Virus record (IMG/VR): IMGVR_UViG_3300007177_000042 | DNA from: a virus | Taxonomy: Duplodnaviria; Caudoviricetes | Reading direction: 5' to 3' (one strand) | DNA: 64,000 nucleotides | Shown here: in pieces, positions 1 to 64,000 of the stretch | Numbering within the stretch: position 1 is the first letter of the stretch | How the letters are laid out: each line of letters begins with the position of its first letter | Translations under genes and position numbers: made by a program | The notes under the pieces: model-generated | Database searches by the model: none | Told to the model about the DNA's origin: nothing | Seen by the model: the letters and a program-made list of their open reading frames with translations, nothing else

Positions 1-1
1 C

Positions 2-331
2 GTTGTTGCCTACATCAAGAACCAACTGGCCACCAACCCCGCTTGGGCTGCTAGGGCTATCGTCAAGTTGCACCAAATGCAGACCTTCGATGAGCAGAAC
101 AGCCAGACGACCAAAGAAAGCAACGGTGTTGGTTTCAACGGCACTGATGCTACTATCCTGAGCAGTTTTGCTGAACAAATCAATCGTGGTCGCACGCTCA
201 GTCCCAAGCAGTTGGCCATTGCTTTCAAGAAACTGCCCAAGTATAGCCGACAAGTGATTGGATTCATTCCTGCTGAGAAGTTGGCCGAGATTGAGGCTCA
301 AGTTGTCAAGAGTGAAGTGGCGACGGCCTAA
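2..331 (+). CDS. Conserved phage hypothetical protein, 5' partial
   Basis: Frame is open from the window edge (VVAYIKNQLATNPAWAARAIVKL...QTFDEQ...NGVGFNGTDA...LSPKQ); resembles a family common in large phages. Confidence 0.7.
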   Translation, partial: VVAYIKNQLATNPAWAARAIVKLHQMQTFDEQNSQTTKESNGVGFNGTDATILSSFAEQINRGRTLSPKQLAIAFKKLPKYSRQVIGFIPAEKLAEIEAQVVKSEVATA

Positions 332-403
332 CACAGTGGTTGACAAAAGTCAACCATTTTCTTCAGTGTTGACGTTTTCCGCGTTGGGTGATATAGTTGA
401 ATC

Positions 404-634
404 ATGATATTACTAAATCTGAATGAATTGTTGAAGTTTGCTCTTGACAGTGTTGTCAACTATGTTAGTACCATATTCCTTTTGTTTTTGTTGGGAGTGC
501 TTGCTGTAGGTCTGCTGACGCATCTTGCTGAAAAGATCGCCGGAGTTGTGGTGACCATCATCATGATTTCCCGCGGCCAAAGTGTGCAGGGTTTGCAGCA
601 ACAACAACAAGATGATGACAAAGATGAAGATTGA
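404..634 (+). CDS. Small membrane protein
   Basis: Hydrophobic core and acidic tail; upstream TTGACG...TATAGT promoter. Confidence 0.6.
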   Translation: MILLNLNELLKFALDSVVNYVSTIFLLFLLGVLAVGLLTHLAEKIAGVVVTIIMISRGQSVQGLQQQQQDDDKDED

Positions 635-674
635 CCGTTGACTTTTTGGAAAACCGTGATAGAGTGTCTTTGTT

Positions 675-902
675 ATGAACGACTACGAAGACGTTTGTTA
701 CGAGGACAGTGTGAGTTCCGAAACAGACGATTACCAGAGTCACGGATGGCCTGGTGACGGTAGCGGCGAGGATGACCTTGCTGACTACAATCAGAACGAG
801 GCAGACGACTATCGCCACGAAGGTGCTGAGGATAGTCACCTCGAAATGGAGTATGAGGACCGTAACGGTTGTGGGTATGAAGCCGACGGTTTCGACTACT
901 AA
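675..902 (+). CDS. Highly acidic small protein
   Basis: 26 of 75 residues are D/E, no Lys; own early promoter. Confidence 0.7.
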   Translation: MNDYEDVCYEDSVSSETDDYQSHGWPGDGSGEDDLADYNQNEADDYRHEGAEDSHLEMEYEDRNGCGYEADGFDY

Positions 903-958
903 CTCCAAACAATAAGGTTGGGTGTTATCCTTCTTCGAAAACACCACTCTATTTCTTT

Positions 959-1159
959 ATGAAGTGTCAACCTATTATCAGTGTTTTGCATCGTGAAAAC
1001 GACGAACTGTTCGTTATTTTCCGCGTGGGTGGATTGATGTTCAACTGGTGGACCAGTGTTCATGCCAAAAACACCTATGGAAAGGTATACATGAAACCAT
1101 ATGGCACGGTGTGGTTTGCACAACTTTACCGGCTGGAATTTGTTTATACCACGATTTGA
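959..1159 (+). CDS. Hypothetical protein
   Basis: ORF track; fits the early-gene array. Confidence 0.55.
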   Translation: MKCQPIISVLHRENDELFVIFRVGGLMFNWWTSVHAKNTYGKVYMKPYGTVWFAQLYRLEFVYTTI

Positions 1160-1197
1160 CCTCTTGACAGTTTGTAGAAACCTGATATTCTCTAACC

Positions 1198-1482
1198 ATG
1201 ATTGAATCTACTGTAGCAACATCTAACATCGACGATCTTGATCTGGAAGCTCTTGATGATGAACAGTTTCATCGAGAATTGACTGATATGGTGGCAACTT
1301 TGCCGGGATCCTCGAGCGAGGACATGCAGCGGTATGCTGACAAGATGAAAATGCTGGATGACATTCATATTGAAGTGTTTGGACCTCCCAAGCCGATTGA
1401 GTGGGATCATGATGACAGCATGGATTTCAAGTATGTTGAACCGTTTCAGGCATATCGATTGTCTGGTGGTTCTGCTTATTGA
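1198..1482 (+). CDS. Acidic hypothetical protein
   Basis: Early promoter TTGACA immediately upstream. Confidence 0.7.
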   Translation: MIESTVATSNIDDLDLEALDDEQFHRELTDMVATLPGSSSEDMQRYADKMKMLDDIHIEVFGPPKPIEWDHDDSMDFKYVEPFQAYRLSGGSAY

Positions 1483-1515
1483 CAACAACAACAAAATACA
1501 ATAAACTGATAGAGT

Positions 1516-1677
1516 ATGGGCAAGAGTTATCGACGCAACGACGAATACGGAAACAAGTATCGTGGTGCACGAAAGAGCAACAAGAAGATTGACAAGAATC
1601 GCAAGGTTCGGTCGTCATATGAAGTGAACGACGAAAACGATAATATGTGGATGCGAGCTGGACAATACGAAAACTAA
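1516..1677 (+). CDS. Small basic protein (53 aa, MGKSYRRNDEY...)
   Basis: ATG to TAA read by eye; below the ORF-track cutoff. Confidence 0.55.
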   Translation: MGKSYRRNDEYGNKYRGARKSNKKIDKNRKVRSSYEVNDENDNMWMRAGQYEN

Positions 1678-1717
1678 GTATTGACTTTCTCTAAAACCAA
1701 GATACACTGTCTTCACC

Positions 1718-1960
1718 ATGAAACTGAAGAAGATTAAGACCATCAGTGAGTTGGCGAATCTGGCACGAACCAACAAATACTATGAACAGCTTGCTATTGT
1801 GGCTGCTTCCAATTTGGGTGGTGGCAATTTGAGTTTGAATGAAGCTATCGATTGGTTGAAAACCAATGCCATGGAAACCAACGCATCGGGTGAAGTTGCT
1901 GACAGCGAATCAGGAGTGGTTGATGAAATCAACTTTTGTCGAGATTTGGTGAAGGCTTGA
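1718..1960 (+). CDS. Hypothetical protein
   Basis: Canonical early promoter geometry. Confidence 0.75.
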   Translation: MKLKKIKTISELANLARTNKYYEQLAIVAASNLGGGNLSLNEAIDWLKTNAMETNASGEVADSESGVVDEINFCRDLVKA

Positions 1961-1992
1961 CTTTCTCTAAAAGACTGATAAAGTTATTCGAC

Positions 1993-2244
1993 ATGAGACA
2001 CAAGTGGATTCGAATGAATTCGTCGTTGCCCAACCTGAACGTGTTGATGGTTGATGGCAAGGAAGCTGGGTTTATTGAAAAGCCCAAGGATACCAAGACA
2101 GATCGTAACGCATGGCGTGTTCATCTTGGTGTGGGTGATCGCAACAAGTTTGTTGGTCATCGGTGGTCCAAAGCGGATGCCCAGCGATTGCTTGAGAGTT
2201 TTTGTGTTGGTGGTGTTCGTGGTTTGAATTACGGTGTGAGATGA
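1993..2244 (+). CDS. Hypothetical protein
   Basis: Start moved to ATG 1993 to match the promoter geometry. Confidence 0.7.
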   Translation: MRHKWIRMNSSLPNLNVLMVDGKEAGFIEKPKDTKTDRNAWRVHLGVGDRNKFVGHRWSKADAQRLLESFCVGGVRGLNYGVR

Positions 2245-2315
2245 AGGTTATAGGTTTGCGGTGATCCTAATCAAAACCGCTTGACTTTCTGTAAAATGTG
2301 GATATTCTGTAACAC

Positions 2316-2582
2316 ATGGACATTTCAAGTAAGCAACCTGACTTTGTAAGCGATACGGGTGTGAAGTGGTACTTTGACACACATACCACAGAATATGCTA
2401 GAAGCGATAGTTTGAAGAGTAGTGGCAAAGGAATTGCTACAATTCGTTGTTATGTGGTAGTGTTTCCCAGCGGTGAAACCACAAGAGTGGTACTGGATAA
2501 CAACACCCCTATTTACGAAAGTACCAGTTTGGATGCAATTGGTTGTTTTTTGGATATGCTGAAACTTAGTTTACAGCATTGA
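2316..2582 (+). CDS. Hypothetical protein
   Basis: Early promoter and ORF. Confidence 0.7.
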   Translation: MDISSKQPDFVSDTGVKWYFDTHTTEYARSDSLKSSGKGIATIRCYVVVFPSGETTRVVLDNNTPIYESTSLDAIGCFLDMLKLSLQH

Positions 2583-2722
2583 TTTGAATTGACTTTCAGT
2601 CAAGATGCCTAGTTCTGTCTGCGGGGCTAACCGCTTTCTAGTGTAAGAAAACACCGATCCCCTTAAGGTTCAAATAGAAATGCATCTTGACTTTTTCTAA
2701 AACTTCGATACACTTCTACGTA

Positions 2723-3010
2723 ATGGAAACTGAAACCAAGAAGAAACGCAACAAAGCAGGTGCAAGCATTGTTTTGCCTGCTGATACATGGACGATGAAA
2801 CAGGCACATGCACTGAATCCAAGTGTGTGTCATGCAAGTGTTTATCATCGTGTCAAGTATCTTCAGAGTGAAGGCAAGGTGATTGTTTGTGGTTCGGTGC
2901 AGATTGGACGTGGCAAGCCTAGTTTGATGTATCGCATGGCAACTGAATCGGATGTGGTTGTTGCACAGGAAGTTGCTGAATCAAAACTTCCAGCTGATTT
3001 GCCTTTCTGA
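2723..3010 (+). CDS. Putative winged-helix DNA-binding protein
   Basis: ASVYHRVKYLQSEGKV...GRGKPSLMY resembles a wHTH recognition helix and wing; ATG 2723 fits the promoter. Confidence 0.5.
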   Translation: METETKKKRNKAGASIVLPADTWTMKQAHALNPSVCHASVYHRVKYLQSEGKVIVCGSVQIGRGKPSLMYRMATESDVVVAQEVAESKLPADLPF

Positions 3011-3050
3011 GGCTTGACTTTTTCTAAAGTTGTGAGATACTTATTTCAAT

Positions 3051-3170
3051 ATGAAACCGCAGGTTAAGATTCGCAAGAGTTGGGGAGTTACCAATCCAGT
3101 TACTCGGCGAGTTGAAAACAAGAAATCCTACAATCGCAAAGAGAAGTGGGGCAAAAACTGGGAAGACTAA
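3051..3170 (+). CDS. Small basic phage protein (39 aa)
   Basis: MKPQVKIRKSWGVTNPVTRRVENKKSYNRK; promoter upstream, terminator downstream. Confidence 0.65.
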   Translation: MKPQVKIRKSWGVTNPVTRRVENKKSYNRKEKWGKNWED

Positions 3171-3178
3171 CAACACAA

Positions 3179-3204
3179 GAGGAACGTCAGTTCCTCTTTT
3201 TTTT
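3179..3204 (+). terminator. Intrinsic terminator
   Basis: GAGGAAC-gtca-GTTCCTC followed by a T tract. Confidence 0.8.
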
Positions 3205-3433
3205 GTATGTCAATGGCGAATTAAAATTAAGCGCAAGGTTTTCTACTAAATATATTTATTTGCCATAAGCAAAAGCAAGCTGCTGCAGCAAAAGCAAGCA
3301 CCACAAGCAAAACAACCTCTTCAATATCAATAACAACCATAAGCAAAAGCAAGCGAAAACAAGCGCTGCAATATGGCAAAAGTATAAAAAGTCGCTTGAC
3401 GTTTTGTGAAAGTGTGGTAGATTGATCTTCGTT

Positions 3434-3679
3434 ATGACACTTCAACAGTTTCAAGATGCTTTCGCAATCGCCAAAGATTTCAACCGTGATTTGTCGGAGG
3501 TGGATAACAGCATTCTGTTTGGATATGGTTTGCCCGAGTTCAAGCCGGTGCATACGACGTTGGAAGCAGTTGCGAAGACCATCAGATGGCAAGCGCTTCA
3601 ATTCAACGGGCAATGGGATTCTGAGGCTTTGAATGAGATTGCTGAACTGGGAAGACGCAACTTCTTGGTGTTGGGTTGA
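3434..3679 (+). CDS. Hypothetical protein
   Basis: ATG 3434 fits the promoter. Confidence 0.7.
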   Translation: MTLQQFQDAFAIAKDFNRDLSEVDNSILFGYGLPEFKPVHTTLEAVAKTIRWQALQFNGQWDSEALNEIAELGRRNFLVLG

Positions 3680-3751
3680 AGTTGAAAAGGTTTGCGGTGA
3701 TCCTATAAAACCGCTTGACTTTTTCAACAAATCGAATACAGTAGTTGAACA

Positions 3752-3955
3752 ATGATACTTTCCACAGCAAAGTACGAAGCAGAGTGCTGGGCGACTGGTA
3801 AAACGAATGAGGAATTGCAAGAAGAAATCAACTACCTAGATTCGCTGTGGTCAATGAAACATCCTAATCCGTTTCCCAAAAACGCCCAGCACTCCTATTC
3901 ACGACTGTATACTCTTCAAGAAATTCTCAAAAGCCGGTTGACTTCTTCTAAATAA
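3752..3955 (+). CDS. Hypothetical protein
   Basis: Early promoter and ORF. Confidence 0.65.
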   Translation: MILSTAKYEAECWATGKTNEELQEEINYLDSLWSMKHPNPFPKNAQHSYSRLYTLQEILKSRLTSSK

Positions 3956-3986
3956 TCACTAGACTAACAACAACAATAATACATAA

Positions 3987-4211
3987 ATGAAAACATTCGT
4001 TACCGCTATCGTTACCGTCTTCGGTGTCATCGCATTCGTCATTCTTCTTTCAGCACTGTTTGCTCTGCCAGTTATGTGGCTGTGGAACTATGTGGTTCCT
4101 CATCAGTTTGGTTTGAAAGAGATTGACTTTCTTCACGCATGGGGTCTTAACGTGCTGTGTGGATTCATCTTCAAGAGTTCCTCCTATTCCAACAACAACA
4201 AGTCTAAGTAA
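3987..4211 (+). CDS. Small membrane protein
   Basis: Two hydrophobic segments. Confidence 0.7.
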   Translation: MKTFVTAIVTVFGVIAFVILLSALFALPVMWLWNYVVPHQFGLKEIDFLHAWGLNVLCGFIFKSSSYSNNNKSK

Positions 4212-4262
4212 CACTTGACTTTCTCTAAAACTCAGTTAGACTAACGTCCACAACAATAAATT

Positions 4263-4667
4263 ATGCCTAAGAACAAGAATCACAAGGAACGTATCACCCT
4301 CGACGACAGTATGATGGATGTCGTCATGAAGATGGCTGACGGCAATCCGGGTGCACTCACAGTTATCACGCGGTTGATTTCTGACAAGAATGATCCCGAC
4401 GATTGGGCTGGCGGATTTGGTAAACTGCTGAGTCTCGACTCCCACGGCATCTATGGTTCCAACATTTGGGTGTTGTTCAAGAACGTGTGTGACCAGAGCA
4501 TCTTGAATGTGGTGACTGTGCTTCGGGCAGTTCAGCTGGGACTTTACTCTGAACGTGATCTGTGGAATTGTATTGACAACTGCACTCCATTGGACTGTGA
4601 ACGGCTGCTGTCAAGTGTTCGTAAGGAACTGCCTCGATTTGGTAATGCTGAATCACAGACCGCTTGA
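4263..4667 (+). CDS. Conserved phage hypothetical protein
   Basis: KMADGNPGAL...LDSHGIYGSNIWVLFKNVC resembles a phage family. Confidence 0.7.
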   Translation: MPKNKNHKERITLDDSMMDVVMKMADGNPGALTVITRLISDKNDPDDWAGGFGKLLSLDSHGIYGSNIWVLFKNVCDQSILNVVTVLRAVQLGLYSERDLWNCIDNCTPLDCERLLSSVRKELPRFGNAESQTA

Positions 4668-4700
4668 CATTTCAAGAAAGTCTGATACTCTGTATTCACA

Positions 4701-4931
4701 ATGAATATGTTTCTTGCTTACATTCACAACAACGTCCTTGGTACATGTATCGCTTGTGCAGACGAATCACACGCCTTGGAATTGGTCAAGGATCGATTTA
4801 AGTTTGTCATTGGCCGTGACATGACGGAGAGTGAAGTTGCTGAGTTTGTAAACGATGGAACGATTTATAACGATGAAGACCACGATAATTTCCACAGCTG
4901 GTCTATCGGACTGGTCGAAAATTGGGGTTGA
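4701..4931 (+). CDS. Hypothetical protein
   Basis: Early promoter and ORF. Confidence 0.7.
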   Translation: MNMFLAYIHNNVLGTCIACADESHALELVKDRFKFVIGRDMTESEVAEFVNDGTIYNDEDHDNFHSWSIGLVENWG

Positions 4932-4996
4932 CTTTCTTCAAAACAACTAGTAAAGTAACAAAGTAATCGAAGTAACAACGTAATCGAACTAAAATT

Positions 4997-5416
4997 ATGA
5001 ATCGTATCAATCGAAAGTCGGGATTTACAATCGTTGAACTGTTGGTGGTGGTTGTCATCGTGTTTATTCTGTTTGGTATCATTGCTGGAACGGTAGGATC
5101 GTTGTTCGGAACCAGTGACGGCAAGCGTGTGGGTGTTCTAACCAAGTTTAGTCACCGGGGAGTGTTCATCAAGAGTTACGAAGGTGAACTGAACATGGGT
5201 GGGGTTCGAAATCATACTGACAGTGAAGGTCGCAGTTCGATGGTTGCCAACACCTGGCAGTTTAGTTGTTCGGATGCCCGAATTGCCAGACAGCTTGAGG
5301 ATTTGCTTGGCAAGGAAGTGGTTGTCAAGTATCACCAGAGTTTTCCCGGTCTGAGTCGAAGCACCAGTTACGATGTGGTGAGTGTGGAGGAAGTGAAGCC
5401 CGACAAGGGTAAGTGA
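4997..5416 (+). CDS. Prepilin-type N-terminal cleavage/methylation motif protein
   Basis: RKSG^FTIVELLVVVVIVFILFGII is a class III signal (G|F, E5) followed by a beta-rich soluble domain. Confidence 0.75.
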   Translation: MNRINRKSGFTIVELLVVVVIVFILFGIIAGTVGSLFGTSDGKRVGVLTKFSHRGVFIKSYEGELNMGGVRNHTDSEGRSSMVANTWQFSCSDARIARQLEDLLGKEVVVKYHQSFPGLSRSTSYDVVSVEEVKPDKGK

Positions 5417-5433
5417 TTACAAGACAACAAGAT

Positions 5434-5468
5434 GCCCACATGGACGAAAGTCTGTGTGGGTTTTTTGT
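5434..5468 (+). terminator. Intrinsic terminator
   Basis: CCCACA...TGTGGG hairpin with GAAA loop, then T tract. Confidence 0.75.
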
Positions 5469-5543
5469 TTGCAGTCAACAACACCGCGGAAAAAAACAAG
5501 TGGGGCTTGACTTTTGCCAAAAATGTGAGAAACTGTTTTCACA

Positions 5544-5675
5544 ATGAACGACGAAATCATGTTTCTTGCTACGGTGACGGTTGAAGAACTGGAAGGATAT
5601 GATCAGTATCTTGCTGAGTTGGAAGCGAAGCAGGATTTGGACATGATGCTCAATCAAATGGCTGGTGAGGCTTGA
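5544..5675 (+). CDS. Small acidic protein (43 aa)
   Basis: Promoter geometry; read by eye. Confidence 0.55.
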   Translation: MNDEIMFLATVTVEELEGYDQYLAELEAKQDLDMMLNQMAGEA

Positions 5676-5708
5676 CTTTCTGTAAAACTTTGATAAATTA
5701 TTGACCAC

Positions 5709-6068
5709 ATGAAGAAGAACATCATTCACGTTATTTATCCTGCTCAGACGACGATTGCTTTTGTTCATGAGTGTGATGAAACGGTGGAAACGATTCTGGA
5801 GTTGGTGTTTGGAATGTTCAACCACGGTTCGTGTCAAGAGACTGAACTGTTTCTCAAGTCCAAGATTCGTTCGTTGAGTGTCAACGACATTGTGTGTGTG
5901 AACGGGCGTTATTTTCAATGTGCTCCGGTTGGTTGGAATGAAGTGTCACCCGAGTATGTGACTCAGTTGGAAAAGGATGTGGCTAACGCTCCTATGACTT
6001 CGCTTCATGGTCCTTGGTTTGGATTGAGTGAAGTGATGTATGCTCGTCAAAAGGCTCAGTTGGTTTGA
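5709..6068 (+). CDS. Hypothetical protein (YodL-like stretch RSLSVNDIVCV)
   Basis: RSLSVxDIV...YFQCAPVGW is reminiscent of YodL-like domains. Confidence 0.5.
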   Translation: MKKNIIHVIYPAQTTIAFVHECDETVETILELVFGMFNHGSCQETELFLKSKIRSLSVNDIVCVNGRYFQCAPVGWNEVSPEYVTQLEKDVANAPMTSLHGPWFGLSEVMYARQKAQLV

Positions 6069-6180
6069 TGTTGACAAGGTTTACGGTAATCCTAAAAACC
6101 GTTTGAATCGTGGTTTTCCGCGGCTGACGATGTATGATGGGGCTTGACTTTTTCTAAAAAAAGTGTAGATTATATACACA

Positions 6181-6402
6181 ATGACTCCCGCTGAAGAATT
6201 AAATTCGATCTACGAACGCATTGGTGATGGCGAACCAATCACCGATGAATTGAGCGAACGAATTGAACTGCTGGAGAACATTGTCAATCCGAAGGTTGTT
6301 TATCGGTGTGAACCAGTTGAACCGGAAGGTTGTGGTTGCGATCATCCAAGTTATTGTTGGGACTGTGCAGCAATCCGTGGTGGTTGTCCGGAAGATGCTT
6401 GA
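6181..6402 (+). CDS. Cys-rich hypothetical protein
   Basis: C-terminal Cys cluster; promoter upstream. Confidence 0.65.
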   Translation: MTPAEELNSIYERIGDGEPITDELSERIELLENIVNPKVVYRCEPVEPEGCGCDHPSYCWDCAAIRGGCPEDA

Positions 6403-6435
6403 CTTTCTCTAAACTCCTGATAACCTTTACTCACA

Positions 6436-6825
6436 ATGAACGCTAACGATCTTGCTGTGTGTTTGATTCCTTCCAATTTGACGTGGTTCACCTTTAGTCA
6501 AAACAATAGCGGTGGACGGTTCACTGTGGATGACAAGGTGGATGCATATGTGATTATTCAGGCACCTGATGCTGATACCGCGAACCAATTGGCTGAACGT
6601 ATCGGTATCTACTTCAACGGTGTGGACGAGGGATACGACTGTGAGTGCTGTGGCGACCGATGGAGTTCGATGTACAGTGATGACTACGGAACCGATATGC
6701 CTAAGATTTACGGACATGAAGTTTCGTATTCGCCTGATGCTGTGATGACCAGTGTGTACCCGGGCGATACTTGGATAAAGATGGGTGTCAAGGTTTATCC
6801 TTACTCGGTGATCAGCAAGATGTAA
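6436..6825 (+). CDS. Conserved phage hypothetical protein
   Basis: FTFSQNNSGG...IGIYFNGVDEGYDCECCGDRW motif typical of a phage family. Confidence 0.75.
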   Translation: MNANDLAVCLIPSNLTWFTFSQNNSGGRFTVDDKVDAYVIIQAPDADTANQLAERIGIYFNGVDEGYDCECCGDRWSSMYSDDYGTDMPKIYGHEVSYSPDAVMTSVYPGDTWIKMGVKVYPYSVISKM

Positions 6826-6906
6826 CAACTTACAAGGTTTGCGGTGATCCTTCGCAGAAAACCGATTGACTTTCTTCAATTGTCTGTTATCTTGAAATCA
6901 CAACAT

Positions 6907-7284
6907 ATGACAAAGTACATCGTAACCGTAGACAGCAGTGGCGACCGGCGTTGGTACAACGAATTCGACCAACTTCACCGCACTGATGGTCCAGCTGTGG
7001 AATATGCTGATGGCACCAAGATTTGGTATCAAAATGACAAACGTCACCGCACTGATGGTCCAGCGGCGGAGTATGCCGATGGCACCAAGCGTTGGTATCT
7101 CAACGGCAAACGTCATCGTGACGATGGTCCTGCTATTGAGTATGTTAACGGAAACAAGTTTTGGTTCATTGAAGACCGTGAGCTGACAGAAGCTGAGTTT
7201 TTGAAGCGAACCAAGGCCAAGGCACCGTGTGAAGGCAGAACGGTTGAAGTGGATGGAGTGCGGTACAAGCTGGTTGCTGTGTAA
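6907..7284 (+). CDS. HRxDGPAxEYxDG repeat protein
   Basis: Three tandem repeats of about 22 aa (MORN-like); ATG 6907 fits the promoter. Confidence 0.8.
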   Translation: MTKYIVTVDSSGDRRWYNEFDQLHRTDGPAVEYADGTKIWYQNDKRHRTDGPAAEYADGTKRWYLNGKRHRDDGPAIEYVNGNKFWFIEDRELTEAEFLKRTKAKAPCEGRTVEVDGVRYKLVAV

Positions 7285-7358
7285 CCGCTGAAGAAGCCTT
7301 GGGGTGAGGATAAAAAGCCCCTTGACTTTCTGTAAAGTTCTGACATACTGATTTCACG

Positions 7359-7547
7359 ATGAAACACGAAAAGTGGGTTGATGTCAACGGAGTTACAGTC
7401 TACGAAACCGGCCGTCGCAGTTCCAAATTAGGTATCAACAAAGTGTTTCTCACCCGTGGTGAATTGATCGCCACAAAAGTGTTGTTGTCAGGCACCGTAA
7501 CCAAATACGGTACAACATTTATCGCTCCTTTCAAAAAGATTGTTTGA
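7359..7547 (+). CDS. Hypothetical protein
   Basis: Promoter geometry. Confidence 0.65.
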   Translation: MKHEKWVDVNGVTVYETGRRSSKLGINKVFLTRGELIATKVLLSGTVTKYGTTFIAPFKKIV

Positions 7548-7580
7548 CTTTCTCTAAACTGCTGATAGGATAGTTCCACA

Positions 7581-7739
7581 ATGATTAAGATTACATTCAC
7601 TGATTCGTCAACTGTTGTTGTCAAGCGAGTTGTTTTTTATCTTGTATACGGACGACCGGTGATTGGTGTTATCTACAATGATGGTGATGAACCGATTGTG
7701 CAATGTGTTGAAGAAGTGGAAAGTATTGAAGCTGCTTGA
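7581..7739 (+). CDS. Small hypothetical protein (52 aa)
   Basis: Promoter geometry; read by eye. Confidence 0.6.
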   Translation: MIKITFTDSSTVVVKRVVFYLVYGRPVIGVIYNDGDEPIVQCVEEVESIEAA

Positions 7740-7772
7740 CATTCTCTAAATTGCTGATACACTGTATCCACA

Positions 7773-8000
7773 ATGAAAAACGAAGATGTGGTTCGTATCT
7801 GTCGGAACATCATCACCGGACAGTATTACTTGGTTCGTGGTGAATGTAAGGATTTGTTTGACGAATACGACTATGTGGTAATTCGAAGGGATGATAAAGA
7901 CGACTATAAAGACCACTATGTACGCAAACATCTGTTTGACAGTTTTGAGAATGTATCGTATCGGATGTTCAAGAAACTTAACAAAGAAGCTGGGTTCTAG
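7773..8000 (+). CDS. Hypothetical protein
   Basis: Promoter geometry; TAG stop. Confidence 0.7.
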   Translation: MKNEDVVRICRNIITGQYYLVRGECKDLFDEYDYVVIRRDDKDDYKDHYVRKHLFDSFENVSYRMFKKLNKEAGF

Positions 8001-8041
8001 TTGACTTTCGATAAAACTGTGATACATTGATTTCAGATTTC

Positions 8042-8116
8042 GGGATCGTAGCTCAGTGGTAGAGCAGTGGTCTTTTAAACCATTGGTCGTGGGTTCAAGT
8101 CCCACCGGTCCCACCA
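8042..8116 (+). tRNA. tRNA-Lys(UUU)
   Basis: Canonical cloverleaf, loop CTTTTAA, CCA. Confidence 0.95.
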
Positions 8117-8122
8117 CTTTTA

Positions 8123-8750
8123 GAATTCATCAGGTTGCCGAATACGAGGCTTAATCTGAAAGGACGATGAGTCTGATGAATTCTTGATTTACAGATTGTT
8201 GTCCGCGTGGATATGGTACGAACGTGGACTCACGAAGCGAGGCGGCCCCAAATCGACAACAATCTGTTAAGGTTTGCGGTGATCCTAATCAAAACCGCTT
8301 GACTTTCTTCACAGAAGTTCTTTACAAGTCAGAAAAGTCTGATAAGATATTTTCAGTTGATGAGGCTATAGACAATCCGTTGGGAAATAAAGCAGAGAAA
8401 TGACGGGACTCTGCCATCAACCTATAATTTTCAGTGGAAAATAACCGGAAGTAATGTACCGGGCCTCCACAAGGAGGTGAGATACGTAGTCATCGTGTAT
8501 CCACTGACAGCTAACTCAGAGAGTGCCAGTCAATAGATGCCGAGCATGGGGCGACTGGTAATGCCGCTGAGGAAATGGAGAACCAGACCTGCTGTTCAAA
8601 GAATGAAAACTGGATCACTTTTAACCAAGCAATAGAGATTAGCTACTCGAAAACAGTCAAAAGTTGTACTGATAACAGCGTTGCAGGCGGCCTGTAAAAT
8701 AATGTACGCAAACGGAAACAGATGAACAATGACTTTTTTGCTTGGTTGTA
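8123..8750 (+). ncRNA. Cluster of stem-closed structured RNAs (unknown)
   Basis: Terminal helices GAATTCATCAG/CTGATGAATTC (8123-8183), ACAGATTGTTGTC/GACAACAATCTGT (8191-8267), GTTGATG/CATCAAC, TCAGTGGA/TCCACTGA, AACCAAGCAA/TTGCTTGGTT (8623-8747); no plausible + strand ORF. Confidence 0.55.
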
Positions 8751-8762
8751 TTTTTGAAAGCA

Positions 8763-8912
8763 TAGCAAGATAACAGATAGACGCCGAACCTGTTGGTTGT
8801 AAAAGGTGACGCACACCGCCGTCGCGGGGGTCCACGTTCAATTCGTGGTAGGTTCGTAGGGAACATACGGCCATCCTTAAATGGAGAGTCGGTGAAATCC
8901 TGAAACTTGCTA
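8763..8912 (+). ncRNA. wwAGA/GAAC/GTGAAATC motif RNA, copy 1
   Basis: TAGCAAG/CTTGCTA outer helix; CAG-ATAGA-[CGAACCT...AGGTTCG]-GAAC-[...]-GTGAAATC-CTG. Confidence 0.65.
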
Positions 8913-8949
8913 TTGACTTTCTCTAAAACTCTGATAAGGTAGATTCACA

Positions 8950-9108
8950 ATGATTGAGATTATCCGTAATCCGTTGACAAAGTTGTCACTTCTCAGCAAC
9001 ATTTGGATTGAAGATGGTATGTTGTTTCACATCCTCATTCCACATGACACAGAACAAATCGAATTGTTGACTGACAATGAGATTGGTCAATATATGGGCG
9101 GCAATTAA
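8950..9108 (+). CDS. Small hypothetical protein (52 aa)
   Basis: Promoter geometry. Confidence 0.6.
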   Translation: MIEIIRNPLTKLSLLSNIWIEDGMLFHILIPHDTEQIELLTDNEIGQYMGGN

Positions 9109-9316
9109 AAAGTTGTTGACTTCATGATCTTTCGTTGGTACAGACAATGGAAATGTAGTCGTGGAAACCACGAATTGGTGTCTGGTTATGTGCCTACCAA
9201 CAACCCTTTGGCACTAGATCGTGAAGTCAAGTGTGTGCATTGTTCATTCAAAAAAATCGTTGGTAGACAATACTTCTTCGATTGACTTTCAGTAAACCAC
9301 TGATAGGATAATCATC

Positions 9317-9553
9317 ATGGCATACGATCCGGATCTTAGAAACTGTCAAAACATTCTTGAATCCAAGAGAACTTTTGTTGCCGATGACAGACAACATGCA
9401 TATGAATCTGTTGTCAATGCCCTTAGCAAGGCAGGCTTTGGTGTGACCATGGTGGGTGATGTTCTCACTGTTCGTAACAAAGGATTTGATGCTACGTTTA
9501 TTCTTCACGAAGTAAGGCTTGACAGAGACCGCGTCGAACCTGATGGAAAATAA
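9317..9553 (+). CDS. Hypothetical protein
   Basis: Promoter and ORF. Confidence 0.65.
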   Translation: MAYDPDLRNCQNILESKRTFVADDRQHAYESVVNALSKAGFGVTMVGDVLTVRNKGFDATFILHEVRLDRDRVEPDGK

Positions 9554-9815
9554 AAGCGTGTATATGTCAAATACGAACTGGACAGATACACCGCCAAATA
9601 CGCCGGGGTGGTATTGGGTAAGACGCAAGAAAGAATGTAGTGTGGAGTATTTTCCATACTATGGTCAATACCCCGAACACTGGTCTGTCATTCGTCAGAA
9701 TACTTTGGACATGCTGATTGAAAGCGGTAACCAACAGCTAACAGATGAATTTGCCAATCTTGACCAGAAGACGTTCGTCGTAGAATACAACGGTCCAATC
9801 TTTCCACCAAACTAG
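9519..9815 (+). CDS. Hypothetical protein (WTDTPPNTPGWYW motif); true start likely downstream
   Basis: ORF track. Confidence 0.6.
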   Translation: MTETASNLMENKSVYMSNTNWTDTPPNTPGWYWVRRKKECSVEYFPYYGQYPEHWSVIRQNTLDMLIESGNQQLTDEFANLDQKTFVVEYNGPIFPPN

Positions 9816-9852
9816 TTGACTTTCAGTAAACCACTGATAGGATATTCGCACA

Positions 9853-10011
9853 ATGAAAATCTTGGTGTATTATCCTGCTACGCAAAAAACCCAAATCATT
9901 GAATGTGAAAGAATTGAGGCGGGTCCCGGCGGAATCATGTGGGTCAATCGCCGTGATTGTGGATTTGTTGGATTTTGCGAGGACTATACAATTACCATAG
10001 TCGATCATTGA
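9853..10011 (+). CDS. Small hypothetical protein (52 aa)
   Basis: Promoter geometry. Confidence 0.55.
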   Translation: MKILVYYPATQKTQIIECERIEAGPGGIMWVNRRDCGFVGFCEDYTITIVDH

Positions 10012-10019
10012 CTTTCAAT

Positions 10020-10135
10020 TGACTGGTGGCGAAACGGCAAACGCACGGAGGCATCCGATTCTCCAATGTTGTATGTCGGCAGACAGAAGCATTGGCATTG
10101 CACGAATGAAGGTTCAAATCCTTCCCAGTCAACCA
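10020..10135 (+). ncRNA. tRNA-scaffolded RNA (acceptor, D-arm, T-arm and CCA intact; anticodon region replaced)
   Basis: TGACTGG/CCAGTCA-A-CCA; D arm GCG-AAACGGCAAA-CGC; T arm GAAGG-TTCAAAT-CCTTC; 116 nt. Confidence 0.7.
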
Positions 10136-10180
10136 TTTTCCGTTTGACATTTTCTAAAACCCTGATAACCTATTGTTGTT

Positions 10181-10528
10181 ATGAAAATCACATACTCAAT
10201 CGCAGAAGCACTCACCATCCTCACCGAACGTGCCAAGGCACTCAACCACATTCAAGATTTGTCGGTTGAAGTAACATACCCACAAAACCCCATTGGTGCA
10301 CAAGACACCAATACCACCGATCAACATCCTTTGGAAGCTTACGCCGTAGTCGTCCGGGAATATGGCGGTTCTAGGCACAATACGAACAAGATTCCAGCCA
10401 TCAAGGCGATTCGAGACCGAGTCCGGGGTTTGGGACTCGCTGACGCAAAGTGTGTCATTGAATCCGACCCCGCGTTGGTGCTCATTCACTTTTCTCGCTG
10501 CAATACGTTGAGCGGAATTTCCGAGTGA
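10181..10528 (+). CDS. Protein with a ribosomal protein L7/L12 C-terminal-like domain
   Basis: NKIPAIKAIRDRVRGLGLADAKCVIES compared with bL12 KKIxVIKxVRxxTGLGLKEAKxLVE. Confidence 0.7.
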   Translation: MKITYSIAEALTILTERAKALNHIQDLSVEVTYPQNPIGAQDTNTTDQHPLEAYAVVVREYGGSRHNTNKIPAIKAIRDRVRGLGLADAKCVIESDPALVLIHFSRCNTLSGISE

Positions 10529-10675
10529 CCAGCCGATAATCAATTCACAAGGTTGTGGGTCATCCTTTCAACAAAACCCCACCCATATATACAGGGCATC
10601 TGCGCTGCCCACCAGCCGCTTTTGTCGCCGGATGCCACTTGACTTTCTCTAAAACCGATATACACTGTACCCACA

Positions 10676-10933
10676 ATGAATCCTACGAACTACACGGTCG
10701 GTCAACGCATCATCCTCACCAAAGACAACTGGTTGACCATTCGCAACAGCAATCGCAGTATTCACGCATATCCAGACGATAACTACGTTAACATCGTTTA
10801 TCAATTGATGACCAACAACGTCGCAGGCACCGTCACCAAGCGATTTACGCCCGGTTATGAGTTCAACGTTACCTTTGACAATGGTCAAGTGCTGCAAATG
10901 AAAGATCACTGGGTCACTCCCATTTCCAAGTAA
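10676..10933 (+). CDS. Hypothetical protein (SH3-like beta fold?)
   Basis: Promoter geometry. Confidence 0.65.
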   Translation: MNPTNYTVGQRIILTKDNWLTIRNSNRSIHAYPDDNYVNIVYQLMTNNVAGTVTKRFTPGYEFNVTFDNGQVLQMKDHWVTPISK

Positions 10934-10988
10934 TTCAGTTCAAAAATCCGGTTGACTTTCTCTAAAACTTCGGTAACCTAGTCTCCTA

Positions 10989-11204
10989 ATGAATAACGAA
11001 CTGATCGCTAAGGCCCTCAAGAAGTTCCCCAAGGCCAAAAAGATCGCAGTCGAAAACTTCACCATGGGCTACAACGAACTGTCTATGGAAGCTTCCATGA
11101 ACCTCGAAATGGATGCCTCACTCTACAAGTGGAACGCACACACCACCAACGCCATTCGTTACGTGCTACAACACAAACACGCATTCAAAACCATGGCAGA
11201 CTAA
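10989..11204 (+). CDS. Hypothetical protein
   Basis: Promoter and ORF. Confidence 0.7.
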   Translation: MNNELIAKALKKFPKAKKIAVENFTMGYNELSMEASMNLEMDASLYKWNAHTTNAIRYVLQHKHAFKTMAD

Positions 11205-11402
11205 CACACAATCGGTTGTGGGTGATCCGTCAAAACCCTCAACAACACCACTACAAATAGTAGTGTCGCGACAATAAGAACTGCTATTCAATCAAAAACA
11301 CCTCGCTACGTCAACCACATAATGGTTTTCCGCGCCTGGTGTTGCTGCTTTTTATAGAAAGTTCTTGTGTTTGCCACTCTGCCGGTATAGAGTATTGCCA
11401 CG

Positions 11403-11720
11403 ATGAACGACACCGTGACACCCTTTGTTCCCACCCGCTTTGTTCCCACCCGTGACGATCTGATCGGCTACATCTCCGATATCTACAAGGAAATCAATGG
11501 GTTTCGTCCTCGCCCCGACTGGTCCATGCTCACTTACGAGGAGCTTGACAAGTGGGGTCGTGAGTTGTCCGCCGAAGCCATCCTCCACCGTAAGCAACAG
11601 GTGCAATGGGCCCGCCTGGCCCGCAAACTACGTCGTGCTCGTCAACGGGCTTGGGTGCAAAAGAAACGCACCTACTTCACACCCGTCACCTTCACACTGG
11701 GCATGCTAATGCCCACCTAA
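11403..11720 (+). CDS. Conserved phage hypothetical protein
   Basis: YISDIYKEINGFRPR motif; basic C-terminus. Confidence 0.65.
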   Translation: MNDTVTPFVPTRFVPTRDDLIGYISDIYKEINGFRPRPDWSMLTYEELDKWGRELSAEAILHRKQQVQWARLARKLRRARQRAWVQKKRTYFTPVTFTLGMLMPT

Positions 11721-11822
11721 ACCACCGGGAGCTGTCAAGCTCCCTTTTTCACTATTGCCATGGTTTTCCGCGGCTGGTTGATGCATAAAAAGACCCGGAT
11801 TTTACTCCGGGTTGTCAATCTT

Positions 11823-12341
11823 TTACTTGGCAAAGTTCAACTTCCTGAACTTGATGGCACGAATCGAATCCATCTTGAGAGTGATAACCGGCTGCTTGAA
11901 GTCACCCCAATCCTTCTCAGGAATAAAGGCCTTCATCTTGGTAACTTCCTCCTCAGTCAGCTCCCGACCATTCAGAACATACTTGGTTCCCTTGGTCCGA
12001 TGAGGAAAGAACTGAAGGTATTTCTGGTCCGGGTTCTTCTTGGAAAAACACAGCGGAGTGACCTTGCCATCGTTGGTGGTCTCATGCAGATACCACGTCT
12101 CGCCACCCTCGTAGTTCGCCTCAACACCAGCCTCCTTCATCCGACGATTCACTCGAGCCTCATGGTTCACATTCACCAAACCATTGCGCCGGGTAACCTT
12201 CACAGCACCCACAAAAGGATTGCCAGTCTTGCGCATCTTCACTTCGGTCTCAGTCTCGAGCGTCACAAACTGACACTCAGTGCCGAGAATACGGAGGAAG
12301 GTAACCAATTCGCTGTTGTCTTTGATAGTGATCGTCTTCAC
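11823..12341 (-). CDS. Conserved phage hypothetical protein
   Basis: GTG start at 12341 preceded on the minus strand by TTGAAA-N16-TAGTCT. Confidence 0.7.
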   Translation of the reverse strand: MKTITIKDNSELVTFLRILGTECQFVTLETETEVKMRKTGNPFVGAVKVTRRNGLVNVNHEARVNRRMKEAGVEANYEGGETWYLHETTNDGKVTPLCFSKKNPDQKYLQFFPHRTKGTKYVLNGRELTEEEVTKMKAFIPEKDWGDFKQPVITLKMDSIRAIKFRKLNFAK

Positions 12342-12556
12342 GGGTAAAAGACTACCAGATGATGTCCATCTTTCAACAAATAAAAGCCGCCGGGTGCCAC
12401 ATAAATGCCTTGACATATACCACCACCCACCAATCCCCATACACATCCATATCACCTTGTCAATACCTTTCTTCAGTTTCCGCGTATGCTCAAACATACA
12501 CTTTGTTCAAAATATGCCTTGTATATACGCCAACACCTGATACTCTGTTCTCCGAC

Positions 12557-12733
12557 ATGAATAAGAACATCGTCCGCTACAACGTCACCAAAAACCTCCA
12601 AACTCCCATGAACCTCCGCATCAGCCTCGACACTCGCCTTCGCCGCTCTCATGTCACCCGTGTCGCCCGTGACTACGCACATCTTCGTGAATCCATGGGT
12701 GACCTCACTGTCAAGAACTGGGACAACCTCTAA
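12557..12733 (+). CDS. Small basic protein
   Basis: ATG 12557 after a promoter-like TGATACTCT; 3' part of the track ORF. Confidence 0.5.
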   Translation: MNKNIVRYNVTKNLQTPMNLRISLDTRLRRSHVTRVARDYAHLRESMGDLTVKNWDNL

Positions 12734-12779
12734 CATCACAATCGGTTCGGGGTCATCCATAAACCCCACCACTTGTCAA

Positions 12780-13140
12780 CTACATTGTGGTTCACCATAG
12801 CCATATACACCCCACTCCACCCCACCCAAAACACTACCTTTTTGACCAGCATGCCTGGTACCCACCCCTACCCAAAATAACCCAAAAAACAAGGGGCAGG
12901 GTGGTATCCACCCCCCACCCTGCGCTACTTCTGAACAGGGGGTAGCGCTACCCCTCCCACCCGCGCAGAGTTGCGCAACACACAAGCAAAAAAATATCAT
13001 GGGAAAAACCGTATATATGGTTAACATAATGGTGTGTTTTTGTGGCATAGATTTTTGATAAGAGGGTGAAAAAGTGATGCGCACGCGGTGGGTGCAGAAA
13101 AAGTTTGGGGAGTTTTGTATATATGGTTATAGTTATGATA
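12780..13140. other. Candidate replication origin or genome-end junction
   Basis: Non-coding; + strand switches from C-rich to G-rich; hairpins at 12896-12923, 12937-12955, 12963-12976; direct repeat GTATATATGGTTA at about 13012 and 13116. Confidence 0.4.
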
Positions 13141-13147
13141 AAAAGAT

Positions 13148-14059
13148 ATGAGTGAAACAGTTGCATTGGTTAGTGTATCTGACGACAGATATGGGCGAAA
13201 AGGAGGAGCGTATGGTATTACACAGAACAAGGTGCGTCGTATAATTGAAAACAATGATCAATTTGGCATAGGCAGGCTGATGTTTTGGAATTGGAGAGAT
13301 ATAGAGAGCAGTGATTTGTATAGTGGCAATAGGGTATTATTGAGCAATGCGGATCCTGCGGTGAATGGTCGGTGTTACAAGCCGTATGTTATAATGAGGG
13401 CGTTGAGAGAGATGAATGATGGGGATTATGTTATATACAATGATGTATCGCCGGAGTGGTGGGAGGTTGGCGAGGATTTTGAGATAACGGATGGTTATCA
13501 GTTGGATGTTATCAAGCGGTTGTGTAGCAGCAATGGTGATATATTGAGTTGTAGGGTGAGTTGGCAGGCACCTGATGGGGTATTTGCGAATCATACGCAT
13601 GAGAATTTTACGAGTGAGAGGTGTATGAGGTATATGGAAATGGAGAGGTATCGGCATTGTTTGCAGCATGCTTCTGGAATGATGGTATTTAGAAAGAGTG
13701 TGCGTAGTATTGAGTATGTGGATAGGTGGATGAAGTATAATTTGGTGGATGAGTGTTGTGGGTTAAAGAATATAGATACTGGTGAGGATTATTGGGGAGA
13801 AGAGGCGAGTGTGCATGGCAAGATAGGGCATCGGCATGATCAGTCTATATCTGGGTTATTGGTGAATGATATTGGCAACCGGCTATTGAATATACCTGAT
13901 TATTGGAATCCTTATCCTACCAAGACCTATAATTTTTTGAGTTTTTGTATGACCGGGCACAAATATGAGTTTGTTGATTCTGTTATAGAGCCTAGCGGGG
14001 TGTACTATAAGAATGTATATATGAATGACCGTTGGAGTATTTTGAAAATGAGTCGGTGA
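13148..14059 (+). CDS. Putative glycosyltransferase-like protein
   Basis: YKPYVIMRAL...DGDYVIYND...GHRHDQS motifs of phage GT-A-like proteins. Confidence 0.6.
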   Translation: MSETVALVSVSDDRYGRKGGAYGITQNKVRRIIENNDQFGIGRLMFWNWRDIESSDLYSGNRVLLSNADPAVNGRCYKPYVIMRALREMNDGDYVIYNDVSPEWWEVGEDFEITDGYQLDVIKRLCSSNGDILSCRVSWQAPDGVFANHTHENFTSERCMRYMEMERYRHCLQHASGMMVFRKSVRSIEYVDRWMKYNLVDECCGLKNIDTGEDYWGEEASVHGKIGHRHDQSISGLLVNDIGNRLLNIPDYWNPYPTKTYNFLSFCMTGHKYEFVDSVIEPSGVYYKNVYMNDRWSILKMSR

Positions 14060-14095
14060 TATACGAGTTGTCGGTATATTTATTGTAACGTATAT

Positions 14096-14656
14096 ATGAT
14101 ATTATTGAAGCAACTGTTGAGCAGCATATTGAGTGAGGCAATGACATACAGTCAGTTATTGTCACAAACTGATGGTGTGCGTAGAAACAAGGGTGGGCGA
14201 ATGAGAGTTCGTAGTTTGGCAGGCAGTGCTAATGAGGATAGTGAGCAGTGGAATTTTGGGTATAAGAGTGCTAGTGATCATAACACTACGAATGGATCAC
14301 ATGAGGGTCGAATATCATTTGATAAGGATGCGTACAATCGTAACAAGGGCAAGCGTAGTATGAACGAGGTAGAGTGTAAGGTAGATTGTAGTTGTCCTGA
14401 CTATATGTATCGATGGGCGTATGCCAATTATTATAGAGATGCGGGCAGTTTGGGCAAAGACAGTTTGAATAGGTGTAATGGCAGTGTACCTGGCAAGACC
14501 AATCCTCGATTGAAGCCAAGTTTATGTAAACATTTGGTTGCGTTGAGTGGATATTTGAAGACCAAATTGGATGAAAGTGTTTATGATGATATGGGTGAGA
14601 AGTTGAGTGATGTTGTTAGCAAGAACAAACAATTTGAAATAAAGTATGAAGAATAA
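14096..14656 (+). CDS. SWIM zinc-finger protein
   Basis: VDCSCPD...LCKHLVAL (CxC...CxH). Confidence 0.75.
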   Translation: MILLKQLLSSILSEAMTYSQLLSQTDGVRRNKGGRMRVRSLAGSANEDSEQWNFGYKSASDHNTTNGSHEGRISFDKDAYNRNKGKRSMNEVECKVDCSCPDYMYRWAYANYYRDAGSLGKDSLNRCNGSVPGKTNPRLKPSLCKHLVALSGYLKTKLDESVYDDMGEKLSDVVSKNKQFEIKYEE

Positions 14657-15134
14657 GATAGACACGATGTTGTGTGAGGGTGACGTTGACAAAAACCGAA
14701 TCAAGGTTGCGTTGGCGTTTTTCATCAAACTTTTGAAATTGACGAGTGCGTCTAATCGAATCAGTTTGAAGTATGGATATTTGGATGTTGATCCTGAGAG
14801 TCAACTACCTACACAGGCTAGTGTTAAGGTGAGTGAGAGCAAGCCACACAAGTATACTATTACGATGCGTAGCAACAATCCTATGAGTGTTGACGAGCAG
14901 ATACGTCATTTGGCGCATGAGGTAAAGCATATTGAACAAGTTGAGAGTGGGCGATTTGATGTATATGGCAACAAGTGGGATGGAGTTACATATCCTACTG
15001 GGTATACGAGATCTGATTATATGAAGTATCCGTGGGAGCAAGATGCTCGTAGTGGTGCTGCTGAGATGTCGTTGGAGTTTACAAGATATATGCGTGACAG
15101 AGGCAGCAAAAAGAAGATTGTGAAGATACGTTGA
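14646..15134 (+). CDS. Zincin-like metallopeptidase
   Basis: LAHEVKHIEQ (HExxH) and PWEQDA downstream Glu motif. Confidence 0.75.
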   Translation: MKNKIDTMLCEGDVDKNRIKVALAFFIKLLKLTSASNRISLKYGYLDVDPESQLPTQASVKVSESKPHKYTITMRSNNPMSVDEQIRHLAHEVKHIEQVESGRFDVYGNKWDGVTYPTGYTRSDYMKYPWEQDARSGAAEMSLEFTRYMRDRGSKKKIVKIR

Positions 15135-15193
15135 AATATAAAAAGTTGCACACAAAACTTGACAAGTAAATTTTTGTGTGGTAGATTATTATA

Positions 15194-15415
15194 ATGATTG
15201 ATCAAATAGAAAATGTTTTGAAATCACATTATGGAGTTACTGAGTGTGTTGTTAATGAACGAAGTGACAATTGTACTGTTGAGGTATATTGTTTAGGAGG
15301 CGATGTTGATTACATCAAGCTTGCTTTGGTGCAGTTGTGTGAAGTTGATGATAGCGACGTAACGATTGAAGGTGGTAGTGACGACCGTCAACTTTTTGTG
15401 ATAAGTTTGAACTAA
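15194..15415 (+). CDS. Hypothetical protein
   Basis: TTGACA promoter upstream. Confidence 0.6.
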   Translation: MIDQIENVLKSHYGVTECVVNERSDNCTVEVYCLGGDVDYIKLALVQLCEVDDSDVTIEGGSDDRQLFVISLN

Positions 15416-15681
15416 CGATCTCCGTAGAGATTTAGTTTTTTTGGAGGTTCTGGTTTTATTTCTTGTTCGATTTGTTTGATTGCGTAGAGTTTGCTTTCCA
15501 GAGGAGCGAGTCGATATTCGCCTTTGAATTGGCATACATTGAAATATGCTTCTAATGTTTCGGTGATACTTGCGTATATTACTTTACGTGGGTCGTTAAC
15601 AAGAATCCATCTATCACCGGGTGGGACTCTGGTGGCGATTAGTTCGTTGTGTTCTGTGATTTTTGTGGTGGGTTCGTTCAT
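15412..15681 (-). CDS. Hypothetical protein
   Basis: ORF track; co-oriented with the upstream minus-strand gene. Confidence 0.65.
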   Translation of the reverse strand: MNEPTTKITEHNELIATRVPPGDRWILVNDPRKVIYASITETLEAYFNVCQFKGEYRLAPLESKLYAIKQIEQEIKPEPPKKLNLYGDR

Positions 15682-15689
15682 AGTATATG

Positions 15690-16532
15690 TTAATAGTCTT
15701 TGAGCAAGGCGAAGCAGTCTACTGATTGTGGGTTAAAGTCTGTTAAGTTATTGATTGCGTTGCCGAATGTAGTGAATTCGCCGAAGGTATCATCTATCAA
15801 AAGTATTTTTTTGTTTTCTACGTATGTTTTGACGATTTCTTGAGTTTCTGGATCTGTGAATTTGAGAAACTTGAAATAGCGACGATAGCTGGCTGGAATT
15901 TTTTTGATACTGAAAGGTTTGTCTGGATGAGATCGTTGTATTGCAGCTAGCAATTTTTTTAAAGCGTCTTTTGTTTTTTCGCTTTTTTCTCGATCAATCA
16001 TATCTTGGTTGATGGTTACGTCTTTTCTCAATTGTTTTACAAATGCGTCGTTTGATATGAACACGTCACGTTTTGCGTATTTTTTGAATTCGTTTACCAA
16101 AACGGTGTTGAGTGTTGCTGAAGTTGGCATCGAGATGATGGCATCGTATTGATCTATTGGAAATTTGTTGTTGAATGTTTTGACTGTGTGTTCTACGAGG
16201 AAGTCTATAATAATGCGTGATGATTGGTCTGAGTTTGGATTTTTCAACGCGGTTCTTACTGCGTCTCTGGATCTGTTTGCTATGACACGTTGTTCTTTTT
16301 GGCTATCAGCGTATTGTGAAAAAATCAAATCGATTTTGGATTGTTGCAATTGAAAGCCATAAAACACATGTACTGGTATGTTGTTTCTTGGATTTTTGCT
16401 AATGACTTTCATTGTGGTATTGCCAAACAGAGGGTGTATGACATCATATGGTCTTTCGTTGTTAACGTCCAAGTCCATTTGTTTGGTTTTTGGGTTTATG
16501 CCGATACCCTCTGTTGTGCCAATTTGATTCAT
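15690..16532 (-). CDS. Phosphoribosyltransferase-fold protein
   Basis: KKILLIDDTFGEFTTF PRPP-loop-like motif. Confidence 0.6.
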   Translation of the reverse strand: MNQIGTTEGIGINPKTKQMDLDVNNERPYDVIHPLFGNTTMKVISKNPRNNIPVHVFYGFQLQQSKIDLIFSQYADSQKEQRVIANRSRDAVRTALKNPNSDQSSRIIIDFLVEHTVKTFNNKFPIDQYDAIISMPTSATLNTVLVNEFKKYAKRDVFISNDAFVKQLRKDVTINQDMIDREKSEKTKDALKKLLAAIQRSHPDKPFSIKKIPASYRRYFKFLKFTDPETQEIVKTYVENKKILLIDDTFGEFTTFGNAINNLTDFNPQSVDCFALLKDY

Positions 16533-16702
16533 ATGATGATAAATATCAAAAAAAATTTGAGTTTTTCACAATTGTTAAATACTTATTGGTGTAAATGATT
16601 AGATATACACACATTAAACGCTGGGATACCTTTACAAATTGTGAAGGGCGTTGGCGGCTGGTGTTGTGAAGTCTTGTATAGAAAATCTCAAACAACATCG
16701 AC

Positions 16703-16740
16703 CGTCACCCAGAAATGAGTGACGGTTTTTTGTTTTTTGG
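16703..16740 (+). terminator. Intrinsic terminator
   Basis: ACCGTCAC...GTGACGGT followed by a T tract. Confidence 0.75.
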
Positions 16741-16876
16741 CATTGACGAAACGAGATGGTGGTGATAGTGTAAGTGGACAGTAGACAACGAGTTTGAAAA
16801 CTCGATCTACGAAAGATTTAAAAAGCAGTTGACGAAACGAAAGTTTCTGATATACTGAGTGAAGATTAAAGACGGT

Positions 16877-16997
16877 TTGAAACTCCATCTGTTGAACCGC
16901 CGCCAGTGAGTCGATGAAAATCGACGATAGGTAAAGTCTGGAAAAATCAATTGATTGGTCCTTGGGTGTTATCCTCGTAGAGAACCCGTAGGGCGAT
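16877..16997 (+). ncRNA. Operon-leader RNA motif, copy A (paralog at 35062)
   Basis: Blocks TTGAAACTCYATCTG, TTGATYGGTC and GGTGTTATCCTMGTAGAGAACC-nGTAnGGCGAT are shared with 35062-35148. Confidence 0.65.
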
Positions 16998-17047
16998 GAC
17001 GGCATAACCGAGGTTATTGCTGTGAACATTGAAAAATAAATGTAAGT

Positions 17048-17137
17048 GCCAACATGACCCGAATGGCTAAGGGCCCTGTTTTGTAAACAGGTATGAGGTA
17101 AAACTCTTTGTCGGTTCAAGTCCGACTGTTGGCTCCA
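17048..17137 (+). tRNA. tRNA-Thr(UGU) with long variable arm
   Basis: GCCAACA/TGTTGGC-T-CCA; loop TTTGTAA; V arm GAGGTAAAACTC. Confidence 0.85.
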
Positions 17138-17146
17138 ATTTATAAT

Positions 17147-17225
17147 GGTGTATGTAGCATAATTGGTTTAATGCCCCAGATTGTGAGTCTGGCAGATGCG
17201 GGTTCAAATCCCGTCGTACACCCCA
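17147..17225 (+). tRNA. tRNA-His(GUG)
   Basis: G-1:C73, loop TTGTGAG. Confidence 0.95.
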
Positions 17226-17286
17226 AATTTCGAGAGTAACGGTTGATGACCGAAGTTGATGCGATCCATCAGAACTCTCACATTAT

Positions 17287-17362
17287 GGTCCCATCGTCTA
17301 ATAGGAAAGGATTCTAGATTCTCAATCTGGAGAACTCGGTTCGACTCCGAGTGGGACTGCCA
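17287..17362 (+). tRNA. tRNA-Glu(CUC)
   Basis: Loop TTCTCAA, CCA. Confidence 0.95.
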
Positions 17363-17371
17363 ATTTACAAT

Positions 17372-17444
17372 CACCTTATCGTCTAACATAGGACGCCCAG
17401 TGCTCGAGTGGGAAATTTTGGTTTGATACCAAGTAAGGTGGCCA
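17372..17444 (+). tRNA. Atypical tRNA-Glu(CUC)-like
   Basis: CACCTTA/TAAGGTG-G-CCA; loop TGCTCGA lacks U33; T loop TTTGATA. Confidence 0.55.
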
Positions 17445-17453
17445 ATTTACAAT

Positions 17454-17528
17454 GGTCTATTCGACTACCAGCTAGGTCGCTAGTTTTTCAAACTGGAGAA
17501 GTGGGGGCGGCACCCACATAGACTACCA
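17454..17528 (+). tRNA. tRNA-Glu(UUC)
   Basis: Loop TTTTCAA; T loop GGCGGCA. Confidence 0.9.
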
Positions 17529-17538
17529 ATTTACATAT

Positions 17539-17614
17539 ATCCGCCCATGTACCAAGGCTGGCGACAGAGACTCCAAATCTCAGTGGGTAGGTTCGATTCC
17601 TACGGTGGATGCCA
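17539..17614 (+). tRNA. tRNA-Trp(CCA)
   Basis: Loop CTCCAAA; 3' half overlapped antisense by the HNH gene. Confidence 0.85.
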
Positions 17615-25628: not shown

Positions 25629-25703
25629 GTCTCGTTGGTCGAGTAGTTAGGCGACTGTCTGCAAAACAGTATTAGATTGGTGCAAATCCAATACGGGACT
25701 CCA
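25629..25703 (+). tRNA. tRNA-Cys(GCA)
   Basis: Loop CTGCAAA, U73. Confidence 0.9.
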
Positions 25704-25724
25704 ATTTCATTGCAGTGAAAGCAC

Positions 25725-25847
25725 ATGATTGAGATAGACACATCTCTATGGGTTCGATTCCCTCTGGTGAAGGAGTATAAAATGTGGAACGGTAAGGCTG
25801 TACAGCCGTTTGGGAGTAATTATCCCCCGTGAAATCCTCTTAATCAT
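25725..25847 (+). ncRNA. wwAGA/GAAC/GTGAAATC motif RNA, copy 5
   Basis: ATGATT/AATCAT; GAG-ATAGA-[CACAT...ATGTG]-GAAC-[two hairpins]-GTGAAATC-CTC. Confidence 0.7.
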
Positions 25848-25856
25848 AACTACTTA

Positions 25857-26039
25857 TTGTTTATGCCAAATAAAAGCCTATACACATCGTTTCTTGACAT
25901 GAAACGTGAAATTGAAAAACATAAGTGGATTGAAAGTGAAAAGTGTGGACGGGATATTGGATTTGAAATAGCATTGATAGAATGGATAACCAAACACCGA
26001 TATGGGTGGTTAAAACAGAAACAAGAAGATAACGGTTGA
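25857..26039 (+). CDS. Small protein resembling Verrucomicrobia DUF4032-like proteins
   Basis: SLY...REIEKHKWIESEKCGRDIGFEIALIEWITKHR. Confidence 0.65.
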   Translation: MFMPNKSLYTSFLDMKREIEKHKWIESEKCGRDIGFEIALIEWITKHRYGWLKQKQEDNG

Positions 26040-26081
26040 CAAAACGAACTATAGGTGATACTCTGTATTAAGATTTTTTAT

Positions 26082-26157
26082 GGTCTGGTAGCCGAGAGAA
26101 TTAGGTAGGAGTTTGCAAAACTCCTTTACGGTGGTTAGAGTCCATCCCAGACCTCCA
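26082..26157 (+). tRNA. tRNA-Cys(GCA)
   Basis: Loop TTGCAAA, U73. Confidence 0.85.
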
Positions 26158-26189
26158 ATTTTATGAAAAAACTGTAGAACTGTAAAGAA

Positions 26190-26417
26190 GTGGTGTTTCA
26201 CTTCAACAAGGCACATCTGAATGATAATAATATTCCGATGTGGGTTTTAAAAACAAAAGGCGAGACACATTATGTCAATCATGTGATTGCTAATGTTGGG
26301 TGGTCTACAAAAGAAACACCTGATAATAATCATACCAAAGGCAGTCTTAAGTTTAAGAATGTCGATGTGATTATTGATGAACAGAACGAGGCAACAATTT
26401 CTGCGGCTGTAGCTTAA
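26190..26417 (+). CDS. Conserved phage hypothetical protein
   Basis: FHFNK...PMWVLKTKGETHYVNHV...TKETPDN.HTKGS; 3' end overlaps the suppressor tRNA. Confidence 0.7.
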   Translation: MVFHFNKAHLNDNNIPMWVLKTKGETHYVNHVIANVGWSTKETPDNNHTKGSLKFKNVDVIIDEQNEATISAAVA

Positions 26418-26478
26418 CGGTATAAAGCAGTCGTCTCTAAAACGACCAATATGGGTTCGAATCCCATCAGGCGCACCA
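26403..26478 (+). tRNA. Amber suppressor tRNA (anticodon CUA)
   Basis: GTCGT-CTCTAAA-ACGAC; canonical D and T arms; A73-CCA; one G:G mismatch in the acceptor stem. Confidence 0.85.
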
Positions 26479-26634
26479 ATTTTACGATATCAGAAACTAG
26501 TTGACAAGATCGAGTTTTTGATGTAGAGTAGTAAGACAATAAAGTTCGTATATTTCGATAACGGCTTGAAACCGAGAAGAAGAAAGTTTCAAAAAGTTGT
26601 TGACGAAACCGGAAAACGGTGGTAAGATATACGA

Positions 26635-27565
26635 ACAATAAGAATTCGATGGAGTTGAGACTGTAGCTCAACTTAAAAGAGTGACTAGGAACCGAATCCA
26701 TCAAATCGTTCTTTGTAAGAAACAAGATTTGGGGTGCTTGAACTCCATATAAGATAGTGAGTAGTAATACTCATGAAAGAGGTAATCCCCTAACGGATCC
26801 TCGCCTTCGCAAGAAGGACAGTCAAGCAACTGGCAATGTCTGTGACTTTCATCCAAAAGGTGGAAGTATATCCGACGCTGGATCGACAAATGATAACTGA
26901 GGGTAACACTGTAAGTTGTCTACTAACGGTACCGCCGAGCACTGTTGATTCCTTAAGTGGAACAGCCACGAATAAGACACAAGCCAAAGATACGGGTGTG
27001 AGACCGCAATCAAATGCTCGTATGTAGATTGATAGAAAGTGGGCAGGGTAACCAGAACACAATCTTGAAAATCGGTGAAGTATCCGCAAGAGAAACACAT
27101 GTGGTGTGTCGCATATTGTATCCCAAAAGGGTATGAAACGACAAACAACGCACATCACGGTTAGGTGCATAATTAGCTCAATGGTAGAGCAATTCCTTTG
27201 TACGGAATATGTTATTGGTTCAAATCCAGTATTATATTAAAAACGCAAAGTCGTTGTTTGTCTAAGATGAAAGTGACTTAACTCTGTGACCGAAAGGTAA
27301 CACAGACAACGAAACATCCGCAAGATGCTAGTTGTTAATTGGAGTCTGAACGGAGTCCGCAAGACTTAACTGCTCGCAAGGCAGACGGTTGGATGAAGGT
27401 TGAATAGTCTTAGGTTAAGGTTGAAAAGCCACAACCCTAAAAAGGCAGTCATGTTGAATACAGTTATAGACGCAAGTCGTAACCGTGGATATGTTGGGAA
27501 GCCGATCCGCAAGATTGGTATAATCTAACTAAAGGTCAACAGATAAAGCGGTAATCTCACGCCAA
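26635..27565 (+). ncRNA. GOLLD-like giant ornate RNA (about 930 nt)
   Basis: ORF-poor; many GCAA/GAAA tetraloop hairpins; terminal GCG-GTAATCTCA-CGC hairpin recalled as a GOLLD 3' signature; promoter TTGACG...TAAGAT upstream; tRNA-array context. Confidence 0.7.
27167..27238 (+). tRNA. Degenerate tRNA-Thr(UGU) embedded in the GOLLD-like RNA
   Basis: D arm GCTC/GAGC; ATTCC-TTTGTAC-GGAAT; T arm; weak acceptor stem, no CCA. Confidence 0.6.
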
Positions 27566-27572
27566 TCAAATA

Positions 27573-27626
27573 AATAAGCAATGTGATAGACATTCGGAAC
27601 GTTTGTGAAATCCACAACAGCTTATT
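27573..27626 (+). ncRNA. wwAGA/GAAC/GTGAAATC motif RNA, copy 6 (minimal)
   Basis: AATAAGC/GCTTATT; TGTG-ATAGA-CATTCG-GAAC-GTTT-GTGAAATC-CACA. Confidence 0.7.
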
Positions 27627-27679
27627 CTTCCTAGAATAAAAATATCCTCCTTTCAAAGTATTTCGTACTTATCTTCAGT

Positions 27680-28375
27680 ATGGCCATAATAACAAATCGA
27701 TATCAACAATTTTATACACACGACGGAAAAATTTTCGATCTAAATACTGTAGATTGGAACAATAATTTGTTGGATATTGAACAGAAATATGGGTGGGAAG
27801 CCGCAATGGCTTTTACCAACCTTGTTCATGATGATATCAACATGATTGGTCGAGGTGTAAGAGAAGGAGATGTAGTAATAGATTTGGGAGCTAATATAGG
27901 AATGTCGGCGTTAAATATGGAACGAAAGAAAGCAGACAAAATCTATTGCGTCGAACCTGATCGTAGAAGTTACGAAACTTTGTTGTTGAATAAAAACAAA
28001 AATTGGATCGTAGATAATTTCGCCATAAGTTCTTCAAGTGGAACAGTTAAGGTTGGTGAGTGGCCATATCAAACAACCGTCGATGTACGTGCAATAACAT
28101 TGGATCAGTATTTTGCACAACACAATCTTTCGTATGTTAATTTCATGAAAGTTGATATTGAGGGTAATGAAAATCATGTGTTTGATACTGTAAGTCAATC
28201 CACTATGGATAAGATCGAATCGATGGCAATAGAATATCACGAAGACGAGTCACAATCATTTGAACAAAAAAATTTCAATAGATCGAAGTTTGTTGACAAG
28301 TTTGTATCAAAGGGATTTACAAATTACGCTGTATTAATTCGAATGTATCAGTCAATGATCTATTTCTGGAAGTAG
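27680..28375 (+). CDS. FkbM-family methyltransferase
   Basis: DVVIDLGANIG...VEPD...TLDQYF...MKVDIEGNE. Confidence 0.88.
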   Translation: MAIITNRYQQFYTHDGKIFDLNTVDWNNNLLDIEQKYGWEAAMAFTNLVHDDINMIGRGVREGDVVIDLGANIGMSALNMERKKADKIYCVEPDRRSYETLLLNKNKNWIVDNFAISSSSGTVKVGEWPYQTTVDVRAITLDQYFAQHNLSYVNFMKVDIEGNENHVFDTVSQSTMDKIESMAIEYHEDESQSFEQKNFNRSKFVDKFVSKGFTNYAVLIRMYQSMIYFWK

Positions 28376-28423
28376 AAAATAAGATTTGTTCTATTACAAT
28401 ATCGATCAAATACCAAAAAATGT

Positions 28424-29341
28424 TTGTTAATTGATTTGACTTTGGTAGTTATTGTCATGACCGATGTGGTTTGTGACGTAAAGCCAAAAAAGACAAAGTT
28501 ATTTGTATCAAAAGAACAACTCGAAATTCTAACTTCGACACCTCTACTATTGTCGATAGAAGAGTATGTTACCATAAAATGGACACTGTTTTTTGGAACC
28601 AAACTTTCGGACGAGGATCATAGACTGTTAGTAAAATATGTAGACGAGTTTAGACAGACCGATCAATCGATACAGTCTGGTTTTGATTTTATAAGACGTA
28701 ATCCTAAATTGTTGGAATACCAAAAAGTTCAAGTTGGTGAAGGTGAATTTGCCTTATTTCTTCTTTTTACAGACGCGGTGAGAGTAAACAAAGGAGATCT
28801 GAAATTCAAAAATGAACATTATGAAGTAAAAAGAATCAAAGAGCCAAATGAAGCTATAAGGTTTGGAACCAACGTTAACATTCAATCAATAAACAATTTT
28901 CGATATGTCACATTTGGTCTTAAACGATTTTTCAATTATTGTGACTATAGCAATCATCCAGACAATATTCATATAAAATCATTGTACAACCAAATAATTG
29001 GCGAATCGGATGCGTCTGTCACTAAAGCCAAGTTAGTTGAGCTGTATCAGTTTTTCTACAAGATCACCGATTTGTGTAATTGTGGGACATCACCCGAATT
29101 CAATAAAATGTGCGATGATGTTAGGAGAGTAGTAGGGCCATTTGTACATCAATATCCAACACCAGAAGTGTTTGGCACATCTGTCACCAACGAACTCATT
29201 GATTTTTATAGAAATTTGAATACCAAAATACTTATTATTGATCACAACAATCGGTTCATAACCAATCCTAATATTGTTTTTCATTCGCTCAATCAATATG
29301 TAAGACCACAAATGACGCTTGTTATCGATTTTTCGGGTTGA
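28424..29341 (+). CDS. Hypothetical protein (start uncertain)
   Basis: Long ORF; VGEGEFAL...KGDL...YEVK is weakly nuclease-like. Confidence 0.65.
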   Translation: MLIDLTLVVIVMTDVVCDVKPKKTKLFVSKEQLEILTSTPLLLSIEEYVTIKWTLFFGTKLSDEDHRLLVKYVDEFRQTDQSIQSGFDFIRRNPKLLEYQKVQVGEGEFALFLLFTDAVRVNKGDLKFKNEHYEVKRIKEPNEAIRFGTNVNIQSINNFRYVTFGLKRFFNYCDYSNHPDNIHIKSLYNQIIGESDASVTKAKLVELYQFFYKITDLCNCGTSPEFNKMCDDVRRVVGPFVHQYPTPEVFGTSVTNELIDFYRNLNTKILIIDHNNRFITNPNIVFHSLNQYVRPQMTLVIDFSG

Positions 29342-29498
29342 CAAAAAGAGTTGAATGTTCTATGATTAAATCATGATGAAGATACTATTTATCATACTGA
29401 GTGGACTAATTATCTACGCAGTGTTTGTTGTTATGGTTGGCCGATTCTGTGGATTGTCAGACTATCCAAACGACGAACATGATAATTGAAATTTTAAT

Positions 29499-29573
29499 GG
29501 AGTCATCGTCTATCGGCTAGGACACTGCCCTTTCAAGGCGGGAAGAGGGGTTCGATTCCCCTTGGCTCTACCA
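29499..29573 (+). tRNA. tRNA-Glu(UUC)
   Basis: Loop CTTTCAA. Confidence 0.95.
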
Positions 29574-29578
29574 AATTT

Positions 29579-29930
29579 GCCTCTAAGTGATGGAGTTATT
29601 TCGTGTCACTTGTTGCCCTAACAACTCTTGTCAAAAACAATGACATCGAATCATTGAAAGAGACTCGAAACGAAATGCGGGTACAGAGGTATAAAGAGTT
29701 TATCAGTAACTCAGTTAAAAACTGATTGGTGGAGGGTAGTAGAAAACTACGCCCCTAGAGTTTGTAAGTTCTCTACAAAAACTTGATGGCGGAGGGGACT
29801 TACAGAAGTAAAACTCTGTGTCCTCCAGAGTTGGAAGTCTCTTAAAAAACTTCTTGGTTGCGGGGTTAGCGCATGGTATACTCTGTTGTATCGTCTGGAT
29901 AGAGTGTTCAATAACCACAGACGATCCAAT
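29579..29930 (+). ncRNA. Unknown structured RNA(s), about 350 nt
   Basis: GCCTCT/AGAGGT, GGAGG(G)GAC/GTCCTCC, AACTCT/AGAGTT and ATCGTCTG/CAGACGAT helices; no + strand ORF. Confidence 0.45.
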
Positions 29931-29953
29931 TTTACTGTTCTTTAAAACTCAAT

Positions 29954-30036
29954 TGCAGGGACAAGCCGAAGGACGCTATCTACGCTCATAACGTAGGCGA
30001 AAGCTATGGTTGGTGCAACTCCAACCTCTGCACCCA
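29954..30036 (+). tRNA. Atypical tRNA(CAU) with extra arm
   Basis: CTACG-CTCATAA-CGTAG; divergent D region; C73. Confidence 0.65.
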
Positions 30037-30044
30037 AATTTAAT

Positions 30045-30116
30045 GGCTGGGGTTTCAGCAAACGACGAATCCTCATAAGGTTTGTTAAGTGGGGGCAGCA
30101 CCCATACCAGCTACCA
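30045..30116 (+). tRNA. tRNA(CAU) (Met or Ile2), short D arm
   Basis: Loop CTCATAA; T loop GGCAGCA. Confidence 0.7.
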
Positions 30117-30516
30117 TTTCAGAGCACAATTCAATGTTGGGTTGCTAACCTACCAAAACAAATTGATGGACGACCTTGGGAATTGTCGTGTTTTATGATT
30201 TGTTTACTGTTCGACAATAACATTGAATGTAATTTACGCCCGGAGCATATCCGATAAATAGGAGGACTGATAAGAAACCTCGCCAAAAGCGAAACTTGTA
30301 AAGTACCGGCGACGATTTTAGATGTTGACAAAACGAAAGGTTGTGTTAACATGGTTTTAGGTTAGTTGAGTCCGATACCTTAGATTAAAAACTCAACGGC
30401 AGTTTACAAGTTACACGCCAAAAAAAACTTGTCCAGTGATGGGAGATCAATCACCGGTTTTGTGGTTTAACGGCTAAACCACACGGATTTTTTGTTAGTT
30501 CTTTTTGAAATTTAAT

Positions 30517-30593
30517 TGCGGGGTGGAGCAGCCTGGTAGCTCGCTACGCTCATAACGTAGAGGTCGCTGGTTCAAATCCAGCCCCCGCAACCA
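30517..30593 (+). tRNA. Initiator-like tRNA-Met(CAU)
   Basis: fMet body TGCGGGGTGGAGCAGCCTGGTAGCTCG; anticodon stem lacks the three G-C pairs. Confidence 0.9.
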
Positions 30594-30599
30594 ATTTAT

Positions 30600-30693
30600 G
30601 GTCCTGTAGTTTAATCGGTAAAACCCCATACTTATGATATGGTAATCGCTAGATTGGCGTAAATTCTCGGTTCGAATCCGGGCGGGACTACCA
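30600..30693 (+). tRNA. tRNA-Ile(UAU) with long variable arm
   Basis: CCATA-CTTATGA-TATGG; V arm CGCTA-GAT-TGGCG; 94 nt. Confidence 0.8.
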
Positions 30694-30792
30694 CTTTCAA
30701 ACACATAGGGACGGGTTCAAGGTCCGTCGCTCTCTCAAATCAATGAGGAGACGTGGTGTAGGTAGGAAGCATAATGAGTTTGATAACAATTT

Positions 30793-30956
30793 GACCGTGT
30801 AATGGAATTAGACATACGGATGACAGGTAGCATGGAGTACGAGGCTCTGGGTGGTTCCAGAGTACAGTTGAATAAAACCATGTCTGTCAGACGGGTGCTA
30901 GATATAGCCTGACCAGCCTTGAAACTAGTTATAGGTAGCCAATCCTATCACGGTCC
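30793..30956 (+). ncRNA. tRNA-scaffolded RNA carrying a variant of the repeated motif
   Basis: GACCGTG/CACGGTC; Leu/Ser-like D arm; T-like ATAGG/CCTAT; insert TGACAG/CTGTCA; CTAG-ATATAG-CCT-GACC-AGCC-TTGAAA-CTAG. Confidence 0.6.
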
Positions 30957-30965
30957 ACAATTTAC

Positions 30966-31048
30966 GGGTATGTGACGGAATGGCAGACGTAGTTGACTCA
31001 AAATCAACCGCCGAAAGGCGTGGGGGTTCGACTCCCTCCATACCCACC
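30966..31048 (+). tRNA. tRNA-Leu(CAA)
   Basis: Loop CTCAAAA, V arm. Confidence 0.95.
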
Positions 31049-31120
31049 AATTTATATGACAACATGCGAATATACTTCTACTCGTTTTTTATGTAGGTAA
31101 ATTCAAGCAATAACGCTTGG

Positions 31121-31516
31121 ATGCCACATGAAAACATGAGAAATCCAAACAAATATTACAGAAACAAAAACGCAAAGAAAAACGCACGCCGTCGTGCTTT
31201 TTCTATTAACGGAGGCGAATTTGCCTATCGAAGCTATATGCCATATTGTTTTTGGCCTGGCTGTAAAGACTATTCACACGAAGAACAATTGAAAGATCAC
31301 ATCGAATATATCGAGACTCATTGGGTTCGATCTTTTCTTAATGGTAATCGACGCGGTGCTTTTCACGCACCAAAATGGTTTCGTCAATACATTGAACGAC
31401 GCGAACGTCACATCGTGAATCAAAAAGTTCGGAATGTTTCTAAACTTCACAACGAAGATATTGACGAATACGAGTTTCCAATGTATAAACATAATGCTGA
31501 TTGGGATTGGTTTTGA
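31121..31516 (+). CDS. Basic hypothetical protein
   Basis: ORF track; HAPKWFR motif. Confidence 0.6.
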   Translation: MPHENMRNPNKYYRNKNAKKNARRRAFSINGGEFAYRSYMPYCFWPGCKDYSHEEQLKDHIEYIETHWVRSFLNGNRRGAFHAPKWFRQYIERRERHIVNQKVRNVSKLHNEDIDEYEFPMYKHNADWDWF

Positions 31517-31520
31517 TGTT

Positions 31521-31607
31521 GCCACCGTGGTGAAATTGGCAGACACATGGGACTTAAAATCCCTCGACCGCAAGGTCATGCCGGTTCAAGTCCGGCCGGT
31601 GGTACCA
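31521..31607 (+). tRNA. tRNA-Leu(UAA)
   Basis: Loop CTTAAAA. Confidence 0.95.
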
Positions 31608-31617
31608 AATTTCTTAT

Positions 31618-31692
31618 GCCTCATAAACATAGATAGCGATGTGATAGTTTCGTAAACTATAAAGTACAGTGCAAGTCTGTAATGAGGCTCCA
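31618..31692 (+). tRNA. tRNA-Thr(CGU)
   Basis: Loop TTCGTAA. Confidence 0.85.
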
Positions 31693-31697
31693 ATTTT

Positions 31698-31726
31698 GCC
31701 CAGAAACTTTGTTTCTGGGTTTTTTT
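31698..31726 (+). terminator. Intrinsic terminator ending the first tRNA operon
   Basis: CCCAGAAAC-tttg-TTTCTGGG followed by a T tract. Confidence 0.8.
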
Positions 31727-31923
31727 GTGCATAAGCCAAATGTGTTTTCGATTTATAATTACTATGTATTTGTTCCTACAAAGTGATTGACCTCACGGAA
31801 CTGTTATGGTATAGTTTAGTCTGAATGTCCGATTGTGTTTTTTGACACTAAGGACGGCAAAGAAATCAATATGTGTTGATGGATTTGTTACAATCACTAA
31901 AACAAAACGAGAATAAATAAAAT

Positions 31924-32622
31924 ATGAAGAAACTACTAGTAATGCTGACGGCTCTTATTGCTTCCGTCTCTATCCACGCAGCTGACATCGCCAACATTGG
32001 TATTGAGGCTGGTTACAACAACCACTATACTGTTAATGGTGTCTCCCGTGCTGAAAACGCTGCATTTGTCGGATTCAATGCTGTCAAGTCACTTAAGTAT
32101 GCCGACGTTTATGTTGGCGGCACCCTACTTCCGACTGGCGACGATGATCAGTCTCACTGGGTCGTTGGTCTTGGAAAGACGGTGGACTTCAATAAGGAAT
32201 GGTCTGCTCGGTTGACTACCGACGTTACACGTCATCAAGCCGGTGGATTTGGTATTCCTAACTCGACTGAGTTTGGAGTTAAGTTGGCATTGAATAATCC
32301 ATATGTGACACCTTATGTCCGAGGAGCATTCGATATCGATTTGCACCAGAACGGCGTGTTTGTTGGTGCCCAACGTGTTCAGCCGTTGTTTTACGGTTTT
32401 ACCGTTACTCCTATTGTCGAGTATGGTTATGTTAATGACTATGAGACTATTAATGTGAAGGGCACTCTCGCTCGTCCATTCACTACTCCTATTGGAACAG
32501 TGACTCCGTTTGTTGAGGTCGGGTGGTTTGATAACAACTTTGACACTGCCAAGTATAATTGGGCAACCCGTGAATTTTCGGGAACAGTTGTTTACACTGC
32601 TGGATTGAAGCTTAATTTCTAA
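31924..32622 (+). CDS. Outer-membrane beta-barrel protein
   Basis: Sec signal peptide (SIHA|ADI), alternating amphipathic strands, C-terminal LKLNF. Confidence 0.8.
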   Translation: MKKLLVMLTALIASVSIHAADIANIGIEAGYNNHYTVNGVSRAENAAFVGFNAVKSLKYADVYVGGTLLPTGDDDQSHWVVGLGKTVDFNKEWSARLTTDVTRHQAGGFGIPNSTEFGVKLALNNPYVTPYVRGAFDIDLHQNGVFVGAQRVQPLFYGFTVTPIVEYGYVNDYETINVKGTLARPFTTPIGTVTPFVEVGWFDNNFDTAKYNWATREFSGTVVYTAGLKLNF

Positions 32623-32646
32623 TCTGAAAAATTAGGTTGACTCAAA

Positions 32647-32685
32647 CCGACAGCAGTGGTAAAACATTGCTGTCGGTATTTTTTT
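32647..32685 (+). terminator. Intrinsic terminator
   Basis: ACCGACAGCA...TGCTGTCGGT followed by a T tract. Confidence 0.85.
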
Positions 32686-32701
32686 GTAAGGAGATAACTA
32701 T

Positions 32702-32938
32702 ATGGCACATTTTATCAAGTTAAACGTGTTGGATCCGTCGCACGATGTTAATAGTAACAAACGAGAATACATTCCACAATTGATTAACCTAGATATGGTA
32801 GTATCTGTTGAACCGTCTAAAGTTCACAGTTTGGTTTTTGTAAAAAACAACCAACAACCAATCAGGGTTAAAGAGTCGTTGGATGAAATTCTTTCTCTTA
32901 GTAAGAACTGTAACGAAAAAACAAAGATCAATGGATAA
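32702..32938 (+). CDS. FlbD/YlzI-like small protein
   Basis: FIKL...LINLDMVVSVE...IRVKESLDEIL. Confidence 0.55.
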   Translation: MAHFIKLNVLDPSHDVNSNKREYIPQLINLDMVVSVEPSKVHSLVFVKNNQQPIRVKESLDEILSLSKNCNEKTKING

Positions 32939-33034
32939 AGGTTTTCCGCCCACCGGGCGGATTTTTTATGATCGGGTGTAATACAATTTGTATGATAAAT
33001 GTATGCGTGAATTTTTTCCGGAAATATAATTGAG

Positions 33035-33664
33035 TCACCATATCCATCCGATTTGATATTCGTCGAAATATGGGCTTTTGTTTATATGGTTCATATAATC
33101 GTTGATATATTTCCCTTTACCTTTTCCATGATCATTATCATCTACAACAATTAGTGTTCCCTTTTTAATTTTTGGAAATATTGCTAATAGTTCTTTAAAA
33201 TGATGTAACGAACTATTATGCGGATTATTCCAATCCACATCATACGAATCTAAGTACAAAAAATCAACTAAGGGAAATGTAGGAGAGTTGCTAAAATTAT
33301 GAAGCGTAGTTACGCTATCGGCACAAATAACTGTTGATTTGGAAGACAACATTGGTTTGGTTAATTCACACGCGTCATGGTTTATATCAATTGTGGTAAA
33401 CGAACCAGACCGTTTAAAAAAGTGTAGGTATTCATCGATCAATAACGTACTATGACCATCACCCGTATAATTGTTAATAGATCGACTAATACCAGTTTCA
33501 ATGATCACTGGGTTTGGAATCGTATCTAAATACCCAAATATTTTTTTGAACGTACTAAATCGATGTGACAACCCTGTGTATATTTCAAAATACTCAGAAT
33601 GTCGTTTTGAAGAATTGTTAATGGTTGATTGTTGTTGCTTTTTATAGTCATCGAAATATGCCAT
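33035..33664 (-). CDS. Class I SAM-dependent methyltransferase
   Basis: VIIETG...TIDI...DSV...DFLYLDSYD...LIVVDD. Confidence 0.8.
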   Translation of the reverse strand: MAYFDDYKKQQQSTINNSSKRHSEYFEIYTGLSHRFSTFKKIFGYLDTIPNPVIIETGISRSINNYTGDGHSTLLIDEYLHFFKRSGSFTTIDINHDACELTKPMLSSKSTVICADSVTTLHNFSNSPTFPLVDFLYLDSYDVDWNNPHNSSLHHFKELLAIFPKIKKGTLIVVDDNDHGKGKGKYINDYMNHINKSPYFDEYQIGWIW

Positions 33665-33722
33665 GATTTAATATATCATTAAAAAAATCGAATTGATTGT
33701 TTTATTTACTACTTAAAATTGC

Positions 33723-34655
33723 ATGAAATCTAACTCAAAAATTTACGTTGCTGGACATAATGGTATGGTAGGCTCTGCCATCTGGAGATCATTATTATCG
33801 AAAGGATATGACAATTTGATGGGAGCATCCAGTAGGGATTTGGATTTGAAAGATCAGCAAAAGGTCAACAATTTTTTTGAAATCACAAATCCGGAGTATG
33901 TTGTGGTTGCTGCTGCAAAAGTTGGTGGTATTGTTGCCAACAGTACATATCCAGCGGAATTTATTTACAACAACCTTCAGATTCAAAACAACTTAATTGA
34001 ATCATCTCGACGATATGGTGTAAAAAAATTGTTGTTTTTGGGAAGCAGTTGTATCTATCCTAAGTATGCTCCACAGCCGATTCGTGAAGAACATTTGTTG
34101 ACAGGCACTCTTGAACCTACAAATGAATGGTATGCTCTGGCAAAAATTGCAGGAATCAAGATGTGTCAGGCATATCGCAAACAATACGGGTGTAACTTCA
34201 TAAGTGCTATGCCGTGTAACTTGTATGGAGAACGTGATAATTTCGATTTGAATACTTCACATGTTTTGCCAGCGTTGATTCGAAAGTTTCACGAAGCCAA
34301 AGTCTACAACAAGCCACAAGTCGTTTGCTGGGGAACGGGTACGCCTATGAGAGAGTTCCTTTACGTAGATGATTTGGCGGACGCCTGTGTATTTTTGTTA
34401 GAGAGTTACGATGAAGATCAACACATCAATGTTGGATTCGGTGAAGACATTACAATCAAACAAGCAGTTGAAACCGTCCGTGATGTTGTTGGTTATGAAG
34501 GAGAAATTGTATGGGACACTACAAAGCCAGATGGAACGCCACGAAAGATAATGGATAGCACAAGAATTCAAAACATGGGGTGGAAACCAAAAGTTCAGTT
34601 ACGAGAGGGATTGGAAAAAACTTACTATTGGTTCAAAAATTCTGTACGTTTTTGA
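33723..34655 (+). CDS. fcl: GDP-L-fucose synthase
   Basis: AGHNGMVGSA, AAAKVGGI, GSSCIYPK, YALAK, WGTGTPMREF, KPDGTPRK. Confidence 0.95.
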   Translation: MKSNSKIYVAGHNGMVGSAIWRSLLSKGYDNLMGASSRDLDLKDQQKVNNFFEITNPEYVVVAAAKVGGIVANSTYPAEFIYNNLQIQNNLIESSRRYGVKKLLFLGSSCIYPKYAPQPIREEHLLTGTLEPTNEWYALAKIAGIKMCQAYRKQYGCNFISAMPCNLYGERDNFDLNTSHVLPALIRKFHEAKVYNKPQVVCWGTGTPMREFLYVDDLADACVFLLESYDEDQHINVGFGEDITIKQAVETVRDVVGYEGEIVWDTTKPDGTPRKIMDSTRIQNMGWKPKVQLREGLEKTYYWFKNSVRF

Positions 34656-34787
34656 AATTTGCCAATATGTATTGACAGAATGAAGAATCAATCCGTACAG
34701 TCAAGTGTAGTCGCCGGACAATCAAGTCCAGCGCTATTGCCTAGCTTAAGCTAGAACTGACTAACGGTAAATTTGCTAAAGAACAAA

Positions 34788-34822
34788 CCGTTGGTCCACA
34801 AAACCAACGGTTTTTTGTTTTT
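34788..34822 (+). terminator. Intrinsic terminator
   Basis: AACCGTTGG...CCAACGGTT followed by a T tract. Confidence 0.75.
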
Positions 34823-35061
34823 GAGCAAGGCTTGACTTTTCAAAGAGACGTGGTATAGTGAATGGACAATAAAGAACGACAATATGGAAAACGACATTGA
34901 CAATACAACGCAGTTGGATTACCTTAGAAACAAGATGTTGAATGAACGGTATCCAACATACCAATACTACATGGCAATTAAGCAAGTTGCTGATAGTATT
35001 TTTCCTGAACCGGAATACAAGTATTTGAAATTGTTGAATATTGAGTAAAAAAATTTTGGGC

Positions 35062-35148
35062 TTGAAACTCTATCTGGTGTGCCCTTCGTAAGATAAAACA
35101 CTTGATCGGTCAACTGGTGTTATCCTAGTAGAGAACCAGTATGGCGAT
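35062..35148 (+). ncRNA. Operon-leader RNA motif, copy B
   Basis: Paralog of 16877-16997 with covarying stems. Confidence 0.65.
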
Positions 35149-35167
35149 AAATTGGTACAAATTTAAC

Positions 35168-35242
35168 GGGCGGTTAGCTCAGTGGAAGAGCAGATCCTTT
35201 ACACGGATAAGGTCAGAGGTTCAAATCCTTTACCGCCTACCA
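35168..35242 (+). tRNA. tRNA-Val(UAC)
   Basis: Loop TTTACAC. Confidence 0.95.
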
Positions 35243-35249
35243 TTTTTAT

Positions 35250-35327
35250 CGGAGTGTAGCTCAACTTGGCTAGAGCGCTTGCTTTGGGAGCAAGAAGTTG
35301 CAGGTTCAAATCCTGTCACTCCGACCA
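35250..35327 (+). tRNA. tRNA-Pro(UGG)
   Basis: Loop TTTGGGA. Confidence 0.95.
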
Positions 35328-35333
35328 TTTTAC

Positions 35334-35411
35334 GGTGATATAGACCAACTGGAAGGAGTCGTTACTTTGAGAGAGTAAATAGTGCAGGTTCGAATCCTGT
35401 TATCACCACCA
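35334..35411 (+). tRNA. tRNA-Leu(GAG), short variable loop
   Basis: TTACT-TTGAGAG-AGTAA. Confidence 0.85.
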
Positions 35412-35414
35412 ATT

Positions 35415-35498
35415 CGGCATATGATGTAATAGAAGCCATGCGAGTCTTAGAAGCTCGTGGAGAAATCCGTGGGGGTGCAAGTCCCTCTATGCCGACCA
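35415..35498 (+). tRNA. tRNA-Leu(UAG)
   Basis: Loop CTTAGAA, V arm. Confidence 0.9.
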
Positions 35499-35505
35499 AT
35501 TTAAT

Positions 35506-35583
35506 GGCTACGTAGACCAACCGGAAGGAGTCGTCTATCTCAAAAATAGAATAGTGCTGGTTCGAATCCAGTCGTAGCTACCA
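35506..35583 (+). tRNA. tRNA-Leu(CAA), short variable loop
   Basis: TCTAT-CTCAAAA-ATAGA. Confidence 0.85.
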
Positions 35584-35592
35584 ATTTATAAT

Positions 35593-35677
35593 GGGTGTGT
35601 GGACACGGCGAAACTGGAAGAAGCGTCTCATTTAAAACGAGAAGTCCTTGTGAGTTCGAATCTCACCACACCTACCA
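35593..35677 (+). tRNA. tRNA-Leu(UAA), atypical (large D loop, short V region)
   Basis: Loop TTTAAAA. Confidence 0.7.
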
Positions 35678-35683
35678 ATTTAT

Positions 35684-35759
35684 GGGCTGGCATGTTCTAA
35701 GGGAGCGAGACTGTTTTGCAAACAATCTGTTGTGAGTTCGATTCTCATCTGGTCCACCA
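35684..35759 (+). tRNA. tRNA-Ala(UGC)
   Basis: G3-U70; loop TTTGCAA. Confidence 0.8.
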
Positions 35760-35879
35760 ATTTTTTTGCTAGTTTGAACGTAACCACATATTCATGTGGA
35801 CGAGGGGACGACCCCGCTTAGACGCACTAAGAAGATTTGTTCTTAGTGGTAAGACGGCTTCAAACGGTACACATTTTAT

Positions 35880-35969
35880 GGAAGGGTGGCTGAGTGGCTT
35901 AAGGCGTCGGTCTTGAAAACCGAAGGGGCCTCAAAACCTCCGGGGGTTCGAATCCCTCTCCTTCCTCCA
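35880..35969 (+). tRNA. tRNA-Ser(UGA)
   Basis: Loop CTTGAAA. Confidence 0.95.
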
Positions 35970-35975
35970 ATTTAT

Positions 35976-36069
35976 GGATGGTAGACGAATAGTTAGTTAG
36001 TCGTATCTGTTTGCTAAACAGACGTGGCCTAAAAAACCACTGTGGGGGCAGCACCCACATCATCCGCCA
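35976..36069 (+). tRNA. tRNA-Ser(GCU)
   Basis: Loop TTGCTAA; T loop GGCAGCA. Confidence 0.9.
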
Positions 36070-36075
36070 ATTTGT

Positions 36076-36162
36076 GGAACATAAACCGGACAGCCGTGCC
36101 GGAACTGATTCGAAATCAGATTGCACTATGTGTGTGGGGTTGAAGTCCTCTGTGTTCCGCCA
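36076..36162 (+). tRNA. tRNA-Ser(CGA)
   Basis: Loop TTCGAAA. Confidence 0.85.
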
Positions 36163-36164
36163 AT

Positions 36165-36252
36165 GGAGAGTAAACCAGTTAGGTACTGGGGTTGATTGGA
36201 AATCAGCACGCACCTTGAAAGGTGTGAGTTTCGAATACTCTGCTCTCCTCCA
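36165..36252 (+). tRNA. tRNA-Ser(GGA)
   Basis: Loop TTGGAAA. Confidence 0.85.
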
Positions 36253-36341
36253 TTTAATAACACTCCACTTGACATTGGAACCGAGAACTGATAGATTGAT
36301 ATCGTTCCTTGAAGAAATCGGAGATTGTCAAAAGATTTTAT

Positions 36342-36433
36342 GGTGAGGTGTCTGAGTGGTCTAAAGAGACAGTTTGCTAAACTGTTGTACGGTTAACCCC
36401 GTACCGAGGGTTCGAATCCCTCCCTCACCGCCA
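36342..36433 (+). tRNA. tRNA-Ser(GCU)
   Basis: Canonical. Confidence 0.95.
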
Positions 36434-36438
36434 ATTTT

Positions 36439-36512
36439 GCGGGTATAGCTCAATGGTAGAGTGTCAGTCTTCCAAACTGATTATGCGGGTTCAATTCCCG
36501 CTACCCGCTCCA
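36439..36512 (+). tRNA. tRNA-Gly(UCC)
   Basis: Canonical. Confidence 0.95.
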
Positions 36513-36522
36513 AGTTTATGAC

Positions 36523-36596
36523 TGGGGATTTGCATAATGGTAGTGCAGGAGACTTTGGATCTCTTAGTGAAGGTTCGATTCCTTCATCCCCTGCCA
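36523..36596 (+). tRNA. tRNA-Gln(UUG)
   Basis: Loop CTTTGGA. Confidence 0.92.
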
Positions 36597-36844
36597 ACAT
36601 TTATATATGTCAGTTAAGGGTCTAACTTTAGAGAAATTGTAACTAGTGATCATATGTTACAAAAGTAAATTCTAGTTGTCGAAAGGCACGTTGATCAAAC
36701 ACTGACTGAAATTTTGTTACGATAGATACATGGTAAACACAGTTAAGTGTTCGTGGAATCAAAATAATCGTCTAATAAATATAGGACGATAAATACCACC
36801 AAGATCGCATGTCGCTATAGCAAACTTTATCGTAACGTTTTTAT

Positions 36845-36920
36845 CGGAGTGTAATGTCAAAAGTAGACGGCCTGTTTTGGAGACAGGAGGTTGAGATTGC
36901 GAAATTCTCCACTCCGACCA
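36845..36920 (+). tRNA. tRNA-Pro(UGG)
   Basis: Loop TTTGGAG. Confidence 0.85.
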
Positions 36921-36970
36921 TTTTAATTTGTCTCGCCGAAAATAACGGTTGCATATCTACCAAGTAAAAT

Positions 36971-37046
36971 CGGGCGTGAGGAAGATAGCTAATCCGCGCC
37001 GTTTGGGACGGCGAGACACCGGGAGCAATACCCGGACGCCCGACCA
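36971..37046 (+). tRNA. tRNA-Pro(UGG)
   Basis: Loop TTTGGGA; T loop AGCAATA. Confidence 0.85.
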
Positions 37047-37051
37047 TTTAT

Positions 37052-37125
37052 TGGGGTTTAGTATAAAAGTATTATGGCTCGCTTTGAACGAGAGGACGGT
37101 GGAGCATTACCATCAACCCCAGCCA
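37052..37125 (+). tRNA. tRNA-Gln(UUG)
   Basis: Loop CTTTGAA; T loop AGCATTA. Confidence 0.9.
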
Positions 37126-37134
37126 AATTAATAA

Positions 37135-37239
37135 TCAGCGTGTAGACCAACATTAAAGAGTCAATTCCCACAAGGGAACAATGAGTGTGGCTTGAAAGAG
37201 ATGTCTATGTGACAGGTGAAAATCCCACTACGCTGACCA
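37135..37239 (+). ncRNA. tRNA-scaffolded RNA with T arm replaced by an inserted domain
   Basis: CAGCGTG/TACGCTG-A-CCA; D arm GAC/GTC; TTCCC/GGGAA arm; GTGG...AAAGA...GACA-G-GTGAAAATC-CCAC. Confidence 0.55.
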
Positions 37240-37263
37240 TTTATTTAAAATCAAAACTATTTA

Positions 37264-37506
37264 TTGCGTAGGAGTTCAATTATGAATATCAAAAACGCAA
37301 TAAAAATGTTTGTAGTCACAAATTTATGTTTGTTGACATTAACCGCTGCCGGATTTCAAACGGAAAAATCAATTGAGACGTATAGAAAAAATTATACATC
37401 GTTGGTTTCTAAATGGAAGAAAGAAAAAAACGTTGAAAAGAAGAAAATTCTTCGTCAACAAATTGAACAGTTGAAAGAAAACAATGTTCATCTGTTCAAA
37501 AAGTAA
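37264..37506 (+). CDS. Secreted or membrane small protein (likely start 37282)
   Basis: Signal-like N-terminus; TATTTAT upstream. Confidence 0.6.
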   Translation: MRRSSIMNIKNAIKMFVVTNLCLLTLTAAGFQTEKSIETYRKNYTSLVSKWKKEKNVEKKKILRQQIEQLKENNVHLFKK

Positions 37507-37511
37507 TTTAT

Positions 37512-37585
37512 TGGGGATTAGTATAAAAGCATTATAACTGACTCTGAATCAGAAGAAGGTGGAGCATTACCATCATCCCCAGCCA
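37512..37585 (+). tRNA. tRNA-Gln(CUG)
   Basis: Loop CTCTGAA. Confidence 0.9.
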
Positions 37586-37607
37586 ATTTTGTTACTATTT
37601 ATACAAT

Positions 37608-37967
37608 ATGATAAAAGCAATCTTAACAAGTATGTTATTGTCCATATCAGTAATGGCATCAGAAAAAACATTGTTGAGTGAGGTTATAGATTTGACCAAA
37701 GAGAAAATTTCAAATGAAATCATTGTTGATTATATCAAGACGAAACCATTGTTGATTAAGTTATCTGCTCAGAATATAATTGAATTAAAGAAAGAAAAAG
37801 TTGATGATGCGGTTGTGAAATTTTTGATTCAAAAGTCTGAGTATGAAGAGAAGATTAAACTGGTGTTGGATAACTATGACAAAATAGTTGAATATAACAA
37901 CTACATATATTTTCAAAAAACATATTTGGAGCCGAGAGCAAAAGCTATGGCTGTCAAATATAATTGA
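37608..37967 (+). CDS. Secreted hypothetical protein
   Basis: Signal peptide; LSEVIDLTKEKISNEIIVDYIK...LSAQNIIELKKEKVDDAVVKFL. Confidence 0.7.
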   Translation: MIKAILTSMLLSISVMASEKTLLSEVIDLTKEKISNEIIVDYIKTKPLLIKLSAQNIIELKKEKVDDAVVKFLIQKSEYEEKIKLVLDNYDKIVEYNNYIYFQKTYLEPRAKAMAVKYN

Positions 37968-37968
37968 A

Positions 37969-38283
37969 TTTGACACAAGTGACTCTACGCTGGTGTAAAT
38001 AACACTAGAGGAAGTTCGCTGCTGCACAGCAGATGATTGGGAGGACATAAGTTAACTTCAAATTGCCCACAACGATTAAAAGATTGCAATTCCGTGGAAG
38101 CAAGGAGCAATCCGGTTAACCTCAGTCCGTTAAAACCACAAATTAGCAGTAATCCTAAATAACCCGAGTGTAGTGCTGCACGTTGAAGGGTGAGGTTGGA
38201 GCAGTTGTTTTTAACGAACAACCAGTAGTAATACTGAGAGAAATGTAGGGATAAAACAGAACAGCGGCTATGGCTGTGTCAAA
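37969..38283 (+). ncRNA. rnpB: RNase P RNA (divergent)
   Basis: P1 TTTGACACA/TGTGTCAAA; P2 CTCTAC/GTAGGG; P3 hairpin; CR-I GAGGAAGTTCGCTG (38008) pairs with CR-V ACAGAACAGCGGCTA (P4 with bulged U); P18-like CAGTA-GTAA-TACTG followed by AGAGAAATG. Confidence 0.78.
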
Positions 38284-38376
38284 AATCTTGTGGTGGTTTG
38301 ACCACGGCGTGAGGGACACGATACACCCCTGTATGTCTGACCCGGACGAAACGACCCGTAAGGGTAGGGTTGAATT

Positions 38377-38589
38377 TTGATGAAAACATACAAGTTAACA
38401 GAGCTTAAAGCCGGAGAAAAAGGGCGAATTGTTGAAGTTAACATTGATAGTCAACGGTTAAAAGAACTTGGCATTATTCGTGGTGCAATTATAACCGTAG
38501 TTACAAACAATTTAATTTGTATGATTTGTAATACCCGAATTTGTTTGGGTAAACCGATGACAGACAATATCATCGTTGAAAAGATGTGA
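38377..38589 (+). CDS. feoA: FeoA-family protein
   Basis: LTELKAGEKGRIVEV...QRLKELGIIRGAIITV...RICLG. Confidence 0.75.
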   Translation: MMKTYKLTELKAGEKGRIVEVNIDSQRLKELGIIRGAIITVVTNNLICMICNTRICLGKPMTDNIIVEKM

Positions 38590-38650
38590 TCGTTGGTGTA
38601 TAGAATTATAGCACGCTACACGTTGAGAGGGTAGAGGAGATCGAAGTTGA

Positions 38651-38689
38651 CGGGTTAGACATTATCAGGAACGTTTCGTGAAATCCCCG
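38651..38689 (+). ncRNA. wwAGA/GAAC/GTGAAATC motif RNA, copy 7 (in a larger element at about 38605-38716)
   Basis: CGGG-TTAGA-CATTATCAG-GAAC-GTTTC-GTGAAATC-CCCG. Confidence 0.7.
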
Positions 38690-38849
38690 TATATTCGCAA
38701 GTCACGGTCATCCAATTTCACAAACACCCGATTGGAGGATTCCTTAAGGGTTTGGGCGCATGTGCCGCACAGCTTTTTAGCGTATAATAGCACGGTTTGT
38801 GAATGTTTTCTTTTGACAAACACTATATATTGGTGTATGTTGTTTTTAT

Positions 38850-38924
38850 GGGCTGGTGGTGCTAATGGTAACACAACTCGTTTGCACCGAGTGGTTAGGA
38901 GTTCGATTCTCCTCCGGTCCACCA
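38850..38924 (+). tRNA. tRNA-Ala(UGC)
   Basis: G3-U70; loop TTTGCAC. Confidence 0.92.
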
Positions 38925-38934
38925 ATTTTAGAGC

Positions 38935-39008
38935 GCGGGTATGATGTAGTGGTAGCCTGCAACCTTGCCAAGGTCGATGTGCCGGTTCGATTCCGGCTAC
39001 CCGCTCCA
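38935..39008 (+). tRNA. tRNA-Gly(GCC)
   Basis: Loop TTGCCAA. Confidence 0.95.
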
Positions 39009-39015
39009 AACTTAA

Positions 39016-39046
39016 CAAGGCCTGTATTACACAGGCCTTTTTTTTA
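39016..39046 (+). terminator. Intrinsic terminator ending the second tRNA operon
   Basis: AAGGCCTGT-atta-ACAGGCCTT followed by a T tract. Confidence 0.85.
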
Positions 39047-39057
39047 TGTAAAATGTT

Positions 39058-39804
39058 ATGACATGCGATGTTGGCGCAGTAGCGATAGTTTATCAAAAAC
39101 AAGTACAGTCTAGTATCGAAATGATAAAATCATTTCGACAAAACAATCAATCATCTACGATAGTGTTATGTACGGATGGATTGGTTGATGAGATTGACGA
39201 TATATGTAAAGAATATTCGTGTTCAGCGGTGATCAATCACAATCAATTGGGTTATCCAGCCAGTCATGATATTGAAATTCCAATCGAATATTTTCGTAGG
39301 TTATTATTGGCGTCACAATTGATATCAGAAAAATACTTCATAAACCTTGAGCCAGATTGTTTGGTAACAGGAAAAATAACGATACCATATGAGGATTATG
39401 ATTTCATCATCAACCAAGATCCAACTGTACAGTGGTTATATTACTTTGAGGGAAAAGACATTCTACGATCTTCAATCATTGATAATGTTTTGAACTACTA
39501 CAAAAATAACAACGTTTATAGCGAACAGCTATTTGACAAAATAATGGGTGGGGGAGGCGACATTTACAACAAGAATATAACGGACAAAATATTACATGAA
39601 TGGCAATTGTTTAAAACCCGTGCATACGATTTTAAACATTTATGTGAATCTGCACAAAAAGTATGGTATCATGACATGATTGTATCGTTTCAGGTCCCCT
39701 TTCATTGCAAATCAAGATACTGGGGTATAGATTATGCAGAACGAACAAAGGATTTGAATTTGTCAGACAGAATTTTTCATAGGTGTAAGCAGTTTTACAC
39801 ATAA
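39058..39804 (+). CDS. Putative GT-A fold glycosyltransferase-like protein
   Basis: IVLCTDG...FINLEPDCLV pattern. Confidence 0.5.
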   Translation: MTCDVGAVAIVYQKQVQSSIEMIKSFRQNNQSSTIVLCTDGLVDEIDDICKEYSCSAVINHNQLGYPASHDIEIPIEYFRRLLLASQLISEKYFINLEPDCLVTGKITIPYEDYDFIINQDPTVQWLYYFEGKDILRSSIIDNVLNYYKNNNVYSEQLFDKIMGGGGDIYNKNITDKILHEWQLFKTRAYDFKHLCESAQKVWYHDMIVSFQVPFHCKSRYWGIDYAERTKDLNLSDRIFHRCKQFYT

Positions 39805-39911
39805 AATTCAATGGAATGAACGATCTTGACATCACACAACAAAAGTGTAAGATAGAATTTGAATACGATCCAAATATGTGATAATAGTTATTAACGGTTC
39901 TTTTACAATAT

Positions 39912-40295
39912 GGGCGTGTACTGGTTTCGATTCAAAAATGTAGGTGTGCTAGGCACGTAGAGGACGATAGTTGGCCTCTTTAATCATCTATCAAAATATA
40001 ACTGCTAACAAGAAGAGCAAAGTAGTAAGCTACGACTTCACTTCCCGTGAGGCCGTTGCTCTCGCAGCCTAAGTTGCTGCACATCTTTTATGATGATGTC
40101 TGATAATTGTAAAAGATGATAAACATCAGGCTAGATAACAATTTGTTTGGGATTGTTGTTGATCTTCTACCAGACACCATCAACATAAAGTTTGTTGTTT
40201 TAGATTTGTGTTGATGTAACAAAAAACAACTAAGCGTGTAGTCTGGTATACTTTAAGTTTTGAAGACGCGAGTTCGACTCTCGCCACGTCCACCA
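39912..40295 (+). ncRNA. ssrA: tmRNA
   Basis: GGGCGTG/CACGTCC-A-CCA with G3-U70; T arm; tag (A)ANKKSKVVSYDFTSREAVALAA* at 40004-40072. Confidence 0.95.
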
Positions 40296-40351
40296 ATTTT
40301 CTTTATTTTCTGTTTTGGTTATACTAGTTATATCTAGAAAGGTTATTAACT

Positions 40352-40540
40352 ATGGCAAGTTCCAAAGCGGATATACAAAAAAAGGTGTATGAGTTGACAG
40401 AAAAACTCATTTTCACAAAAAAAGATTTTAAGGATGTAGCATCTGGTTACAAAGAAAAAATCAAAGAGTTAGAAAACGAAATTAAAGCGTTGGTTGAAGA
40501 GGCTGAATCAACATCACCAACTTCTACTACATCAAGTTAA
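40352..40540 (+). CDS. Coiled-coil hypothetical protein
   Basis: ORF track. Confidence 0.7.
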   Translation: MASSKADIQKKVYELTEKLIFTKKDFKDVASGYKEKIKELENEIKALVEEAESTSPTSTTSS

Positions 40541-40698
40541 TTTTAACGATTGATTGTCTCAACAAATGGCCCTAAGTATGGATACATGGGCGCAACTTGA
40601 CAAAAAAAGTAAAAACTTAAGTTGTTTTGAAAGTCGAGTAAGGTGTCTTACACCGAGAGGTAAGATATGAATTTGACGAGATTCAAATAGACAATTGA

Positions 40699-41013
40699 TT
40701 GTATGCCACAAATGAAAATTTGTGGCTTTATTATTTTCATATGAAAGAATTTCCAAATCATTATTCTAAATGTGACTGTTCTGGTCATTTGTTAGAAATT
40801 GAAAGATATTATTATACCGATAGTGACAAAGGATTCCAAATAACGACGTGGAATCTAGGTTTATCCACCAAAAAATTGTCATACTTAGAAAGGTTACGAT
40901 GGATTTGGCAAATACTTACCAAAGGAACTCTTTGGACCGATTATGTGATGATTTCGGATGACAGTGCCAAAAAACTAGCACGATTTATCGATGAACACAT
41001 AAATTCCAAATAA
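40699..41013 (+). CDS. Hypothetical protein (start probably 40740)
   Basis: CDCSGH motif. Confidence 0.6.
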   Translation: MYATNENLWLYYFHMKEFPNHYSKCDCSGHLLEIERYYYTDSDKGFQITTWNLGLSTKKLSYLERLRWIWQILTKGTLWTDYVMISDDSAKKLARFIDEHINSK

Positions 41014-41021
41014 TTATATTC

Positions 41022-41330
41022 ATGAAAATAGTAGTAAATCGATCAAAGGGAGAAAAAATGGGATACAAACTTTCACAAGAAGCATGTGATATGTTGGGCG
41101 TTAAAGATCCTTACAGTTTTTATCTACAAGAAGACCGAACTAATCCTGATCTGATTAAGATCGTTGAGTTTTTACAAGAACGTGCTAATGGTGATACTGC
41201 TGATCTAAGAATCATTGAAGTGCCAGATGAATTAGAAACTAAGGATGATGAAGGACGTAGAGTGCGTCACTGGCATATGAGTGATACTATGGGATTTGAG
41301 GTCATTCGAGAAAATCATAGATTTTGGTGA
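41022..41330 (+). CDS. Conserved phage hypothetical protein
   Basis: MKIVVN...RTNPDLIKIVE...ANG...LRIIEVPD...HRFW family pattern. Confidence 0.75.
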   Translation: MKIVVNRSKGEKMGYKLSQEACDMLGVKDPYSFYLQEDRTNPDLIKIVEFLQERANGDTADLRIIEVPDELETKDDEGRRVRHWHMSDTMGFEVIRENHRFW

Positions 41331-41416
41331 GAATGAAGTTGACATTCAAAACATTCGTGGTATACTGTAAGTATAAATCGTAGTAACAACATTAACTATA
41401 ACACAATACAAAAGTT

Positions 41417-41605
41417 ATGTCTGATACAAAAAACAAAAAGTATGTAGTTGTCCGTAGCGGGCTTAGGGTTTCTGATTTGGAGTATGATACTCCGAGTGAT
41501 GCAGCCACTGAAGCAGAACATTGGAAGTCTATTATCAAGCGATGGCCAGATGGGTCGGTCATTGAGGTTGTAGAGAAGGACGAAAAGAAGCACCGCGTAT
41601 ACTAA
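41417..41605 (+). CDS. Hypothetical protein
   Basis: ORF track. Confidence 0.65.
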   Translation: MSDTKNKKYVVVRSGLRVSDLEYDTPSDAATEAEHWKSIIKRWPDGSVIEVVEKDEKKHRVY

Positions 41606-41609
41606 AAAT

Positions 41610-41834
41610 ATGGGTCTACGAGAACAAATTAAACAAACGGAATCGGAAGAACAAATTGTAGCCCTTCTTAAGGCTGCTCAAAAATATAAGTTTGCTTCCG
41701 AGCGAACCAAACGGTCATGGAAGTCTACTGCAAAATATCGAATTGCACAATTGACTTCTTCGGACATCGCACAAGAGGCTTCAGCAGAAGCTACTTCTTC
41801 TTCTAAGAAGAGTTCCAAGAAAAAGAACAAGTAA
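41610..41834 (+). CDS. Hypothetical protein
   Basis: ORF track; terminator at about 41858-41890. Confidence 0.65.
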   Translation: MGLREQIKQTESEEQIVALLKAAQKYKFASERTKRSWKSTAKYRIAQLTSSDIAQEASAEATSSSKKSSKKKNK

Positions 41835-41918
41835 TCAATCAAAATACTACGATTTGAAAAACGTCACCCAACGGTGACGTTTTTTTTTATTTAAGCAACA
41901 GTAGTTAAGACAATATTT

Positions 41919-42254
41919 ATGTTCGATACTGTTAATATGCCTAGAAAAGCAAAACCAAAACCGTTTGTTCTTCCATCTGATTTCAAAGAATTAAATACGT
42001 ATGTTGTTGATCATAAAAAGGAATTGATGGAAAAGGTGATCTCGTCAATTGAATTTGCTCTAGAAAAAAATATTCCGGTTGTAGAGGTCTTCGGGTTTAC
42101 AAACTCAGATTTTGTTGTAGCGATTTCACAAAGCGAATTCCGCAACAACATAACTCATATATACAATTTTTACATTCAAAACGAATGGTATGAATTGTGT
42201 GGAAGAGTTAAGAAAGTTGAATCGTTATTGGATACCAAACTTAAAAACCGATGA
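41919..42254 (+). CDS. Hypothetical protein
   Basis: ORF track; overlaps the phoH start. Confidence 0.7.
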   Translation: MFDTVNMPRKAKPKPFVLPSDFKELNTYVVDHKKELMEKVISSIEFALEKNIPVVEVFGFTNSDFVVAISQSEFRNNITHIYNFYIQNEWYELCGRVKKVESLLDTKLKNR

Positions 42255-42976
42255 AAAAAAATAAAAATCGTGCGGATACGAGTCCAACAGTCCCTCAGAA
42301 ACACAAAATCAAAAATGAAATCGACATACATGAACGAGAATTAAACGAAAAACAAAAACAATTTTTAGAACTCACGCTGGATAAAAAAACAAAACTGATG
42401 TTTGTAAGTGGTCCGGCTGGAACATCAAAAACGTACATGGCGATTTTGTCAGCGTTAAAGTTGATGAATGAAAAAAAGGTAAGTGATTTGTTGTATTTAA
42501 GAAGTGCTGTAGAGAGTTCGGATAGCAAGATTGGATTTCTTCCGGGAGAGGCTAATGAAAAAATGGCACCATACATTCAACCTCTTATAGAGAAACTTAC
42601 CGAACTTACAAACAAAGCCACTATAGATTGGTTGCAAAAAGAAGAACGTATTGAAAGCATTCCTATTGGTTTTTTGAGAGGATTAAACTGGAATGCAAGG
42701 TGTATTGTTGCAGATGAAGCACAAAATATGACTTACAAAGAACTTGTCACTCTTGTAACCCGTGTTGGAGAGTTCAGCAAAGTCTTTGTGATTGGAGATC
42801 CTGAACAAAGTGATATCAATTTGAAAAGCGGATTTGTTAAAATGATAAGTAATTTCGACGATGAAGAAAGTCGTGCCAATGGAATTCATGTTTTTGAATT
42901 TACAGAGGACGACATCGTTAGAAGCGAACTTGTCAAGTTCATAATCAAGAAACTTAAACAAATACACAAATCATGA
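42251..42976 (+). CDS. phoH: PhoH-family ATPase
   Basis: GPAGTSKT, IGFLPG, FLRG, IVADEAQN, TRVGE, GDPEQSD, DIVRS. Confidence 0.93.
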   Translation: MKKNKNRADTSPTVPQKHKIKNEIDIHERELNEKQKQFLELTLDKKTKLMFVSGPAGTSKTYMAILSALKLMNEKKVSDLLYLRSAVESSDSKIGFLPGEANEKMAPYIQPLIEKLTELTNKATIDWLQKEERIESIPIGFLRGLNWNARCIVADEAQNMTYKELVTLVTRVGEFSKVFVIGDPEQSDINLKSGFVKMISNFDDEESRANGIHVFEFTEDDIVRSELVKFIIKKLKQIHKS

Positions 42977-43449
42977 CTATAACAGATATCTCCCCGTCCA
43001 CCGCTGTTGGTGGTCAATGGATTTACATTCAAGGATCTGATTTTGATTTAACAAATACTCAGGTCTATTTTGGAACCGTACAATGTGTGGTATACGTCAT
43101 AACATCAACAAGTACGATTGCCGCGATGGTTCCTGATGGATGTCCTTCGACCTGTAACATTAAGATTGTTGATGGGCTAAATGAAGTTGTCAGTTCGATG
43201 ACATTTTCTCTAGCCACTATAACACAACCACCGATCATAGATTCCGTATATATCGATGTGGATACAGATTGGGTTGGTGTGATAGGAGATAACTTTGTTT
43301 GGAACAACACCACAATTACAATTGACGAACAACCTTTTACTGCATCGGTTGATGCTCCATCAATATGTGGCGCTCGAAAGGACATTTCATTAACCGTGAC
43401 TTCTGTTGTCATTCAAACACCATATGGATCCGTCACACATTCTGTTTAA
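42973..43449 (+). CDS. IPT/TIG-domain protein
   Basis: TITDISP...GGQWIYIQGSDF...VYFG. Confidence 0.75.
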   Translation: MTITDISPSTAVGGQWIYIQGSDFDLTNTQVYFGTVQCVVYVITSTSTIAAMVPDGCPSTCNIKIVDGLNEVVSSMTFSLATITQPPIIDSVYIDVDTDWVGVIGDNFVWNNTTITIDEQPFTASVDAPSICGARKDISLTVTSVVIQTPYGSVTHSV

Positions 43450-43493
43450 ACAAAATTGACTAATGTCGTATCCCATATTAGAGTGTATGGGAT

Positions 43494-44156
43494 ATGACAA
43501 AAACCTACACAGAAAAACAACTAGCGGATAATTACGAAAAGTTTATAAAGCAACTTTCTACATATTTTAGTGGAGAAAGACTTGCAAAACTACAACATCT
43601 TTATAGCGAAGATGAGTTTGGATATAGACTTATCATGGCACCAGCAAGTGCTCGTGAGCATTTTCACAACGCATATCCCGGCGGATATCTTGACCACATC
43701 AACAATGTGTTGACAACGTGTTTCGGTGTTAAAAAGTTATACGAAGTCCGTGGAGGAACAATCGACTTCACAGATGAAGAGTTAGCATTTGCAGCAATTC
43801 ATCACGATCTTGGAAAGTTGGGTGACAAGGAGCAAGGTGAATACTACCTTCCACAAGACAGTGATTGGCATCGTAAAAACAAGGGTGAAATTTACAAGTT
43901 TAATCCATCCTTGCAGTATATGGATGTCACAGACAGAGCATTGTTTATTCTACAACAGTATGGTGTTGTATGTACTTGGAAGGAGACATTAGCAATTAAA
44001 TTATCTGATGGATTGTATCATGAGGCCAACACTTCATACTTAAAGTCATATAATCCAGAACACGAACTGAAGACAAATCTTCCTAGAATTGTTCATATCG
44101 GAGACTATATCAGTTGTAGGTGTGAATGGGATCAGTGGAAGATTCAAAACGATTAA
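43494..44156 (+). CDS. HD-domain phosphohydrolase
   Basis: HFHNAYPGGYLDH...HHDLGKLG...SDG. Confidence 0.88.
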   Translation: MTKTYTEKQLADNYEKFIKQLSTYFSGERLAKLQHLYSEDEFGYRLIMAPASAREHFHNAYPGGYLDHINNVLTTCFGVKKLYEVRGGTIDFTDEELAFAAIHHDLGKLGDKEQGEYYLPQDSDWHRKNKGEIYKFNPSLQYMDVTDRALFILQQYGVVCTWKETLAIKLSDGLYHEANTSYLKSYNPEHELKTNLPRIVHIGDYISCRCEWDQWKIQND

Positions 44157-44159
44157 AAT

Positions 44160-45455
44160 ATGGAAGACGAATCAATATTTGTACAAATAGCATCTTATAG
44201 GGACCCTGAGTTAGTGCCAACCATAATGGATATGTTTGCGTCAGCAGACAATCCAGAATTGTTACACGTTTGTATCTGTTGGCAACACGACGACTCTGAA
44301 AATCTTGATGTTTTAAAATCGTATTCAAATATTGAAATCATTGATGTTCCTTACTATGAAAGTAAAGGAGCATGTTGGGCACGAAACCAAATTCAACGTC
44401 GTTATGATGGCGAACGATATACGCTTCAGTTGGATTCACATCATAGGTTTGTTAACGGATGGGATACTATACTGAAGTCGATGTATAACCAATGTAAGAG
44501 TATGGGCAGTGAAAAACCTTTAATTACTGCCTATATTCCCGCTTTTAATCCGTTTGATGATAAAGACTCGTATGAAACAATTCCATGGAAAATGAACTTT
44601 CATAAGTTTTTACCAGACGGACCAGTGTTTTTTGTTCCATCTCCTATAGATGACCACGAACTGTTGGACGCGCCCATTCCTGCTAGATTTTATTCAGCAC
44701 ATTTTGCATTTGCTGATGGTAAATTTGCTGAGGAAGTGCGACACGATCCTGAATTTTATTTCTACGGAGAAGAAATTAGCATAGCAGTTAGAGCGTTTAC
44801 TCATGGATATGATTTATATCACCCTCACAAAGTGATATGTTGGCATGAATATACTCGATCCGCGAGGTTCAAACACTGGGATGACCATGATAAATCTAAA
44901 CAAGACATGAAGGGTATAAAAAAATCTTGGTGGGAAAGAGATCATCACAGTCAGAAAAGAAATCGTGTGTTGTTTGGTATGGAACAAGACGATGACATAA
45001 AAATCAAAGAAAGATATAATTTTGGAACGTCACGTACTCTGCAAGACTATGAAAGATATGCTGGGGTAAACTTCAAAAATAAAGAAGTGAGTGTTTATAC
45101 ATTGATGGGTAAGCCCGCACCTACACCGTATAACGAAAATTATGTACCGGGTGAAGATCCACAATCATTGCAAATTGTTACAATCAACAAAGAAGTAACA
45201 ATAGATCTCAATATTCTTCATAACAGTATATTACAAAAAATAACTGTTAATGTGTATGATAAACAAAATCGATTGATCACAACGAAAATGTTCAATTCAC
45301 AAATAATAAACGTTTGGAGACTATCAAAGAATCCAATTTCTTATTTTGAGACGATTGATGTATTATCCAATAATCAAGAATTGACATACGAACTAGTCGG
45401 TTATGACATTTCTAACAGAACTGTTATGTCGATTAAAAAAAATTTTGATGCTTGA
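44160..45455 (+). CDS. GT60-like (Skp1 GlcNAc-transferase type) glycosyltransferase
   Basis: IFVQIASYRDPEL...SKGACWAR...LQLDSHHRF...FYGEEISIAVRAFTHGYD. Confidence 0.85.
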   Translation: MEDESIFVQIASYRDPELVPTIMDMFASADNPELLHVCICWQHDDSENLDVLKSYSNIEIIDVPYYESKGACWARNQIQRRYDGERYTLQLDSHHRFVNGWDTILKSMYNQCKSMGSEKPLITAYIPAFNPFDDKDSYETIPWKMNFHKFLPDGPVFFVPSPIDDHELLDAPIPARFYSAHFAFADGKFAEEVRHDPEFYFYGEEISIAVRAFTHGYDLYHPHKVICWHEYTRSARFKHWDDHDKSKQDMKGIKKSWWERDHHSQKRNRVLFGMEQDDDIKIKERYNFGTSRTLQDYERYAGVNFKNKEVSVYTLMGKPAPTPYNENYVPGEDPQSLQIVTINKEVTIDLNILHNSILQKITVNVYDKQNRLITTKMFNSQIINVWRLSKNPISYFETIDVLSNNQELTYELVGYDISNRTVMSIKKNFDA

Positions 45456-45565
45456 TTTTTCCGTTTGAACAATATATATTACCGGTGATGAATATGTCAT
45501 CCATTTACGCTCATTATGAGGTAGATGAATAGGTCTATAAAGACTATTAACAAAAGGAATAAAAT

Positions 45566-46024
45566 ATGAATAACATTGAAAGATATTCGTTTGATAGAGA
45601 TGAGTTTTTGACTCCATTCGATAGTTTGTTTGATAGAGTGTTTGGATCACAGATTCCTAGTTTCTCCAAGGAATTCGGTCCCGACTTTTTCCAAAAGGGA
45701 TCATATCCGAAGGTAAACGTGATCGATTATAAGAATCACATTGAGATTGTGGCGGAAATTCCCGGATTGTCTAAGGATAATGTAACCGTTAATGTTCAAG
45801 GAAATACGTTGACTATTTCGGGTACAAAGACTAATTCCGGAAAAGAAGAAGGATTGTATATTTTACGTGAATTGAAGCATTCTTCATTTAAACGTAGTTT
45901 CTCGTTGGGGGAGAATATTGATACGGAAAATATTGATGCAGCGTTTGATAATGGTATTTTGAAGGTCACGCTCAAAAAAGTGGTTCCTTCCAAACCAGAT
46001 GTTCGAAAAATTGAAATCAAGTAA
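45566..46024 (+). CDS. Small heat shock protein (Hsp20)
   Basis: YPKVNV...AEIPGLSKDNV...RSFSL...AAFDNGILKVTL. Confidence 0.93.
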   Translation: MNNIERYSFDRDEFLTPFDSLFDRVFGSQIPSFSKEFGPDFFQKGSYPKVNVIDYKNHIEIVAEIPGLSKDNVTVNVQGNTLTISGTKTNSGKEEGLYILRELKHSSFKRSFSLGENIDTENIDAAFDNGILKVTLKKVVPSKPDVRKIEIK

Positions 46025-46050
46025 ATCAACTAAATAAAGTTATATTCCGA

Positions 46051-46080
46051 AACCCCACCCTAAAAGGTGGGGTTTTTCCT
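46051..46080 (+). terminator. Intrinsic terminator
   Basis: AAACCCCACC-ctaaaa-GGTGGGGTTT followed by T residues. Confidence 0.8.
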
Positions 46081-46082
46081 TT

Positions 46083-47120
46083 TTGTATATATTTATTGGT
46101 ATGAAAAAATATCTATTGAATTTCAATAATCTGTTGGGGTTTTCTGCGTTGTTCGTTGCAGCATGCGCAGCTTTTTTCTCCATATGGGGTATTGGTCTAT
46201 TGTTTTCAGGGGCGTCTATATCATCGATGATTATGGCATCGTCTTTGGAGTTGGGTAAATTAGTGGCGACATCGTTTTTGTATAGGTTCTGGAAACGAAC
46301 ACAGTCGTTGTTGAAAACATATTTGTGTATTGCTGTTGTTGTATTGATGGGAATTACATCTCTTGGTATTTTTGGATACCTTACAAGCGCATATCAACAA
46401 TCATCAGTTCAATATTCAATGATGCAAGATCAAATTATTACTTTGGAATCTCAAAAAAAATCATATGTTGAAAAAATAGATGATGTTAAAAAGAGAATCG
46501 AATCTCTTTCTGTGTTGCGTAAAAATCAGGAAGATCGATTGAGTCAAGTAAATACAAATACGTTATTGGCTCGAAATATTATTCAATTTCGTCAAGTTCA
46601 AGATCAAACAATGGAGTTGATTGATCAAACAGATAAGAACATCAAAACAGAAAATGACAAATCACAAAATTTCCTATCTGAGATAGAAGCAATAGATAAG
46701 AAAATCAATGATGTTAAATTATCGTCTTCTTCTGCCAAAGATATTCAGACATTTAAGTTTGTTGCTGATGCTATGAACGTGGATCTAAATACTGTAGTAA
46801 AATGGTTTATTTTGATTTTGATTTTTGTATTTGATCCTTTGGCGGTGGCATTAGTTTTGGCTTACAATGTTGCTATGGCTAAAGAATATGCTATATATAG
46901 TGATACAGATGATGGTGAAATTCCGTCAACCGTTTCATCTTCAGCCATGGATATAAAACCACAAGAAAATACATCTACTCAAACAGAACCGTCTACACCA
47001 CCAGTCCAACCTTCGGTGGAATCCCAATCGACGATTGAATCTCAACAACCGATTGCATCCACTCCTACAGAAAAATCAAAACAGGACGAGTTTTTTAAGC
47101 TCAATTTTGCACATCGGTAA
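46083..47120 (+). CDS. Membrane-anchored coiled-coil protein conserved in T4-like large phages (start probably 46101)
   Basis: Three N-terminal TMs (SLELGKLV, MGITSLGIFGYL), coiled coil, C-terminal TM IFVFDPLAV. Confidence 0.75.
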   Translation: MYIFIGMKKYLLNFNNLLGFSALFVAACAAFFSIWGIGLLFSGASISSMIMASSLELGKLVATSFLYRFWKRTQSLLKTYLCIAVVVLMGITSLGIFGYLTSAYQQSSVQYSMMQDQIITLESQKKSYVEKIDDVKKRIESLSVLRKNQEDRLSQVNTNTLLARNIIQFRQVQDQTMELIDQTDKNIKTENDKSQNFLSEIEAIDKKINDVKLSSSSAKDIQTFKFVADAMNVDLNTVVKWFILILIFVFDPLAVALVLAYNVAMAKEYAIYSDTDDGEIPSTVSSSAMDIKPQENTSTQTEPSTPPVQPSVESQSTIESQQPIASTPTEKSKQDEFFKLNFAHR

Positions 47121-47336
47121 AAAATTTTGTAGGTTTCTAAAACGAATCACTATTTAAGTACATCTAAATGAGATACACATCATCGGCATTCCCCTTAGTA
47201 TGAATCAACAAGAAATTTGTGAAATAGTTGACATGTTAGCTGACGCAATAAAAACCAAAGATTGGGAATTGGTTGATGAAGCTTTAATGTATATTAAAGA
47301 CTATTGCCCAGACTATGATGAAGATATAGAAGAGGA

Positions 47337-47642
47337 GTGATTATGATTATTTGGTTATGTATTATTGGATTGGTGTTGCTATGTGTTTTGTCGGGCGTAT
47401 TAACATATCTTCTTACCATTGCACAAAATAAAATTGACATTTATGAGGAATGGATATTAGAATTCAAGAATGATGTCAATGGTGTTTATCGACAATTGAA
47501 AAATATTGATGATAAAAACTTATTTGAAAAAGATGATGATGTTGGAGTCATTTTTTCAGAAATGTCCACCTTGATTGATAAATTAAATACCAGAATTAAA
47601 ACCGATGTCAACACTAAAAAAGAAATCCAAGAAAACGAATAA
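47337..47642 (+). CDS. Membrane protein
   Basis: N-terminal TM, FEKDDDVG motif. Confidence 0.7.
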   Translation: MIMIIWLCIIGLVLLCVLSGVLTYLLTIAQNKIDIYEEWILEFKNDVNGVYRQLKNIDDKNLFEKDDDVGVIFSEMSTLIDKLNTRIKTDVNTKKEIQENE

Positions 47643-48495
47643 AGGACTGAGTAACATTCTCAAAAAGAAAGTCACACAACCAAAAACTAAATTGGAGAAG
47701 AAATCAAAAAAACTCAAGGAAGACTGCAATCTGAAAATTGAGGAACTTCCAATTCTGGAAGTAGAAAATATAGAAGATGTTGATCTTGAAACTACATCCT
47801 CGCCCAAGAAAAAGAAACTCATCAAAGAAAAGATGTACTTCACATCTGTAACAGAGGATGCTATTATTCAATACAATCAAGAAGAAGATGCCAGTGTTCG
47901 TGATGAAATTTACAATACACAGATAAAATTTGCATTTGAAAAATTGGTGGAAAACGTTTTCAACACATTCAAATTCTGTTACTTTGAAACAAGTCCTATT
48001 GAAGTTCAAAAAGAAACCGTAGCTCACTTGGTCGCAAATATGCACAAGTTTGAAAAAGGAAAAGGAAAAGCATTTAGTTATTTTAGCATCATTGCAAAGA
48101 ACTATCTAATTTTTCAAAATAACACTAACTATAAACGGTTCAACCAACATGTTGAGATTGGCGAAGACAACGGAGAAAATACGTATAAACTTCAACAGGA
48201 AGACTCCCACTATAAGGAAGAACAAAGTCGAGAGTTTATTGATCTTATGGTGACATTTTGGGAAAAGAATATCTCTAAAATTTTCACCAAACAACGAGAC
48301 ATTAACATTGCAAATGCTGTAATTGAGTTGTTTAGAAATAGTGATCGAATAGATGCTTTCAATAAAAAAGCATTGTATTTGTATATTAGGGAGATTTCTT
48401 CATGTAAGACTCAACAAATCACCAAAGTTATCAACAAAATGAAAAACTATCAGGCAAATATTACCAGAATGTATGCGGATGAAGGAAGTATCTAA
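47605..48495 (+). CDS. Putative phage sigma factor (gp55/sigma70 region-2-like)
   Basis: YFT...EDAIIQYN...HKFEKGKGKAFSYFSIIAKNYLI resembles region 2; start uncertain. Confidence 0.6.
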   Translation: MSTLKKKSKKTNKGLSNILKKKVTQPKTKLEKKSKKLKEDCNLKIEELPILEVENIEDVDLETTSSPKKKKLIKEKMYFTSVTEDAIIQYNQEEDASVRDEIYNTQIKFAFEKLVENVFNTFKFCYFETSPIEVQKETVAHLVANMHKFEKGKGKAFSYFSIIAKNYLIFQNNTNYKRFNQHVEIGEDNGENTYKLQQEDSHYKEEQSREFIDLMVTFWEKNISKIFTKQRDINIANAVIELFRNSDRIDAFNKKALYLYIREISSCKTQQITKVINKMKNYQANITRMYADEGSI

Positions 48496-48572
48496 TACAC
48501 AATCTACAAAATAAAATAAGGAAAACCACTCAGTTTTGAGTGGTTTTTCTATTTATACCATGAATTGTTGAT

Positions 48573-48950
48573 ATGGACAACGACATTGAGATATATAAAA
48601 ACAAAAAGTTTTCGGATCTATGCAAGGATATTGTATCCAACTCTGAAAGCAGTCGTGATCAATTGGATATATTAATCAGCGACCTACGATTATTGGTTAA
48701 AACTCCAAATGATGCGTTGTTGATTGTACCACTAATCCGAGACTATTTAGATGTAAGAGTAAGAAACGACGAACATTTGGTAAAACTTGCTGCTGTGATT
48801 CAAAAAATCATAACACGTCAATCCGTTAATGTTGACGGATCGATGGAAGGATTTGTTATTACGGAAGAAGAGAAACGACAGATTATGCAAGAGATCGAAG
48901 GAATTAAAATAGAAGCAGAAAAGCCGGTAAAACCCACTAAAGTAAAATGA
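48573..48950 (+). CDS. Conserved hypothetical protein of large phages
   Basis: VPLIRDYLDVRVRNDEHLVKLA. Confidence 0.7.
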   Translation: MDNDIEIYKNKKFSDLCKDIVSNSESSRDQLDILISDLRLLVKTPNDALLIVPLIRDYLDVRVRNDEHLVKLAAVIQKIITRQSVNVDGSMEGFVITEEEKRQIMQEIEGIKIEAEKPVKPTKVK

Positions 48951-50668
48951 CAAATAATAATCCTTTACCAATGGATTTGTCAAAAGATACAAATCTATTG
49001 GCAACAAAAAAAGATGTTAAGTTTCTCTTACAAGATCAACGAGCATGCGTTCAATATGAACCAGCGGTGGTTTTGGATATTATTTTGGATCAGGACCATC
49101 CAGAATTAACCGATAAAGGACATTACATTGATACCGGACAATGGCCAGAAAACTATATTGGTCAAAAAGCAAATGTAGATGATATCGACTATACATGGGT
49201 TGGCCGTGCCAAAATACGACTTTTGAATTCACAAACAAGTTTGCCAAAAGAAGGATTGTCATGGGCCATGCCTTTAGAAATTGGTATATCAGAGTATCCT
49301 TTGGTAAACGAAATTGTAGGTGTAATTGAGTATCAGGGAAATCTCTATTATACACGAAAAATTAATTACAGAAATTTCATCAACAATAACGCTGACATAG
49401 GTTTTGAATTGACATATGGTGGCGGAATGGGAAATCGTGAGGAATTGTCTGATGAAAAAGACCCACAATTTGTAGACTACAAAGGACCGGTGAGTAAATT
49501 AACGGACGACGGGGGTTATGGATTTGAGGGTGCATTGGGTCGGTACTTTTTACATAATCCAAATATTCGGTCACTAAAACGATTTGAAGGTGATACCGTA
49601 TATGAAAGTCGATTTGGACAATCAATACGACTGGGTGCGTATGATGATAACCGTGAAAATGACAAAGGATACAGCAATGTACCCGAAGAAAATTTCAACG
49701 GATATGATGATTATAACATAGGTAAAGGTAAGAAAAACAACTTCTATAAAGGTAAGTTTTATGTTGGTGGTGGAAATCCAATGATGTTGTTTCGAAACCG
49801 CCAGAGACCATTAAAAAAGAACAGAGATATTCAATTACACCCACGTCTTCCAATTATACACAAAATCGACGAGGATGACAACGATAATCCGGAAAAAAAC
49901 GTTGGAGGGTATCTGTTAGAAGACATTAATAATGATGGAACATCCATACACATTACATCAGGATGTACCATTTCTAAATTTGTTACTACGTGTTACAAAC
50001 GAATGTTTGGTGTCATCGGATCTGATACTGGTGAAGAAGTTGATGCGTTTTGTCCACCCAATGCTACGGAGTTTAAATATCCGATACTCAACAAAGATCA
50101 GTTTGTATTGAATACAGATAGAATCATACTCAGTAGTAGATTTGGAGAGACATTTCATTTTTCAAAACGACGATATGCAATTGTTACTGATTCGGAATAT
50201 ACTCTAGATGCTCATGATCAAGTGGTAATTACCACTCACAAAAAAGCAGTTATTAATGCGCCTGTAATTTTCTTGGGAGAATATAATCAAACCGGAGAGC
50301 CCGCTTTGCTGGGTCAAACCACTGTAGATTGGTTGTTTGATTTGTGTGAATGGCTTAAAACACATGTTCATTGGTACATCCACAGTCATCCTGATGCTGG
50401 TGGTGCAGATCCTAATTTTACACAAGTTCCAGTTCAGTTACTTGATTTACAAGATTTAGAAAACCGATTAGATATATTGTTAAGCCGACGAGTATTTCTT
50501 ACTGGCGGTGGATATGCTCCGGGTCAAGATGGTGTCCCAATCACTGATGGATCCGATCCTACGGTAATCAACACTATTACAGGTGAAGGTGTTCCGGGTG
50601 GATTCAACGGTGCGGATCGAAGAGGGCGACAAGAAACTGGAGAATTGAATGTCAACAGTACAACATAA
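48947..50668 (+). CDS. Putative baseplate hub/spike-associated protein (gp5-like)
   Basis: N-terminal OB-like YPLVNEIV; FEGDTVYESRFGQSIRLG; adjacent to gp25- and gp6-like genes. Confidence 0.6.
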   Translation: MTNNNPLPMDLSKDTNLLATKKDVKFLLQDQRACVQYEPAVVLDIILDQDHPELTDKGHYIDTGQWPENYIGQKANVDDIDYTWVGRAKIRLLNSQTSLPKEGLSWAMPLEIGISEYPLVNEIVGVIEYQGNLYYTRKINYRNFINNNADIGFELTYGGGMGNREELSDEKDPQFVDYKGPVSKLTDDGGYGFEGALGRYFLHNPNIRSLKRFEGDTVYESRFGQSIRLGAYDDNRENDKGYSNVPEENFNGYDDYNIGKGKKNNFYKGKFYVGGGNPMMLFRNRQRPLKKNRDIQLHPRLPIIHKIDEDDNDNPEKNVGGYLLEDINNDGTSIHITSGCTISKFVTTCYKRMFGVIGSDTGEEVDAFCPPNATEFKYPILNKDQFVLNTDRIILSSRFGETFHFSKRRYAIVTDSEYTLDAHDQVVITTHKKAVINAPVIFLGEYNQTGEPALLGQTTVDWLFDLCEWLKTHVHWYIHSHPDAGGADPNFTQVPVQLLDLQDLENRLDILLSRRVFLTGGGYAPGQDGVPITDGSDPTVINTITGEGVPGGFNGADRRGRQETGELNVNSTT

Positions 50669-50708
50669 CTAGTGTTTCTACGTCGTATTTTCATATTTAT
50701 CAATTACT

Positions 50709-51149
50709 ATGACCAAAGAATCTTTAAAACAATTGATCAGAGAGATTGTCCAAGAAGAAATTAAACAAACTCTTCCGACAGTTCTTCCACAGATTATGGC
50801 TGAAATCTTCACTGGTAAGGGTCAACAGACGACTTCCACGTTAAAGAATGAAGTTAAAAAGCAACAAACAACAAATACTGTTGTTGAGAAGCCGAAGAAG
50901 GAATTAAAAGTATATACAAAAAATGAAATTCTTAACAAGGTTTTGAATGAAACTGTGGGTGGTGTTCCTCAAGAAGGTTCTTTAGTAGCATCGGGGATGG
51001 GTCAATCTACAGTATCCGTTATGGACCACGTTGATAAAGTACCAGAACCCGTATCAAAGGCATTAACCAGAAACTATTCGTCGTTGCTTAAGGCAATGGA
51101 TAGGAAACGAGGGTCTACATCTGGTAGTAACCTAGTCGGAATGATGTAA
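50709..51149 (+). CDS. Hypothetical protein
   Basis: LKQLIREIVQEEIK motif common in large-phage late genes. Confidence 0.7.
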   Translation: MTKESLKQLIREIVQEEIKQTLPTVLPQIMAEIFTGKGQQTTSTLKNEVKKQQTTNTVVEKPKKELKVYTKNEILNKVLNETVGGVPQEGSLVASGMGQSTVSVMDHVDKVPEPVSKALTRNYSSLLKAMDRKRGSTSGSNLVGMM

Positions 51150-51150
51150 T

Positions 51151-51540
51151 ATGGCTAACTTGTATCCACTCGGGTTGACTTTACCTATTCAAAACGGGTC
51201 TGGTGGATTTTTTGCTCAAACAACATATACACTGGAACAGGTAAAGACCAACATAATCAATCTGTTGAATACCCGAAAGGGAGAAAGACGTATGCAGCCT
51301 ACGTTTGGTCATTCTCTTAACAAGTTTGTATTTGATCAAAATGATGCTACTTTGCCACAACGTGTAAAACAATCACTTACCAACGATATAAACTATTGGG
51401 TACCTGTTGCTAATATAGATAATATCGAGATAAAAGTCCTAAAAAAGGAAGATGTGGATATTTATAGACTATACATCAATTTGACCATATCTGTAAATAA
51501 TGATCAAGCCTCAATTGAGATGTTTTTGGAAAATAACTAA
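51151..51540 (+). CDS. Baseplate wedge gp25-like protein
   Basis: VKTNIINLLNTRKGERRMQPTFG. Confidence 0.88.
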   Translation: MANLYPLGLTLPIQNGSGGFFAQTTYTLEQVKTNIINLLNTRKGERRMQPTFGHSLNKFVFDQNDATLPQRVKQSLTNDINYWVPVANIDNIEIKVLKKEDVDIYRLYINLTISVNNDQASIEMFLENN

Positions 51541-51542
51541 TT

Positions 51543-53498
51543 ATGGCGTCTACTACACAAAAAACGTTCAAACCCTTGACTAACAAGGACGTGTCTTATT
51601 TGAATCGTGATTTTTCACAGTTCAAGAAGAACCTCATTGATTATACCAAGTCATACTTTCCAAAAAACTATCAGGATTTTTCAGATTCTTCACCGGGAAC
51701 GATTTTTATCGACATGGCATCATATGTAGGTGATGTACTTGGTTTTTATTTGGATCAACAGTTCAAGGAAAGTTTGTTTCCATATACAGAAGAAAAGAAA
51801 AATGTAATTGCTCTGGCTAAGTTTTTAGGATACAAACCAAAAGTATCACGACCTTCTCTTACAAATTTTGATGTATATCAGATTATACCATCAATAAAAG
51901 ACAACTCTGGTAATTATGTTCCAGACAATAAATATGCTCTACGCATCAAGGAGGGTATGCAGTTGGTTAATAGCGCGGGATCATACTTTGTTACAACTGA
52001 TTTGATCGACTTTGCTGTAGATAGTGTCAATTCATCAAGAGAAGTGTCTGTAAGTGCTAGAGACGACTATGGAATTCCACAATTCTTTTTGATCAAAAAG
52101 ACCGTCAATGGCATATCCGGAAAAATCGTACAAAAAACTTTTATTGTGGCAGAAAATAAACCATACTACAAGTTATACTTGGATGAAAAGAATGTATTGG
52201 AGATACTAGACGTTCGTGATCAAGACAATACAAAATGGTATGAAGTTGATTACTTGGCTCAAGATGTGGTGTTGACATCATATGAAAATTCATCACTAAA
52301 TGACGACCGTTATATTCAGTATCAGTCGTCGGTTCCAAATATACTAAAACTTTTGCGTACGCAAAGAAAATTTACAACCAACATTAATTCCGATGATCTT
52401 ACGTATTTGGAGTTTGGACCGGGCAATGAAGGAGTAAACGATGAAGTGATTGTTCCATCGGCTGAAATACTAGGTGTTAGTCTTAGTAATCTAAGAACAC
52501 TAAATGTTTCCGTTGATCCAACAAATATTATCAATTCAGATTCATTCGGAATATATCCAAAAAAAGACACACAATTTATTGTCAGATATTTGGTAGGCGG
52601 AGGCATCGAATCCAATAGTCAAACAGGAGATATTAAAAACATTGTTAGTGTTGAATACGAAAACGATTTAACTTTATTGACCACCGCTGAACAAAACTTG
52701 TTTCAGGTGGTGAAGAACTCTTTGGCTGTGGAAAATAATGTTCCAGCTGTCGGAGGCGACGGACCAGAATCATCTGATGAAATCAAACAAAATGCCACAG
52801 CATTTTTCTCTGCACAAAATCGTGTGGTTACAGCGGATGATTATATTTCTCGCGTATATGCAATGCCTGCCAAATTTGGTTCTATAGCTAAAGCCACTGT
52901 CATATCTGATAATAATTTGAATGCAAATTCAATCGTAAGTGGTGTGTTGACGCAAGAAAATACGGTTAAATCTGATCGTGTAATCAGTGGTAATTTGAAA
53001 AATCCATTTTCAATTAACATATATTTGCTTTCATACGATCAAAACAAAAACTTGACCAAACCAAACGTAGCATTGTTAAACAATGTTAGACAATATCTTA
53101 GCTTATATAGAATGATGACCGATGGTATCAATTTAATAGAAGGTTATGTTGTTAATGTGGGGGTTGAGTTTAGAATTGTAACATACAATAACTTTAACAA
53201 AAAAGAAGTATTAGTTAATTGTGTAAACGCTGTCAAACAATTTTTTAATATTGATTTGTGGGGTTTTTCACAACCAATCAATTTGAGTCAGTTGGAGCTT
53301 GAGATTGCAAAGGTTGAAGGAGTTCAGTCAGTTGCTTATCTCAAATTGTCTAATTTGACTACAAAAGATGGCGAATATTCTCCTATTGAATACAACATTG
53401 ATGCAGCAACGGTAAATAAAATTGTTTATCCATCGTTGGATCCGTGTGTATTTGAATTGAAATATCCAGACGTAGACATAAAAGCAACAGCAGTATAA
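51543..53498 (+). CDS. Baseplate wedge gp6/J-like protein
   Basis: RDFSQFKKNL...YQDFSDSSPG...MASYVGDVL...GGDGPES...QNRVVTADDY. Confidence 0.88.
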   Translation: MASTTQKTFKPLTNKDVSYLNRDFSQFKKNLIDYTKSYFPKNYQDFSDSSPGTIFIDMASYVGDVLGFYLDQQFKESLFPYTEEKKNVIALAKFLGYKPKVSRPSLTNFDVYQIIPSIKDNSGNYVPDNKYALRIKEGMQLVNSAGSYFVTTDLIDFAVDSVNSSREVSVSARDDYGIPQFFLIKKTVNGISGKIVQKTFIVAENKPYYKLYLDEKNVLEILDVRDQDNTKWYEVDYLAQDVVLTSYENSSLNDDRYIQYQSSVPNILKLLRTQRKFTTNINSDDLTYLEFGPGNEGVNDEVIVPSAEILGVSLSNLRTLNVSVDPTNIINSDSFGIYPKKDTQFIVRYLVGGGIESNSQTGDIKNIVSVEYENDLTLLTTAEQNLFQVVKNSLAVENNVPAVGGDGPESSDEIKQNATAFFSAQNRVVTADDYISRVYAMPAKFGSIAKATVISDNNLNANSIVSGVLTQENTVKSDRVISGNLKNPFSINIYLLSYDQNKNLTKPNVALLNNVRQYLSLYRMMTDGINLIEGYVVNVGVEFRIVTYNNFNKKEVLVNCVNAVKQFFNIDLWGFSQPINLSQLELEIAKVEGVQSVAYLKLSNLTTKDGEYSPIEYNIDAATVNKIVYPSLDPCVFELKYPDVDIKATAV

Positions 53499-53499
53499 T

Positions 53500-55959
53500 A
53501 TGCACCATTTCATATTTCCATCAAAAGACACCTACATAACCAATCTCAACGGATTGGAAAATAAAAACTTTGGTATTGATGAAATACTAACTGTGGCCGG
53601 TCAGTCATATACAATCAATTCTATAACCAAATATCAGTCGGCTAGTATTTCATCATCTGGTACGTTTTTGGAAAATCTGATAAACTTCACAGGGTCCGTT
53701 GATGCATATTTTTCGGGCAGTACGGTAAATACTATCATTTCTGATATTTCCACTGAAACTACCGTTGTTAATGGTACGGTTATTGGATATGTAAATCCCA
53801 CAGAAATCTCTCATTCTAACTTTACTACATCCAACTTTACCGGAACTTTTACTGGTAGTTTGTATGGTTATGTATCATCGGCTACAATAAATGGTACAAC
53901 GTACACAAATCAATTGGTGTCCACACTTAATAATGTTAGCGGCAGTGTCACACAATTGTCGGGAAGTCTTTCAGGATCAGCAATTTTAGGACAAATTTCT
54001 GGTAGTTTGACCGGAGTTGTTCATGAATTTTCTGGTAGCATGAATTTGGTATCAGGAACGTTATTAGGATCGGTTGTCGGGTCGTATTCATATTACAACC
54101 CAAGATTTAAGACAACAACAAAATCCTCTTTATCACGAACGATGTTAAAGTTTAATATCACATCAATATCAAGTTCGATACGAAATGGTGATATTCAAGA
54201 TCCTAAATTTGTTCTGAGACTAAATGTTTTGGAACAACAAGAACTTCCATTCGAATACACCGTTTATGCATATCCGATCAGTCAAAGTTGGGAAATGGGC
54301 GATGGAAGATTCGCTGAATATGGATCGGATTTGGGTGCAAGTTGGAACTACAGAAACGTAAGTGGTGGTCAATTGTGGCATGGATTGAATCCGACCACTA
54401 TTACGGGTAATTATTTAACCAGTTCTGCATACAAAGAACAAGTATTCAATAATGGCGGGGCTACTTGGTATTACAGTATTCCAAATACATTTGTAGAACC
54501 AACATCAAGTATATCTACATCATTTTTTACCGTAGAATCGTCGTCGCCTACATTCGAACAACAGTATTCCTCAAGTTTATCTTCAAATCTGTCATCTAGT
54601 TTCAATAACATATTGTCATCGAGTTTGTATTCTGTTATTTCAGAATCAAATGCATATCAAACAAATGTAGACAATGCATATGATTTATTGACATCGATTG
54701 CAGATCCTACATATCAAAATACCTCAAGCAGTATTGCTGATTATTTACTCACTGTCAATACAACCGCGTCGGTCCCATGTAATAGCTGTTCATTGTATCA
54801 ACAAGAATACAGTTCAAGCACATTATTTGTAAACCACTTGAGTGCTAGTATTCAAACTATTCTTCACGATTCTTCTTCAGCAAAATCATATGGTGATTTG
54901 GCATCAACGTATTATTTGCAACTGTCAAGTAGTATGTATGGATCTTCACCGACGACATTTAATCAAGTATACACAATACTAAACGGATGGGTAGCAAATG
55001 CTGATTCTGCTAGTTTGTATGCTACAAATGTTAATAACACATATTTGGATTTTTCATCGAGTCTATCAGATATGTTAGGGACCACGGATCCTTATTTGAT
55101 TTATGTGAGTCAGAGTATGTCACCGTCGTTAGTTACCAGTTCGTTAAGTTTATTGAACGCACAGTTTTCTTCTAGTGCTACAGATGCATTTTCATCGAGT
55201 CTAATTGAATATATCAACAATCAAATATCTATCGTTGAGACACAAACATCATCAAGTGTTTCCGGGTCACTGACACAATCATTCACGGCGCCATTTTATG
55301 ATTCAATTGTAGCAGGTGGGTCATTGATAACCTCTCAAAGTTTTGATTATGAATCATCTGATATTAAGATGGATATTACTCCTATCGTAAAATCGTGGAT
55401 TGCAGGGGCAATTCCAAACGAAGGACTGATTTTGCTTACATCCGAAGAACTCACCGTAAATACGTCGTCAAACGGAATGTTGGGATTCTACAGCAAAGAA
55501 ACCAATACAATTTATTCCCCTCATATTGATGTAGTATGGGACGACAGTACATTTGTTACAAGCAGTTTACAACCATTGGACACCGATGTTCCTTATGTTG
55601 TCACCGTCAAAAATCTTAAAAAAGAATATCAACACGATAGTGTTGTCAGAATAAATGTTTTTGCTAGAGACAAATTTCCACTCAAGAATTTTGTTAAAGC
55701 AACACAACAATCTGCACATCTAACACCAAAATATCTACCAGAAACTACTTATTATTCTATACGAGATACAGAAACAGAAGAAGTCATTATTGATTTCGAC
55801 GAAGGTACTAAATTAAGCTGTGATTCAAATGGTAACTATTTTATGTTAGACATGACGGGTCTTCCACAAGAAAGATATTTCAAGATTCTCATAAAGACTG
55901 TCATAAATGGAGCCGTCGAAGTGACAGATAACAATACTTATTTCAAAGTTGTTCGATAA
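53500..55959 (+). CDS. Virion structural protein with Ser/Thr-rich inserts
   Basis: Conserved ends (KDTYI...DEIL; DIKMDIT...IPNEG...FYSKETNTIYSP) flank low-complexity segments. Confidence 0.7.
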   Translation: MHHFIFPSKDTYITNLNGLENKNFGIDEILTVAGQSYTINSITKYQSASISSSGTFLENLINFTGSVDAYFSGSTVNTIISDISTETTVVNGTVIGYVNPTEISHSNFTTSNFTGTFTGSLYGYVSSATINGTTYTNQLVSTLNNVSGSVTQLSGSLSGSAILGQISGSLTGVVHEFSGSMNLVSGTLLGSVVGSYSYYNPRFKTTTKSSLSRTMLKFNITSISSSIRNGDIQDPKFVLRLNVLEQQELPFEYTVYAYPISQSWEMGDGRFAEYGSDLGASWNYRNVSGGQLWHGLNPTTITGNYLTSSAYKEQVFNNGGATWYYSIPNTFVEPTSSISTSFFTVESSSPTFEQQYSSSLSSNLSSSFNNILSSSLYSVISESNAYQTNVDNAYDLLTSIADPTYQNTSSSIADYLLTVNTTASVPCNSCSLYQQEYSSSTLFVNHLSASIQTILHDSSSAKSYGDLASTYYLQLSSSMYGSSPTTFNQVYTILNGWVANADSASLYATNVNNTYLDFSSSLSDMLGTTDPYLIYVSQSMSPSLVTSSLSLLNAQFSSSATDAFSSSLIEYINNQISIVETQTSSSVSGSLTQSFTAPFYDSIVAGGSLITSQSFDYESSDIKMDITPIVKSWIAGAIPNEGLILLTSEELTVNTSSNGMLGFYSKETNTIYSPHIDVVWDDSTFVTSSLQPLDTDVPYVVTVKNLKKEYQHDSVVRINVFARDKFPLKNFVKATQQSAHLTPKYLPETTYYSIRDTETEEVIIDFDEGTKLSCDSNGNYFMLDMTGLPQERYFKILIKTVINGAVEVTDNNTYFKVVR

Positions 55960-57590
55960 TGAATGCAACACAAAGTAATTTTACAAATACAGGTGAATAT
56001 AACAATCAGTTTGACGAATTCGGAAACTTAATCATAATTGAGGGATCCGAAAAATATCTTGCTGTTGTGTTGACCGACGAGGTATTTGATAACAATTCGG
56101 TTTCAAATATTTTTACGGTTGATATTGAAGAGTTTAAAGATGTGGTTTCTACACCAAATCCTAAAGTTGTTGCACTTGAATCCGAAAAGTCTTTATTACA
56201 AAAGAAAATTTCCGATTTAACGTCACAACTTTCAAAATCAAATCCTTCGGAAAAAGAGGCATTGGTTAATGCTAGCAAAAATGTGATTATATCCCTTCGT
56301 ATAAAAGCCGGAGAAGGGCAATTTCCAGAGGATTTTAATTCTTCTTTCCCATATTTGCCGTTGTATTCAAATGAGGCAAAAAGTTCAGATGCATCAGGAA
56401 TTAACTCGTCACCAGAACAACAAACATCATCTACACAAAATACAACACAGACTGTTTCATCCGTATCAAATTCTGTGACATCTGATTTGGTGGTTGGTGA
56501 TGCGTGTCCAAAACAGATTGATTTGCAACTTGTTCCACCAACTGAATATAAAACGCCCGGCCCTTTACCAGTTCTTCCAAAAGCACCGGATCTTCCGAAG
56601 CCAATGGCACAACCAACAGTTGTACAAATGCCTATACATCAAATGGCTGTACAATCTGTTTCTCCAGCCACAGAAGAACCATGTGCAGAAAAATTCTATC
56701 AATATGGAAAATACAATGGTATATGGGAGTCTCTTGGACTACCAACTAGTCCTTTGATATCAATCTATGGTGTTTATAGTACAAAAGTTACTGAATCTTA
56801 TACGCAAGAATCGTCAGATACACTTTCATATCAAGTCTACATTCCAAATGATGGCGACTATACTATTAAGTTCTCAGCCGATAATTCTGGATATATAGAT
56901 ATTGATGGTGTACGTATGATTGATTTGAGTAATGTGACGAGTGCATCACCATACAATACACAAGTTTCTGCTTATTTGGATGATCATTCTGTTACTAAAC
57001 CATTGACTGCCGGTTGGAAAACTGTAAATTTGTTTTACAAAAACTGGGGCGGACCACACTCGGTTGCGGCGACCATATCATATCAAGGGCGTTTGATTTG
57101 GACTTCAAGACAGGCATATAATGCTAAAGACTATAAAGAGTGTCGTGGTAGTGTCGAATCTCCATCAAAGTTTAGTTGTAGTAACCCATCATCAACTAAA
57201 GTATATAGTTTTGAAGGAAACGTCGATGCTACGTTGAAAATTACTCTTAAAGGAAAGACTGTATCATATAGCAATGAAGCTAACCATGGTATTTTGAGAA
57301 AGACATCTACCTTTTTCAATGATGGATTGGACACTATTGAACCGGGATTGACGTTAAAAATGATCAGTGGACGTGGATCAGCAACTATTTCTCAACAACC
57401 ATTATCAACAAACAATTATACAGCCATCATTGATATCACTGATCGAGAAGGCGGTGAAGACAACTATAAGTTTGAGTTATATCAAGTATGTTGTCCATCG
57501 TCAGCATCTCCTATTATATTAGTAGATGATTCTGCTTCTAGACTTAGAACTCGACAATCAAATGATAGATTCAATACAAGAAGACTTTAA
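55959..57590 (+). CDS. Structural or receptor-binding protein with a PA14-like beta domain
   Basis: YTIKFSADNSGYIDIDG...AGWKTVNLFYKNWGGPHSVA. Confidence 0.55.
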   Translation: MNATQSNFTNTGEYNNQFDEFGNLIIIEGSEKYLAVVLTDEVFDNNSVSNIFTVDIEEFKDVVSTPNPKVVALESEKSLLQKKISDLTSQLSKSNPSEKEALVNASKNVIISLRIKAGEGQFPEDFNSSFPYLPLYSNEAKSSDASGINSSPEQQTSSTQNTTQTVSSVSNSVTSDLVVGDACPKQIDLQLVPPTEYKTPGPLPVLPKAPDLPKPMAQPTVVQMPIHQMAVQSVSPATEEPCAEKFYQYGKYNGIWESLGLPTSPLISIYGVYSTKVTESYTQESSDTLSYQVYIPNDGDYTIKFSADNSGYIDIDGVRMIDLSNVTSASPYNTQVSAYLDDHSVTKPLTAGWKTVNLFYKNWGGPHSVAATISYQGRLIWTSRQAYNAKDYKECRGSVESPSKFSCSNPSSTKVYSFEGNVDATLKITLKGKTVSYSNEANHGILRKTSTFFNDGLDTIEPGLTLKMISGRGSATISQQPLSTNNYTAIIDITDREGGEDNYKFELYQVCCPSSASPIILVDDSASRLRTRQSNDRFNTRRL

Positions 57591-57592
57591 TT

Positions 57593-60500
57593 ATGTCATT
57601 TCCATATCCAACGGTAACTAACTATACTGATCAAGTAAATTACGCTTCGTATCTTACTACCGATATTTCATCGTTGATGAAACGTGGTCCTACACAAGAA
57701 AAGTTTTTTGGATCACAAGAAGATGATTATATCGAATTATCAGTGTTTGATTCTTCTGACAACTTGAACGTTTGGAAACCAATTGTTCAACCTCCAAACT
57801 ATCAAACTCGGAACATAGAATATCAAGATTTGCAGAACAATACGTTAAAAGTGACGTATGAAGAGTTTATACCATCGTTTGTAGTATATGAAAATACTAA
57901 GATTTTATTGGATCCGAAATCTGATTTACTCAATCTTGGTATTACAAATGGTAGTTACAAACTTGCATATGCATTTCACTCCAATATTGTTGGATCTTAT
58001 GATAAACAATGTTTGTTGATCAAACAAATTTCGCCATCAAGAAAAGAAATTAAAGCAATTTTGTTGCTTGACAAAGAAAACTTTACCGATACTGATAAGC
58101 GAGAATTTCAAAGCGAGTTCGATTGTTATGTTCAATCCAAAATCGAAGCACGGGATATTTTACCCGCGTTCGAAACATATTTGAAACAAACATATCTGTT
58201 GAATTTTGTAAATACTGCTAGTGATGCAGTAAAATCGTCATTCGGGCGAGCATATGCCGTCAATGGGTCGGATGGATTGTTGAAGTTATTGAATGAAATA
58301 TACAACGGGTATCAATTGATTGCATCTGATGTTAATGGTGTTCAGAAGAATCAAAATTTCATTGGAATTTCACAATATGTGATGTTGATGTTGTATGAAA
58401 ACTACAACAATTGTTTTACTCATGAACAATATTCTAAGATTCTAGAAGCGATTGTCAACGAGACTATTGCTCTTAGATTGAATTCAATTCAAAATACCAA
58501 CAATATTGATACTGAGATTTGCAAAACGTATTTGTTTGACATATTTAACGGACAAATCCAAACATATTTGTCATTGGTTAACCAAGATTATCAATCCAAA
58601 TACGTTGGTCCTCTCAGAAACTCCGTAAATTTTGGACAAAATCAATCGATAAAAATTTTATCAATCAAGCCATTTTCAGATGGAAGTTTGGTAATCAAAC
58701 TTCAATCACCTTTGCCTACGACGTTCGGAATCAATACAACGTTTTGGATTACAAACACAGCGTTGAATCCGATTGTCCAAACGGTGGTACTGGTTGATCT
58801 TCCAAAATACGACACATTCTCGATTAAGCCTGCTAATTTTAATCTGAAGATAAATGATAAGCGTACCTCCAATACTATCACACTAAATTCTACAAGTGAT
58901 TTGTCGGATGCTACAGACGTTGATTTGATTCTAAAACAACGGTTCTCCACCATAAACGTGGATTATTCTAAGTTTGAAAATTTTGTGGTATACTCTTCAG
59001 CAAAAACACGCATCACGATCTATAAAAACAAACTTAAGCAGATTGAGATTAAAAATGCATCAATCACTCAACTTCAACAACTTTCATATTCTGATGCATA
59101 TACATTGGCAAAAATTGATAGCTTAACAAAAGAAATTGATGATATCAAACTTTCTTTTGATGGATATGAGTATTATTTGTGGACGAATGATTTTTACAAT
59201 AGTTTTGATCGTTTTCCAAAATCATATGAAGACGATGCGGATGAATATGATGCAAATAATCGTGATGGGCTGATCAATAATTTGCCACAATATCTATTGA
59301 ATGATGTAAGAAATGATGACTTTTTGATATTCCTTTCGATGATAGGTCATCATTTTGACAACATTTATATCTACATCGACAAGTTTCCGATGTTGACCTA
59401 CAACAAAGGAGGACTTGAAAATTCAATACCGAATAATGTATTGGATGGAATGCTTGCATCATTTGGTTGGAAGATGGAATCATTAGTCAATGATACGTCG
59501 TTGGTTACTAACTATATAAAAGGAACCAACACAACATCGATTTCGGATAAAGCGAATGTAATAAACAATCGTATTTTAAACTCACTGCCTGCAATATTAA
59601 AATCCAAAGGCACAATCGAGTCCGTAAAACTGTTGTTGGCGTGTTATGGGGTTCCAGAAAACATACTGAACGTTCGTGAGTTTGGATCGTATTCAGACGT
59701 ATCACAATCGTTATATTCATTCGACAAATTGGAATATTTGTTGACCATGACACCACAGTCAAGTATAGACCTTCCATACACATCCTCCGTAAACACTGTG
59801 GAATTTAAAGTTGCGTTTAGCAATTTGTATAGTAAAAAGTACAATCTAAGCGACGAAATAGATTTGTTGAAAAAGTATTCGAATACAAATACTTTAGATT
59901 ATCGCGTATATGCTTATAAGACTTCATTGAATAACAATGGTCGTATCGTTTTTGAACTCGACGATCAACGAATTGAATCAAAAACATTGCCTATTTTTGA
60001 TGGGGGTGTGTATAACGTGATGATTAGAAAATCATCACCTTCATCCATGTACACTTCTAGTGCAAATGAAGATCTAATACCTACGCAATACGATTTGTTG
60101 GTAGATGTCACCGAAGAGGGACAAACACGACTGTACTCCAAGAGTTCAGCCGTTTTGGGTCATAGCTATAATACTGCTTTCACAAATAGTACATCTTCTA
60201 AACTTCGATTTGGATCGAACGTATTTAGTGGGTCGATTGATAAAATCAACGTGTGGACCGTTCCAATTTCTGATGACAATTTTGTTGAACATTCTAACAA
60301 TTTTGAATCATACTATGACAATGATTATGAAAACATAAGAAACAACTTGTTTTTCAGATTGTCGTATAGTTATCCTCGACCATTAAGTACAACCAACGAA
60401 ACTTTTGCATATGGCCAATATACCGCAAGTTTGTACAATATTCCATCGGTAACAACATCGCCGGACACAACAACCAACAGTATTACTCAAAATGTTGATT

Positions 60501-61825
60501 TGTATCAGGACACGCTCGATCTAAGAAAACAATATTCTGGTACATACGACACTAGCTCGTTATATCCATATGCTAATGTATGTGTTACTGACACACCTTC
60601 AACGTTTCCATATAATTTCACAGAATACAACGTTAATCAGTCGTATAGACTTTCTAACTACGGACCAAACCTTTTGTGGAATAACAAAATTTCTGTAAAA
60701 GATAGACCAGACGTTACGTCAATAACACCTTTCCAAAAATCGACACCGTATGATAGTAATATCGATTCTAATTTGATAGGTATTTTCGCATCACCAACGT
60801 CAAATAAAAATACAGAAATTCTAAAATTTTTTGGTGACAAAGCTATTATTCAGGAACTTGGTGATCCAAGATTGCAATTTTCACAAAGTTATGCACCTTT
60901 AGATCATTTTAGAGACGTTTACTATTCGTCCGGCAACCCACCATTCAGTGGTAAGGTATTGTATCAAGAGTTCATCACTGTGTACAAAATATACTTTGAT
61001 GCTAGTATTTTTGAATCGATTCGAAATGTTGTTGCTGCAAGAAATAAATTGCTGACTGGTATATTGATCGAACCGACCGTATTGGAACGACTAAAATTTC
61101 CATCAAAGCCTATCGGTGCAGAGTCTATCGTTACGGATGTAGATTATGGATCGGTAATCAAAAACGAATCGGCTGAATCAATTATCGCGTGGAGTAATGA
61201 TCTTATTCAAGATCAAACCACAATTGGTACATTTGGTACTAATACGGAAAAACAAGCAATTCAAGCAAATCCATCATATGTAACACATGTTATAAATAAC
61301 AATTTTGATGGATCATATATTCGTGACATCAGTTCGGATCCTGAATTATTTGTGTGTGGTCTATCAGATGGCTCTGGAAGATATATCACATATTTGGATG
61401 TAAATATCAGTGGATCAAACACATATTTGTCTTCCGTTCCACATTACATTTGGAGTGTACCGTACAGTTCTTCTGTAGAAGCTTATGATACAGATGGATT
61501 GGTTTATAGTTATTACAAGGTGTTTGAACGAATCGTTGTCACTCCTAGTTCATCTTTATATTTGGACCCAAATATAGTTGGTACACCACATCCTGGCTGT
61601 ACGTTGAACTACTTGGGTCACAGACCATCAGTTTTCAGTTCAAATACATATAAGGTATGGTCTGATGATGCTACGCGATATGGATTTTTCAAAAGAAACA
61701 GTCAGTTATCGATTTATACGGTCGATAAATGTGGAGATCCAGATCAGACAAGTCCGATTGAAAGTACGATAGTGACGAACACATCTATCACTACCAATAA
61801 CAGTGGAGTTTTGACAGTAAACTAA
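57593..61825 (+). CDS. Large virion/baseplate protein (1410 aa)
   Basis: FLSMIGHHFDNI...ILKSKGT...LLACYGVPENILNVREFG (gp7/tail I-like region). Confidence 0.7.
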   Translation: MSFPYPTVTNYTDQVNYASYLTTDISSLMKRGPTQEKFFGSQEDDYIELSVFDSSDNLNVWKPIVQPPNYQTRNIEYQDLQNNTLKVTYEEFIPSFVVYENTKILLDPKSDLLNLGITNGSYKLAYAFHSNIVGSYDKQCLLIKQISPSRKEIKAILLLDKENFTDTDKREFQSEFDCYVQSKIEARDILPAFETYLKQTYLLNFVNTASDAVKSSFGRAYAVNGSDGLLKLLNEIYNGYQLIASDVNGVQKNQNFIGISQYVMLMLYENYNNCFTHEQYSKILEAIVNETIALRLNSIQNTNNIDTEICKTYLFDIFNGQIQTYLSLVNQDYQSKYVGPLRNSVNFGQNQSIKILSIKPFSDGSLVIKLQSPLPTTFGINTTFWITNTALNPIVQTVVLVDLPKYDTFSIKPANFNLKINDKRTSNTITLNSTSDLSDATDVDLILKQRFSTINVDYSKFENFVVYSSAKTRITIYKNKLKQIEIKNASITQLQQLSYSDAYTLAKIDSLTKEIDDIKLSFDGYEYYLWTNDFYNSFDRFPKSYEDDADEYDANNRDGLINNLPQYLLNDVRNDDFLIFLSMIGHHFDNIYIYIDKFPMLTYNKGGLENSIPNNVLDGMLASFGWKMESLVNDTSLVTNYIKGTNTTSISDKANVINNRILNSLPAILKSKGTIESVKLLLACYGVPENILNVREFGSYSDVSQSLYSFDKLEYLLTMTPQSSIDLPYTSSVNTVEFKVAFSNLYSKKYNLSDEIDLLKKYSNTNTLDYRVYAYKTSLNNNGRIVFELDDQRIESKTLPIFDGGVYNVMIRKSSPSSMYTSSANEDLIPTQYDLLVDVTEEGQTRLYSKSSAVLGHSYNTAFTNSTSSKLRFGSNVFSGSIDKINVWTVPISDDNFVEHSNNFESYYDNDYENIRNNLFFRLSYSYPRPLSTTNETFAYGQYTASLYNIPSVTTSPDTTTNSITQNVDLYQDTLDLRKQYSGTYDTSSLYPYANVCVTDTPSTFPYNFTEYNVNQSYRLSNYGPNLLWNNKISVKDRPDVTSITPFQKSTPYDSNIDSNLIGIFASPTSNKNTEILKFFGDKAIIQELGDPRLQFSQSYAPLDHFRDVYYSSGNPPFSGKVLYQEFITVYKIYFDASIFESIRNVVAARNKLLTGILIEPTVLERLKFPSKPIGAESIVTDVDYGSVIKNESAESIIAWSNDLIQDQTTIGTFGTNTEKQAIQANPSYVTHVINNNFDGSYIRDISSDPELFVCGLSDGSGRYITYLDVNISGSNTYLSSVPHYIWSVPYSSSVEAYDTDGLVYSYYKVFERIVVTPSSSLYLDPNIVGTPHPGCTLNYLGHRPSVFSSNTYKVWSDDATRYGFFKRNSQLSIYTVDKCGDPDQTSPIESTIVTNTSITTNNSGVLTVN

Positions 61826-61875
61826 GAAAAAATAAATAAAAAAGACACAACAATCTATACTTATAGACAAGATAT

Positions 61876-62508
61876 ATGGCATACGTAGACAATAAAACTA
61901 TTACCGTAGATGCGGTTCTCACCAAAAGAGGACGTGAACTACTTGCTCAAACAGGAAATTTGAATATTACATCGTTTGCTTTGGCCGACGATGAAATCGA
62001 TTATTCTCTGTACAATCCAAATCATCCACAAGGAAGCGCGTACTACGACATTGCCATCAGAAATACACCTGTGTTTCAGCCGCTTTCTGATGAAACACAA
62101 TCTCTAAAATACAAATTGATAACTCTTGCACAGGGCGTGGTTTCAATACCTGTGATCAGCGTATCTCTTGCATCTATTGATACACAAAAAGACAACAAGT
62201 CTGATTTTATCATTTCCCCGAGTACCAATCCAGCATACAATCTGACACTCGGATATACTGCAATTCTTGGGAACAAAAAAGTAGGAACCTTGATTGTAGA
62301 TCAAACAAATTCTGTAAATAGTTCTACAAGTACAGTTCCTTCATTTGCGGGCGATTTGATCTCGACCACTTCACAAGTTGTTGTTGGAAATCGTTTCCGA
62401 TTTGTTCCTAATACATCGTTGACCACAACAACATCTACTACCATCACAATTGTAGGTAACGAAAGTGGTGGATCGGTTTCGATTCCTGTAACAGTAAGAA
62501 TTTCTTAA
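61876..62508 (+). CDS. Virion structural protein
   Basis: DAVLTKRGRELLA...ITSFALADDEIDY. Confidence 0.75.
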   Translation: MAYVDNKTITVDAVLTKRGRELLAQTGNLNITSFALADDEIDYSLYNPNHPQGSAYYDIAIRNTPVFQPLSDETQSLKYKLITLAQGVVSIPVISVSLASIDTQKDNKSDFIISPSTNPAYNLTLGYTAILGNKKVGTLIVDQTNSVNSSTSTVPSFAGDLISTTSQVVVGNRFRFVPNTSLTTTTSTTITIVGNESGGSVSIPVTVRIS

Positions 62509-62512
62509 ACCT

Positions 62513-63763
62513 ATGATTTATAAAGCATTTGAACAAGCCGACATTGTAGCGGGAAGAGCGGTAAAAGTTTCTACCGGATTTTTTGAGGGAGGAACGTTAT
62601 TCGCATCACAGTCTTTGTTCGTAACAAGCAGTACACAAGCTACAATCTCCGGATCAAACAGATACGACGTATACAATGGATACTATTATCTTGATGTATT
62701 TCCGTCATCTGCACAGAGTTCATCTGCTGATCAAATCTTTAGTATTGCATATGGAAATGTAAATGGATACGGAACAAGTTATGACGAATATACCAATATT
62801 CAGGTTCGTCCAACTAAGTCTGTGTTTAAACAATACGTAAATTCTCTCAATAACGGTGAAACGTTTTCGGTAAAAACACAAACCGGTGTTGGTGGAACGA
62901 TTTCGTCTGTATCTCTTTCAACCGATTTTGTTGCTTTATCCTTTAATTCTCAAAAAACAAAAGACACATTGGATCCGGGTCAATTTCAATTAACTTTGAC
63001 AAATGATGCAGCAGGAAAGTGTTGGCGTATTATCGATGATTCCACACTCAATAGTGGTTCTCTTGATGTATATAATCTTATTTTGGGCGAGTATGATGCA
63101 AATGGCAACGTGAAGTATTGGAATCCATCTGTTAATCCTACAGGATCTCTGGATCCATCTGGAAATTATACAGGCAGTCTTTCACAAACACAATACTTTC
63201 CATCATACACACTTGCTTCGGGCACCACAACGGGTGGAATTGGATTGTTTTATCCAAAAACAGGAACGATTATTTTTAATCCCGACTTTTTAGCACTGGT
63301 ATCACAATACACAAGCAACATGGCAAATACGATTCCGGTGTTGAGTGCTGCAAGCAACTATAGAAGCACAGCACCATCGTCGGGTGATCCAAATAGACCA
63401 ACGGCACGAGCAGTTTACAATATGGTTCAAGGTGTAGGAACTAATACTGACGAACAAATGAGAATACGTCGATCTGAATATGTTCCTTCACGCCATTATT
63501 TTATACGTGTAAAAAACCGTGAGTTTAATTACAGTAATAATCCAACGTTCTCATATCAATCATCTCAAACTGATGCAAACGGCGTATTTCATCAAAAAGG
63601 TGATATCGTTCAACAAGAATTTTTGACAGATCCTAAAGTATATCCAACGTCTGTTGGATTGTACAATAGTAACAATGAATTGGTTGCTGTGGCTAAATTA
63701 AGTAGACCTTCTCAAAAAACATTCACCAATGAATTGTTGATAAAAGTAAGACTCGACTTTTAA
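62513..63763 (+). CDS. Virion structural protein
   Basis: EFNYSNNPTF...VGLYNSNNELVAVAKLSRP...IKVRLDF. Confidence 0.75.
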   Translation: MIYKAFEQADIVAGRAVKVSTGFFEGGTLFASQSLFVTSSTQATISGSNRYDVYNGYYYLDVFPSSAQSSSADQIFSIAYGNVNGYGTSYDEYTNIQVRPTKSVFKQYVNSLNNGETFSVKTQTGVGGTISSVSLSTDFVALSFNSQKTKDTLDPGQFQLTLTNDAAGKCWRIIDDSTLNSGSLDVYNLILGEYDANGNVKYWNPSVNPTGSLDPSGNYTGSLSQTQYFPSYTLASGTTTGGIGLFYPKTGTIIFNPDFLALVSQYTSNMANTIPVLSAASNYRSTAPSSGDPNRPTARAVYNMVQGVGTNTDEQMRIRRSEYVPSRHYFIRVKNREFNYSNNPTFSYQSSQTDANGVFHQKGDIVQQEFLTDPKVYPTSVGLYNSNNELVAVAKLSRPSQKTFTNELLIKVRLDF

Positions 63764-63767
63764 ATAG

Positions 63768-64000
63768 ATGATTAAGCCAATTCAATCAGATGAAACATTC
63801 AATACACCGTTCATATCACAAAAGTCGTGGGAGTTAACATCCAATGATTCGATATTAACGGTTGAGGATGGTTATTTTGTAAGTAGTAGTTATAACTTCT
63901 ATGATTCATCATCGAGTTATGAATATGGTTATCCATTAGAACCACAAAATCCTAATGGTACTTATAAAAGACTGATATATAATTTAGTAAAAAATGCGTA
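63768..64000 (+). CDS. Structural protein, 3' partial
   Basis: MIKPIQSDETFNTPFISQKSW..., open to the window end. Confidence 0.6.
   Translation, partial: MIKPIQSDETFNTPFISQKSWELTSNDSILTVEDGYFVSSSYNFYDSSSSYEYGYPLEPQNPNGTYKRLIYNLVKNA

What the first reader, a model, noticed from the sequence alone, without database searches (positions are those of the whole stretch)
8763..38689. A repeated, covarying RNA module: candidate double-T-loop tRNA-elbow-binding RNA family
Seen: 8 copies of stem-G-wwAGA-[variable hairpin]-GAMC-[variable]-GTGARATC-C-stem. Positions and closing stems: 8774 (CAG/CTG), 18579 (CTG/CAG), 20053 and 21912 (CTAG/CTAG), 22451 (GAG/CTT), 25731 (GAG/CTC), 27582 (TGTG/CACA), 38651 (CGGG/CCCG). 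The stems covary while the three single-stranded blocks stay fixed and the inserts range from 6 to about 80 nt, the signature of a functional RNA fold rather than a DNA repeat. Variants sit inside tRNA-scaffolded RNAs (about 30900 and 37180). Known: the RNase P S-domain (ACAGARA/P12/GUGNAA), the L1 stalk (GAUAG...GACC-UUGAAAUA) and T-box stem I use interdigitated T-loops to bind tRNA elbows. Inference: a modular RNA device, co-expressed with the tRNA array, that binds, chaperones, sequesters or helps process tRNAs, possibly acting in trans for the S-domain-poor RNase P RNA. I cannot exclude a match to an existing Rfam motif.
Basis: partly seen in the sequence, partly recalled or inferred. Interest (0 to 1): 0.92.

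Follow-up and report, generated by a model that had tools for sequence, protein, structure and literature searches.

The report
New phage RNA with T-loop core
The eight repeats are real copies of a small folded RNA that is widespread in phage tRNA gene clusters, absent from the public RNA family library, and built like the part of RNase P that grips the corner of a tRNA, although what it binds is still untested.

Summary
Eight + strand copies of P1 / G-AUAGA / C-[P2 hairpin]-G / GAAC / short linker / G-UGAAA-UC / C-P1' lie in the tRNA island. Shuffled sequence gives 0.01 such copies. The same module occurs in more than 60 unrelated IMG/VR phage contigs, mostly inside tRNA arrays on the tRNA strand. 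There its closing stem covaries strongly: 89% of cells are paired against 62% when shuffled, and single pairs show AU, GC, UA and CG. P2 is a real, variable hairpin. No Rfam 15 family matches any copy. Orthologous copies hold fixed places: upstream of tRNA-Ala/tRNA-Gly/tmRNA, and directly after the 3' end of GOLLD RNA in three lineages. The core has two T-loop-like pentads, A(U>G)AGA and UGAAA, with A..A and U..A closers. They sit in the same topology as RNase P P11-J11/12-P12-J12/13. About 10% of members carry the canonical AGAGA...UGAAA pair. tRNA-elbow binding is therefore a reasonable reading, but it is inferred, not shown. The idea that the module complements an S-domain-poor RNase P got no support. 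Rivals are a tRNA-like processing mark, a ribozyme, or a protein or ligand site. I rate it a new variant of a known structural kind and a robust new RNA family.

The parts
8774..8902 (+). Copy 1. P1 is CAG/CUG. P2 is a large branched arm of about 85 nt that includes a T-arm-like hairpin, CCACG-UUCAAUU-CGUGG. The linker holds a small hairpin.
   Evidence: Pattern and P1 count; sequence read. The model finds only part of it.
18579..18648 (+). Copy 2. The 5' pentad is AAAGA and P2 is a long hairpin. Orthologous copies lie 11-16 nt upstream of tRNA-Asn in L112 and L036.
   Evidence: (13 bits)
20052..20102 (+). Copy 3. The blocks read GACC and UGAGA. The P2 hairpin AAGCAA-GUUCGAAA-UUGCUU is almost identical in L036.
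   Evidence: 18 bits
21912..21965 (+). Copy 4. P2 is UCUUG...CAAGA with the loop GAGUAGGGCACGAAA. L175 has the same loop on a different, compensated stem.
   Evidence: (20 bits)
22451..22485 (+). Copy 5, a minimal form with no P2 helix. It ends about 20 nt before a tRNA-like gene at 22504-22581.
   Evidence: (47 bits)
25731..25839 (+). Copy 6. P2 is CACAU...AUGUG and carries a T-arm-like hairpin, GGG-UUCGAUU-CCC. The linker holds two hairpins. The copy starts 23 nt after tRNA-Cys.
   Evidence: (15.8 bits)
27582..27616 (+). Copy 7, a minimal form. A possible outer stem spans 27573-27626. The copy starts about 16-20 nt after the 3' end of the GOLLD RNA.
   Evidence: (49 bits)
38650..38690 (+). 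Copy 8. The 5' pentad is UUAGA. Its conserved flanks are shared with more than 15 other contigs, where it lies upstream of tRNA-Ala, tRNA-Gly and tmRNA.
   Evidence: (56 bits)
30898..30928 (+). Possible degenerate relative: CUAG-AUAUAG-CCU-GACC-AGCC-U-UGAAA-CUAG.
   Evidence: Read; not found by the model.
37185..37231 (+). Possible degenerate relative: GUGUGG-C-UUGAAAGA-...-GUGAAAAUC-CCAC. It has no GAAC block.
   Evidence: Read; not found by the model.

Best explanation
Shown: these are genes for a small, compact, structured RNA. The minimal form is about 40 nt, and the family is widespread in phages. Each copy is a hairpin. Its stem P1 closes a roughly 30-nt 'loop' made of three invariant blocks, G-AUAGA-C, G-GAAC and G-UGAAA-UC-C. 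Two positions accept variable hairpins: P2, and the linker. The copies are transcribed with the tRNA arrays, or between co-oriented phage genes. They sit as close as 6-11 nt to neighbouring tRNAs, as a tRNA gene would. Inferred: they are cut out by the same host enzymes that free the tRNAs. Inferred mechanism: the two pentads A(U/G)AGA and UGAAA fold as two interlocked T-loops. They would be held by P1 and P2 as J11/12 and J12/13 are held by P11 and P12 in the specificity domain of RNase P. This would present a flat stacking platform that docks on the elbow (the G19:C56 face) of a tRNA or tRNA-like RNA. The constant core would supply the docking. The variable P2 and linker arms, which are conserved within orthologous copies, would supply context or specificity.
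For: The copies are real and non-random. More than 60 independent phage contigs carry the module, with P1 of at least 3 bp in 53 of 66 pattern hits. P1 covaries: 88.8% of cells are paired against 61.8% when shuffled, 0 of 500 shuffles reach that value, and one pair shows AU 33, GC 18, UA 14 and CG 3. P2 closes with at least 4 pairs in 55% of cases against 6% when shuffled. The core blocks are more than 97% invariant across contigs of 27-62% G+C. 45 of 66 pattern hits lie in loci with tRNA genes, nearly all on the motif's strand, with gaps down to 6 nt. The pentad signature fits the double T-loop module of Lehmann et al. 2013 (PMC3664808) in five of six core residues. Position 1 of the 5' pentad is only A or U in confident members. 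About 10% of members have the canonical AGAGA. G-UGAAA equals the E. coli rnpB J12/13 sequence, T-loop 2 of the L1 stalk and the Rfam RNase P consensus. A phage RNase P RNA without P13/P14 has the same topology, P11-ACAGAGA-P12-GGGUGAAA-P11'. An invariant core across phages of very different G+C, which probably infect distant hosts, fits a universal partner such as the tRNA elbow.
Against: Position 2 of the 5' pentad is U in about 80% of members, whereas G is one of the six defining residues of the known module. The residue two places before the 5' pentad, which forms the docking platform in the L1 stalk, is locked in a Watson-Crick pair of P1 here. The invariant GGAAC block is unexplained by the model. 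An alternative pairing is equally compatible with the data: tandem sheared G-A pairs that extend P2, in a K-turn-like arrangement. About a third of instances lie far from any tRNA gene, between protein genes. There is no binding, structure or small-RNA expression data. Metatranscriptome contigs stop just short of copy 7.
Confidence: 0.38

Rival explanations
1. The module is a processing mark, a miniature form of 'tRNA punctuation'. It is a compact tRNA-like or otherwise nuclease-recognised fold. Host RNase P, RNase Z or RNase E cuts beside it, which defines the ends of neighbouring RNAs (tRNAs, GOLLD, mRNAs). The module itself has no further role.
For: The module always sits at boundaries between functional units: between tRNAs with gaps of 6-30 nt, between co-oriented protein genes, and directly after GOLLD in three lineages. 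In three metatranscriptomes GOLLD contigs end at 27562-27566, 7-11 nt before the possible outer stem of copy 7. One of these ends runs into sequencing adapter. G-UGAAAUC-C has the length and ends of a tRNA T-loop closed by G53-C61.
Against: P1 is short, with a median of 4-5 bp, and there is no extended stem beyond chance. RNase P's roughly 12-bp acceptor/T-arm ruler is therefore not met. The A/U-rich spacer before copy 7 could be an RNase E site that needs no module. Orthologous copies keep distinct conserved P2 loops, which a plain cleavage mark would not need. One GOLLD locus lacks the module.
Confidence: 0.2
2. It is a new class of small self-cleaving ribozyme that processes phage polycistronic RNA.
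For: The conservation pattern is typical of small ribozymes: about 17 invariant junction nucleotides, covarying helices and optional hairpin expansions. It occurs in phages and in intergenic places between co-oriented genes. An RNA end lies just upstream of copy 7. No known ribozyme family matches.
Against: There is no direct evidence of cleavage. The observed GOLLD end lies about 16-20 nt before P1, not at a defined core position. The core is well explained by T-loop pentads that are known as purely structural elements.
Confidence: 0.08
3. The invariant core is a binding site for a conserved protein, the ribosome or a small ligand. It would be a decoy or aptamer, not a binder of tRNA.
For: The single-stranded blocks are extremely invariant, including positions 3 and 4 of UGAAA, which are free in the generic double T-loop pattern. 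The same genome keeps several paralogues with different arms. The GAAC...GUGAAA(U)C string recalls loop B/C of E. coli 5S rRNA; this is from my recollection and was not checked with a tool.
Against: No recurrent neighbouring protein gene was found. No riboswitch-like fixed position upstream of one gene family was found. The contigs span 27-62% G+C, so any protein partner would have to be universal.
Confidence: 0.2
4. It is a DNA-level repeat, such as a recombination site, a homing target or a promoter/terminator element, with no RNA function.
For: It is repeated in one genome region, and there is no direct RNA evidence for the small product.
Against: The stem sequences differ completely between copies yet stay complementary. 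All copies are on the transcribed strand. The inserts are themselves hairpins with compensatory changes. Such strand-specific compensatory change is the mark of a transcribed fold rather than a double-stranded DNA site.
Confidence: 0.02

Closest known systems
RNase P RNA specificity-domain core (P11 - J11/12 - P12 - J12/13, CR-II/CR-III), especially forms without P13/P14
   Same: The order of elements is the same: closing helix, A-x-A/G-G/A-A pentad, hairpin, G-UGAAA pentad, return strand of the closing helix. The 3' block GUGAAA is identical to the Rfam type A consensus and to E. coli rnpB. About 10% of members have AGAGA, as E. coli does. A phage RNase P RNA (G005) naturally lacks P13/P14, which gives the same three-element topology.
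   Different: It is free-standing at about 40 nt, with no catalytic domain. Position 2 of the 5' pentad is mostly U. There is an extra invariant GGAAC block and a UC dinucleotide. No RNase P covariance model scores on it.
[quoted passage not shown] 2013, PMC3664808; Zhang and Ferre-D'Amare 2016, PMC4810234)
   Same: The pattern A..NA / UG..A has an A:A closer in one loop and a U:A closer in the other. E. coli 23S 2162-2173, GACC-U-UGAAA-UA followed by CC, looks like GAMC-N-G-UGAAA-UC-C.
   Different: In the L1 stalk and the T-box the two loops are bridged by a helix (H77) formed by the strands that follow each loop. Here they share one closing helix, as in RNase P. The L1 5' loop is AGGA(U)A in a different register. 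G2 of the 5' loop is not conserved here.
GOLLD and ROOL RNAs (large phage RNAs near tRNA islands)
   Same: The genomic niche is the same: phage tRNA islands. A module copy follows the GOLLD 3' end within 6-20 nt in three lineages.
   Different: There is no sequence or structure relation. The module lies outside the Rfam GOLLD model and outside the GOLLD RNA seen in metatranscriptomes.
tRNA-like processing elements such as mascRNA downstream of MALAT1 (from my own knowledge)
   Same: It is a small tRNA-flavoured fold directly downstream of a large stable non-coding RNA whose 3' end lies just before it.
   Different: It has no cloverleaf, only a short stem, and no evidence of RNase P cleavage.

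Membership tests
[quoted passage not shown] | 3' pentad UGNNA with a U:A closer and G at position 2 | tested here: met
   UGAAA is invariant in 82-83 of 83 aligned members; the only change is UGAGA in copy 3.
[quoted passage not shown] | 5' pentad AGNNA: A:A closer and G at position 2 | tested here: not met
   The closers A..A are kept, with A or U at position 1 in all confident members. Position 2, however, is U in 45, G in 5 and C in 2 of the members with P1 of at least 3 bp. Only about 10% are canonical.
[quoted passage not shown] | Interdigitated three-dimensional arrangement with two stacked base triples and a flat platform | not testable with these tools
   No RNA 3D prediction or probing tool was available. 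All candidate tertiary partners are invariant, so covariation cannot speak to it.
[quoted passage not shown] | Binds the tRNA elbow (G19:C56) | not testable with these tools
   The only support is association with tRNA genes.
RNase P RNA (Rfam RF00010, RF00373 and relatives) | Match to a family covariance model; presence of the catalytic domain (P4, CR-I, CR-IV, CR-V) | tested here: not met
   No RNase P hit lies at any copy or anywhere in the record. The module is only about 40 nt long.
Any Rfam 15 family (including tRNA, hammerhead, twister, pistol, hatchet, drum, skipping-rope, YrlA) | Covariance-model match at E <= 5-10 over a copy | tested here: not met
   Nothing overlaps the eight window copies or eight copies in other loci. 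One sub-threshold chance-level hit, leuA-Halobacteria at 15 bits and E 2.2, overlaps copy 8.
T4 stable RNAs C and D (species 1 and 2) | Sequence or structure likeness to rnaC/rnaD in the T4 tRNA cluster | tested here: not met
   The model gives no hit better than E 0.85 in T4 68000-76000.
Self-cleaving ribozyme | Site-specific self-scission | not testable with these tools
   The only observation is an RNA end 16-20 nt upstream of copy 7 in metatranscriptome contigs.

The most novel reading that the evidence does not exclude
The module is a free-standing tRNA-elbow clamp. [quoted passage not shown] Phages would use it to capture, mark or hand over tRNAs and tRNA-like RNAs. Possible uses are holding tRNAs for processing, loading or tethering them to GOLLD cages, or shielding them from host tRNA-targeting defences. 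The variable arms would set the specificity of each paralogue.
Probability: 0.25. Interest if true: 0.9.

Novelty: new variant of a known kind. Interest (0 to 1): 0.72.

Why it matters
Phage tRNA islands are increasingly seen as counter-defence and translation-takeover kits, yet the non-tRNA RNAs inside them (GOLLD, ROOL and others) have no known function. This adds a very small, very conserved and very widespread member that is easy to study at about 40 nt. If its core is a double T-loop, it fulfils the prediction that further elbow-recognising RNAs exist (PMC4810234). It would then give a minimal, portable tRNA-docking device for structural work and RNA engineering. If instead it is a processing mark or a ribozyme, it explains how ends of GOLLD and of phage tRNA precursors are made. 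Either way it deserves a family entry and a covariance model, so that phage genomes stop leaving it unannotated.

Tried and rejected
1. MAFFT on the raw copies misaligned the 5' block. I built the seed from short copies and homologues instead.
2. The loose pattern TAGA..GAMC..GTGARATCC gave mostly chance hits in IMG/VR, 84 of 118 without any closing pair. Tighter patterns were needed.
3. The long-linker pattern also picked up a conserved protein-coding false-positive family (accttgacca-GATAGAC...). I recognised it by its P1 of 1 bp and its codon-like variation.
4. Minimum-free-energy z-scores of single copies are unremarkable, from -1.1 to +1.1. The signal is covariation, not thermodynamic stability.
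5. An extended outer stem of about 12 bp, which would suggest an RNase P ruler, is not above shuffled controls: 12.47 against 12.44 pairs.
6. A third helix formed by C of GAAC with G of GUG, closing the linker, is neither supported nor excluded. Hairpins inserted in the linker are usually flanked by unpaired bases.
7. An alternative register for the 5' T-loop, AGAC-N as in the RNase P ACAGAAA, is rejected. C and the next base are Watson-Crick paired in P2 whenever P2 is long.
8. Hammerhead likeness (xGA-stem-GAA) is rejected because the CUGA box is absent and no Rfam hit appears.
9. T4 rnaC/rnaD are not related.
10. BLAST of the copy 8-type region against 50,697 cultured phage records found no match.
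11. A sequence-string search of the literature returned only primers and other unrelated hits.
12. Neighbouring proteins in loci without tRNAs showed no recurrent family.
13. RNA-seq contigs cannot show a 40-60 nt RNA, so expression of the module itself remains open.


Full report
SETTING. The window is part of an IMG/VR virus record: 107.7 kb, estimated 31% complete, with T4-like baseplate genes. Between about 8 kb and 40 kb it holds 36 ARAGORN tRNA genes and a tmRNA, all on the + strand. It also holds a GOLLD RNA at 27101-27563 (212 bits) with a tRNA-Thr embedded in it.

THE OBSERVATION. All eight copies are present, all on the + strand.
- The composite pattern G-WWAGA...GAMC...GTGARATC-C with at least three closing pairs occurs 8 times. 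It occurs 0.01 times on average in 200 dinucleotide-preserving shuffles.
- The anatomy is: P1; G-AUAGA; C-[P2]-G; GAAC; a 3-5 nt linker; G-UGAAA-UC; C-P1'.
- In copies 5, 7 and 8, P2 is reduced to one closing pair with a 3-8 nt loop.
- In copies 2, 3 and 4 it is a hairpin.
- In copies 1 and 6 it is a long arm that contains a T-arm-like hairpin, with loops UUCAAUU and UUCGAUU. In these two copies the linker also holds hairpins.

NOT A KNOWN FAMILY. Rfam 15 gives nothing over any copy at E <= 5 in the window. It gives nothing at E <= 10 over eight copies in other loci. One chance-level hit, leuA-Halobacteria at 15 bits, overlaps copy 8. T4 RNA C and D are unrelated. A literature search for the sequence strings found nothing relevant.

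A WIDE FAMILY. I built a covariance model from three window copies and four homologues. It recovers the untrained copies 4, 3 and 2 at 20, 18 and 13 bits, and parts of copies 6 and 1.
- The exact pattern GATAGAC-N(3-33)-GGAAC-N(2-7)-GTGAAATCC finds 65 IMG/VR loci.
- In 53 of 66 matches the flanks form at least 3 contiguous pairs. In bacterial genome contigs about half of 32 matches have only the fixed G-C pair, which shows what chance hits look like. The family is therefore strongly enriched in phage sequence.
- On 83 model hits (74 distinct), 88.8% of P1 cells are standard pairs against 61.8% after shuffling (0 of 500 shuffles reach this). Single pairs show AU 33, GC 18, UA 14 and CG 3. Sliding the partner by one column drops pairing to 46-49%.
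- P2 segments of 12 nt or more close with at least 4 pairs in 55% of cases against 6% when shuffled, and 40 of the 42 sequences are distinct.
- The linker can hold a hairpin.
- The core blocks are 97-100% invariant in contigs of 27-62% G+C.

CONTEXT. 45 of 66 pattern hits lie in loci with tRNA genes, nearly all on the same strand.
- The module can be upstream or downstream of a tRNA, with gaps as small as 6-11 nt and no preferred side or tRNA identity. It is spaced as one more gene of the array.
- Individual copies are orthologous across phages. The copy 8 type has conserved flanks and precedes tRNA-Ala, tRNA-Gly and tmRNA in more than 15 contigs. The copy 2 and copy 3 types flank tRNA-Asn in L036, as in the window. 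Copy 4 and L175 share a P2 loop on compensated stems.
- A copy follows the GOLLD model end by 6-20 nt in three lineages: the window, L152/L170/L176 and L138. It does not in L154.
- About a third of instances have no tRNA nearby. These sit in short gaps, mostly between co-oriented phage genes, for example after an amidase or before a small terminase, with no recurrent neighbour.

RNA EVIDENCE.
- In four metatranscriptomes from at least three studies, contigs of a roughly 98% identical relative cover GOLLD from 26647 or 26764 to 27562-27566. One contig runs into adapter at 27562. The abundant GOLLD RNA therefore ends 16-20 nt before P1 of copy 7, so the module is not part of it.
- One low-depth contig covers the 3' half of copy 8.
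- Contigs cannot show a 40-60 nt RNA, so expression of the free module is not established.

STRUCTURE AND COMPARISON. [quoted passage not shown]
- Here the 3' pentad UGAAA meets this fully.
- The 5' pentad keeps the closers. Position 1 is A, or U in the copy 8 type, and position 5 is A. Position 2 is U in 45, G in 5 and C in 2 of the confident members. One in-array example of the AGAGA type is L090:5475.
- Real E. coli sequences show AGAGA and G-UGAAA in rnpB. They show AGGAUA and GACC-U-UGAAA-UA in the 23S L1 stalk.
- The Rfam type A consensus reads P11-ACAGAAA-P12-GGGUGAAA-(P13/14)-P11'. The RNase P RNA of a 265 kb phage that also carries the module lacks P13/P14, which gives exactly the module's topology.
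- The module thus works like, and may derive from, an isolated S-domain core. It fails one defining residue and adds an unexplained GGAAC block.
- An equally possible local fold has G13-A14 and G118-A119 as tandem sheared pairs extending P2, in a K-turn-like way. All residues involved are invariant, so covariation cannot choose between the folds.

THE RNase P IDEA. No RNase P model hits this record.
- By eye, 37970-38283 has CR-I-like and CR-V-like strings, and RNA contigs cover 37969-38339.
- A 95%-complete 64 kb phage has the module and no RNase P RNA. The 265 kb phage has both, and its RNase P keeps its own T-loop pair.
- Trans-complementation of a defective S-domain is therefore not needed to explain the family.

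VERDICT. The double-T-loop, elbow-docking reading is the best single explanation, at about 0.4, but it rests on sequence signature, topology and genomic association only. A processing-mark role (0.2), a protein, ribosome or ligand site (0.2) and a ribozyme (0.08) remain open.

Noticed in passing
window 26647-27566: A GOLLD RNA with an embedded tRNA-Thr (27167-27238) is assembled as an RNA contig in four metatranscriptomes. Its 3' end is at 27562-27566, and in one run the contig runs into adapter at 27562. The transcribed unit starts about 450 nt upstream of the Rfam model.
   Followed up: partly
window 37969-38339: A roughly 370-nt ORF-free stretch is covered by RNA contigs in two metatranscriptomes. 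It is conserved at 89-92% upstream of the copy 8-type module in L108, L163 and L170. By eye it has RNase P CR-I-like (GAGGAAGUUCGCUG) and CR-V-like (ACAGAACAGCGGCUAUGG) strings, but no Rfam RNase P model scores on it.
   Followed up: partly
L323 1501-1878 (G005:C1:170948-171325, minus strand): A 265 kb phage contig encodes a clear bacterial type A RNase P RNA (170 bits, E 3e-56) that lacks P13/P14. It lies inside a tRNA array, 370 nt from a module copy.
   Followed up: partly
window, e.g. 22491-22503, 30950-30958, 38712-38722: A short string, CAAUUU(U), recurs immediately before the 5' ends of tRNAs and other RNA units of the island. It may be a leader or processing signal.
   Followed up: no
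window 18243-18331: This stretch is 88-91% identical to annotated tRNA-Pro genes of Bacillus phages (TsarBomba, BCP78). Neither ARAGORN nor the Rfam tRNA model calls it here.
   Followed up: no
window 26403-26478: A tRNA with anticodon CUA (ARAGORN labels it 'tRNA-Pyl'; Rfam tRNA 65.6 bits) is a candidate amber suppressor.
   Followed up: no
L090 2448-2519 and 2540-2589: Two module copies lie in tandem, about 20 nt apart, between tRNA-Ser and tRNA-Glu. A third copy, of AGAGA/GACC type, is at 5475-5529 in the same array.
   Followed up: partly
L183 6311-6344 and L036 3434-3471: These are truncated relatives that keep only P1 plus GUGAAAUCC, with or without GGAAC. One of them lies 7 nt before a tRNA-Asp.
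   Followed up: no
L229, L235-L237, L239, L241, L244-L246 and others: A conserved protein-coding gene of one phage group matches the long-linker search pattern by chance (accttgacca-GATAGAC...GTGAAATCC-acctgccagc). Any regex-based search for this motif should watch for it.
   Followed up: yes

Follow-up and report, generated by a model that had tools for sequence, protein, structure and literature searches.

The T4 RNA C and RNA D (species 1 and 2) are small, stable, non-decoding RNAs from the phage tRNA region, with no known role (PMC3014915). The RNA considered here is likened to them by description, as another small non-decoding phage RNA. The present family, however, lies outside the tRNA array, has a Leu-type frame, and belongs to uncultured freshwater phages. 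Engineered "tRNA scaffold" RNAs are built on the idea that a tRNA body confers processing and nuclease resistance. Their plan matches that of the phage RNA: the acceptor, D, and T arms are kept, and a foreign structured domain replaces the anticodon arm (PMC3753655). Those scaffolds are laboratory constructs, whereas the present family would be natural and evolving, with exchangeable inserts.

Other comparisons involve natural RNAs. The tmRNA, often phage-encoded, is charged without anticodon recognition. Its tRNA-like domain joins an acceptor and T-arm module to a non-tRNA domain, as in the phage RNA, but the latter has no G3-U70 alanine identity pair, pseudoknots, or conserved tag frame, retains a full D stem, and spans only 116 nt. 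The Y-RNA-like YrlA and other tRNA mimics also are non-decoding, and copy the tRNA elbow and an acceptor-like helix; the ends of YrlA RNA lie in the Ro-binding stem, not in an acceptor stem. The phage RNA has no Y-RNA match in Rfam, and no Ro/TROVE gene was seen beside any copy.

Type-II tRNA-Leu shares several features with the phage RNA: the 7-bp acceptor stem; U8; the 3-bp D stem with A14, A15, and G18G19; the 5-bp T arm with a UUC.A..U loop; U48 and A73; in two lineages, an encoded CCA; and a long extra arm that precedes the T arm and follows the site of the anticodon arm. The phage RNA differs in having a 4-bp hairpin with a GGCA tetraloop instead of an anticodon stem-loop, and its extra arm is 33 nt long, irregular, and followed by a 12-nt joiner. 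Non-decoding tRNA-like small RNAs of phages are a known kind; so far as could be found, no description exists of a Leu-type family with exchangeable central domains.

The RNA gene (Table 1) was noticed in a window of 64,000 nt, which spans bases 40906-104905 of an IMG/VR virus contig 107.7 kb long; CheckV puts the completeness of the contig at 31%. The source is a jumbo phage, a complete relative of which is 296 kb. Thirty-five tRNAs called by ARAGORN, a tmRNA (39912-40295), and a GOLLD RNA also lie in the window. Small ORFs, each with a promoter-like site, surround the gene, which is located some 7 kb upstream of the main array of tRNAs.

Table 1. Coordinates of the RNA gene, its parts, its surroundings, and tRNA-shaped RNAs of related phages (window positions unless a contig is named)
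Feature	Coordinates	Strand	Remarks
Whole tRNA-shaped RNA gene	10020..10135	+	116 nt; 3' end is A73-CCA
Acceptor stem UGACUGG/CCAGUCA	10020-10026 with 10125-10131	+	7 bp, no mismatch
D arm GCG-AAACGGCAAA-CGC	10029..10044	+	3-bp stem; 10-nt loop with A14, A15, G18G19
Hairpin 1 CGGA-GGCA-UCCG	10046..10057	+	Occupies the place of the anticodon arm
Linker AUUCU	10058..10062	+	Invariant; potential pairing with GAAU 10104-10107, both sides invariant
Long arm CCAAUGUU...AGCAUUGG	10063..10095	+	8-bp basal stem, GUA/GA internal loop, 4-bp tip hairpin
Long-arm tip UGUC-GGCA-GACA	10074-10085	+	GGCA-capped
Single-stranded joiner CAUUGCACGAAU	10096..10107	+	Ends in U48 beside the T stem
T arm GAAGG-UUCAAAU-CCUUC	10108..10124	+	Canonical: 5 bp, loop UUCAAAU
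Acceptor 3' strand, A73 (10132), and CCA (10133-10135)	10125..10135	+	A73 invariant across the family
Promoter-like site TTGACT-16 nt-TAGGAT	9816..9843	+	TG before second hexamer; consensus match only
ORF52 (52 aa)	9853..10011	+	No family match; kept in RNA-less alleles
120-nt segment (CAAU plus RNA)	10016..10135	+	TTT on both sides; absent from L126 and L127
ORF52 plus RNA cassette	9831..10142	+	792 other bases instead in one population
tRNA-shaped RNA in RecT-DUF2800 slot	L122:2116-2226
tRNA-shaped RNA in RecT-DUF2800 slot	L120:2417-2569
tRNA-shaped RNA in RecT-DUF2800 slot	L120:2661-2759		G73-CCA

Much of the original prediction, which had described a perfect acceptor stem with A73-CCA, a Leu-type D arm, a canonical T arm, and an oversized variable domain (CCAATG/CATTGG, TGTC-GGCA-GACA), stands up both in the sequence of the RNA, U8 included, and in comparison with its homologues. 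The minimum-free-energy fold forms the CGGA-GGCA-UCCG hairpin and the long arm tipped by UGUC-GGCA-GACA; it does not use the GGAG/CUCC stem that had been proposed to close a 10-nt anticodon loop. The sequence GGCA occurs four times in the 116 nt, as against a mean of 1.0 in dinucleotide shuffles (P = 0.005 for four or more). The copies begin at 10036 in the D loop, at 10050 and 10078 in the two tetraloops, and at 10094, where G10094-G10095 and the joiner together make the fourth. All are conserved, the D-loop copy reading GGUA in three homologues, and every member of the family contains GGCAU.G.A.GAAU around the joiner.

Homologues were retrieved from IMG/VR and JGI metagenomes by model searches and by exact-pattern scans built from the loops and joiners. 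L112 came from IMG/VR, L113-L116 from JGI metagenomes, and L117-L119 from IMG/VR (8 contigs); the homologues score 85-134 bits against the covariance models R1 and R2. Copies identical to the window RNA are present in two further contigs (L124 and L128), reached through relatives of a neighboring ORF. The family thus comprises six distinct sequences in three genomic contexts, between which no DNA or protein similarity is detectable apart from the RNA. Because the retrieval patterns were taken from the central domain, part of that domain's conservation is ascertainment.

A first pattern scan gave five matches, all by chance within unrelated sequence, and further pattern scans of viral sequences added no members. 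Exact-pattern scans of 185,579 prokaryote genomes gave no match, with patterns so strict that this does not prove absence. The GenBank phage collection yielded nothing similar to the DNA of the region or to the nuclease protein of L114, and locus searches seeded with the proteins of the two nearest ORFs found no relatives. On 48 contigs related through a baseplate gene, model R1 detected nothing but ordinary tRNAs; most of these contigs stop short of the early region. One such relative (G001) does span that region and has no cassette. Long relatives of the jumbo phage lack the RNA because this region is hypervariable.

Comparison of the six distinct sequences, drawn from three lineages, addresses the secondary structure directly. 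When pairs were counted on a MAFFT alignment, pairing held in 96.6% of pair cells, versus 34-44% in slid controls; both sides change in 15 of 31 pairs, and none of 500 shuffles reached the observed values. Counting on a model-fitted alignment gave a similar result. RNAalifold, applied to the MAFFT alignment, recovered six helices with 13 of 29 pairs compensated, and chose hairpin 1. The changes are spread over the molecule: all seven acceptor pairs are kept in all six sequences, and five of them change on both sides; the D stem goes from GCG/CGC to GUG/CAC, which is compensatory; two T-arm pairs change on both sides; and so do all four pairs of the long-arm tip. (Basal pairs 3 and 4 of the long arm are compensated in L114 and mismatched in clade B.) These compensating base changes, in otherwise unrelated phage DNA, identify a real RNA family, and they argue against the decay that the original prediction had set out as an alternative. 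Stems are 57-69% identical between lineages and unpaired positions 85-97%, and in this the tRNA frame and the central domain are alike.

The same comparison separates the two ways of drawing the anticodon-arm region. Hairpin 1 is paired wherever it is present, with A-U changed to C-G and G-C to G-U in clade B. The window sequence allows the GGAG/CUCC stem, the third pair of which is A-U in two homologues and unpaired in three, without any compensatory change. Covariation therefore favors the CGGA-GGCA-UCCG hairpin over a GGAG/CUCC stem with a 10-nt loop, so that the homologue comparison proposed as a check bears out the acceptor, D, T, and long arms of the original prediction and speaks against its anticodon arm. 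An idea of Shine-Dalgarno-like self-pairing by GGAGG/CUCC also was dropped, as GGAGG is not conserved in clade B.

Within clade B, RNA identity is 89-93%, not above that of the flanks. A 4-nt deletion in L113 removes hairpin 1, and a 10-nt deletion in L117-L119 removes the 5' strand of the basal stem. Either the central domain tolerates damage, or the deleted copies are dead.

Does the RNA decode? The expectation that standard finders would pass over it proved correct. ARAGORN makes no call on the window RNA when introns are disallowed, and Rfam holds no family that matches it, the sole match being a partial one to tRNA (RF00005) at 18.7 bits versus a gathering threshold of 29 bits. A homologue, L116, reaches 37.9 bits with the Rfam tRNA model, but only with the 17 anticodon-arm positions of the model replaced by a 58-nt gap. 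Three essentials of a tRNA are present, namely the acceptor stem, the D arm, and the T arm with its elbow nucleotides, and all three helices are 100% paired and covarying. A 5-bp anticodon stem with a 7-nt loop and U33 is absent from all six distinct sequences, in which the supported structure has a 4-nt loop. Lacking an anticodon loop, the RNA is unable to decode. On this comparative evidence the gene is a non-decoding RNA, not a disguised decoding tRNA, in agreement with the tRNA-scaffolded, non-decoding RNA first envisaged.

Other RNA classes were considered and set aside. For tmRNA, pair 3-70 is A-U, G-C, or U-A, never G3-U70, and neither ARAGORN nor Rfam makes a tmRNA call. A mini-tmRNA tag frame could be read in the window (GCA UUG CAC GAA UGA), but becomes GCA UAG in other members, and so no tag frame is conserved. 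A CRISPR repeat mimic, that is, an RNA anti-CRISPR with a Cas12a-type UCUAC-loop-GUAGA hairpin ending in U, likewise is not conserved, and the Rfam search gave no CRISPR-DR match for the family. RNA positions 48-57 read UGUUGUAGAU in clade B only (L112, L116, L113, and L118), with GUAUGU in the window and GUAAUC in L114. The clade B sequence is identical to the 3' end of Cas12a CRISPR repeats. This likeness probably is coincidence, since it is lost in the other lineages and overlaps the covarying tip stem.

The frame that remains is that of tRNA-Leu. With a single-sequence covariance model, the nearest paralogues in the window are tRNA-Leu(CAA) and tRNA-Leu(UAA), and the D arm alone also aligns best to these two; the label "Leu-type" given to that arm therefore was correct. 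Identity elements for bacterial LeuRS are A73, U8-A14, A15-U48, and G18G19-U55C56 (PMC2377443). The nucleotides of this set (A73, U8-A14, A15-U48, G18-U55, and G19-C56) are all present, and invariant, in six of six sequences. In Aquifex LeuRS, removal of the anticodon stem-loop in its entirety reduces affinity by only 2.5-fold (PMC2377443). With the identity set intact and an enzyme that ignores the anticodon, it is plausible that the RNA is a LeuRS substrate and becomes leucylated. CCA is encoded in the window lineage and in L114 and L115. Clade B has CUU at the same place, and its RNA therefore would require CCA addition after trimming at A73.

Each genomic context places the gene among different neighbors. 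In the window, which represents the first, no promoter was found directly upstream of the RNA; the promoter-like site ahead of ORF52 probably drives both ORF52 and the RNA. The second context is clade B. Here a conserved extended -10 element, TGnTATAAT, precedes the start of the RNA by 7 nt, and a T run follows the RNA, a placement that suggests a free-standing gene. In the largest clade B contig (L118, which has a tmRNA), the interval 7311-11348 places the RNA downstream of genes for a cREC (cyclic-phosphate processing receiver) domain and a NIF-type phosphatase, and upstream of weak matches to 2H-phosphoesterase and P-loop kinase. In L112 the RNA is preceded by NAPRTase and a protein ending in a T7 gp5.9-like RecBCD-inhibitor domain. 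The third context, that of the L114 phage group, is a module of RecT, the slot with the RNA, a DUF2800 nuclease, a helicase, and a methylase. As a separate observation, the window promoters at 9816-9850 and 10144-10180 (TTGACw ... cTGaTAnnnT) and the clade B promoter at L118:8868-8890 (cacTGaTATAAT) have a common extended -10 style.

Natural alleles of the window locus are of three kinds: the RNA is present (L124 and L128); the 120-nt segment is absent; or the whole cassette is deleted or swapped. The 120-nt-less allele also is marked by the joint in run X8 and by the loose end of run X18. In L125 the ORF52-RNA cassette is deleted between promoter repeats, and both L125 and X7 exemplify deletion or swapping at these repeats. 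The window promoter repeats coincide with the break points of the cassette swaps. DNA runs from 14 studies, of fresh, estuarine, and aquaculture waters, contained the stretch. Relative to the window, L128 differs by 8.5% in the flanks, and not at all across 9959 to 10198. Since the 100% identity of L124 and L128 with the window extends 60 nt into both flanks, it is no proof of selection on the RNA; it may instead reflect recent recombination. Among transcript data, the metatranscriptome contig X20 covers only 10175-10322, and the RNA-library contig X18 is the allele without the RNA.

The downstream ORF at 10181-10528 (+) has a weak match to the C-terminal domain of ribosomal protein bL12 (26.4 bits, with a cut-off of 25.9), and its relatives carry the same Pfam mark. 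This ORF is kept in RNA-less alleles, and so there is no obligate link between it and the RNA.

The third context reveals a further layer of variation. Among relatives of the L114 phage, other tRNA-shaped RNAs occupy the slot between the RecT-like and DUF2800 genes, in L120 as two elements in tandem. These RNAs in L120 and L122 have the acceptor stem of L114 (GAGCGCG/CGCGCUC), a similar D arm, and, in two of them, A73. Their central domains, of 60-100 nt, are unlike the GGCA domain. Again ARAGORN calls none of them, and their Rfam tRNA scores are 18-41 bits. The same acceptor stem with differing middles implies that one chassis carries several middles; the GGCA middle, for its part, is found on three different acceptor stems. 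The slot in L121 (2385-2480) and L123 (2885-2980) holds an unrelated GC-rich structured stretch, conserved between the two, to which the tRNA-like model gives no match. Other insert-bearing, tRNA-shaped RNAs encoded by the jumbo phage itself also were folded, and fall outside this family.

These features suggest, with about even confidence, a conserved phage-borne RNA family derived from type-II tRNA-Leu: a chassis matured as a tRNA, and probably leucylatable, that displays a factor-binding or decoy GGCA domain and travels as an optional cassette. RNase P would cut the 5' end; the 3' end would be trimmed, and CCA would be added where it is not encoded. The tRNA half would provide for processing, stability, and possibly charging. 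The central domain, with its repeated GGCA and invariant joiners, would be the working part, its likeliest role being to bind, or act as a decoy for, a factor of host or phage in their conflict. The gene itself would be an accessory cassette, not always present, that moves between phages. A broader proposal, offered tentatively, is that in freshwater phages the leucylatable tRNA-Leu chassis is a natural display scaffold for exchangeable RNA cargos, the GGCA domain among them, with others on the same acceptor stem in sister phages and elsewhere in this jumbo phage; the cargos would be used in counter-defence or host takeover, processed and protected by tRNA enzymes, and shuffled between phages by recombination.

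The division of labor could be the reverse, a possibility that is the main rival and seems rather unlikely. The tRNA half then would be the effector, and the central domain only would block decoding: a chargeable or CCA-bearing mimic of tRNA-Leu would soak up host factors acting at a tRNA's acceptor end or elbow (3'-end-modifying toxins, nucleases, EF-Tu, or LeuRS), or would hand leucine to a non-ribosomal aminoacyl transferase. The full LeuRS identity set and invariant A73 are as this would have them. Clade B adjoins NAD/RNA-repair conflict genes (cREC, NIF-phosphatase, 2H-like, and kinase-like; NAPRTase) (PMC7824862), and its strong-looking promoter would suit a stoichiometric decoy. Such a role does not explain, however, why unpaired central bases are conserved as much as the tRNA loops, nor why sister phages exchange their central domains while keeping the same acceptor stem. 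Moreover, the contexts differ between lineages, and the 108-kb contig, representing only 31% of the genome, shows no L/F-transferase or class I synthetase domain. Very little credence attaches to the function first suggested, an aminoacylatable decoy whose anticodon arm, with its 10-nt loop, would engage anticodon nucleases or sensors of uncharged tRNA. That tRNA-cleaving defences and phage tRNA countermeasures are well established counts in its favor, as does the ability of GGAG to pair with CUCC in the window and in L114; but the third of these pairs is broken, uncompensated, in three of five informative homologues, and the rival hairpin covaries. There is no conserved anticodon-like 7-nt loop to act as bait for a nuclease, and L113, a natural variant, has deleted the hairpin in that region. 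The lack of an anticodon loop makes a nuclease decoy unlikely. Ribosomal sensing of uncharged tRNA needs codon pairing, which this RNA presumably could not provide.

Three further explanations would give the mature RNA no role of its own or a conventional one. It is improbable that the gene is functionless for the phage, whether as a mobile mini-cassette, selfish or neutral, or as a relic of tRNA-Leu in decay. The precise 120-nt presence/absence polymorphism bounded by TTT has the look of one, closely related clade B copies have differing indels, and short direct repeats overlap the 3' end at several loci; yet compensation maintains six helices in three lineages with unalignable flanks, loops stayed 85-97% identical while the stems turned over, and six clade B loci conserve the consensus extended -10. 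A processing or termination signal acting in cis is quite improbable too. In this "tRNA punctuation," RNase P together with RNase Z or E would cut an early transcript, releasing a roleless RNA. The window RNA does lie between two ORFs without a promoter of its own, in every lineage the 3' end is followed by AU-rich or T-rich runs, and L120 has tandem elements. Against this, the clade B promoter starts transcription at about the first base of the RNA, a punctuation signal has no need of a conserved central sequence, and RNA-less alleles keep the same flanking genes. Scarcely credible, finally, is an interrupted tRNA that becomes a normal decoding tRNA when an intron is excised, an outcome that had been named as one that would overturn the original prediction. 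With introns allowed and a lowered threshold, ARAGORN proposes a tRNA-Pro(UGG) with a 40-nt intron in the window, but its anticodon stem contains a G.G mismatch and G-U pairs. Across the family the forced models are inconsistent: the proposed tRNA is Pro(UGG), Pro(AGG), or Ser(CGA), the intron measures 14, 20, 24, 32, or 40 nt, its borders shift, and the covarying tip hairpin is broken. An intron of 40 nt is far too short for group I, and bacteria are not known to have a system for short tRNA introns.

Phage tRNA genes usually are read as a codon supply or as anti-defence spares. Here, decoding has been abandoned and the RNA kept by compensatory evolution, and the same RNA has moved among unrelated phages. 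Should the tRNA body prove a chassis with the middle as its payload, nature would have its own version of the laboratory tRNA scaffold, and there would be a new class of small phage RNA to try against tRNA- and RNA-directed defences. The RNA also is a substrate whose charging can be tested, and so bears on the question of non-decoding aminoacyl-RNAs in phage infection. Because genes of this sort escape the usual tRNA finders, many further examples may lie in phage "tRNA islands" and early regions.

Several other tRNA-like features of the window deserve mention. ARAGORN calls no tRNA-Asp in the contig. Rfam tRNA matches of 36-49 bits at 22504-22581, 23655-23725, and 25549-25619 are not called by ARAGORN. 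Two tRNAs are unusual for type I: the 90-nt tRNA-Thr(UGU) at 17048-17137 has an extra stem-loop in its variable region, and the 94-nt tRNA-Ile(UAU) at 30600-30693 has a variable region of 26 nt. A tRNA at 26403-26478 has the anticodon CUA and is a candidate amber suppressor. The GOLLD RNA (27101-27563; 212 bits) encloses a tRNA-Thr call at 27167-27238.

What the first reader, a model, noticed from the sequence alone, without database searches (positions are those of the whole stretch)
16877..35148. A second RNA motif in two copies, each heading a tRNA operon
Seen: 16877-16997 and 35062-35148 share TTGAAACTCYATCTG, TTGATYGGTC and GGTGTTATCCTMGTAGAGAACC-nGTAnGGCGAT. Covarying helices (GTTGA/TCAAT vs GTGT/ACAC; GGG/CCC vs CTGG/CCAG) flank variable inserts. 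Each copy lies just before the first tRNA of a polycistron (Thr 17048; Val 35168). Inference: a leader element for antitermination, processing or a ribozyme, analogous to rRNA-operon leaders.
Basis: partly seen in the sequence, partly recalled or inferred. Interest (0 to 1): 0.78.

Follow-up and report, generated by a model that had tools for sequence, protein, structure and literature searches.

The report
Pseudoknotted leader RNA heading phage tRNA arrays
A large freshwater phage and about 46 related phage contigs begin their long tRNA-gene transcripts with a strongly conserved, folded RNA of 90-135 bases that matches no catalogued RNA family and whose function is untested.

Summary
The two copies (16868-17000 and 35053-35151, + strand) belong to a structured RNA family with 65 copies (41 distinct) on the window's own record, 46 other IMG/VR phage contigs and 2 short MAG contigs.

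Nearly all genomes that hold both arrays carry two paralogues. Type A precedes the tRNA-Thr(UGU) array. Type B precedes the tRNA-Val(UAC) array.

The fold has four parts:
- a 3-4 bp helix P0 interleaved with a 5 bp helix P1, forming an H-type pseudoknot around an almost invariant 14-nt loop;
- a variable or absent P2;
- a long irregular hairpin P3 with an invariant internal loop;
- in type A only, an extra hairpin P4.

On the combined alignment 96.6% of cells pair and 9 pairs change on both sides; slid controls give 36-48%.

In most copies a sigma-70-type -10 box ends 7-12 nt before the element. RNA-library contigs cover both copies. Rfam 15 gives no match even at E<=10, and GenBank phages and bacterial chromosomes lack it.

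In four relatives an unrelated structured leader fills the same slot.

Function is untested. My best guess (about 0.35) is a cis-acting, nut/put-like processivity element. A trans-acting stable small RNA is nearly as likely (about 0.3).

An earlier scan note on another genome shares short words with copy B but describes other features.

The parts
16829..16856 (+). sigma-70-type promoter of the Thr-headed array (TTGACG, 16 nt, TATACT with TG extension)
   Evidence: The -10 box ends 11 nt before the model start, as in 14 of 20 type A copies with enough upstream DNA.
16868..17000 (+). Copy A (type A) of the leader RNA family. P0 16874-16876 pairs with 16896-16898 (a fourth pair 16873-16899 in this copy). 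Loop L0 16877-16890. P1 16891-16895 pairs with 16947-16951. Enlarged P2 domain about 16900-16946. P3 16954-16997, with internal loop GTTA/GA and distal stem-loop 16972-16981.
   Evidence: CM hits of 90.3 bits (R1) and 79.1 bits (R2); pair counts; sequence.
17000..17023 (+). Type-A-specific hairpin P4 with a conserved YGAG loop, lying between the core and tRNA-Thr
   Evidence: Present with stem changes in all 17 distinct type A downstream sequences; seen in the fold. It is not followed by a U run, so it is not an intrinsic terminator.
17048..17137 (+). tRNA-Thr(UGU), first tRNA of the array headed by copy A
34832..34859 (+). sigma-70-type promoter (TTGACT, 16 nt, TATAGT, TG extension) directly after terminator 34785-34813
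34884..35048 (+). 54-aa ORF lying between the promoter and copy B. The same arrangement appears in a sub-clade of relatives (seen upstream of the type B copies at L169 and L175).
   Evidence: No PHROG family and no close homologue in G001, G005, G006 or G008.
35053..35151 (+). Copy B (type B). P0 35058-35061 pairs with 35081-35084. L0 35062-35075. P1 35076-35080 pairs with 35098-35102. P2 is a 2-bp stem with a GTAA loop, 35086-35093. P3 35105-35148, with internal loop GTTA/GA and distal stem-loop 35123-35132.
   Evidence: CM hits of 118.1 bits and 109.4 bits; RNAalifold on an independent MAFFT alignment recovers P0 and P3; sequence.
35168..36596 (+). Array of 11 tRNAs headed by copy B (Val, Pro, Leu x3, Ala, Ser x3, Gly, Gln). 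No strong + strand terminator-like site occurs before 39017-39039.

Best explanation
This is a transcribed, structured leader RNA of phage tRNA-array operons. It consists of an H-type pseudoknot (P0/P1) that presents an almost invariant 14-nt loop, followed by a long irregular hairpin (P3) with an invariant internal loop. Shown here: the fold is maintained by compensatory changes. The element sits at the head of the two tRNA transcription units in every relative found. In most copies it starts a few nucleotides after the predicted transcription start. RNA-library contigs cover it. Inferred: it acts in cis on its own transcript. Most likely it works as a promoter-proximal processivity or antitermination element, in the manner of lambda nut or HK022 put sites or the rrn leader. 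In that model the nascent RNA, alone or with a bound factor, modifies RNA polymerase so that it completes a long, hairpin-dense and largely untranslated array. RNase P cleavage at the first tRNA would later release it as a stable fragment. I put about 0.95 on it being a genuine structured RNA family and about 0.35 on this mechanism.
For: Existence and fold:
- 65 copies, 41 distinct.
- 96.6% of cells paired, 9 pairs changed on both sides, slid controls 36-48%.
- The two strongest mutual-information pairs are P1 25-110 (UA/GC/AU) and P0 9-29 (GC/CG/UA). Both exceed the signal of the A/B clade split.
- RNAalifold on a separate MAFFT alignment finds P0 and P3.
- The distal P3 loop varies in length by 1-3 nt, which rules out coding.

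Position:
- The -10 box ends 7-12 nt before the model in 17 of 20 type A copies and 33 of 42 type B copies.
- In G006 the element stays at the promoter even though two methyltransferase-like ORFs separate it from tRNA-Thr.
- The complete genome G005 (295.8 kb) has exactly two copies, one per array. Two diverged paralogues with the same core at the heads of two operons is the nut/put pattern (established knowledge).
- In four relatives an unrelated structured RNA takes the same promoter-proximal slot, at either array. This suggests the slot itself calls for a structured leader.

Need for such an element:
- In the scan no strong + strand terminator-like site lies between tRNA-Val (35168) and 39017-39039. 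Together with the RNA genes, I read the B unit as about 4 kb of mostly untranslated RNA genes.
- The A unit runs about 15 kb with tRNA stems followed by U runs.

RNA presence:
- An exact 176-nt contig at 16854-17029 in a metatranscriptome.
- Depth of 29-101 over copy B, against 1.4 or less in the neighbouring ORF bins.
- A contig running from the element into tRNA-Val.
Against: - No experiment bears on this, and no strong internal terminator was found inside the arrays.
- RNase P should cut the element from the nascent transcript only 17-50 nt downstream. That is awkward for a tethered antiterminator.
- The window's own copy B and a sub-clade of relatives have a 54-aa ORF between promoter and element, so a strictly 5'-terminal position is not required.
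- G008 and three other contigs lack one of the two copies.
- Apparent accumulation in RNA libraries would fit a stable trans-acting RNA just as well.
- The RNA contigs are assemblies, and DNA carry-over is not excluded.
Confidence: 0.35

Rival explanations
1. It is a trans-acting stable small RNA, for example a protein sponge or decoy, or the RNA part of an RNP. It merely uses the tRNA array as an expression and processing platform: the transcription start gives its 5' end, and RNase P cleavage at the next tRNA gives its 3' end.
For: About 45 invariant unpaired or junction nucleotides suggest a specific partner. Depth in RNA libraries is far above the neighbouring ORFs. The island holds other non-tRNA RNAs expressed in the same way, namely GOLLD and tmRNA. 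Some genomes manage with a single copy, and either slot can hold a different RNA. The element need not be 5'-terminal. Phage T4's tRNA cluster likewise carries stable RNAs of unknown function (from my own knowledge, not checked here).
Against: Two diverged paralogues are kept in most genomes, always at the heads of the two arrays and never in internal slots. No complementary target was found in the window.
Confidence: 0.3
2. It is a 5'-end protective or processing-guiding structure. A compact pseudoknot a few nucleotides from the 5' triphosphate would shield the precursor from 5'-end-dependent decay (RppH/RNase E or RNase J), or order RNase P processing.
For: P0 begins about 5-10 nt after the predicted start in most copies. 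An unrelated structured leader with its own 5' hairpin can replace it.
Against: Simple protection does not explain near-invariant loops across 41 variants. It also does not explain the copies that lie behind an ORF. Processed tRNAs are stable whatever happens to the leader.
Confidence: 0.12
3. It is a ligand-sensing riboswitch aptamer that tunes tRNA-array expression. The alternative leader would then be a second aptamer class in the same slot.
For: H-type pseudoknot with an A-rich third loop and highly conserved junctions. Two unrelated folds occupy the same slot, as happens with riboswitch classes.
Against: No expression platform. P3 and P4 are not followed by U runs, the linker to the tRNA is not conserved, and there is no ribosome-binding site to sequester. 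No Rfam riboswitch matches at E<=10.
Confidence: 0.08
4. It is a new self-cleaving ribozyme that trims the leader.
For: The size, the pseudoknot, the invariant core and the interchangeability with another structured RNA in the same slot resemble how self-cleaving ribozyme classes occur. HDV-like ribozymes are linked to phage tRNA processing (from my own knowledge, not checked here).
Against: No match to any ribozyme family in Rfam 15. The helix order does not fit the HDV nested double pseudoknot (my reading of the alignment). An RNA-library contig runs uninterrupted through the element into tRNA-Val. RNase P already provides the cut.
Confidence: 0.08
5. It is not an RNA element at all: a chance repeat, a DNA-level protein-binding site or a coding sequence.
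For: None beyond its proximity to a promoter.
Against: Compensatory changes occur in five helices. Indels that are not multiples of three occur in P2 and the P3 loop. Zero chance matches are expected.
Confidence: 0.02

Closest known systems
HK022 putL/putR RNAs and lambda nutL/nutR sites (phage processive antitermination)
   Same: Two paralogous elements per phage genome, each transcribed near the start of a long operon. They are structured RNAs with conserved unpaired nucleotides and are presumed to act on their own transcript.
   Different: put is two simple stem-loops and nut is boxA plus a boxB hairpin. This element is a pseudoknot plus a 44-nt irregular hairpin. No sequence likeness was detected, no downstream terminators are defined, and the operons are tRNA arrays rather than early protein genes. 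The comparison rests on my own knowledge and could not be tested here.
rRNA-operon leader antitermination (boxA/boxB/boxC with Nus factors)
   Same: A leader of long untranslated stable-RNA operons, located between the promoter and the first RNA gene.
   Different: No boxA-like word is conserved. L0 shares only a short partial resemblance to the Firmicute boxA as I remember it. The element is phage-specific and absent from bacterial chromosomes.
GOLLD and ROOL RNAs of phage tRNA islands (Rfam RF02032; PMC12286853, PMC5737381)
   Same: Phage-borne structured RNAs of unknown function, found next to and probably co-transcribed with tRNA arrays. A GOLLD RNA lies in this same island (27101-27563).
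   Different: Those are RNAs of roughly 580 nt (ROOL) to over 800 nt (GOLLD) that assemble into cages. This one is 90-135 nt, has a different fold, is always first in the array, and comes in two paralogues.
Stable RNA species 1 and 2 of the phage T4 tRNA gene cluster
   Same: Small stable non-tRNA RNAs co-transcribed and co-processed with phage tRNAs, function unknown.
   Different: The T4 species lie at the distal end of the cluster. No sequence or structure comparison was possible with these tools (from my own knowledge).
H-type pseudoknot aptamers (for example preQ1-I, SAM-II, fluoride riboswitches)
   Same: Same topology: stem 1, loop, stem 2 abutting stem 1, and an A-rich third loop.
   Different: Loop 1 here is 14 nt and invariant. 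A large second domain (P3) follows. There is no expression platform and no Rfam match.

Membership tests
Any Rfam 15 family (4227 models, including riboswitches, ribozymes, T-box, RNase P, tRNA-like RNAs and CRISPR repeats) | Covariance-model score at or above the family's gathering threshold | tested here: not met
   The gathering-threshold scan of the window found only tRNAs, tmRNA and GOLLD. Permissive scans (E<=10) of both copies gave only chance-level hits well below threshold.
Intrinsic-terminator riboswitch or attenuator leader | An aptamer coupled to a terminator/antiterminator or to a sequestered ribosome-binding site | tested here: not met
   P3 and P4 are not followed by U runs, the linker to the tRNA is not conserved, and the downstream genes are tRNAs.
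put/nut-type processive antitermination site | Promoter-proximal position at the head of a long operon, one copy per operon | tested here: met
   The -10 box ends 7-12 nt upstream in 50 of 62 copies with enough flank. The complete genome G005 has exactly two copies, one per array. Exceptions: a sub-clade with an ORF in between.
put/nut-type processive antitermination site | Suppresses downstream terminators or pauses by modifying RNA polymerase | not testable with these tools
   Needs in vitro transcription or reporter assays. Only weak terminator-like sites were found inside the arrays.
Bacterial RNase P RNA (fragment or derivative) | CR-I/CR-V forming P4, and co-variation with the phage's own RNase P RNA | tested here: not met
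   The words shared with the phage RNase P-like RNA at 37969-38283 are not kept in G006. Its RNase P-like RNA has different P2/P3 sequences while its leader copies are unchanged. The canonical copies lack the ACAGAAC word.
T-box leader | Stem I with a specifier loop, and a UGGN bulge that covaries with the tRNA discriminator base | tested here: not met
   No Rfam T-box hit. The GGU in the junction is paired within P3, and its U does not vary between the Thr (U73) and Val (A73) contexts.
HDV-like, hatchet, pistol, twister or hammerhead self-cleaving ribozymes | The family's helix order and conserved core | tested here: not met
   No Rfam hit at E<=10. The order P0a-L0-P1a-P0b-P2-P1b-P3 does not fit the HDV nested double pseudoknot (my reading of A6). 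Self-cleavage itself is not testable here.

The most novel reading that the evidence does not exclude
This is a previously undescribed class of promoter-proximal RNA that controls phage tRNA supply by an RNA-based mechanism: an RNA-only processive antiterminator, a new ribozyme, or a new aptamer. The unrelated alternative leader would be a second class for the same job. Together they would define a dedicated 'array leader' function in phage tRNA islands.
Probability: 0.4. Interest if true: 0.8.

Novelty: new variant of a known kind. Interest (0 to 1): 0.62.

Why it matters
Phage tRNA islands are known to carry puzzling RNAs such as GOLLD and ROOL, but how such arrays are transcribed and processed is largely unstudied.

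This element is small (a minimal form of 91 nt), very strongly conserved and backed by covariation. It is tied to one position, the head of each array. That makes it an experimentally tractable entry point: a 100-nt RNA, a sigma-70-type promoter and a tRNA reporter would be enough to test it.

If it proves to be an RNA-based processivity element, ribozyme or sensor, it would add a new functional RNA class. It would also explain how jumbo phages secure expression of 30-40 tRNAs.

If it is a trans-acting decoy, it points to a host factor that these phages need to neutralise.

Tried and rejected
1. Rfam at the gathering threshold and at E<=10 gave no family.

2. blastn in 'distant' mode of both regions against 50,697 GenBank phage records matched only the tRNAs.

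3. A pattern scan of 185,579 species genomes gave 17 matches. Only two are real by the covariance model, and both lie on roughly 3-kb contigs binned into MAGs (a Phycisphaerales MAG from a lake, and a Woesearchaeota MAG). These are probably mis-binned phage DNA, so they give no evidence for a bacterial chromosomal copy and I infer no host from them.

4. The 15-nt 5' block alone returned mostly chance hits.

5. RNase P idea. The words ACTCTA..CTGGTGT..ACACT and ACAGAAC are shared with the phage RNase P-like RNA and, as I remember it, with CR-V. I rejected this because the resemblance is not kept in G006 and the canonical copies lack ACAGAAC.

6. I considered pairing of L0 with the P3 distal 3' strand, or with the junction GAUYG. 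I rejected both. P3b and the P3 extension are supported by compensatory or wobble changes, and L170's changes fit the P3 extension rather than an L0-junction pairing.

7. I considered resemblances by eye to the K-turn, the sarcin-ricin loop, the double T-loop, hairpin-ribozyme loop B, CRISPR repeat tags, boxA and the 16S 5' end. None fits beyond 5-8 nt, and none is supported by Rfam.

8. T-box-like reading of the first tRNA: no covariation with its anticodon or discriminator base.

9. MFE folding of single copies is not exceptional (z = -1.55 and +0.17). The evidence for structure comes from comparison between copies, not from folding energy.

10. Literature: four full-text searches or look-ups found no description of this element. 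The supplement of the 10,006-candidate phage RNA catalogue (PMC10690425) is not held as text, so I cannot exclude that it is listed there unnamed.

11. Parts of the 20-kb stretch without RNA-contig cover, and the ends of the RNA contigs, were not interpreted.

12. The metagenome-contig scan was not spent. The viral scans with complementary patterns already returned one tight family.


Full report
**1. Observation.**

The window is bases 40906-104905 of a 107.7-kb IMG/VR virus record that CheckV rates 31% complete. It holds 35 tRNA genes, a tmRNA and a GOLLD RNA. The closest complete relative is 295.8 kb, so this is a jumbo phage. DNA runs that hold the stretch are mostly freshwater, aquaculture, lagoon and wastewater metagenomes.

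The 22-nt block occurs exactly twice, against 0 expected by chance, even with 3 mismatches allowed. Each copy lies just upstream of the first tRNA of a dense array: Thr-UGU at 17048 and Val-UAC at 35168.

**2. Family.**

Three pattern scans of IMG/VR and two covariance models (R1 and R2) recover 65 copies, of which 41 are distinct. They lie on the window's own record, 46 other IMG/VR contigs and two short MAG contigs.

Scans that fixed only the 5' half, or only the 3' half, returned the same tight family. When one half is present, so is the other.

There are two paralogous types:
- Type A has an enlarged P2 domain and an extra hairpin P4. It precedes tRNA-Thr(UGU), typically 45-51 nt upstream.
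- Type B has a P2 that is a short stem with a 4-nt, mostly GNRA-type, loop, or no P2 at all. Its minimal form is 91 nt. It precedes tRNA-Val(UAC), 16-34 nt upstream.

Sixteen contigs hold both types. The complete genome G005 and the 89%-complete G006 each have exactly two copies, one per array, and no weaker third copy at E<=10.

The element is absent from 50,697 GenBank phage records at blastn sensitivity. In 185,579 species genomes the only true hits are two roughly 3-kb contigs binned into MAGs, most likely phage DNA.

**3. Structure.**

On the combined alignment A6, 96.6% of cells form standard pairs, against 85.1% in shuffles and 36-48% when the partners are slid by 1-3 columns. Nine pairs change on both sides (the earlier count on A4 is).

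The helices are:
- **P0**, 3 bp in all copies and 4 bp in type B and some type A copies. Its variable pair is GC in 17, CG in 15 and UA in 7 sequences.
- **P1**, 5 bp. One pair is UA/GC/AU and another is UA/AU.
- **P2**, variable. It is a 2-3 bp stem with a 4-nt, mostly GNRA-type, loop; a larger branched domain in type A; or absent.
- **P3**, about 13 bp with one bulged G and one bulged or mismatched position. It has an invariant asymmetric internal loop (G-W-U-A opposite G-A) and a distal 2-4 bp stem. That stem's second pair switches between C-G and G-C, and its loop varies freely in sequence and length.
- **P4**, type A only, a 10-11 bp hairpin with a YGAG loop.

The P0 3' strand follows the P1 5' strand directly, so P0 and P1 are interleaved. 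If both form together the result is an H-type pseudoknot. Its first loop is the almost invariant UUGAAACUCYAUCU, and its third loop ends in a run of A.

In a mutual-information scan the P1 pair and the P0 pair are the only two that rise above the signal of the A/B clade split. RNAalifold on an independent MAFFT alignment of 15 type B sequences recovers P0, P3 and the distal stem. Single-sequence folding energies are unremarkable.

About 45 unpaired or junction nucleotides are invariant or nearly so in 41 variants. The length changes of 1-3 nt in the loops exclude a coding explanation.

**4. Context.**

A terminator and a sigma-70-type promoter precede nearly every copy. The -10 hexamer ends 7-12 nt before the model start in 17 of 20 type A copies and 33 of 42 type B copies with enough flank (examples). 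P0 therefore begins roughly 5-10 nt into the transcript.

The exceptions are informative:
- In G006 two methyltransferase-like ORFs separate the type A copy from tRNA-Thr, yet the copy stays at the promoter.
- In L137 an HNH-type ORF follows the type B copy.
- In the window and a sub-clade of relatives, a conserved 54-aa ORF lies between the promoter and the type B copy. This ORF has no PHROG family and is absent from four other relatives.

Other promoter-headed tRNAs inside the island (25084 and 29338) carry different leaders.

Most telling is what happens in four contigs. There the same promoter-proximal slot holds an unrelated structured RNA of about 130 nt. It is at the Val array in three contigs and at the Thr array in one, and the other array keeps the family described here.

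**5. RNA evidence.**

I laid four freshwater metatranscriptome runs (Logan contigs) on 16700-36650:
- One run has an exact 176-nt contig at 16854-17029.
- Variants of copy B are covered at depth 29-101 in three runs. The neighbouring ORF bins (32684-34681) are at 1.4 or less, and the GOLLD region is above 1000.
- One contig runs from 35058 into tRNA-Val.

These are assemblies, so ends and strand cannot be read, and DNA carry-over cannot be ruled out. The contrast with the adjacent coding DNA nevertheless argues for real RNA.

**6. What it is not.**

No Rfam 15 family matches at any threshold. There is no terminator or ribosome-binding-site platform. The element does not fit the T-box or HDV-like architectures.

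A tempting likeness to the phage's RNase P-like RNA (noted in earlier scan findings; sequence) does not survive comparison with G006.

**7. Mechanism.**

Several features point to a cis-acting leader:
- The element is tied to the head of each array.
- Most genomes keep two diverged paralogues with one common core.
- A different structured RNA can take the same slot.

The best-known systems with this layout are the phage nut and put sites and the rrn leader. These make RNA polymerase processive through long operons. The need here is plausible. The B unit appears to be about 4 kb of mostly untranslated RNA genes, running up to the terminator-like site at 39017-39039. The A unit is about 15 kb with many tRNA stems followed by U runs. 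I therefore commit to a nut/put-like processivity leader at about 0.35.

Three points count against it. An RNase P site lies only 17-50 nt downstream. I found no clear internal terminators. A sub-clade has an ORF ahead of the element.

A trans-acting stable small RNA that uses the array as its processing platform is almost as likely (0.3). It would fit the invariant loops, the apparent accumulation and the single-copy genomes. Lesser rivals are 5'-end protection (0.12), a riboswitch without a recognisable platform (0.08) and a new self-cleaving ribozyme (0.08).

**8. Novelty and verdict.**

This is a real, well-supported, phage-specific structured RNA family that I could not find in Rfam 15 or in the searchable literature. 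An unnamed entry in the 2023 catalogue of 10,006 phage RNA candidates cannot be excluded.

In kind it resembles known structured leaders and tRNA-island RNAs, so I rate it a new variant of a known kind. There is a fair chance (about 0.4) that its mechanism is new. Interest 0.62.

Noticed in passing
window 27101-27563 (+): GOLLD RNA (Rfam RF02032, 212 bits) with tRNA-Thr(UGU) 27167-27238 embedded in it. It has by far the highest depth in four freshwater metatranscriptomes (about 85 to 2500).
   Followed up: partly
L203 9925-10066; L175 194-304; L207 about 1255-1394; L206 around 8173-8191 (-): A second, unrelated structured leader of about 130 nt. It has a 5' hairpin and a three-way junction with the conserved loop AGCCAAGGAAUAGGAGA and a GNRA-capped arm. 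It occupies the same promoter-proximal slot before tRNA-Val (three contigs) or tRNA-Thr (one contig) in place of the family reported here. It is not present in this window.
   Followed up: partly
16 contigs holding both copy types (pairs listed): The variable distal P3 stem-loop is identical in the A and B copies of the same genome in 4 of 16 genomes, and differs by one base in 3 more. A permutation test on the exact matches gives p of about 0.017. This suggests gene conversion between the two copies, or a shared genome-specific partner.
   Followed up: partly
window 34884-35048 (+); also upstream of the type B copies at L169 and L175: A conserved 54-aa ORF of no known family sits between the promoter and the type B copy in one sub-clade. 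Its stop codon lies about 10 nt before P0.
   Followed up: partly
L137 3717-4412; L151 8837-10199 (-): Insertions directly behind the leader: an HNH-type endonuclease-like ORF (231 aa) where tRNA-Val would normally lie, and two paralogous methyltransferase-like ORFs (199 and 243 aa) ahead of tRNA-Thr.
   Followed up: no
window 16742-16815: A possible second, upstream promoter, and a small hairpin (GAGTT-UGAA-AACTC, about 16792-16805) whose sequence resembles the L0 block. Both lie before the proximal promoter of copy A. L003 also has two tandem promoter-like sites.
   Followed up: no
window 37969-38283 versus 35062-35102: The 5' part of the RNase P-like RNA shares ACTCTA..CTGGTGT..ACACT with the type B leader in this genome only. 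The resemblance is not kept in G006, so it is probably chance.
   Followed up: yes
window 29369-29487 (+): A small hydrophobic ORF (about 39 aa) lies between the promoter at 29338-29366 and tRNA-Glu 29499. A different untranslated leader of about 88 nt lies between the promoter at 25084-25111 and tRNA-Arg 25199.
   Followed up: no

Follow-up and report, generated by a model that had tools for sequence, protein, structure and literature searches.

Optional tRNA-derived domain in the linker of a jumbo-phage GOLLD RNA: covariation points to a retained core fold and a lost chargeable end

The DNA analyzed here, a window of 64,000 nucleotides, belongs to IMG/VR virus record IMGVR_UViG_3300007177_000042 (Duplodnaviria; Caudoviricetes), which is 107.7 kb long with an estimated completeness of 31%; the genome of the source phage probably measures about 350 kb. 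The window holds 35 tRNA calls and one tmRNA, and within this tRNA island lies a GOLLD RNA, identified by a match to Rfam family RF02032 at 27101-27563 (212.3 bits against a gathering score of 150, E 1.3e-58) that covers the whole model (positions 1-416). In an alignment with 12 relatives, the 5' domain was conserved from about position 26726 in 13 homologues, giving a GOLLD body of about 840 nt or slightly more (26726-27563). The 5' end may lie up to approximately 90 nt further upstream, near 26635. Further traits of the family are present: a size of about 800 nt or more with a conserved 3' domain and a clade-variable 5' domain, an origin from a phage or prophage near tRNA islands, and a variable linker between the two domains, which spans approximately 93 nt in this case. 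The features of the locus are as follows.

17048..17137, + strand: separate tRNA-Thr(UGU) gene of the same phage, outside the GOLLD (G1-C72, C2-G71, CCA)
26600..26628, + strand: candidate sigma-70 promoter with an extended -10 (consensus 9/12 with TG)
26726..27563, + strand: GOLLD RNA (Rfam match plus conserved 5' domain)
26789..26794, + strand: 5'-domain hairpin loop (stem 26785-88 : 26795-98), pairing with the linker 5' flank
27101..27158, + strand: GOLLD stem with A-rich hairpin loop (Rfam structure; homologue pairing)
27143..27150, + strand: 5' strand of the linker-spanning pseudoknot, in the bulge of the 27101..27158 stem (covariation)
27160..27165, + strand: 5' flank of the linker, pairing with loop 26789-94; it takes up positions -2 to -7 of what would be the RNase P leader
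27167..27238, + strand: tRNA-like domain (ARAGORN, Rfam, covariation), with frayed acceptor 27167-73 : 27231-37, D arm 27176-90, anticodon arm 27192-208 with UGU at 27199-201, variable loop 27209-13 and T arm 27214-30; CCA absent
27239..27251, + strand: A-rich spacer with the conserved pre-pseudoknot motif at its end (alignments)
27252..27259, + strand: 3' strand of the linker pseudoknot (covariation)
27259..27563, + strand: conserved GOLLD 3' domain (Rfam alignment)

Four promoter-like sites were found where 2.9 are expected by chance, so that the candidate promoter is weak evidence by itself; its -35 region is kept in three homologous loci (L205, L026 and L030; L numbers denote related loci throughout). 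Between this site and the conserved GOLLD 5' end lies a long hairpin (26651-26703), which is also found in L205 and L030 and is cleanly missing from L026. Just upstream of the GOLLD, a tRNA with a CUA (amber) anticodon is located at 26403-26478, with counterparts in L205 and L042; under the standard code, 10 of the 92 long open reading frames end in TAG, a count made without a null model as a check for amber recoding. Positions 26190-26417 encode a 75-aa protein that has no Pfam match and counts about 200 homologues. This protein lies within approximately 1.6 kb of the GOLLD in the window, L205, L028, L042 and L182, and a GOLLD was present in 9 of the 19 searchable records encoding it. The tRNA island is also dotted with genes for sugar epimerases, a GT2 glycosyltransferase and an FkbM methyltransferase (20749-21651, 24489-25076, 27680-28375 and 33723-34655), and three more tRNA-like genes (22504-22581, 23655-23725 and 25549-25619) were called by Rfam and missed by ARAGORN.

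For orientation, the env-38 GOLLD solved by cryo-EM (PDB 9MEE, Kretsch et al. 2025, PMC12286853) offers the closest known counterpart, with the same model match, tRNA-island setting, 3' domain and linker place. GOLLDs assemble into cages of 10 to 14 copies with the linker facing the interior; env-38 forms a 14-mer, its unresolved linker lies inside, and phage tRNAs sometimes occur in GOLLD linkers and are drawn within the cage (PMC12286853). The conserved motif at the linker end lies approximately 316 nt from the 3' end in the window GOLLD and 285-291 nt from the end in the env-38-like loci listed, while the env-38 linker ends 295 nt from its 3' end (PMC12286853). The position of the window linker matches that of the env-38 linker. 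The two differ in content, since env-38 has a 42-nt linker without a tRNA and the window has a longer one with a tRNA-like domain. A literature search found no structure of a tRNA-bearing member.

Twelve distinct GOLLDs with the domain form the sample (window, L205, L025, L030, L034, L028, L042, L184, L185, L189, L206 and L207). They were found by pattern scans, through the neighboring 75-aa protein and by Rfam searches of the resulting records, and about 10 of the 12 are independent: the window and L205 are near-identical, and L030 and L034 share arms. The earlier note had described a tRNA-Thr(UGU)-like cloverleaf enclosed in the RNA, and both ARAGORN and Rfam (RF00005, 61 bits) indeed call one at 27167-27238. 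Its description as a built-in tRNA domain also agrees with the homologues: GOLLDs that have diverged keep the domain, with compensatory changes. Across the 12 homologues, pairing in the D, anticodon and T stems reaches 97.6%, with double changes at 11 of 14 pairs; controls slid along the alignment were 32-47% paired, and none of 500 shuffles reached the observed covariation, a count that ignores relatedness and is not to be read as a probability. Even near-identical phages (core 99%) are separated by a double compensatory change in the T stem.

The tertiary contacts of a tRNA are likewise kept. U8.A14 and G19-C56 were found in 12 of 12 domains and U54.A58 in 11; the 13-22.46 triple is either C-G.G or U-A.A, with all its members switching together; the 15.48 contact occurs as A.U, G.C or U.A; and the 18.55 contact is G18.U55 or, after a switch, A18.G55. 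These switches amount to few events (one for 18.55, one for the triple and two for 15.48). According to this audit, the D and T loops are able to form the elbow. Departures from the pattern are L028, with G54 and a 6-nt T loop, and L042, with an acceptor out of register, and the isolated window domain did not yield a full cloverleaf in a ViennaRNA fold. As far as sequence comparison reaches, the optional tRNA-derived domain of this clade keeps its core fold (D, anticodon and T arms with the elbow) and has lost its chargeability.

The A18/G55 combination also occurs in CCA-bearing tRNAs: 12 of the 14 G55 tRNAs of these phages have an AG D loop (p 3e-12, uncorrected for relatedness). In the window these are the CCA-bearing tRNAs for Tyr, Cys and Leu (20474-20560, 25629-25703 and 35415-35498), and further cases were seen in L030 and L032. 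No published work on A18/G55 was found in the literature search.

At the acceptor end the picture is different. A weakened stem without CCA had been reported from the window, and this was confirmed: G1.U72 and C2xA71 are followed by five A-U pairs. Contiguous acceptor pairs number 4-6 in 11 of the 12 domains, whereas 200 of 213 canonical tRNAs have the full 7/7. None of the 12 domains encodes CCA, versus 35 of the 36 other tRNA calls of the phage, enzymatic addition still being possible; a CCA-adding/poly(A) polymerase domain was found in a single relative, itself without the tRNA-like domain, in records that are mostly fragments. The anticodon loop reads UGU in four domains, carries other triplets in four and is 8 nt long in four, and the loops other than the 8-nt ones show UGU, AUU, UAU or GUU. 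A canonical 7-nt UGU loop is confined to the window, L205, L030 and L034, and the other 8 of 12 lack a 7-nt loop with G35 and U36. All four acceptor determinants of bacterial tRNA-Thr (G1-C72, C2-G71, G4-C69 and G5-C68; PMC9976931) are missing from the window domain, which likewise has no 7-bp acceptor with G1-C72 and C2-G71.

Because the acceptor is short in 11 of 12 domains, CCA is never encoded and the anticodon varies among homologues, the threonine identity given earlier to the domain is, judged from the sequences, incidental; a tRNA-Thr with CCA is encoded elsewhere in the phage. That gene (17048-17137) is 90 nt long with a long variable arm, which is unusual for Thr. A recent duplication of it as the source of the domain was ruled out, as it is not among the closest tRNAs. 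Storage in print for linker tRNAs (PMC12990946) would make the domain a precursor of a working tRNA-Thr(UGU) in "inhibited storage", and the canonical UGU loop in four members would suit such a role. However, with all four Thr determinants missing, no CCA in contrast to the phage's other tRNAs, a proper tRNA-Thr(UGU) at 17048 and an anticodon that is not conserved, we regard a stored tRNA-Thr as highly improbable.

The domain had further been proposed to be displayed on an 11-bp helix between 27140-27150 and 27252-27262. The two strands are exact complements, and a perfect 11-bp helix within 150 nt appeared in only 1 of 300 dinucleotide shuffles of the 840-nt region, but only the inner 8 bp co-vary. 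On an unguided MAFFT alignment, 27143-50 : 27252-59 is 96.9% paired in the 12 homologues, with double changes at 7 of 8 pairs. The outermost pair is kept in just 5 of 12; G27140 pairs instead with C27110 in 12 of 12, with six double changes. This belongs to the preceding GOLLD stem, whose outer (27101-07 : 27152-58) and inner (27108-11 : 27139-42) parts each show 100% pairing across 12 homologues. As A27141 and C27142 do not vary, they are not assignable by covariation, and some of the homologues listed are able to form 10-11 bp. On the other strand, the next Rfam stem, which is the first long helix of the 3' domain (27259-68 : 27407-16), competes for bases 27260-62. An alternative partner for 27252-59 at approximately 27304-11 was rejected, as it is broken in L034, whereas the bulge pairing co-varies.

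Since this pairing joins the bulge of the preceding stem to the linker end, it is a pseudoknot, undrawn in the Rfam display and probably helix P15 in GOLLD numbering. The same pairing was found with 7-11 bp in tRNA-free GOLLDs among those listed, which makes it an element of the GOLLD family and not a pedestal for the tRNA; the idea of a display helix is thereby not supported. Nor is the domain stacked on the pseudoknot: on the 5' side, 16 nt that mostly belong to other helices lie between the two, and on the 3' side an A-rich spacer of 13 nt. At its other end the linker is held as well. Loop 26789-94 is complementary to 27160-65 over 5-7 bp in all 13 homologues examined, supported by a double change in L028 and by a matched 1-base deletion on both sides in L184, L185, L189, L206 and L207, and the flank 27160-65 is retained in L182 and L213, both of which have lost the tRNA-like domain. 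By covariation, this is a second pseudoknot that anchors the other linker end, and the linker is clamped by two long-range pairings, both present also without the tRNA.

This architecture bears on the proposal that the domain is an RNase P site. A cut by host RNase P or RNase Z would leave a two-piece GOLLD whose halves would be kept together by the pseudoknots, and cleavage could open or time the cage. [quoted passage not shown] RNase P measures a fixed distance along the stack of T arm and acceptor (PMC4919913), however, and this stack varies, with 5+5 bp and a frayed end in the window, 4-6 acceptor pairs in homologues and 5-8 nt between the flank and U8. The bases at -1 and +1 also vary, U-1/G+1 not being conserved among homologues. 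Bacterial RNase P binds a single-stranded leader, whereas leader positions -2 to -7 are predicted to be paired in the second pseudoknot; short substrates can still be cut. For an embedded pseudo-tRNA in M. aubagnense, no separate product was detected (PMC6582537). A phage RNase P RNA was not found in the 5 records searched, which are mostly fragments. As the length of the T-plus-acceptor ruler varies and the leader is paired, processing was ranked lower and appears quite unlikely, the RNase P proposal being weakly opposed.

The earlier note had alternatively considered a bait. In one such reading, many copies per cage would act as sacrificial decoys for host nucleases that cleave tRNAs in defense. 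Between close relatives, the anticodon and T loops diverge fast, and T-loop nucleases that need U54/U55 exist (Cash, PMC13462974). We consider this improbable, as the linker points inward in the cage (PMC12286853), an anticodon loop of 8 nt is a poor imitation of what anticodon nucleases cut, and L030 and L034 have replaced U55, a base required by the Cash nuclease, in one event, like a tRNA that escapes and unlike a bait. A binding decoy is a possible variant.

With regard to its history, the domain is absent from L182 (remnant), L213 (clean deletion), XacN1, CM1, BUDD, X1 and the env-38-like GOLLDs. On a tree of the GOLLD core, carriers form two branches with cores 50-55% identical to each other, and 12 of the 14 sampled members of these branches keep the domain; L182 and L213 nest among the carriers, which reads as losses. 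A recent unselected insertion is refuted by this distribution over 12 GOLLDs with cores down to 50% identity; a single origin is possible. Domain identity tracks core identity (rho 0.69, non-independent pairs), and turnover is fast among close relatives, L185 and L189 sharing 98% of the core and 64% of the domain. Because the domain changes faster than the core among such relatives, occasional replacement is suggested; no donor tRNA above approximately 80% identity was found. Searches by blastn against cultured phages returned generic tRNA matches plus XacN1 and nothing else, and pattern scans of GTDB genomes gave 0 hits and then chance hits with no GOLLD. At 2277-2690 and 884-1303, the Xanthomonas phage XacN1 (L046, AP018399.1) carries an unannotated GOLLD (Rfam 227 bits) and an adjoining permuted tmRNA, and a profile search revealed unannotated homologues in phages CM1, BUDD and X1 (L055, L056 and L057); all four phages are cultured and amenable to genetics.

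Such losses and replacements could also mean that a captured tRNA is merely structural filler, kept as a compact, self-folding insert that spares GOLLD folding and has no outside reader. The domain is optional and was repeatedly lost, its acceptor end and anticodon drift freely with fast turnover, and the linker is disordered in the solved cage (PMC12286853). On the other hand, loop bases and tertiary pairs specific to tRNAs have survived long divergence, to a degree that a generic stable hairpin would not call for, and the domain persists in 12 of the 14 sampled members of the two branches even though a clean deletion is evidently viable (L213). We therefore hold filler to be unlikely, though less so than the other rivals.

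The explanation we favor, and consider somewhat probable, is an optional tethered mimic of tRNA shape that acts as a handle and not as a threonine tRNA awaiting excision; the domain is probably not a tRNA-Thr in storage, and serving as a cleavage signal is probably not its main role. It would stay covalently attached and offer one tRNA elbow per subunit, a handle that works regardless of identity for a factor recognizing the shape of a tRNA. The elbow is read regardless of identity by the ribosome, RNase P, RNase Z and many enzymes (PMC4810234), and it is from this identity-blind surface that we infer a shape mimic. Host translation or tRNA-handling machinery would be the leading candidate for the reader, because a ribosome pull-down by GOLLD is cited in PMC12286853. 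Against the mimic, the domain is dispensable, being lost in L182 and L213 and absent from the cultured-phage and env-38-like GOLLDs; some of the covariation could have been imported by replacement from real tRNA genes; and the partner, the expression and the cage of the window RNA are predictions. More tentatively, and unlikely in this specific form, the cage would show about 12 uncleaved, unchargeable elbows in its interior and thereby capture a specific host tRNA-reading factor, which may be a ribosomal subunit, a tRNA-processing enzyme or a defense nuclease.

GOLLDs with a tRNA or pseudo-tRNA in the linker have already been published (PMC12990946, PMC6582537, PMC12286853), so the architecture itself is known, and the added value here is the covariation evidence. 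The mycobacterial GOLLD, compared by description and belonging to another lineage with another sequence, has a tRNA-Phe or pseudo-tRNA in the matching linker, named J13/15 in the review (PMC12990946, citing Morgado 2020; PMC6582537), and the M. aubagnense element was called a pseudo-tRNA, with no separate transcript detected (PMC6582537). In contrast to that case, covariation in the window clade indicates selection on the core fold and not on identity. The TYMV tRNA-like structure, MALAT1-type RNase P substrates and tmRNA also keep an elbow inside a larger RNA (PMC4810234, PMC4919913), but these are terminal and chargeable, or cut at a full acceptor, whereas the window domain is internal, tethered at both ends and short in its acceptor. 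A partial literature search found neither evidence for a selected fold without selected identity nor a series of relatives with and without the domain.

In print, tRNAs in the linker have been speculated to be cargo in storage; the evidence from this clade points the other way, selection having kept the elbow and dropped the chargeable end. Natural controls come from close relatives, among them carriers of the domain, L030 (rewired elbow), L182 (remnant) and L213 (clean deletion), and from the cultured domain-free phages XacN1, CM1, BUDD and X1, and the cargo, mimic and processing ideas are therefore directly testable in vitro. If capture by the elbows were true, the linker domain would be the cargo-binding arm of the cage and a first handle on GOLLD function.

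What the first reader, a model, noticed from the sequence alone, without database searches (positions are those of the whole stretch)
30793..30956. tRNA scaffold carrying both a long insert and an L1-stalk-like variant of the repeated module
Seen: acceptor GACCGTG/CACGGTC, a Leu/Ser-like D arm, a nested insert (TGACAG/CTGTCA, CATGG/CCATG, CTCTGG/CCAGAG), then CTAG-ATATAG-CCT-GACC-AGCC-TTGAAA-CTAG in the variable-arm position. This links the tRNA-scaffold class to the module family.
Basis: partly seen in the sequence, partly recalled or inferred. Interest (0 to 1): 0.7.

Follow-up and report, generated by a model that had tools for sequence, protein, structure and literature searches.

The report
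Anticodon-less tRNA-shaped phage RNA
A freshwater giant phage carries, inside its tRNA gene array, a conserved 164-base RNA with the ends of a tRNA but no anticodon or CCA end. It is a real, uncatalogued structured RNA of unknown job, and its proposed kinship with a repeated "elbow-binding" module in the same genome did not hold up.

Summary
The element is a real, conserved RNA gene. I found 34 further copies (24 distinct full-length sequences, window included) on freshwater phage and metagenome contigs. The proposed fold pairs in 99.4% of cells, and 13 pairs show compensatory changes, against 0-2 in slid controls. Covariation supports the 7-bp acceptor stem, the T stem and all three main helices of the 77-nt long arm.

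It is not a decoding tRNA. ARAGORN and the Rfam tRNA model do not call it. It has no anticodon arm, its T loop is 8-9 nt, and it encodes ACA where 35 of 36 neighbouring genes encode CCA.

A covariance model of the module scores this segment 6.6 bits, while window noise reaches 13.8 bits. Of the two T-loop signatures, only UGAAA is kept.

New here:
- one contig carries a hairpin-less 89-nt form, with ACGG direct repeats at the deletion site;
- the unit moves as a cassette between several contexts;
- the invariant UGGUU apical loop could kiss the RACCA variable-arm loop.

The closest known analogues are the phage T4 stable RNAs C and D. This scan had already found the same family on other DNA (e1-5392557, e1-5411003), with the same reading.

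The parts
30793..30799 (+). Acceptor-like stem, 5' strand (GACCGTG)
   Evidence: Pairs with 30949-30955. Pair 3-163 occurs as CG (10), UA (10) and UG (4) among 24 sequences.
30802..30815 (+). Class II-like D arm (ATG / GAATTAGA / CAT), preceded by the UA connector at 30800-30801
   Evidence: Invariant in all homologues, so there is no covariation. The loop resembles the neighbouring tRNA-Leu(CAA) D loop but lacks its GG.
30817..30893 (+). 77-nt long arm in the anticodon-arm position: CG base, tandem G.A, three helices, an asymmetric internal loop, an apical loop
   Evidence: Nine of its 24 pairs show compensatory changes and the apical helix is almost wholly replaced between clades. It is absent from contig L047, where the site reads ACGG|GTG.
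30852..30856 (+). Invariant apical loop bases UGGUU
   Evidence: Unchanged in 24/24 sequences while the closing helix changes. Complementary to RACCA at 30911-30915.
30868..30877 (+). 3' side of the conserved internal loop (UUGAAUAAAA; UUGAAUCAAA in most relatives)
   Evidence: Largely conserved, unpaired in the consensus fold. It contains a second UUGAA motif. Role unknown.
30898..30928 (+). Variable-arm domain: CUAG / AUAUAG-N-[YURACCA]-N'-CC-UUGAAA / CUAG
   Evidence: Flanking motifs are invariant. N-N' (30908/30916) occurs as CG (15), UA (6), AU (1), with 2 mismatches. The module model gives 6.6 bits. RNAalifold prefers an alternative local fold, GGU/ACC + GCUA/UAGC, that has no covariation.
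30931..30948 (+). T-like arm: 5-bp stem with an 8-nt loop (8-9 nt in relatives)
   Evidence: Two stem pairs switch AU<->GC. The loop keeps CCA-R-U on its 3' side but is not the canonical UUCRANY.
30949..30955 (+). Acceptor-like stem, 3' strand (CACGGTC)
30956..30963 (+). 3' tail C-ACA-ATTT: no encoded CCA, then the array's ATTT spacer
   Evidence: Relatives read (C/T/-)ACA, AAA, ACG, ATA or TTT. 35 of 36 ARAGORN-called genes in the window encode CCA.

Best explanation
This is the gene for a non-decoding, tRNA-shaped small RNA of a clade of freshwater giant (T4-like) phages. Shown: it keeps a tRNA-like acceptor stem, T-like arm and class II-like D arm. A 77-nt arm maintained by compensatory changes sits where the anticodon arm should be. 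A 31-nt conserved loop domain sits where a long variable arm would be. It lacks an anticodon and an encoded CCA, and it travels as a unit between different neighbours in tRNA arrays. Inferred: it is transcribed with the neighbouring tRNAs on the + strand. RNase P cuts it out at G30793, because the acceptor/T-arm minihelix is the minimal RNase P substrate, and it is trimmed at the 3' side. It then accumulates as a stable RNA that is neither charged nor used in decoding. Most likely, and least certain: it acts as a tRNA mimic or scaffold that occupies a tRNA-binding factor, either a host tRNA-directed enzyme or defence protein or part of the phage's own RNA-processing machinery. The specific surface would be the long arm and the variable-arm loop, which may be locked together by a UGGUU:RACCA loop-loop contact.
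For: - Conservation and structure: 35 copies, 25 distinct. The fold pairs in 99.4% of cells, with 13 compensatory pairs, 0/500 shuffles as high and slid controls at 0-2.
- Strand: G.U pairs are fixed (38-92 in 23/24 sequences), so the + strand is the RNA.
- Not a tRNA: no ARAGORN call and no Rfam hit, even at E<=10 on the element alone.
- No CCA, against 35/36 neighbours that encode it.
- Cassette behaviour: at least 8 upstream and at least 6 downstream contexts. Contigs from two RNA-library studies join 30784 to 30960 and skip exactly this unit.
- RNA-library contigs cover the element. One 202-nt contig at depth 47.6 is confined to it.
- Kissing loops: 4 invariant Watson-Crick pairs, plus U65 opposite G (13) or A (10).
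- T4 rnaC folds into the same general layout: terminal stem, long hairpins, T arm.
Against: - No direct evidence of processing, stability or any partner. The RNA-library contigs could derive from DNA and cannot show ends.
- The loop-loop contact has no compensatory change. Random loops of these sizes reach 5 consecutive pairs in about 4% of trials, uncorrected for the other loops.
- The family is shallow (94% mean column identity). The D stem, the CUAG stem and all loop motifs are therefore untested by covariation, and part of the module's invariance is forced by the search pattern I used.
- One natural variant (L047) lacks the whole long arm, so that arm may be dispensable.
Confidence: 0.55

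Rival explanations
1. [quoted passage not shown] The RNA would then be a tRNA scaffold carrying a tRNA-elbow-binding device, homologous to that family.
For: It shares the CUAG closing stem with two core copies (20053, 21912) and an AUA start. It has an invariant UGAAA, which fits the UG..A T-loop signature. In about half of the relatives AG-N-Y-U-A fits the L1-type AG..(U)A pattern. The core copies themselves mostly fit AG..A + UG..A.
Against: Module model R1 scores the segment 6.6 bits, below at least 18 chance hits in the window (9.2-13.8 bits), and aligns only stem + AUA. The would-be closing A of T-loop 1 is G in the window and varies G/A/C, whereas that residue is among the six near-invariant core residues of the motif. 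The third base of that putative T-loop covaries with a base downstream as a Watson-Crick pair. The motif does not predict this at that register. The G of GACC is not conserved.
Confidence: 0.08
2. A processing punctuation element. The tRNA-like ends exist only so that RNase P and 3' nucleases cut the polycistronic transcript here, as with plant mitochondrial t-elements. This would define the ends of neighbouring RNAs such as the ~100-nt unit at 30694-30792.
For: The acceptor/T-arm minihelix is kept by covariation. In the window and in the L039 group the element follows a non-tRNA spacer RNA that has no tRNA-like end of its own.
Against: In most contexts it directly follows an ordinary tRNA that needs no help. 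A mere cutting signal would not need a 77-nt arm kept by nine compensatory pairs, or invariant loop motifs.
Confidence: 0.15
3. A tRNA interrupted by an intron-like or mobile hairpin. Removing the 76-nt insert, at the RNA or DNA level, would yield a functional ~89-nt tRNA-like molecule whose 7-nt loop YU-RAC-CA acts as a (Val-like) anticodon loop.
For: L047 carries exactly the insert-less form, and the insert is flanked by ACGG direct repeats. The loop has Y32-U33-like bases and varies only at the wobble-like position: GAC, AAC or CAC.
Against: Neither ARAGORN nor the Rfam tRNA model recognises the insert-less form as a tRNA, even at E<=10. Its putative anticodon stem has only 2 pairs, position 37 would be C, and six extra bases precede the arm. 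At 76 nt the insert is far too short for a group I intron, and no intron family matched. L047 is nested in the L014/L050 clade, so by parsimony its state is a derived deletion. The insert's helices evolve by compensatory change, as in a functional RNA arm.
Confidence: 0.05
4. A decaying pseudogene of a class II tRNA (Leu-like) with no function of its own.
For: It has lost the CCA, the anticodon, the canonical T loop and the D-loop GG. No tRNA model scores it.
Against: It is kept in about 35 contigs from many samples and contexts, with 13 compensatory pairs and long invariant loop motifs. Neutral decay would break the helices.
Confidence: 0.04

Closest known systems
Phage T4 RNA C (species 1 RNA, rnaC) and RNA D (rnaD), small stable RNAs of the T4 tRNA gene cluster
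   Same: They are encoded in a T4-type phage tRNA cluster, on the same strand as the tRNAs. rnaC folds with a terminal stem, long non-tRNA hairpins and a T arm next to the 3' strand. They do not decode and their function is still unknown (annotation in NC_000866; own knowledge).
   Different: There is no sequence similarity, only a 7-mer. T4 rnaC keeps a canonical GGUUCGAAUCC T arm, whereas this RNA has an 8-9-nt non-canonical T loop. Arm architecture and loop motifs differ.
Class II tRNA (tRNA-Leu), e.g. the neighbouring tRNA-Leu(CAA) at 30966-31049
   Same: A 7-bp acceptor, a 2-nt connector, a 3-bp D stem with a GAAU..AGA loop, a long extra arm before the T arm, and a T stem abutting the acceptor 3' strand.
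   Different: There is no 5-bp/7-nt anticodon arm, no D-loop GG, no UUCRANY T loop and no encoded CCA. tRNA models do not detect it.
[quoted passage not shown] 2013, PMC3664808)
   Same: An invariant UGAAA (UG..A signature) close to a closing stem, and an AG-starting stretch upstream.
   Different: The first T-loop signature AG..A is not kept: the closing base is G/A/C. There is no structural evidence, and the segment does not score with the model of the window's module family, which fits the signature better.
T-box antiterminator bulge UGGN and RNase P L15 GGU, which pair with the tRNA 3' NCCA end (own knowledge)
   Same: The invariant apical UGGU is complementary to ACCA, the commonest 3' end of this phage's tRNAs.
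   Different: Here an internal RACCA loop offers an intramolecular partner. No other T-box or RNase P feature is present, and Rfam gives no hit.
Bacterial Y RNA-like YrlA (RF02553), tmRNA and plant mitochondrial t-elements: other tRNA mimics
   Same: They reuse tRNA-like arms for recognition by tRNA-handling factors.
   Different: No Rfam match to YrlA or tmRNA at this place. In YrlA the RNA ends lie in the Ro-binding stem, not in the acceptor-like stem (own knowledge). The element has no tag reading frame and no G3:U70.

Membership tests
tRNA (Rfam RF00005 / ARAGORN) | Scores at or above the tRNA covariance model's gathering score (29 bits), or is called by ARAGORN | tested here: not met
   No hit at gathering, at E<=5 on 25 kb or at E<=10 on 196 nt. 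Not among the 36 ARAGORN genes. The insert-less form in L047 is not called either.
tRNA (Rfam RF00005 / ARAGORN) | 7-bp acceptor stem contiguous with a 5-bp T stem | tested here: met
   Both are supported by compensatory changes.
tRNA (Rfam RF00005 / ARAGORN) | Anticodon arm (5 bp + 7-nt loop) after position 26 | tested here: not met
   A 77-nt arm with a UGGU(U) apical loop occupies the place.
tRNA (Rfam RF00005 / ARAGORN) | 3' CCA (encoded, as in this array) | tested here: not met
   ACA in the window, and no CCA across the family. 35/36 neighbours encode CCA. Post-transcriptional addition cannot be tested. No CCA-adding enzyme gene was found in the 108-kb record, which is only 31% complete.
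Window's 8-copy module family (stem-WWAGA-hairpin-GAMC-N-GTGARATC-stem) | Scores above background with a covariance model of the core copies | tested here: not met
   R1 gives seeds 35-46 bits, window noise up to 13.8 bits and the segment 6.6 bits. The model was built from 5 of the 8 copies.
Window's 8-copy module family (stem-WWAGA-hairpin-GAMC-N-GTGARATC-stem) | The three conserved single-stranded blocks | tested here: not met
   AUAUAG-N instead of WWAGA. The G of GACC is not conserved (RACC, C once). UUGAAAC instead of GUGARAUC.
[quoted passage not shown] | Second T loop with the UG..A signature | tested here: met
   UGAAA is invariant in 24/24 sequences. Definition from PMC3664808.
[quoted passage not shown] | First T loop with the AG..A signature (optionally with an extra U, as in the L1 stalk) | tested here: not met
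   The window reads AGCCUG. The closing base is G in 13, A in 10 and C in 1 sequence.
[quoted passage not shown] | Interdigitated three-dimensional fold that stacks on the tRNA elbow | not testable with these tools
   Needs structure determination or probing.
T4-type stable tRNA-like RNAs (rnaC/rnaD) | Non-decoding RNA gene inside a phage tRNA cluster with tRNA-like terminal stem and T arm | tested here: met
T4-type stable tRNA-like RNAs (rnaC/rnaD) | Sequence homology to T4 rnaC or rnaD | tested here: not met
   blastn-short finds only a 7-nt match.
T4-type stable tRNA-like RNAs (rnaC/rnaD) | Accumulates as a discrete stable RNA | tested here: inconclusive
   Contigs from RNA libraries cover the element, one of them confined to it. 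Contigs cannot show ends and may derive from DNA.
Intron-bearing tRNA (group I intron) | An insert with a group I core, and a bona fide tRNA once the insert is removed | tested here: not met
   The 76-nt insert matches no intron family. The insert-less natural form is not a tRNA by either program.

The most novel reading that the evidence does not exclude
The RNA is a trans-acting tRNA-binding device rather than a passive mimic. Its invariant UGGU apical loop would pair with the ACCA 3' end of uncharged tRNAs, as the T-box antiterminator bulge and RNase P L15 do. The internal RACCA loop would be a built-in competitor that masks it. The two UUGAA motifs (long-arm internal loop and variable-arm domain) would form a T-loop platform for the tRNA elbow. 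A tRNA-shaped phage RNA would then sense or sequester uncharged tRNA during infection.
Probability: 0.06. Interest if true: 0.8.

Novelty: new member of a known kind. Interest (0 to 1): 0.42.

Why it matters
Large phages with big tRNA arrays also carry tRNA-shaped RNAs that cannot decode. The T4 examples have had no assigned function since the 1970s. This family offers a well-defined, structure-supported case: a natural arm-less variant, cassette mobility and two invariant complementary loops. That gives concrete handles for asking what such RNAs do, for example tRNA mimicry against host tRNA-directed defences, or a role in the phage's own RNA processing. The negative result matters too. The window's repeated T-loop-like module should not be extended to this RNA on present evidence.

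Tried and rejected
- Search with the neighbouring 131-aa ORF (31121-31516) in viral contigs found no relatives.
- blastn against phage records found only the flanking ordinary tRNAs.
- blastn-short of the insert, the module and the whole element against the window found no paralogue.
- Viral scans with three other anchors returned the same four contigs, or unrelated coding DNA. L004-L007, L009 and L061-L066 are spurious. In the metagenome scan, 19 of 49 hits were unrelated.
- My first fold_alignment used wrong coordinates for several loci. It was replaced by A4.
- MAFFT could not align module copy 18579, and copies 8774 and 25731 carry long inserts. R1 was therefore built from 5 copies. It detects 18579 and 25731 only at noise level (12.4 and 10.0 bits) and misses 8774. 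The model is insensitive to insert-bearing copies, but the segment in question is compact.
- No PF01743 CCA-adding enzyme in the 108-kb record, which is only 31% complete, so this is uninformative.
- RNA run X17 laid nothing. Uncovered bins in the RNA runs are not evidence of absence.
- Rejected: tmRNA (no tag frame, no G3:U70, no Rfam hit), YrlA (no Rfam hit at this place) and small ORFs on the minus strand (30735-30881, 30925-31065; the fixed G.U pairs point to a + strand RNA).
- The tandem G.A at the base of the long arm is not conserved (AA/GA, GA/UA and other forms in relatives), so I dropped a K-turn or loop-E-like reading.

Full report
CONTEXT. The window is part of a 108-kb virus record (G000, window = C1:40906-104905) from a freshwater giant phage. 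It holds 35 tRNA genes and a tmRNA (ARAGORN), plus a GOLLD RNA (Rfam). Nearly every unit of the array ends in N-CCA followed by an ATTT-like spacer. The finding lies between tRNA-Ile(UAU) (30600-30693), a ~100-nt spacer, and tRNA-Leu(CAA) (30966-31049). A terminator-like hairpin at 30461-30483 precedes the tRNA-Met gene at 30517. The next + strand terminator-like site that is not inside the 31121-31516 ORF is at 31698-31720.

OBSERVATION.
- Acceptor: 30793-30799 with 30949-30955.
- Connector UA: 30800-30801.
- D arm: ATG / GAATTAGA / CAT, 30802-30815.
- Long arm: 30817-30893, built of CG/CG, a tandem G.A, UGACAG/CUGUCA, GCAUGG/CCAUGU and CUCUGG/CCAGAG.
- Linker GGUG.
- CUAG...CUAG segment: 30898-30928.
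- T-like arm: ATAGG / 8-nt loop / CCTAT, 30931-30948.

The single-sequence fold reproduces this, but its z-score is only -2.25. The case therefore rests on comparison.

HOMOLOGUES.
- Exact-pattern scans found four IMG/VR contigs: L001, L003, L008, L010.
- One metagenome scan, anchored on a 17-mer at the start of the variable-arm domain, found 30 further true copies among 49 hits.
- Together with the window this makes 35 copies and 25 distinct sequences.
- The alignment of the 24 full-length distinct sequences (A4) has 94% mean column identity, so the family is shallow.
- The invariance of the 17-mer is partly forced by the search. The invariance of the D arm, the apical loop and CCUUGAAACUAG is not.

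STRUCTURE TEST. I wrote a 45-pair structure and counted it on A4.
- 99.4% of cells pair, and 13 pairs show changes on both sides (45 cells).
- No shuffle out of 500 reaches these values. Sliding the 3' partners by 1-3 columns leaves 0-2 such pairs and 24-42% pairing.
- Compensatory changes support the acceptor stem (pair 3-163: CG, UA, UG), all three main helices of the long arm and the T stem (two AU<->GC switches). The apical helix is nearly replaced between the window/L052 type and the rest.
- One pair inside the variable-arm domain, 30908-30916, occurs as CG (15), UA (6) and AU (1), with 2 mismatches.
- The D stem and the CUAG/CUAG stem never vary, so they are neither supported nor contradicted.
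- RNAalifold prefers a different local fold for the start of the variable-arm domain (GGU/ACC plus GCUA/UAGC). That fold also lacks covariation, so the secondary structure of this domain is unresolved apart from the N-N' pair.
- Fixed G.U pairs show that the + strand is the RNA.

WHAT IT IS NOT.
- It is not a tRNA by any program. ARAGORN does not call it. Rfam gives no tRNA hit at gathering, at E<=5 on 25 kb, or at E<=10 on the 196-nt stretch.
- No other Rfam family matches. The only entry is a chance snoRNA hit on the opposite strand.
- There is no anticodon arm.
- The T loop has 8-9 nt. It keeps only C-C-A-R-U on its 3' side.
- The D loop lacks the GG of the neighbouring tRNA-Leu.
- The 3' tail reads C-ACA-ATTT. 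Relatives have (C/T/-)ACA, AAA, ACG, ATA or TTT and never a conserved CCA. By contrast, 35 of the 36 genes ARAGORN calls in the window encode CCA. The exception is the tRNA-like piece inside GOLLD.

THE MODULE CLAIM.
- Earlier notes of this scan place the repeated module at 8774, 18579, 20053, 21912, 22451, 25731, 27582 and 38651. I confirmed these copies.
- I built a covariance model from the five compact copies (A2, R1).
- With filters off on the whole window it recovers its seeds at 35-46 bits. Chance hits reach 13.8 bits. The segment 30898-30928 is not listed at E<=10.
- Searched on 30780-30970 alone, the segment scores 6.6 bits. Only the CUAG stem and AUA are aligned, and the interior is skipped as a local end. 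A stretch on the opposite strand scores higher, at 7.7 bits.
The caveats are that three insert-bearing copies could not be used, and that the model sees two of them only at noise level.
[quoted passage not shown] That definition requires six highly conserved residues, AG..A in the first loop and UG..A in the second, with an extra U in the L1 stalk's first loop (Lehmann et al. 2013, PMC3664808).
- UGAAA is invariant here and fits the second loop.
- The candidate first loop is AG-N-Y-U-R. The closing base is G in the window and varies among relatives: G (13), A (10), C (1). Its third base covaries as a Watson-Crick pair with a base four positions before the second loop, which is not the register of the motif's platform pair.
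- The core copies fit AG..A + UG..A better, in 5 of 8. That is a matter for the other finding.
- Conclusion: the resemblance is limited to a closing stem, AUA and UGAAA. Kinship is not supported.

NEW OBSERVATIONS.
(a) An insert-less form. Contig L047 carries an 89-nt form that lacks the long arm precisely. The site reads ACGG|GTG, and in filled copies the 76-nt insert is flanked by ACGG direct repeats. L047's flanks and scaffold are those of the L014/L050 clade, whose other members have the arm. Every other clade has it too. By parsimony L047 is a derived deletion, not the ancestral empty site. Neither ARAGORN nor Rfam calls the 89-nt form a tRNA.

(b) Cassette behaviour. The unit sits in at least eight upstream and six downstream contexts. 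Contigs from RNA libraries of two studies join 30784 to 30960 with one G between. They skip exactly the unit, between two ATTT spacers. This is presence/absence of the whole cassette.

(c) Two complementary loops. The apical loop bases UGGUU (30852-30856) are invariant while their helix is replaced. The 7-nt loop of the variable-arm domain is Y-U-R-A-C-C-A, with ACCA invariant. The two are complementary over 5 positions: four invariant Watson-Crick pairs, plus U opposite G or A. That would explain why this position is a purine in 23 of 24 sequences. There is no compensatory change. Random loops of these sizes reach a 5-pair run in 3.9% of trials, before correction for other loops. I therefore treat it as a hypothesis.

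(d) Coverage in RNA libraries. Contigs from RNA libraries cover the element. One 397-nt contig bridges it and tRNA-Leu. One 202-nt contig at depth 47.6 is confined to it and is circularly permuted. Contigs cannot show ends or exclude DNA, so this is only weak support for expression.

EXPLANATION.
- Shown: this is a conserved, structure-constrained, + strand RNA gene with tRNA-like ends. It cannot decode and does not encode CCA.
- Inferred from established RNase P biology: the acceptor/T-arm minihelix suffices as a substrate. The RNA would therefore be released from the polycistronic tRNA transcript like its neighbours and would persist as a stable small RNA.
- Most likely function, held with low certainty: a tRNA mimic or scaffold that engages a tRNA-binding factor through the long arm and the variable-arm loop.
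Each is weighed in its own section of this report.

COMPARISON WITH WHAT IS KNOWN.
- The nearest described things are T4 RNA C and RNA D, which are annotated in the T4 tRNA cluster.
- T4 rnaC folds with a terminal stem, long hairpins and a canonical T arm, which is the same general plan. There is no sequence similarity.
- The family is not in Rfam.
- This scan had already met the same family on two other genomes. One (e1-5392557) was followed up and read as an anticodon-less tRNA-Leu-derived phage RNA lacking the corner and the CCA end. The other (e1-5411003) is a first-reader note. My results agree with these notes, but they are not independent evidence.

VERDICT. The tRNA-scaffold reading is supported. 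The link to the module or the L1 stalk is not supported. The element is a new member of a known kind, the phage-encoded non-decoding tRNA-like stable RNAs. Interest is moderate.

Noticed in passing
window 30790-30930, RNA run X15 contig: A 202-nt contig from a metatranscriptome (depth 47.6) is a circular permutation of the element. Its 3' end ...CACGGTC-CACT joins TTT-GACCGTG..., giving a ~171-nt cycle. It could be a tandem duplication arising by unequal exchange at the shared CCAC microhomology, or a circular or concatenated RNA. This is unresolved.
   Followed up: partly
window 30785-30959: Contigs from RNA libraries of two studies join 30784 to 30960 with a single G between. They lack the whole unit between two ATTT spacers, so the cassette shows presence/absence polymorphism among related phages.
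   Followed up: partly
window 30694-30792: A ~100-nt spacer between tRNA-Ile and the element holds a T-arm-like hairpin (GACGG / GTTCAAGGT / CCGTC). Its 3' 30 nt also precede the element in the L039 group of contigs, and relatives of the spacer are covered by contigs in RNA libraries. It may be another small RNA.
   Followed up: no
window 30600-30693; L047 4736-4829: tRNA-Ile(UAU) is 94 nt long, with a ~21-nt insert in the variable region (shown by the cmscan alignment of the L047 copy). This is unusual for an Ile tRNA, which is normally class I.
   Followed up: no
L010, L014, L024, L025, L047, L050: the ~90 nt after the element: In this clade a second tRNA-like RNA follows. It starts GGGTATGTG, has a canonical GTTCGAATC T loop, ends ATACCC and lacks CCA. 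It shares the 10-mer TACTTGGAGT with the long arm of the element.
   Followed up: no
L047 4639-4731 (-): A natural 89-nt variant of the element lacks the 76-nt long arm. The deletion lies between ACGG direct repeats, and there is one extra T>G change before the T stem.
   Followed up: yes
window 8774, 18579, 20053, 21912, 22451, 25731, 27582, 38651: All eight module copies share WWAGA and GTGARATC. Five of them read AG..A + UG..A, the published double T-loop signature. Copies 8774 and 25731 carry T-arm-like inserts. This is the subject of another finding.
   Followed up: partly
window 31615-31696 and 31698-31720: A tRNA-like unit with a non-canonical T loop (GTGCAAGTC) ends in CCAATTT and is followed directly by a strong terminator-like hairpin (10 pairs plus a T run). 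This probably marks the end of the transcription unit.
   Followed up: no
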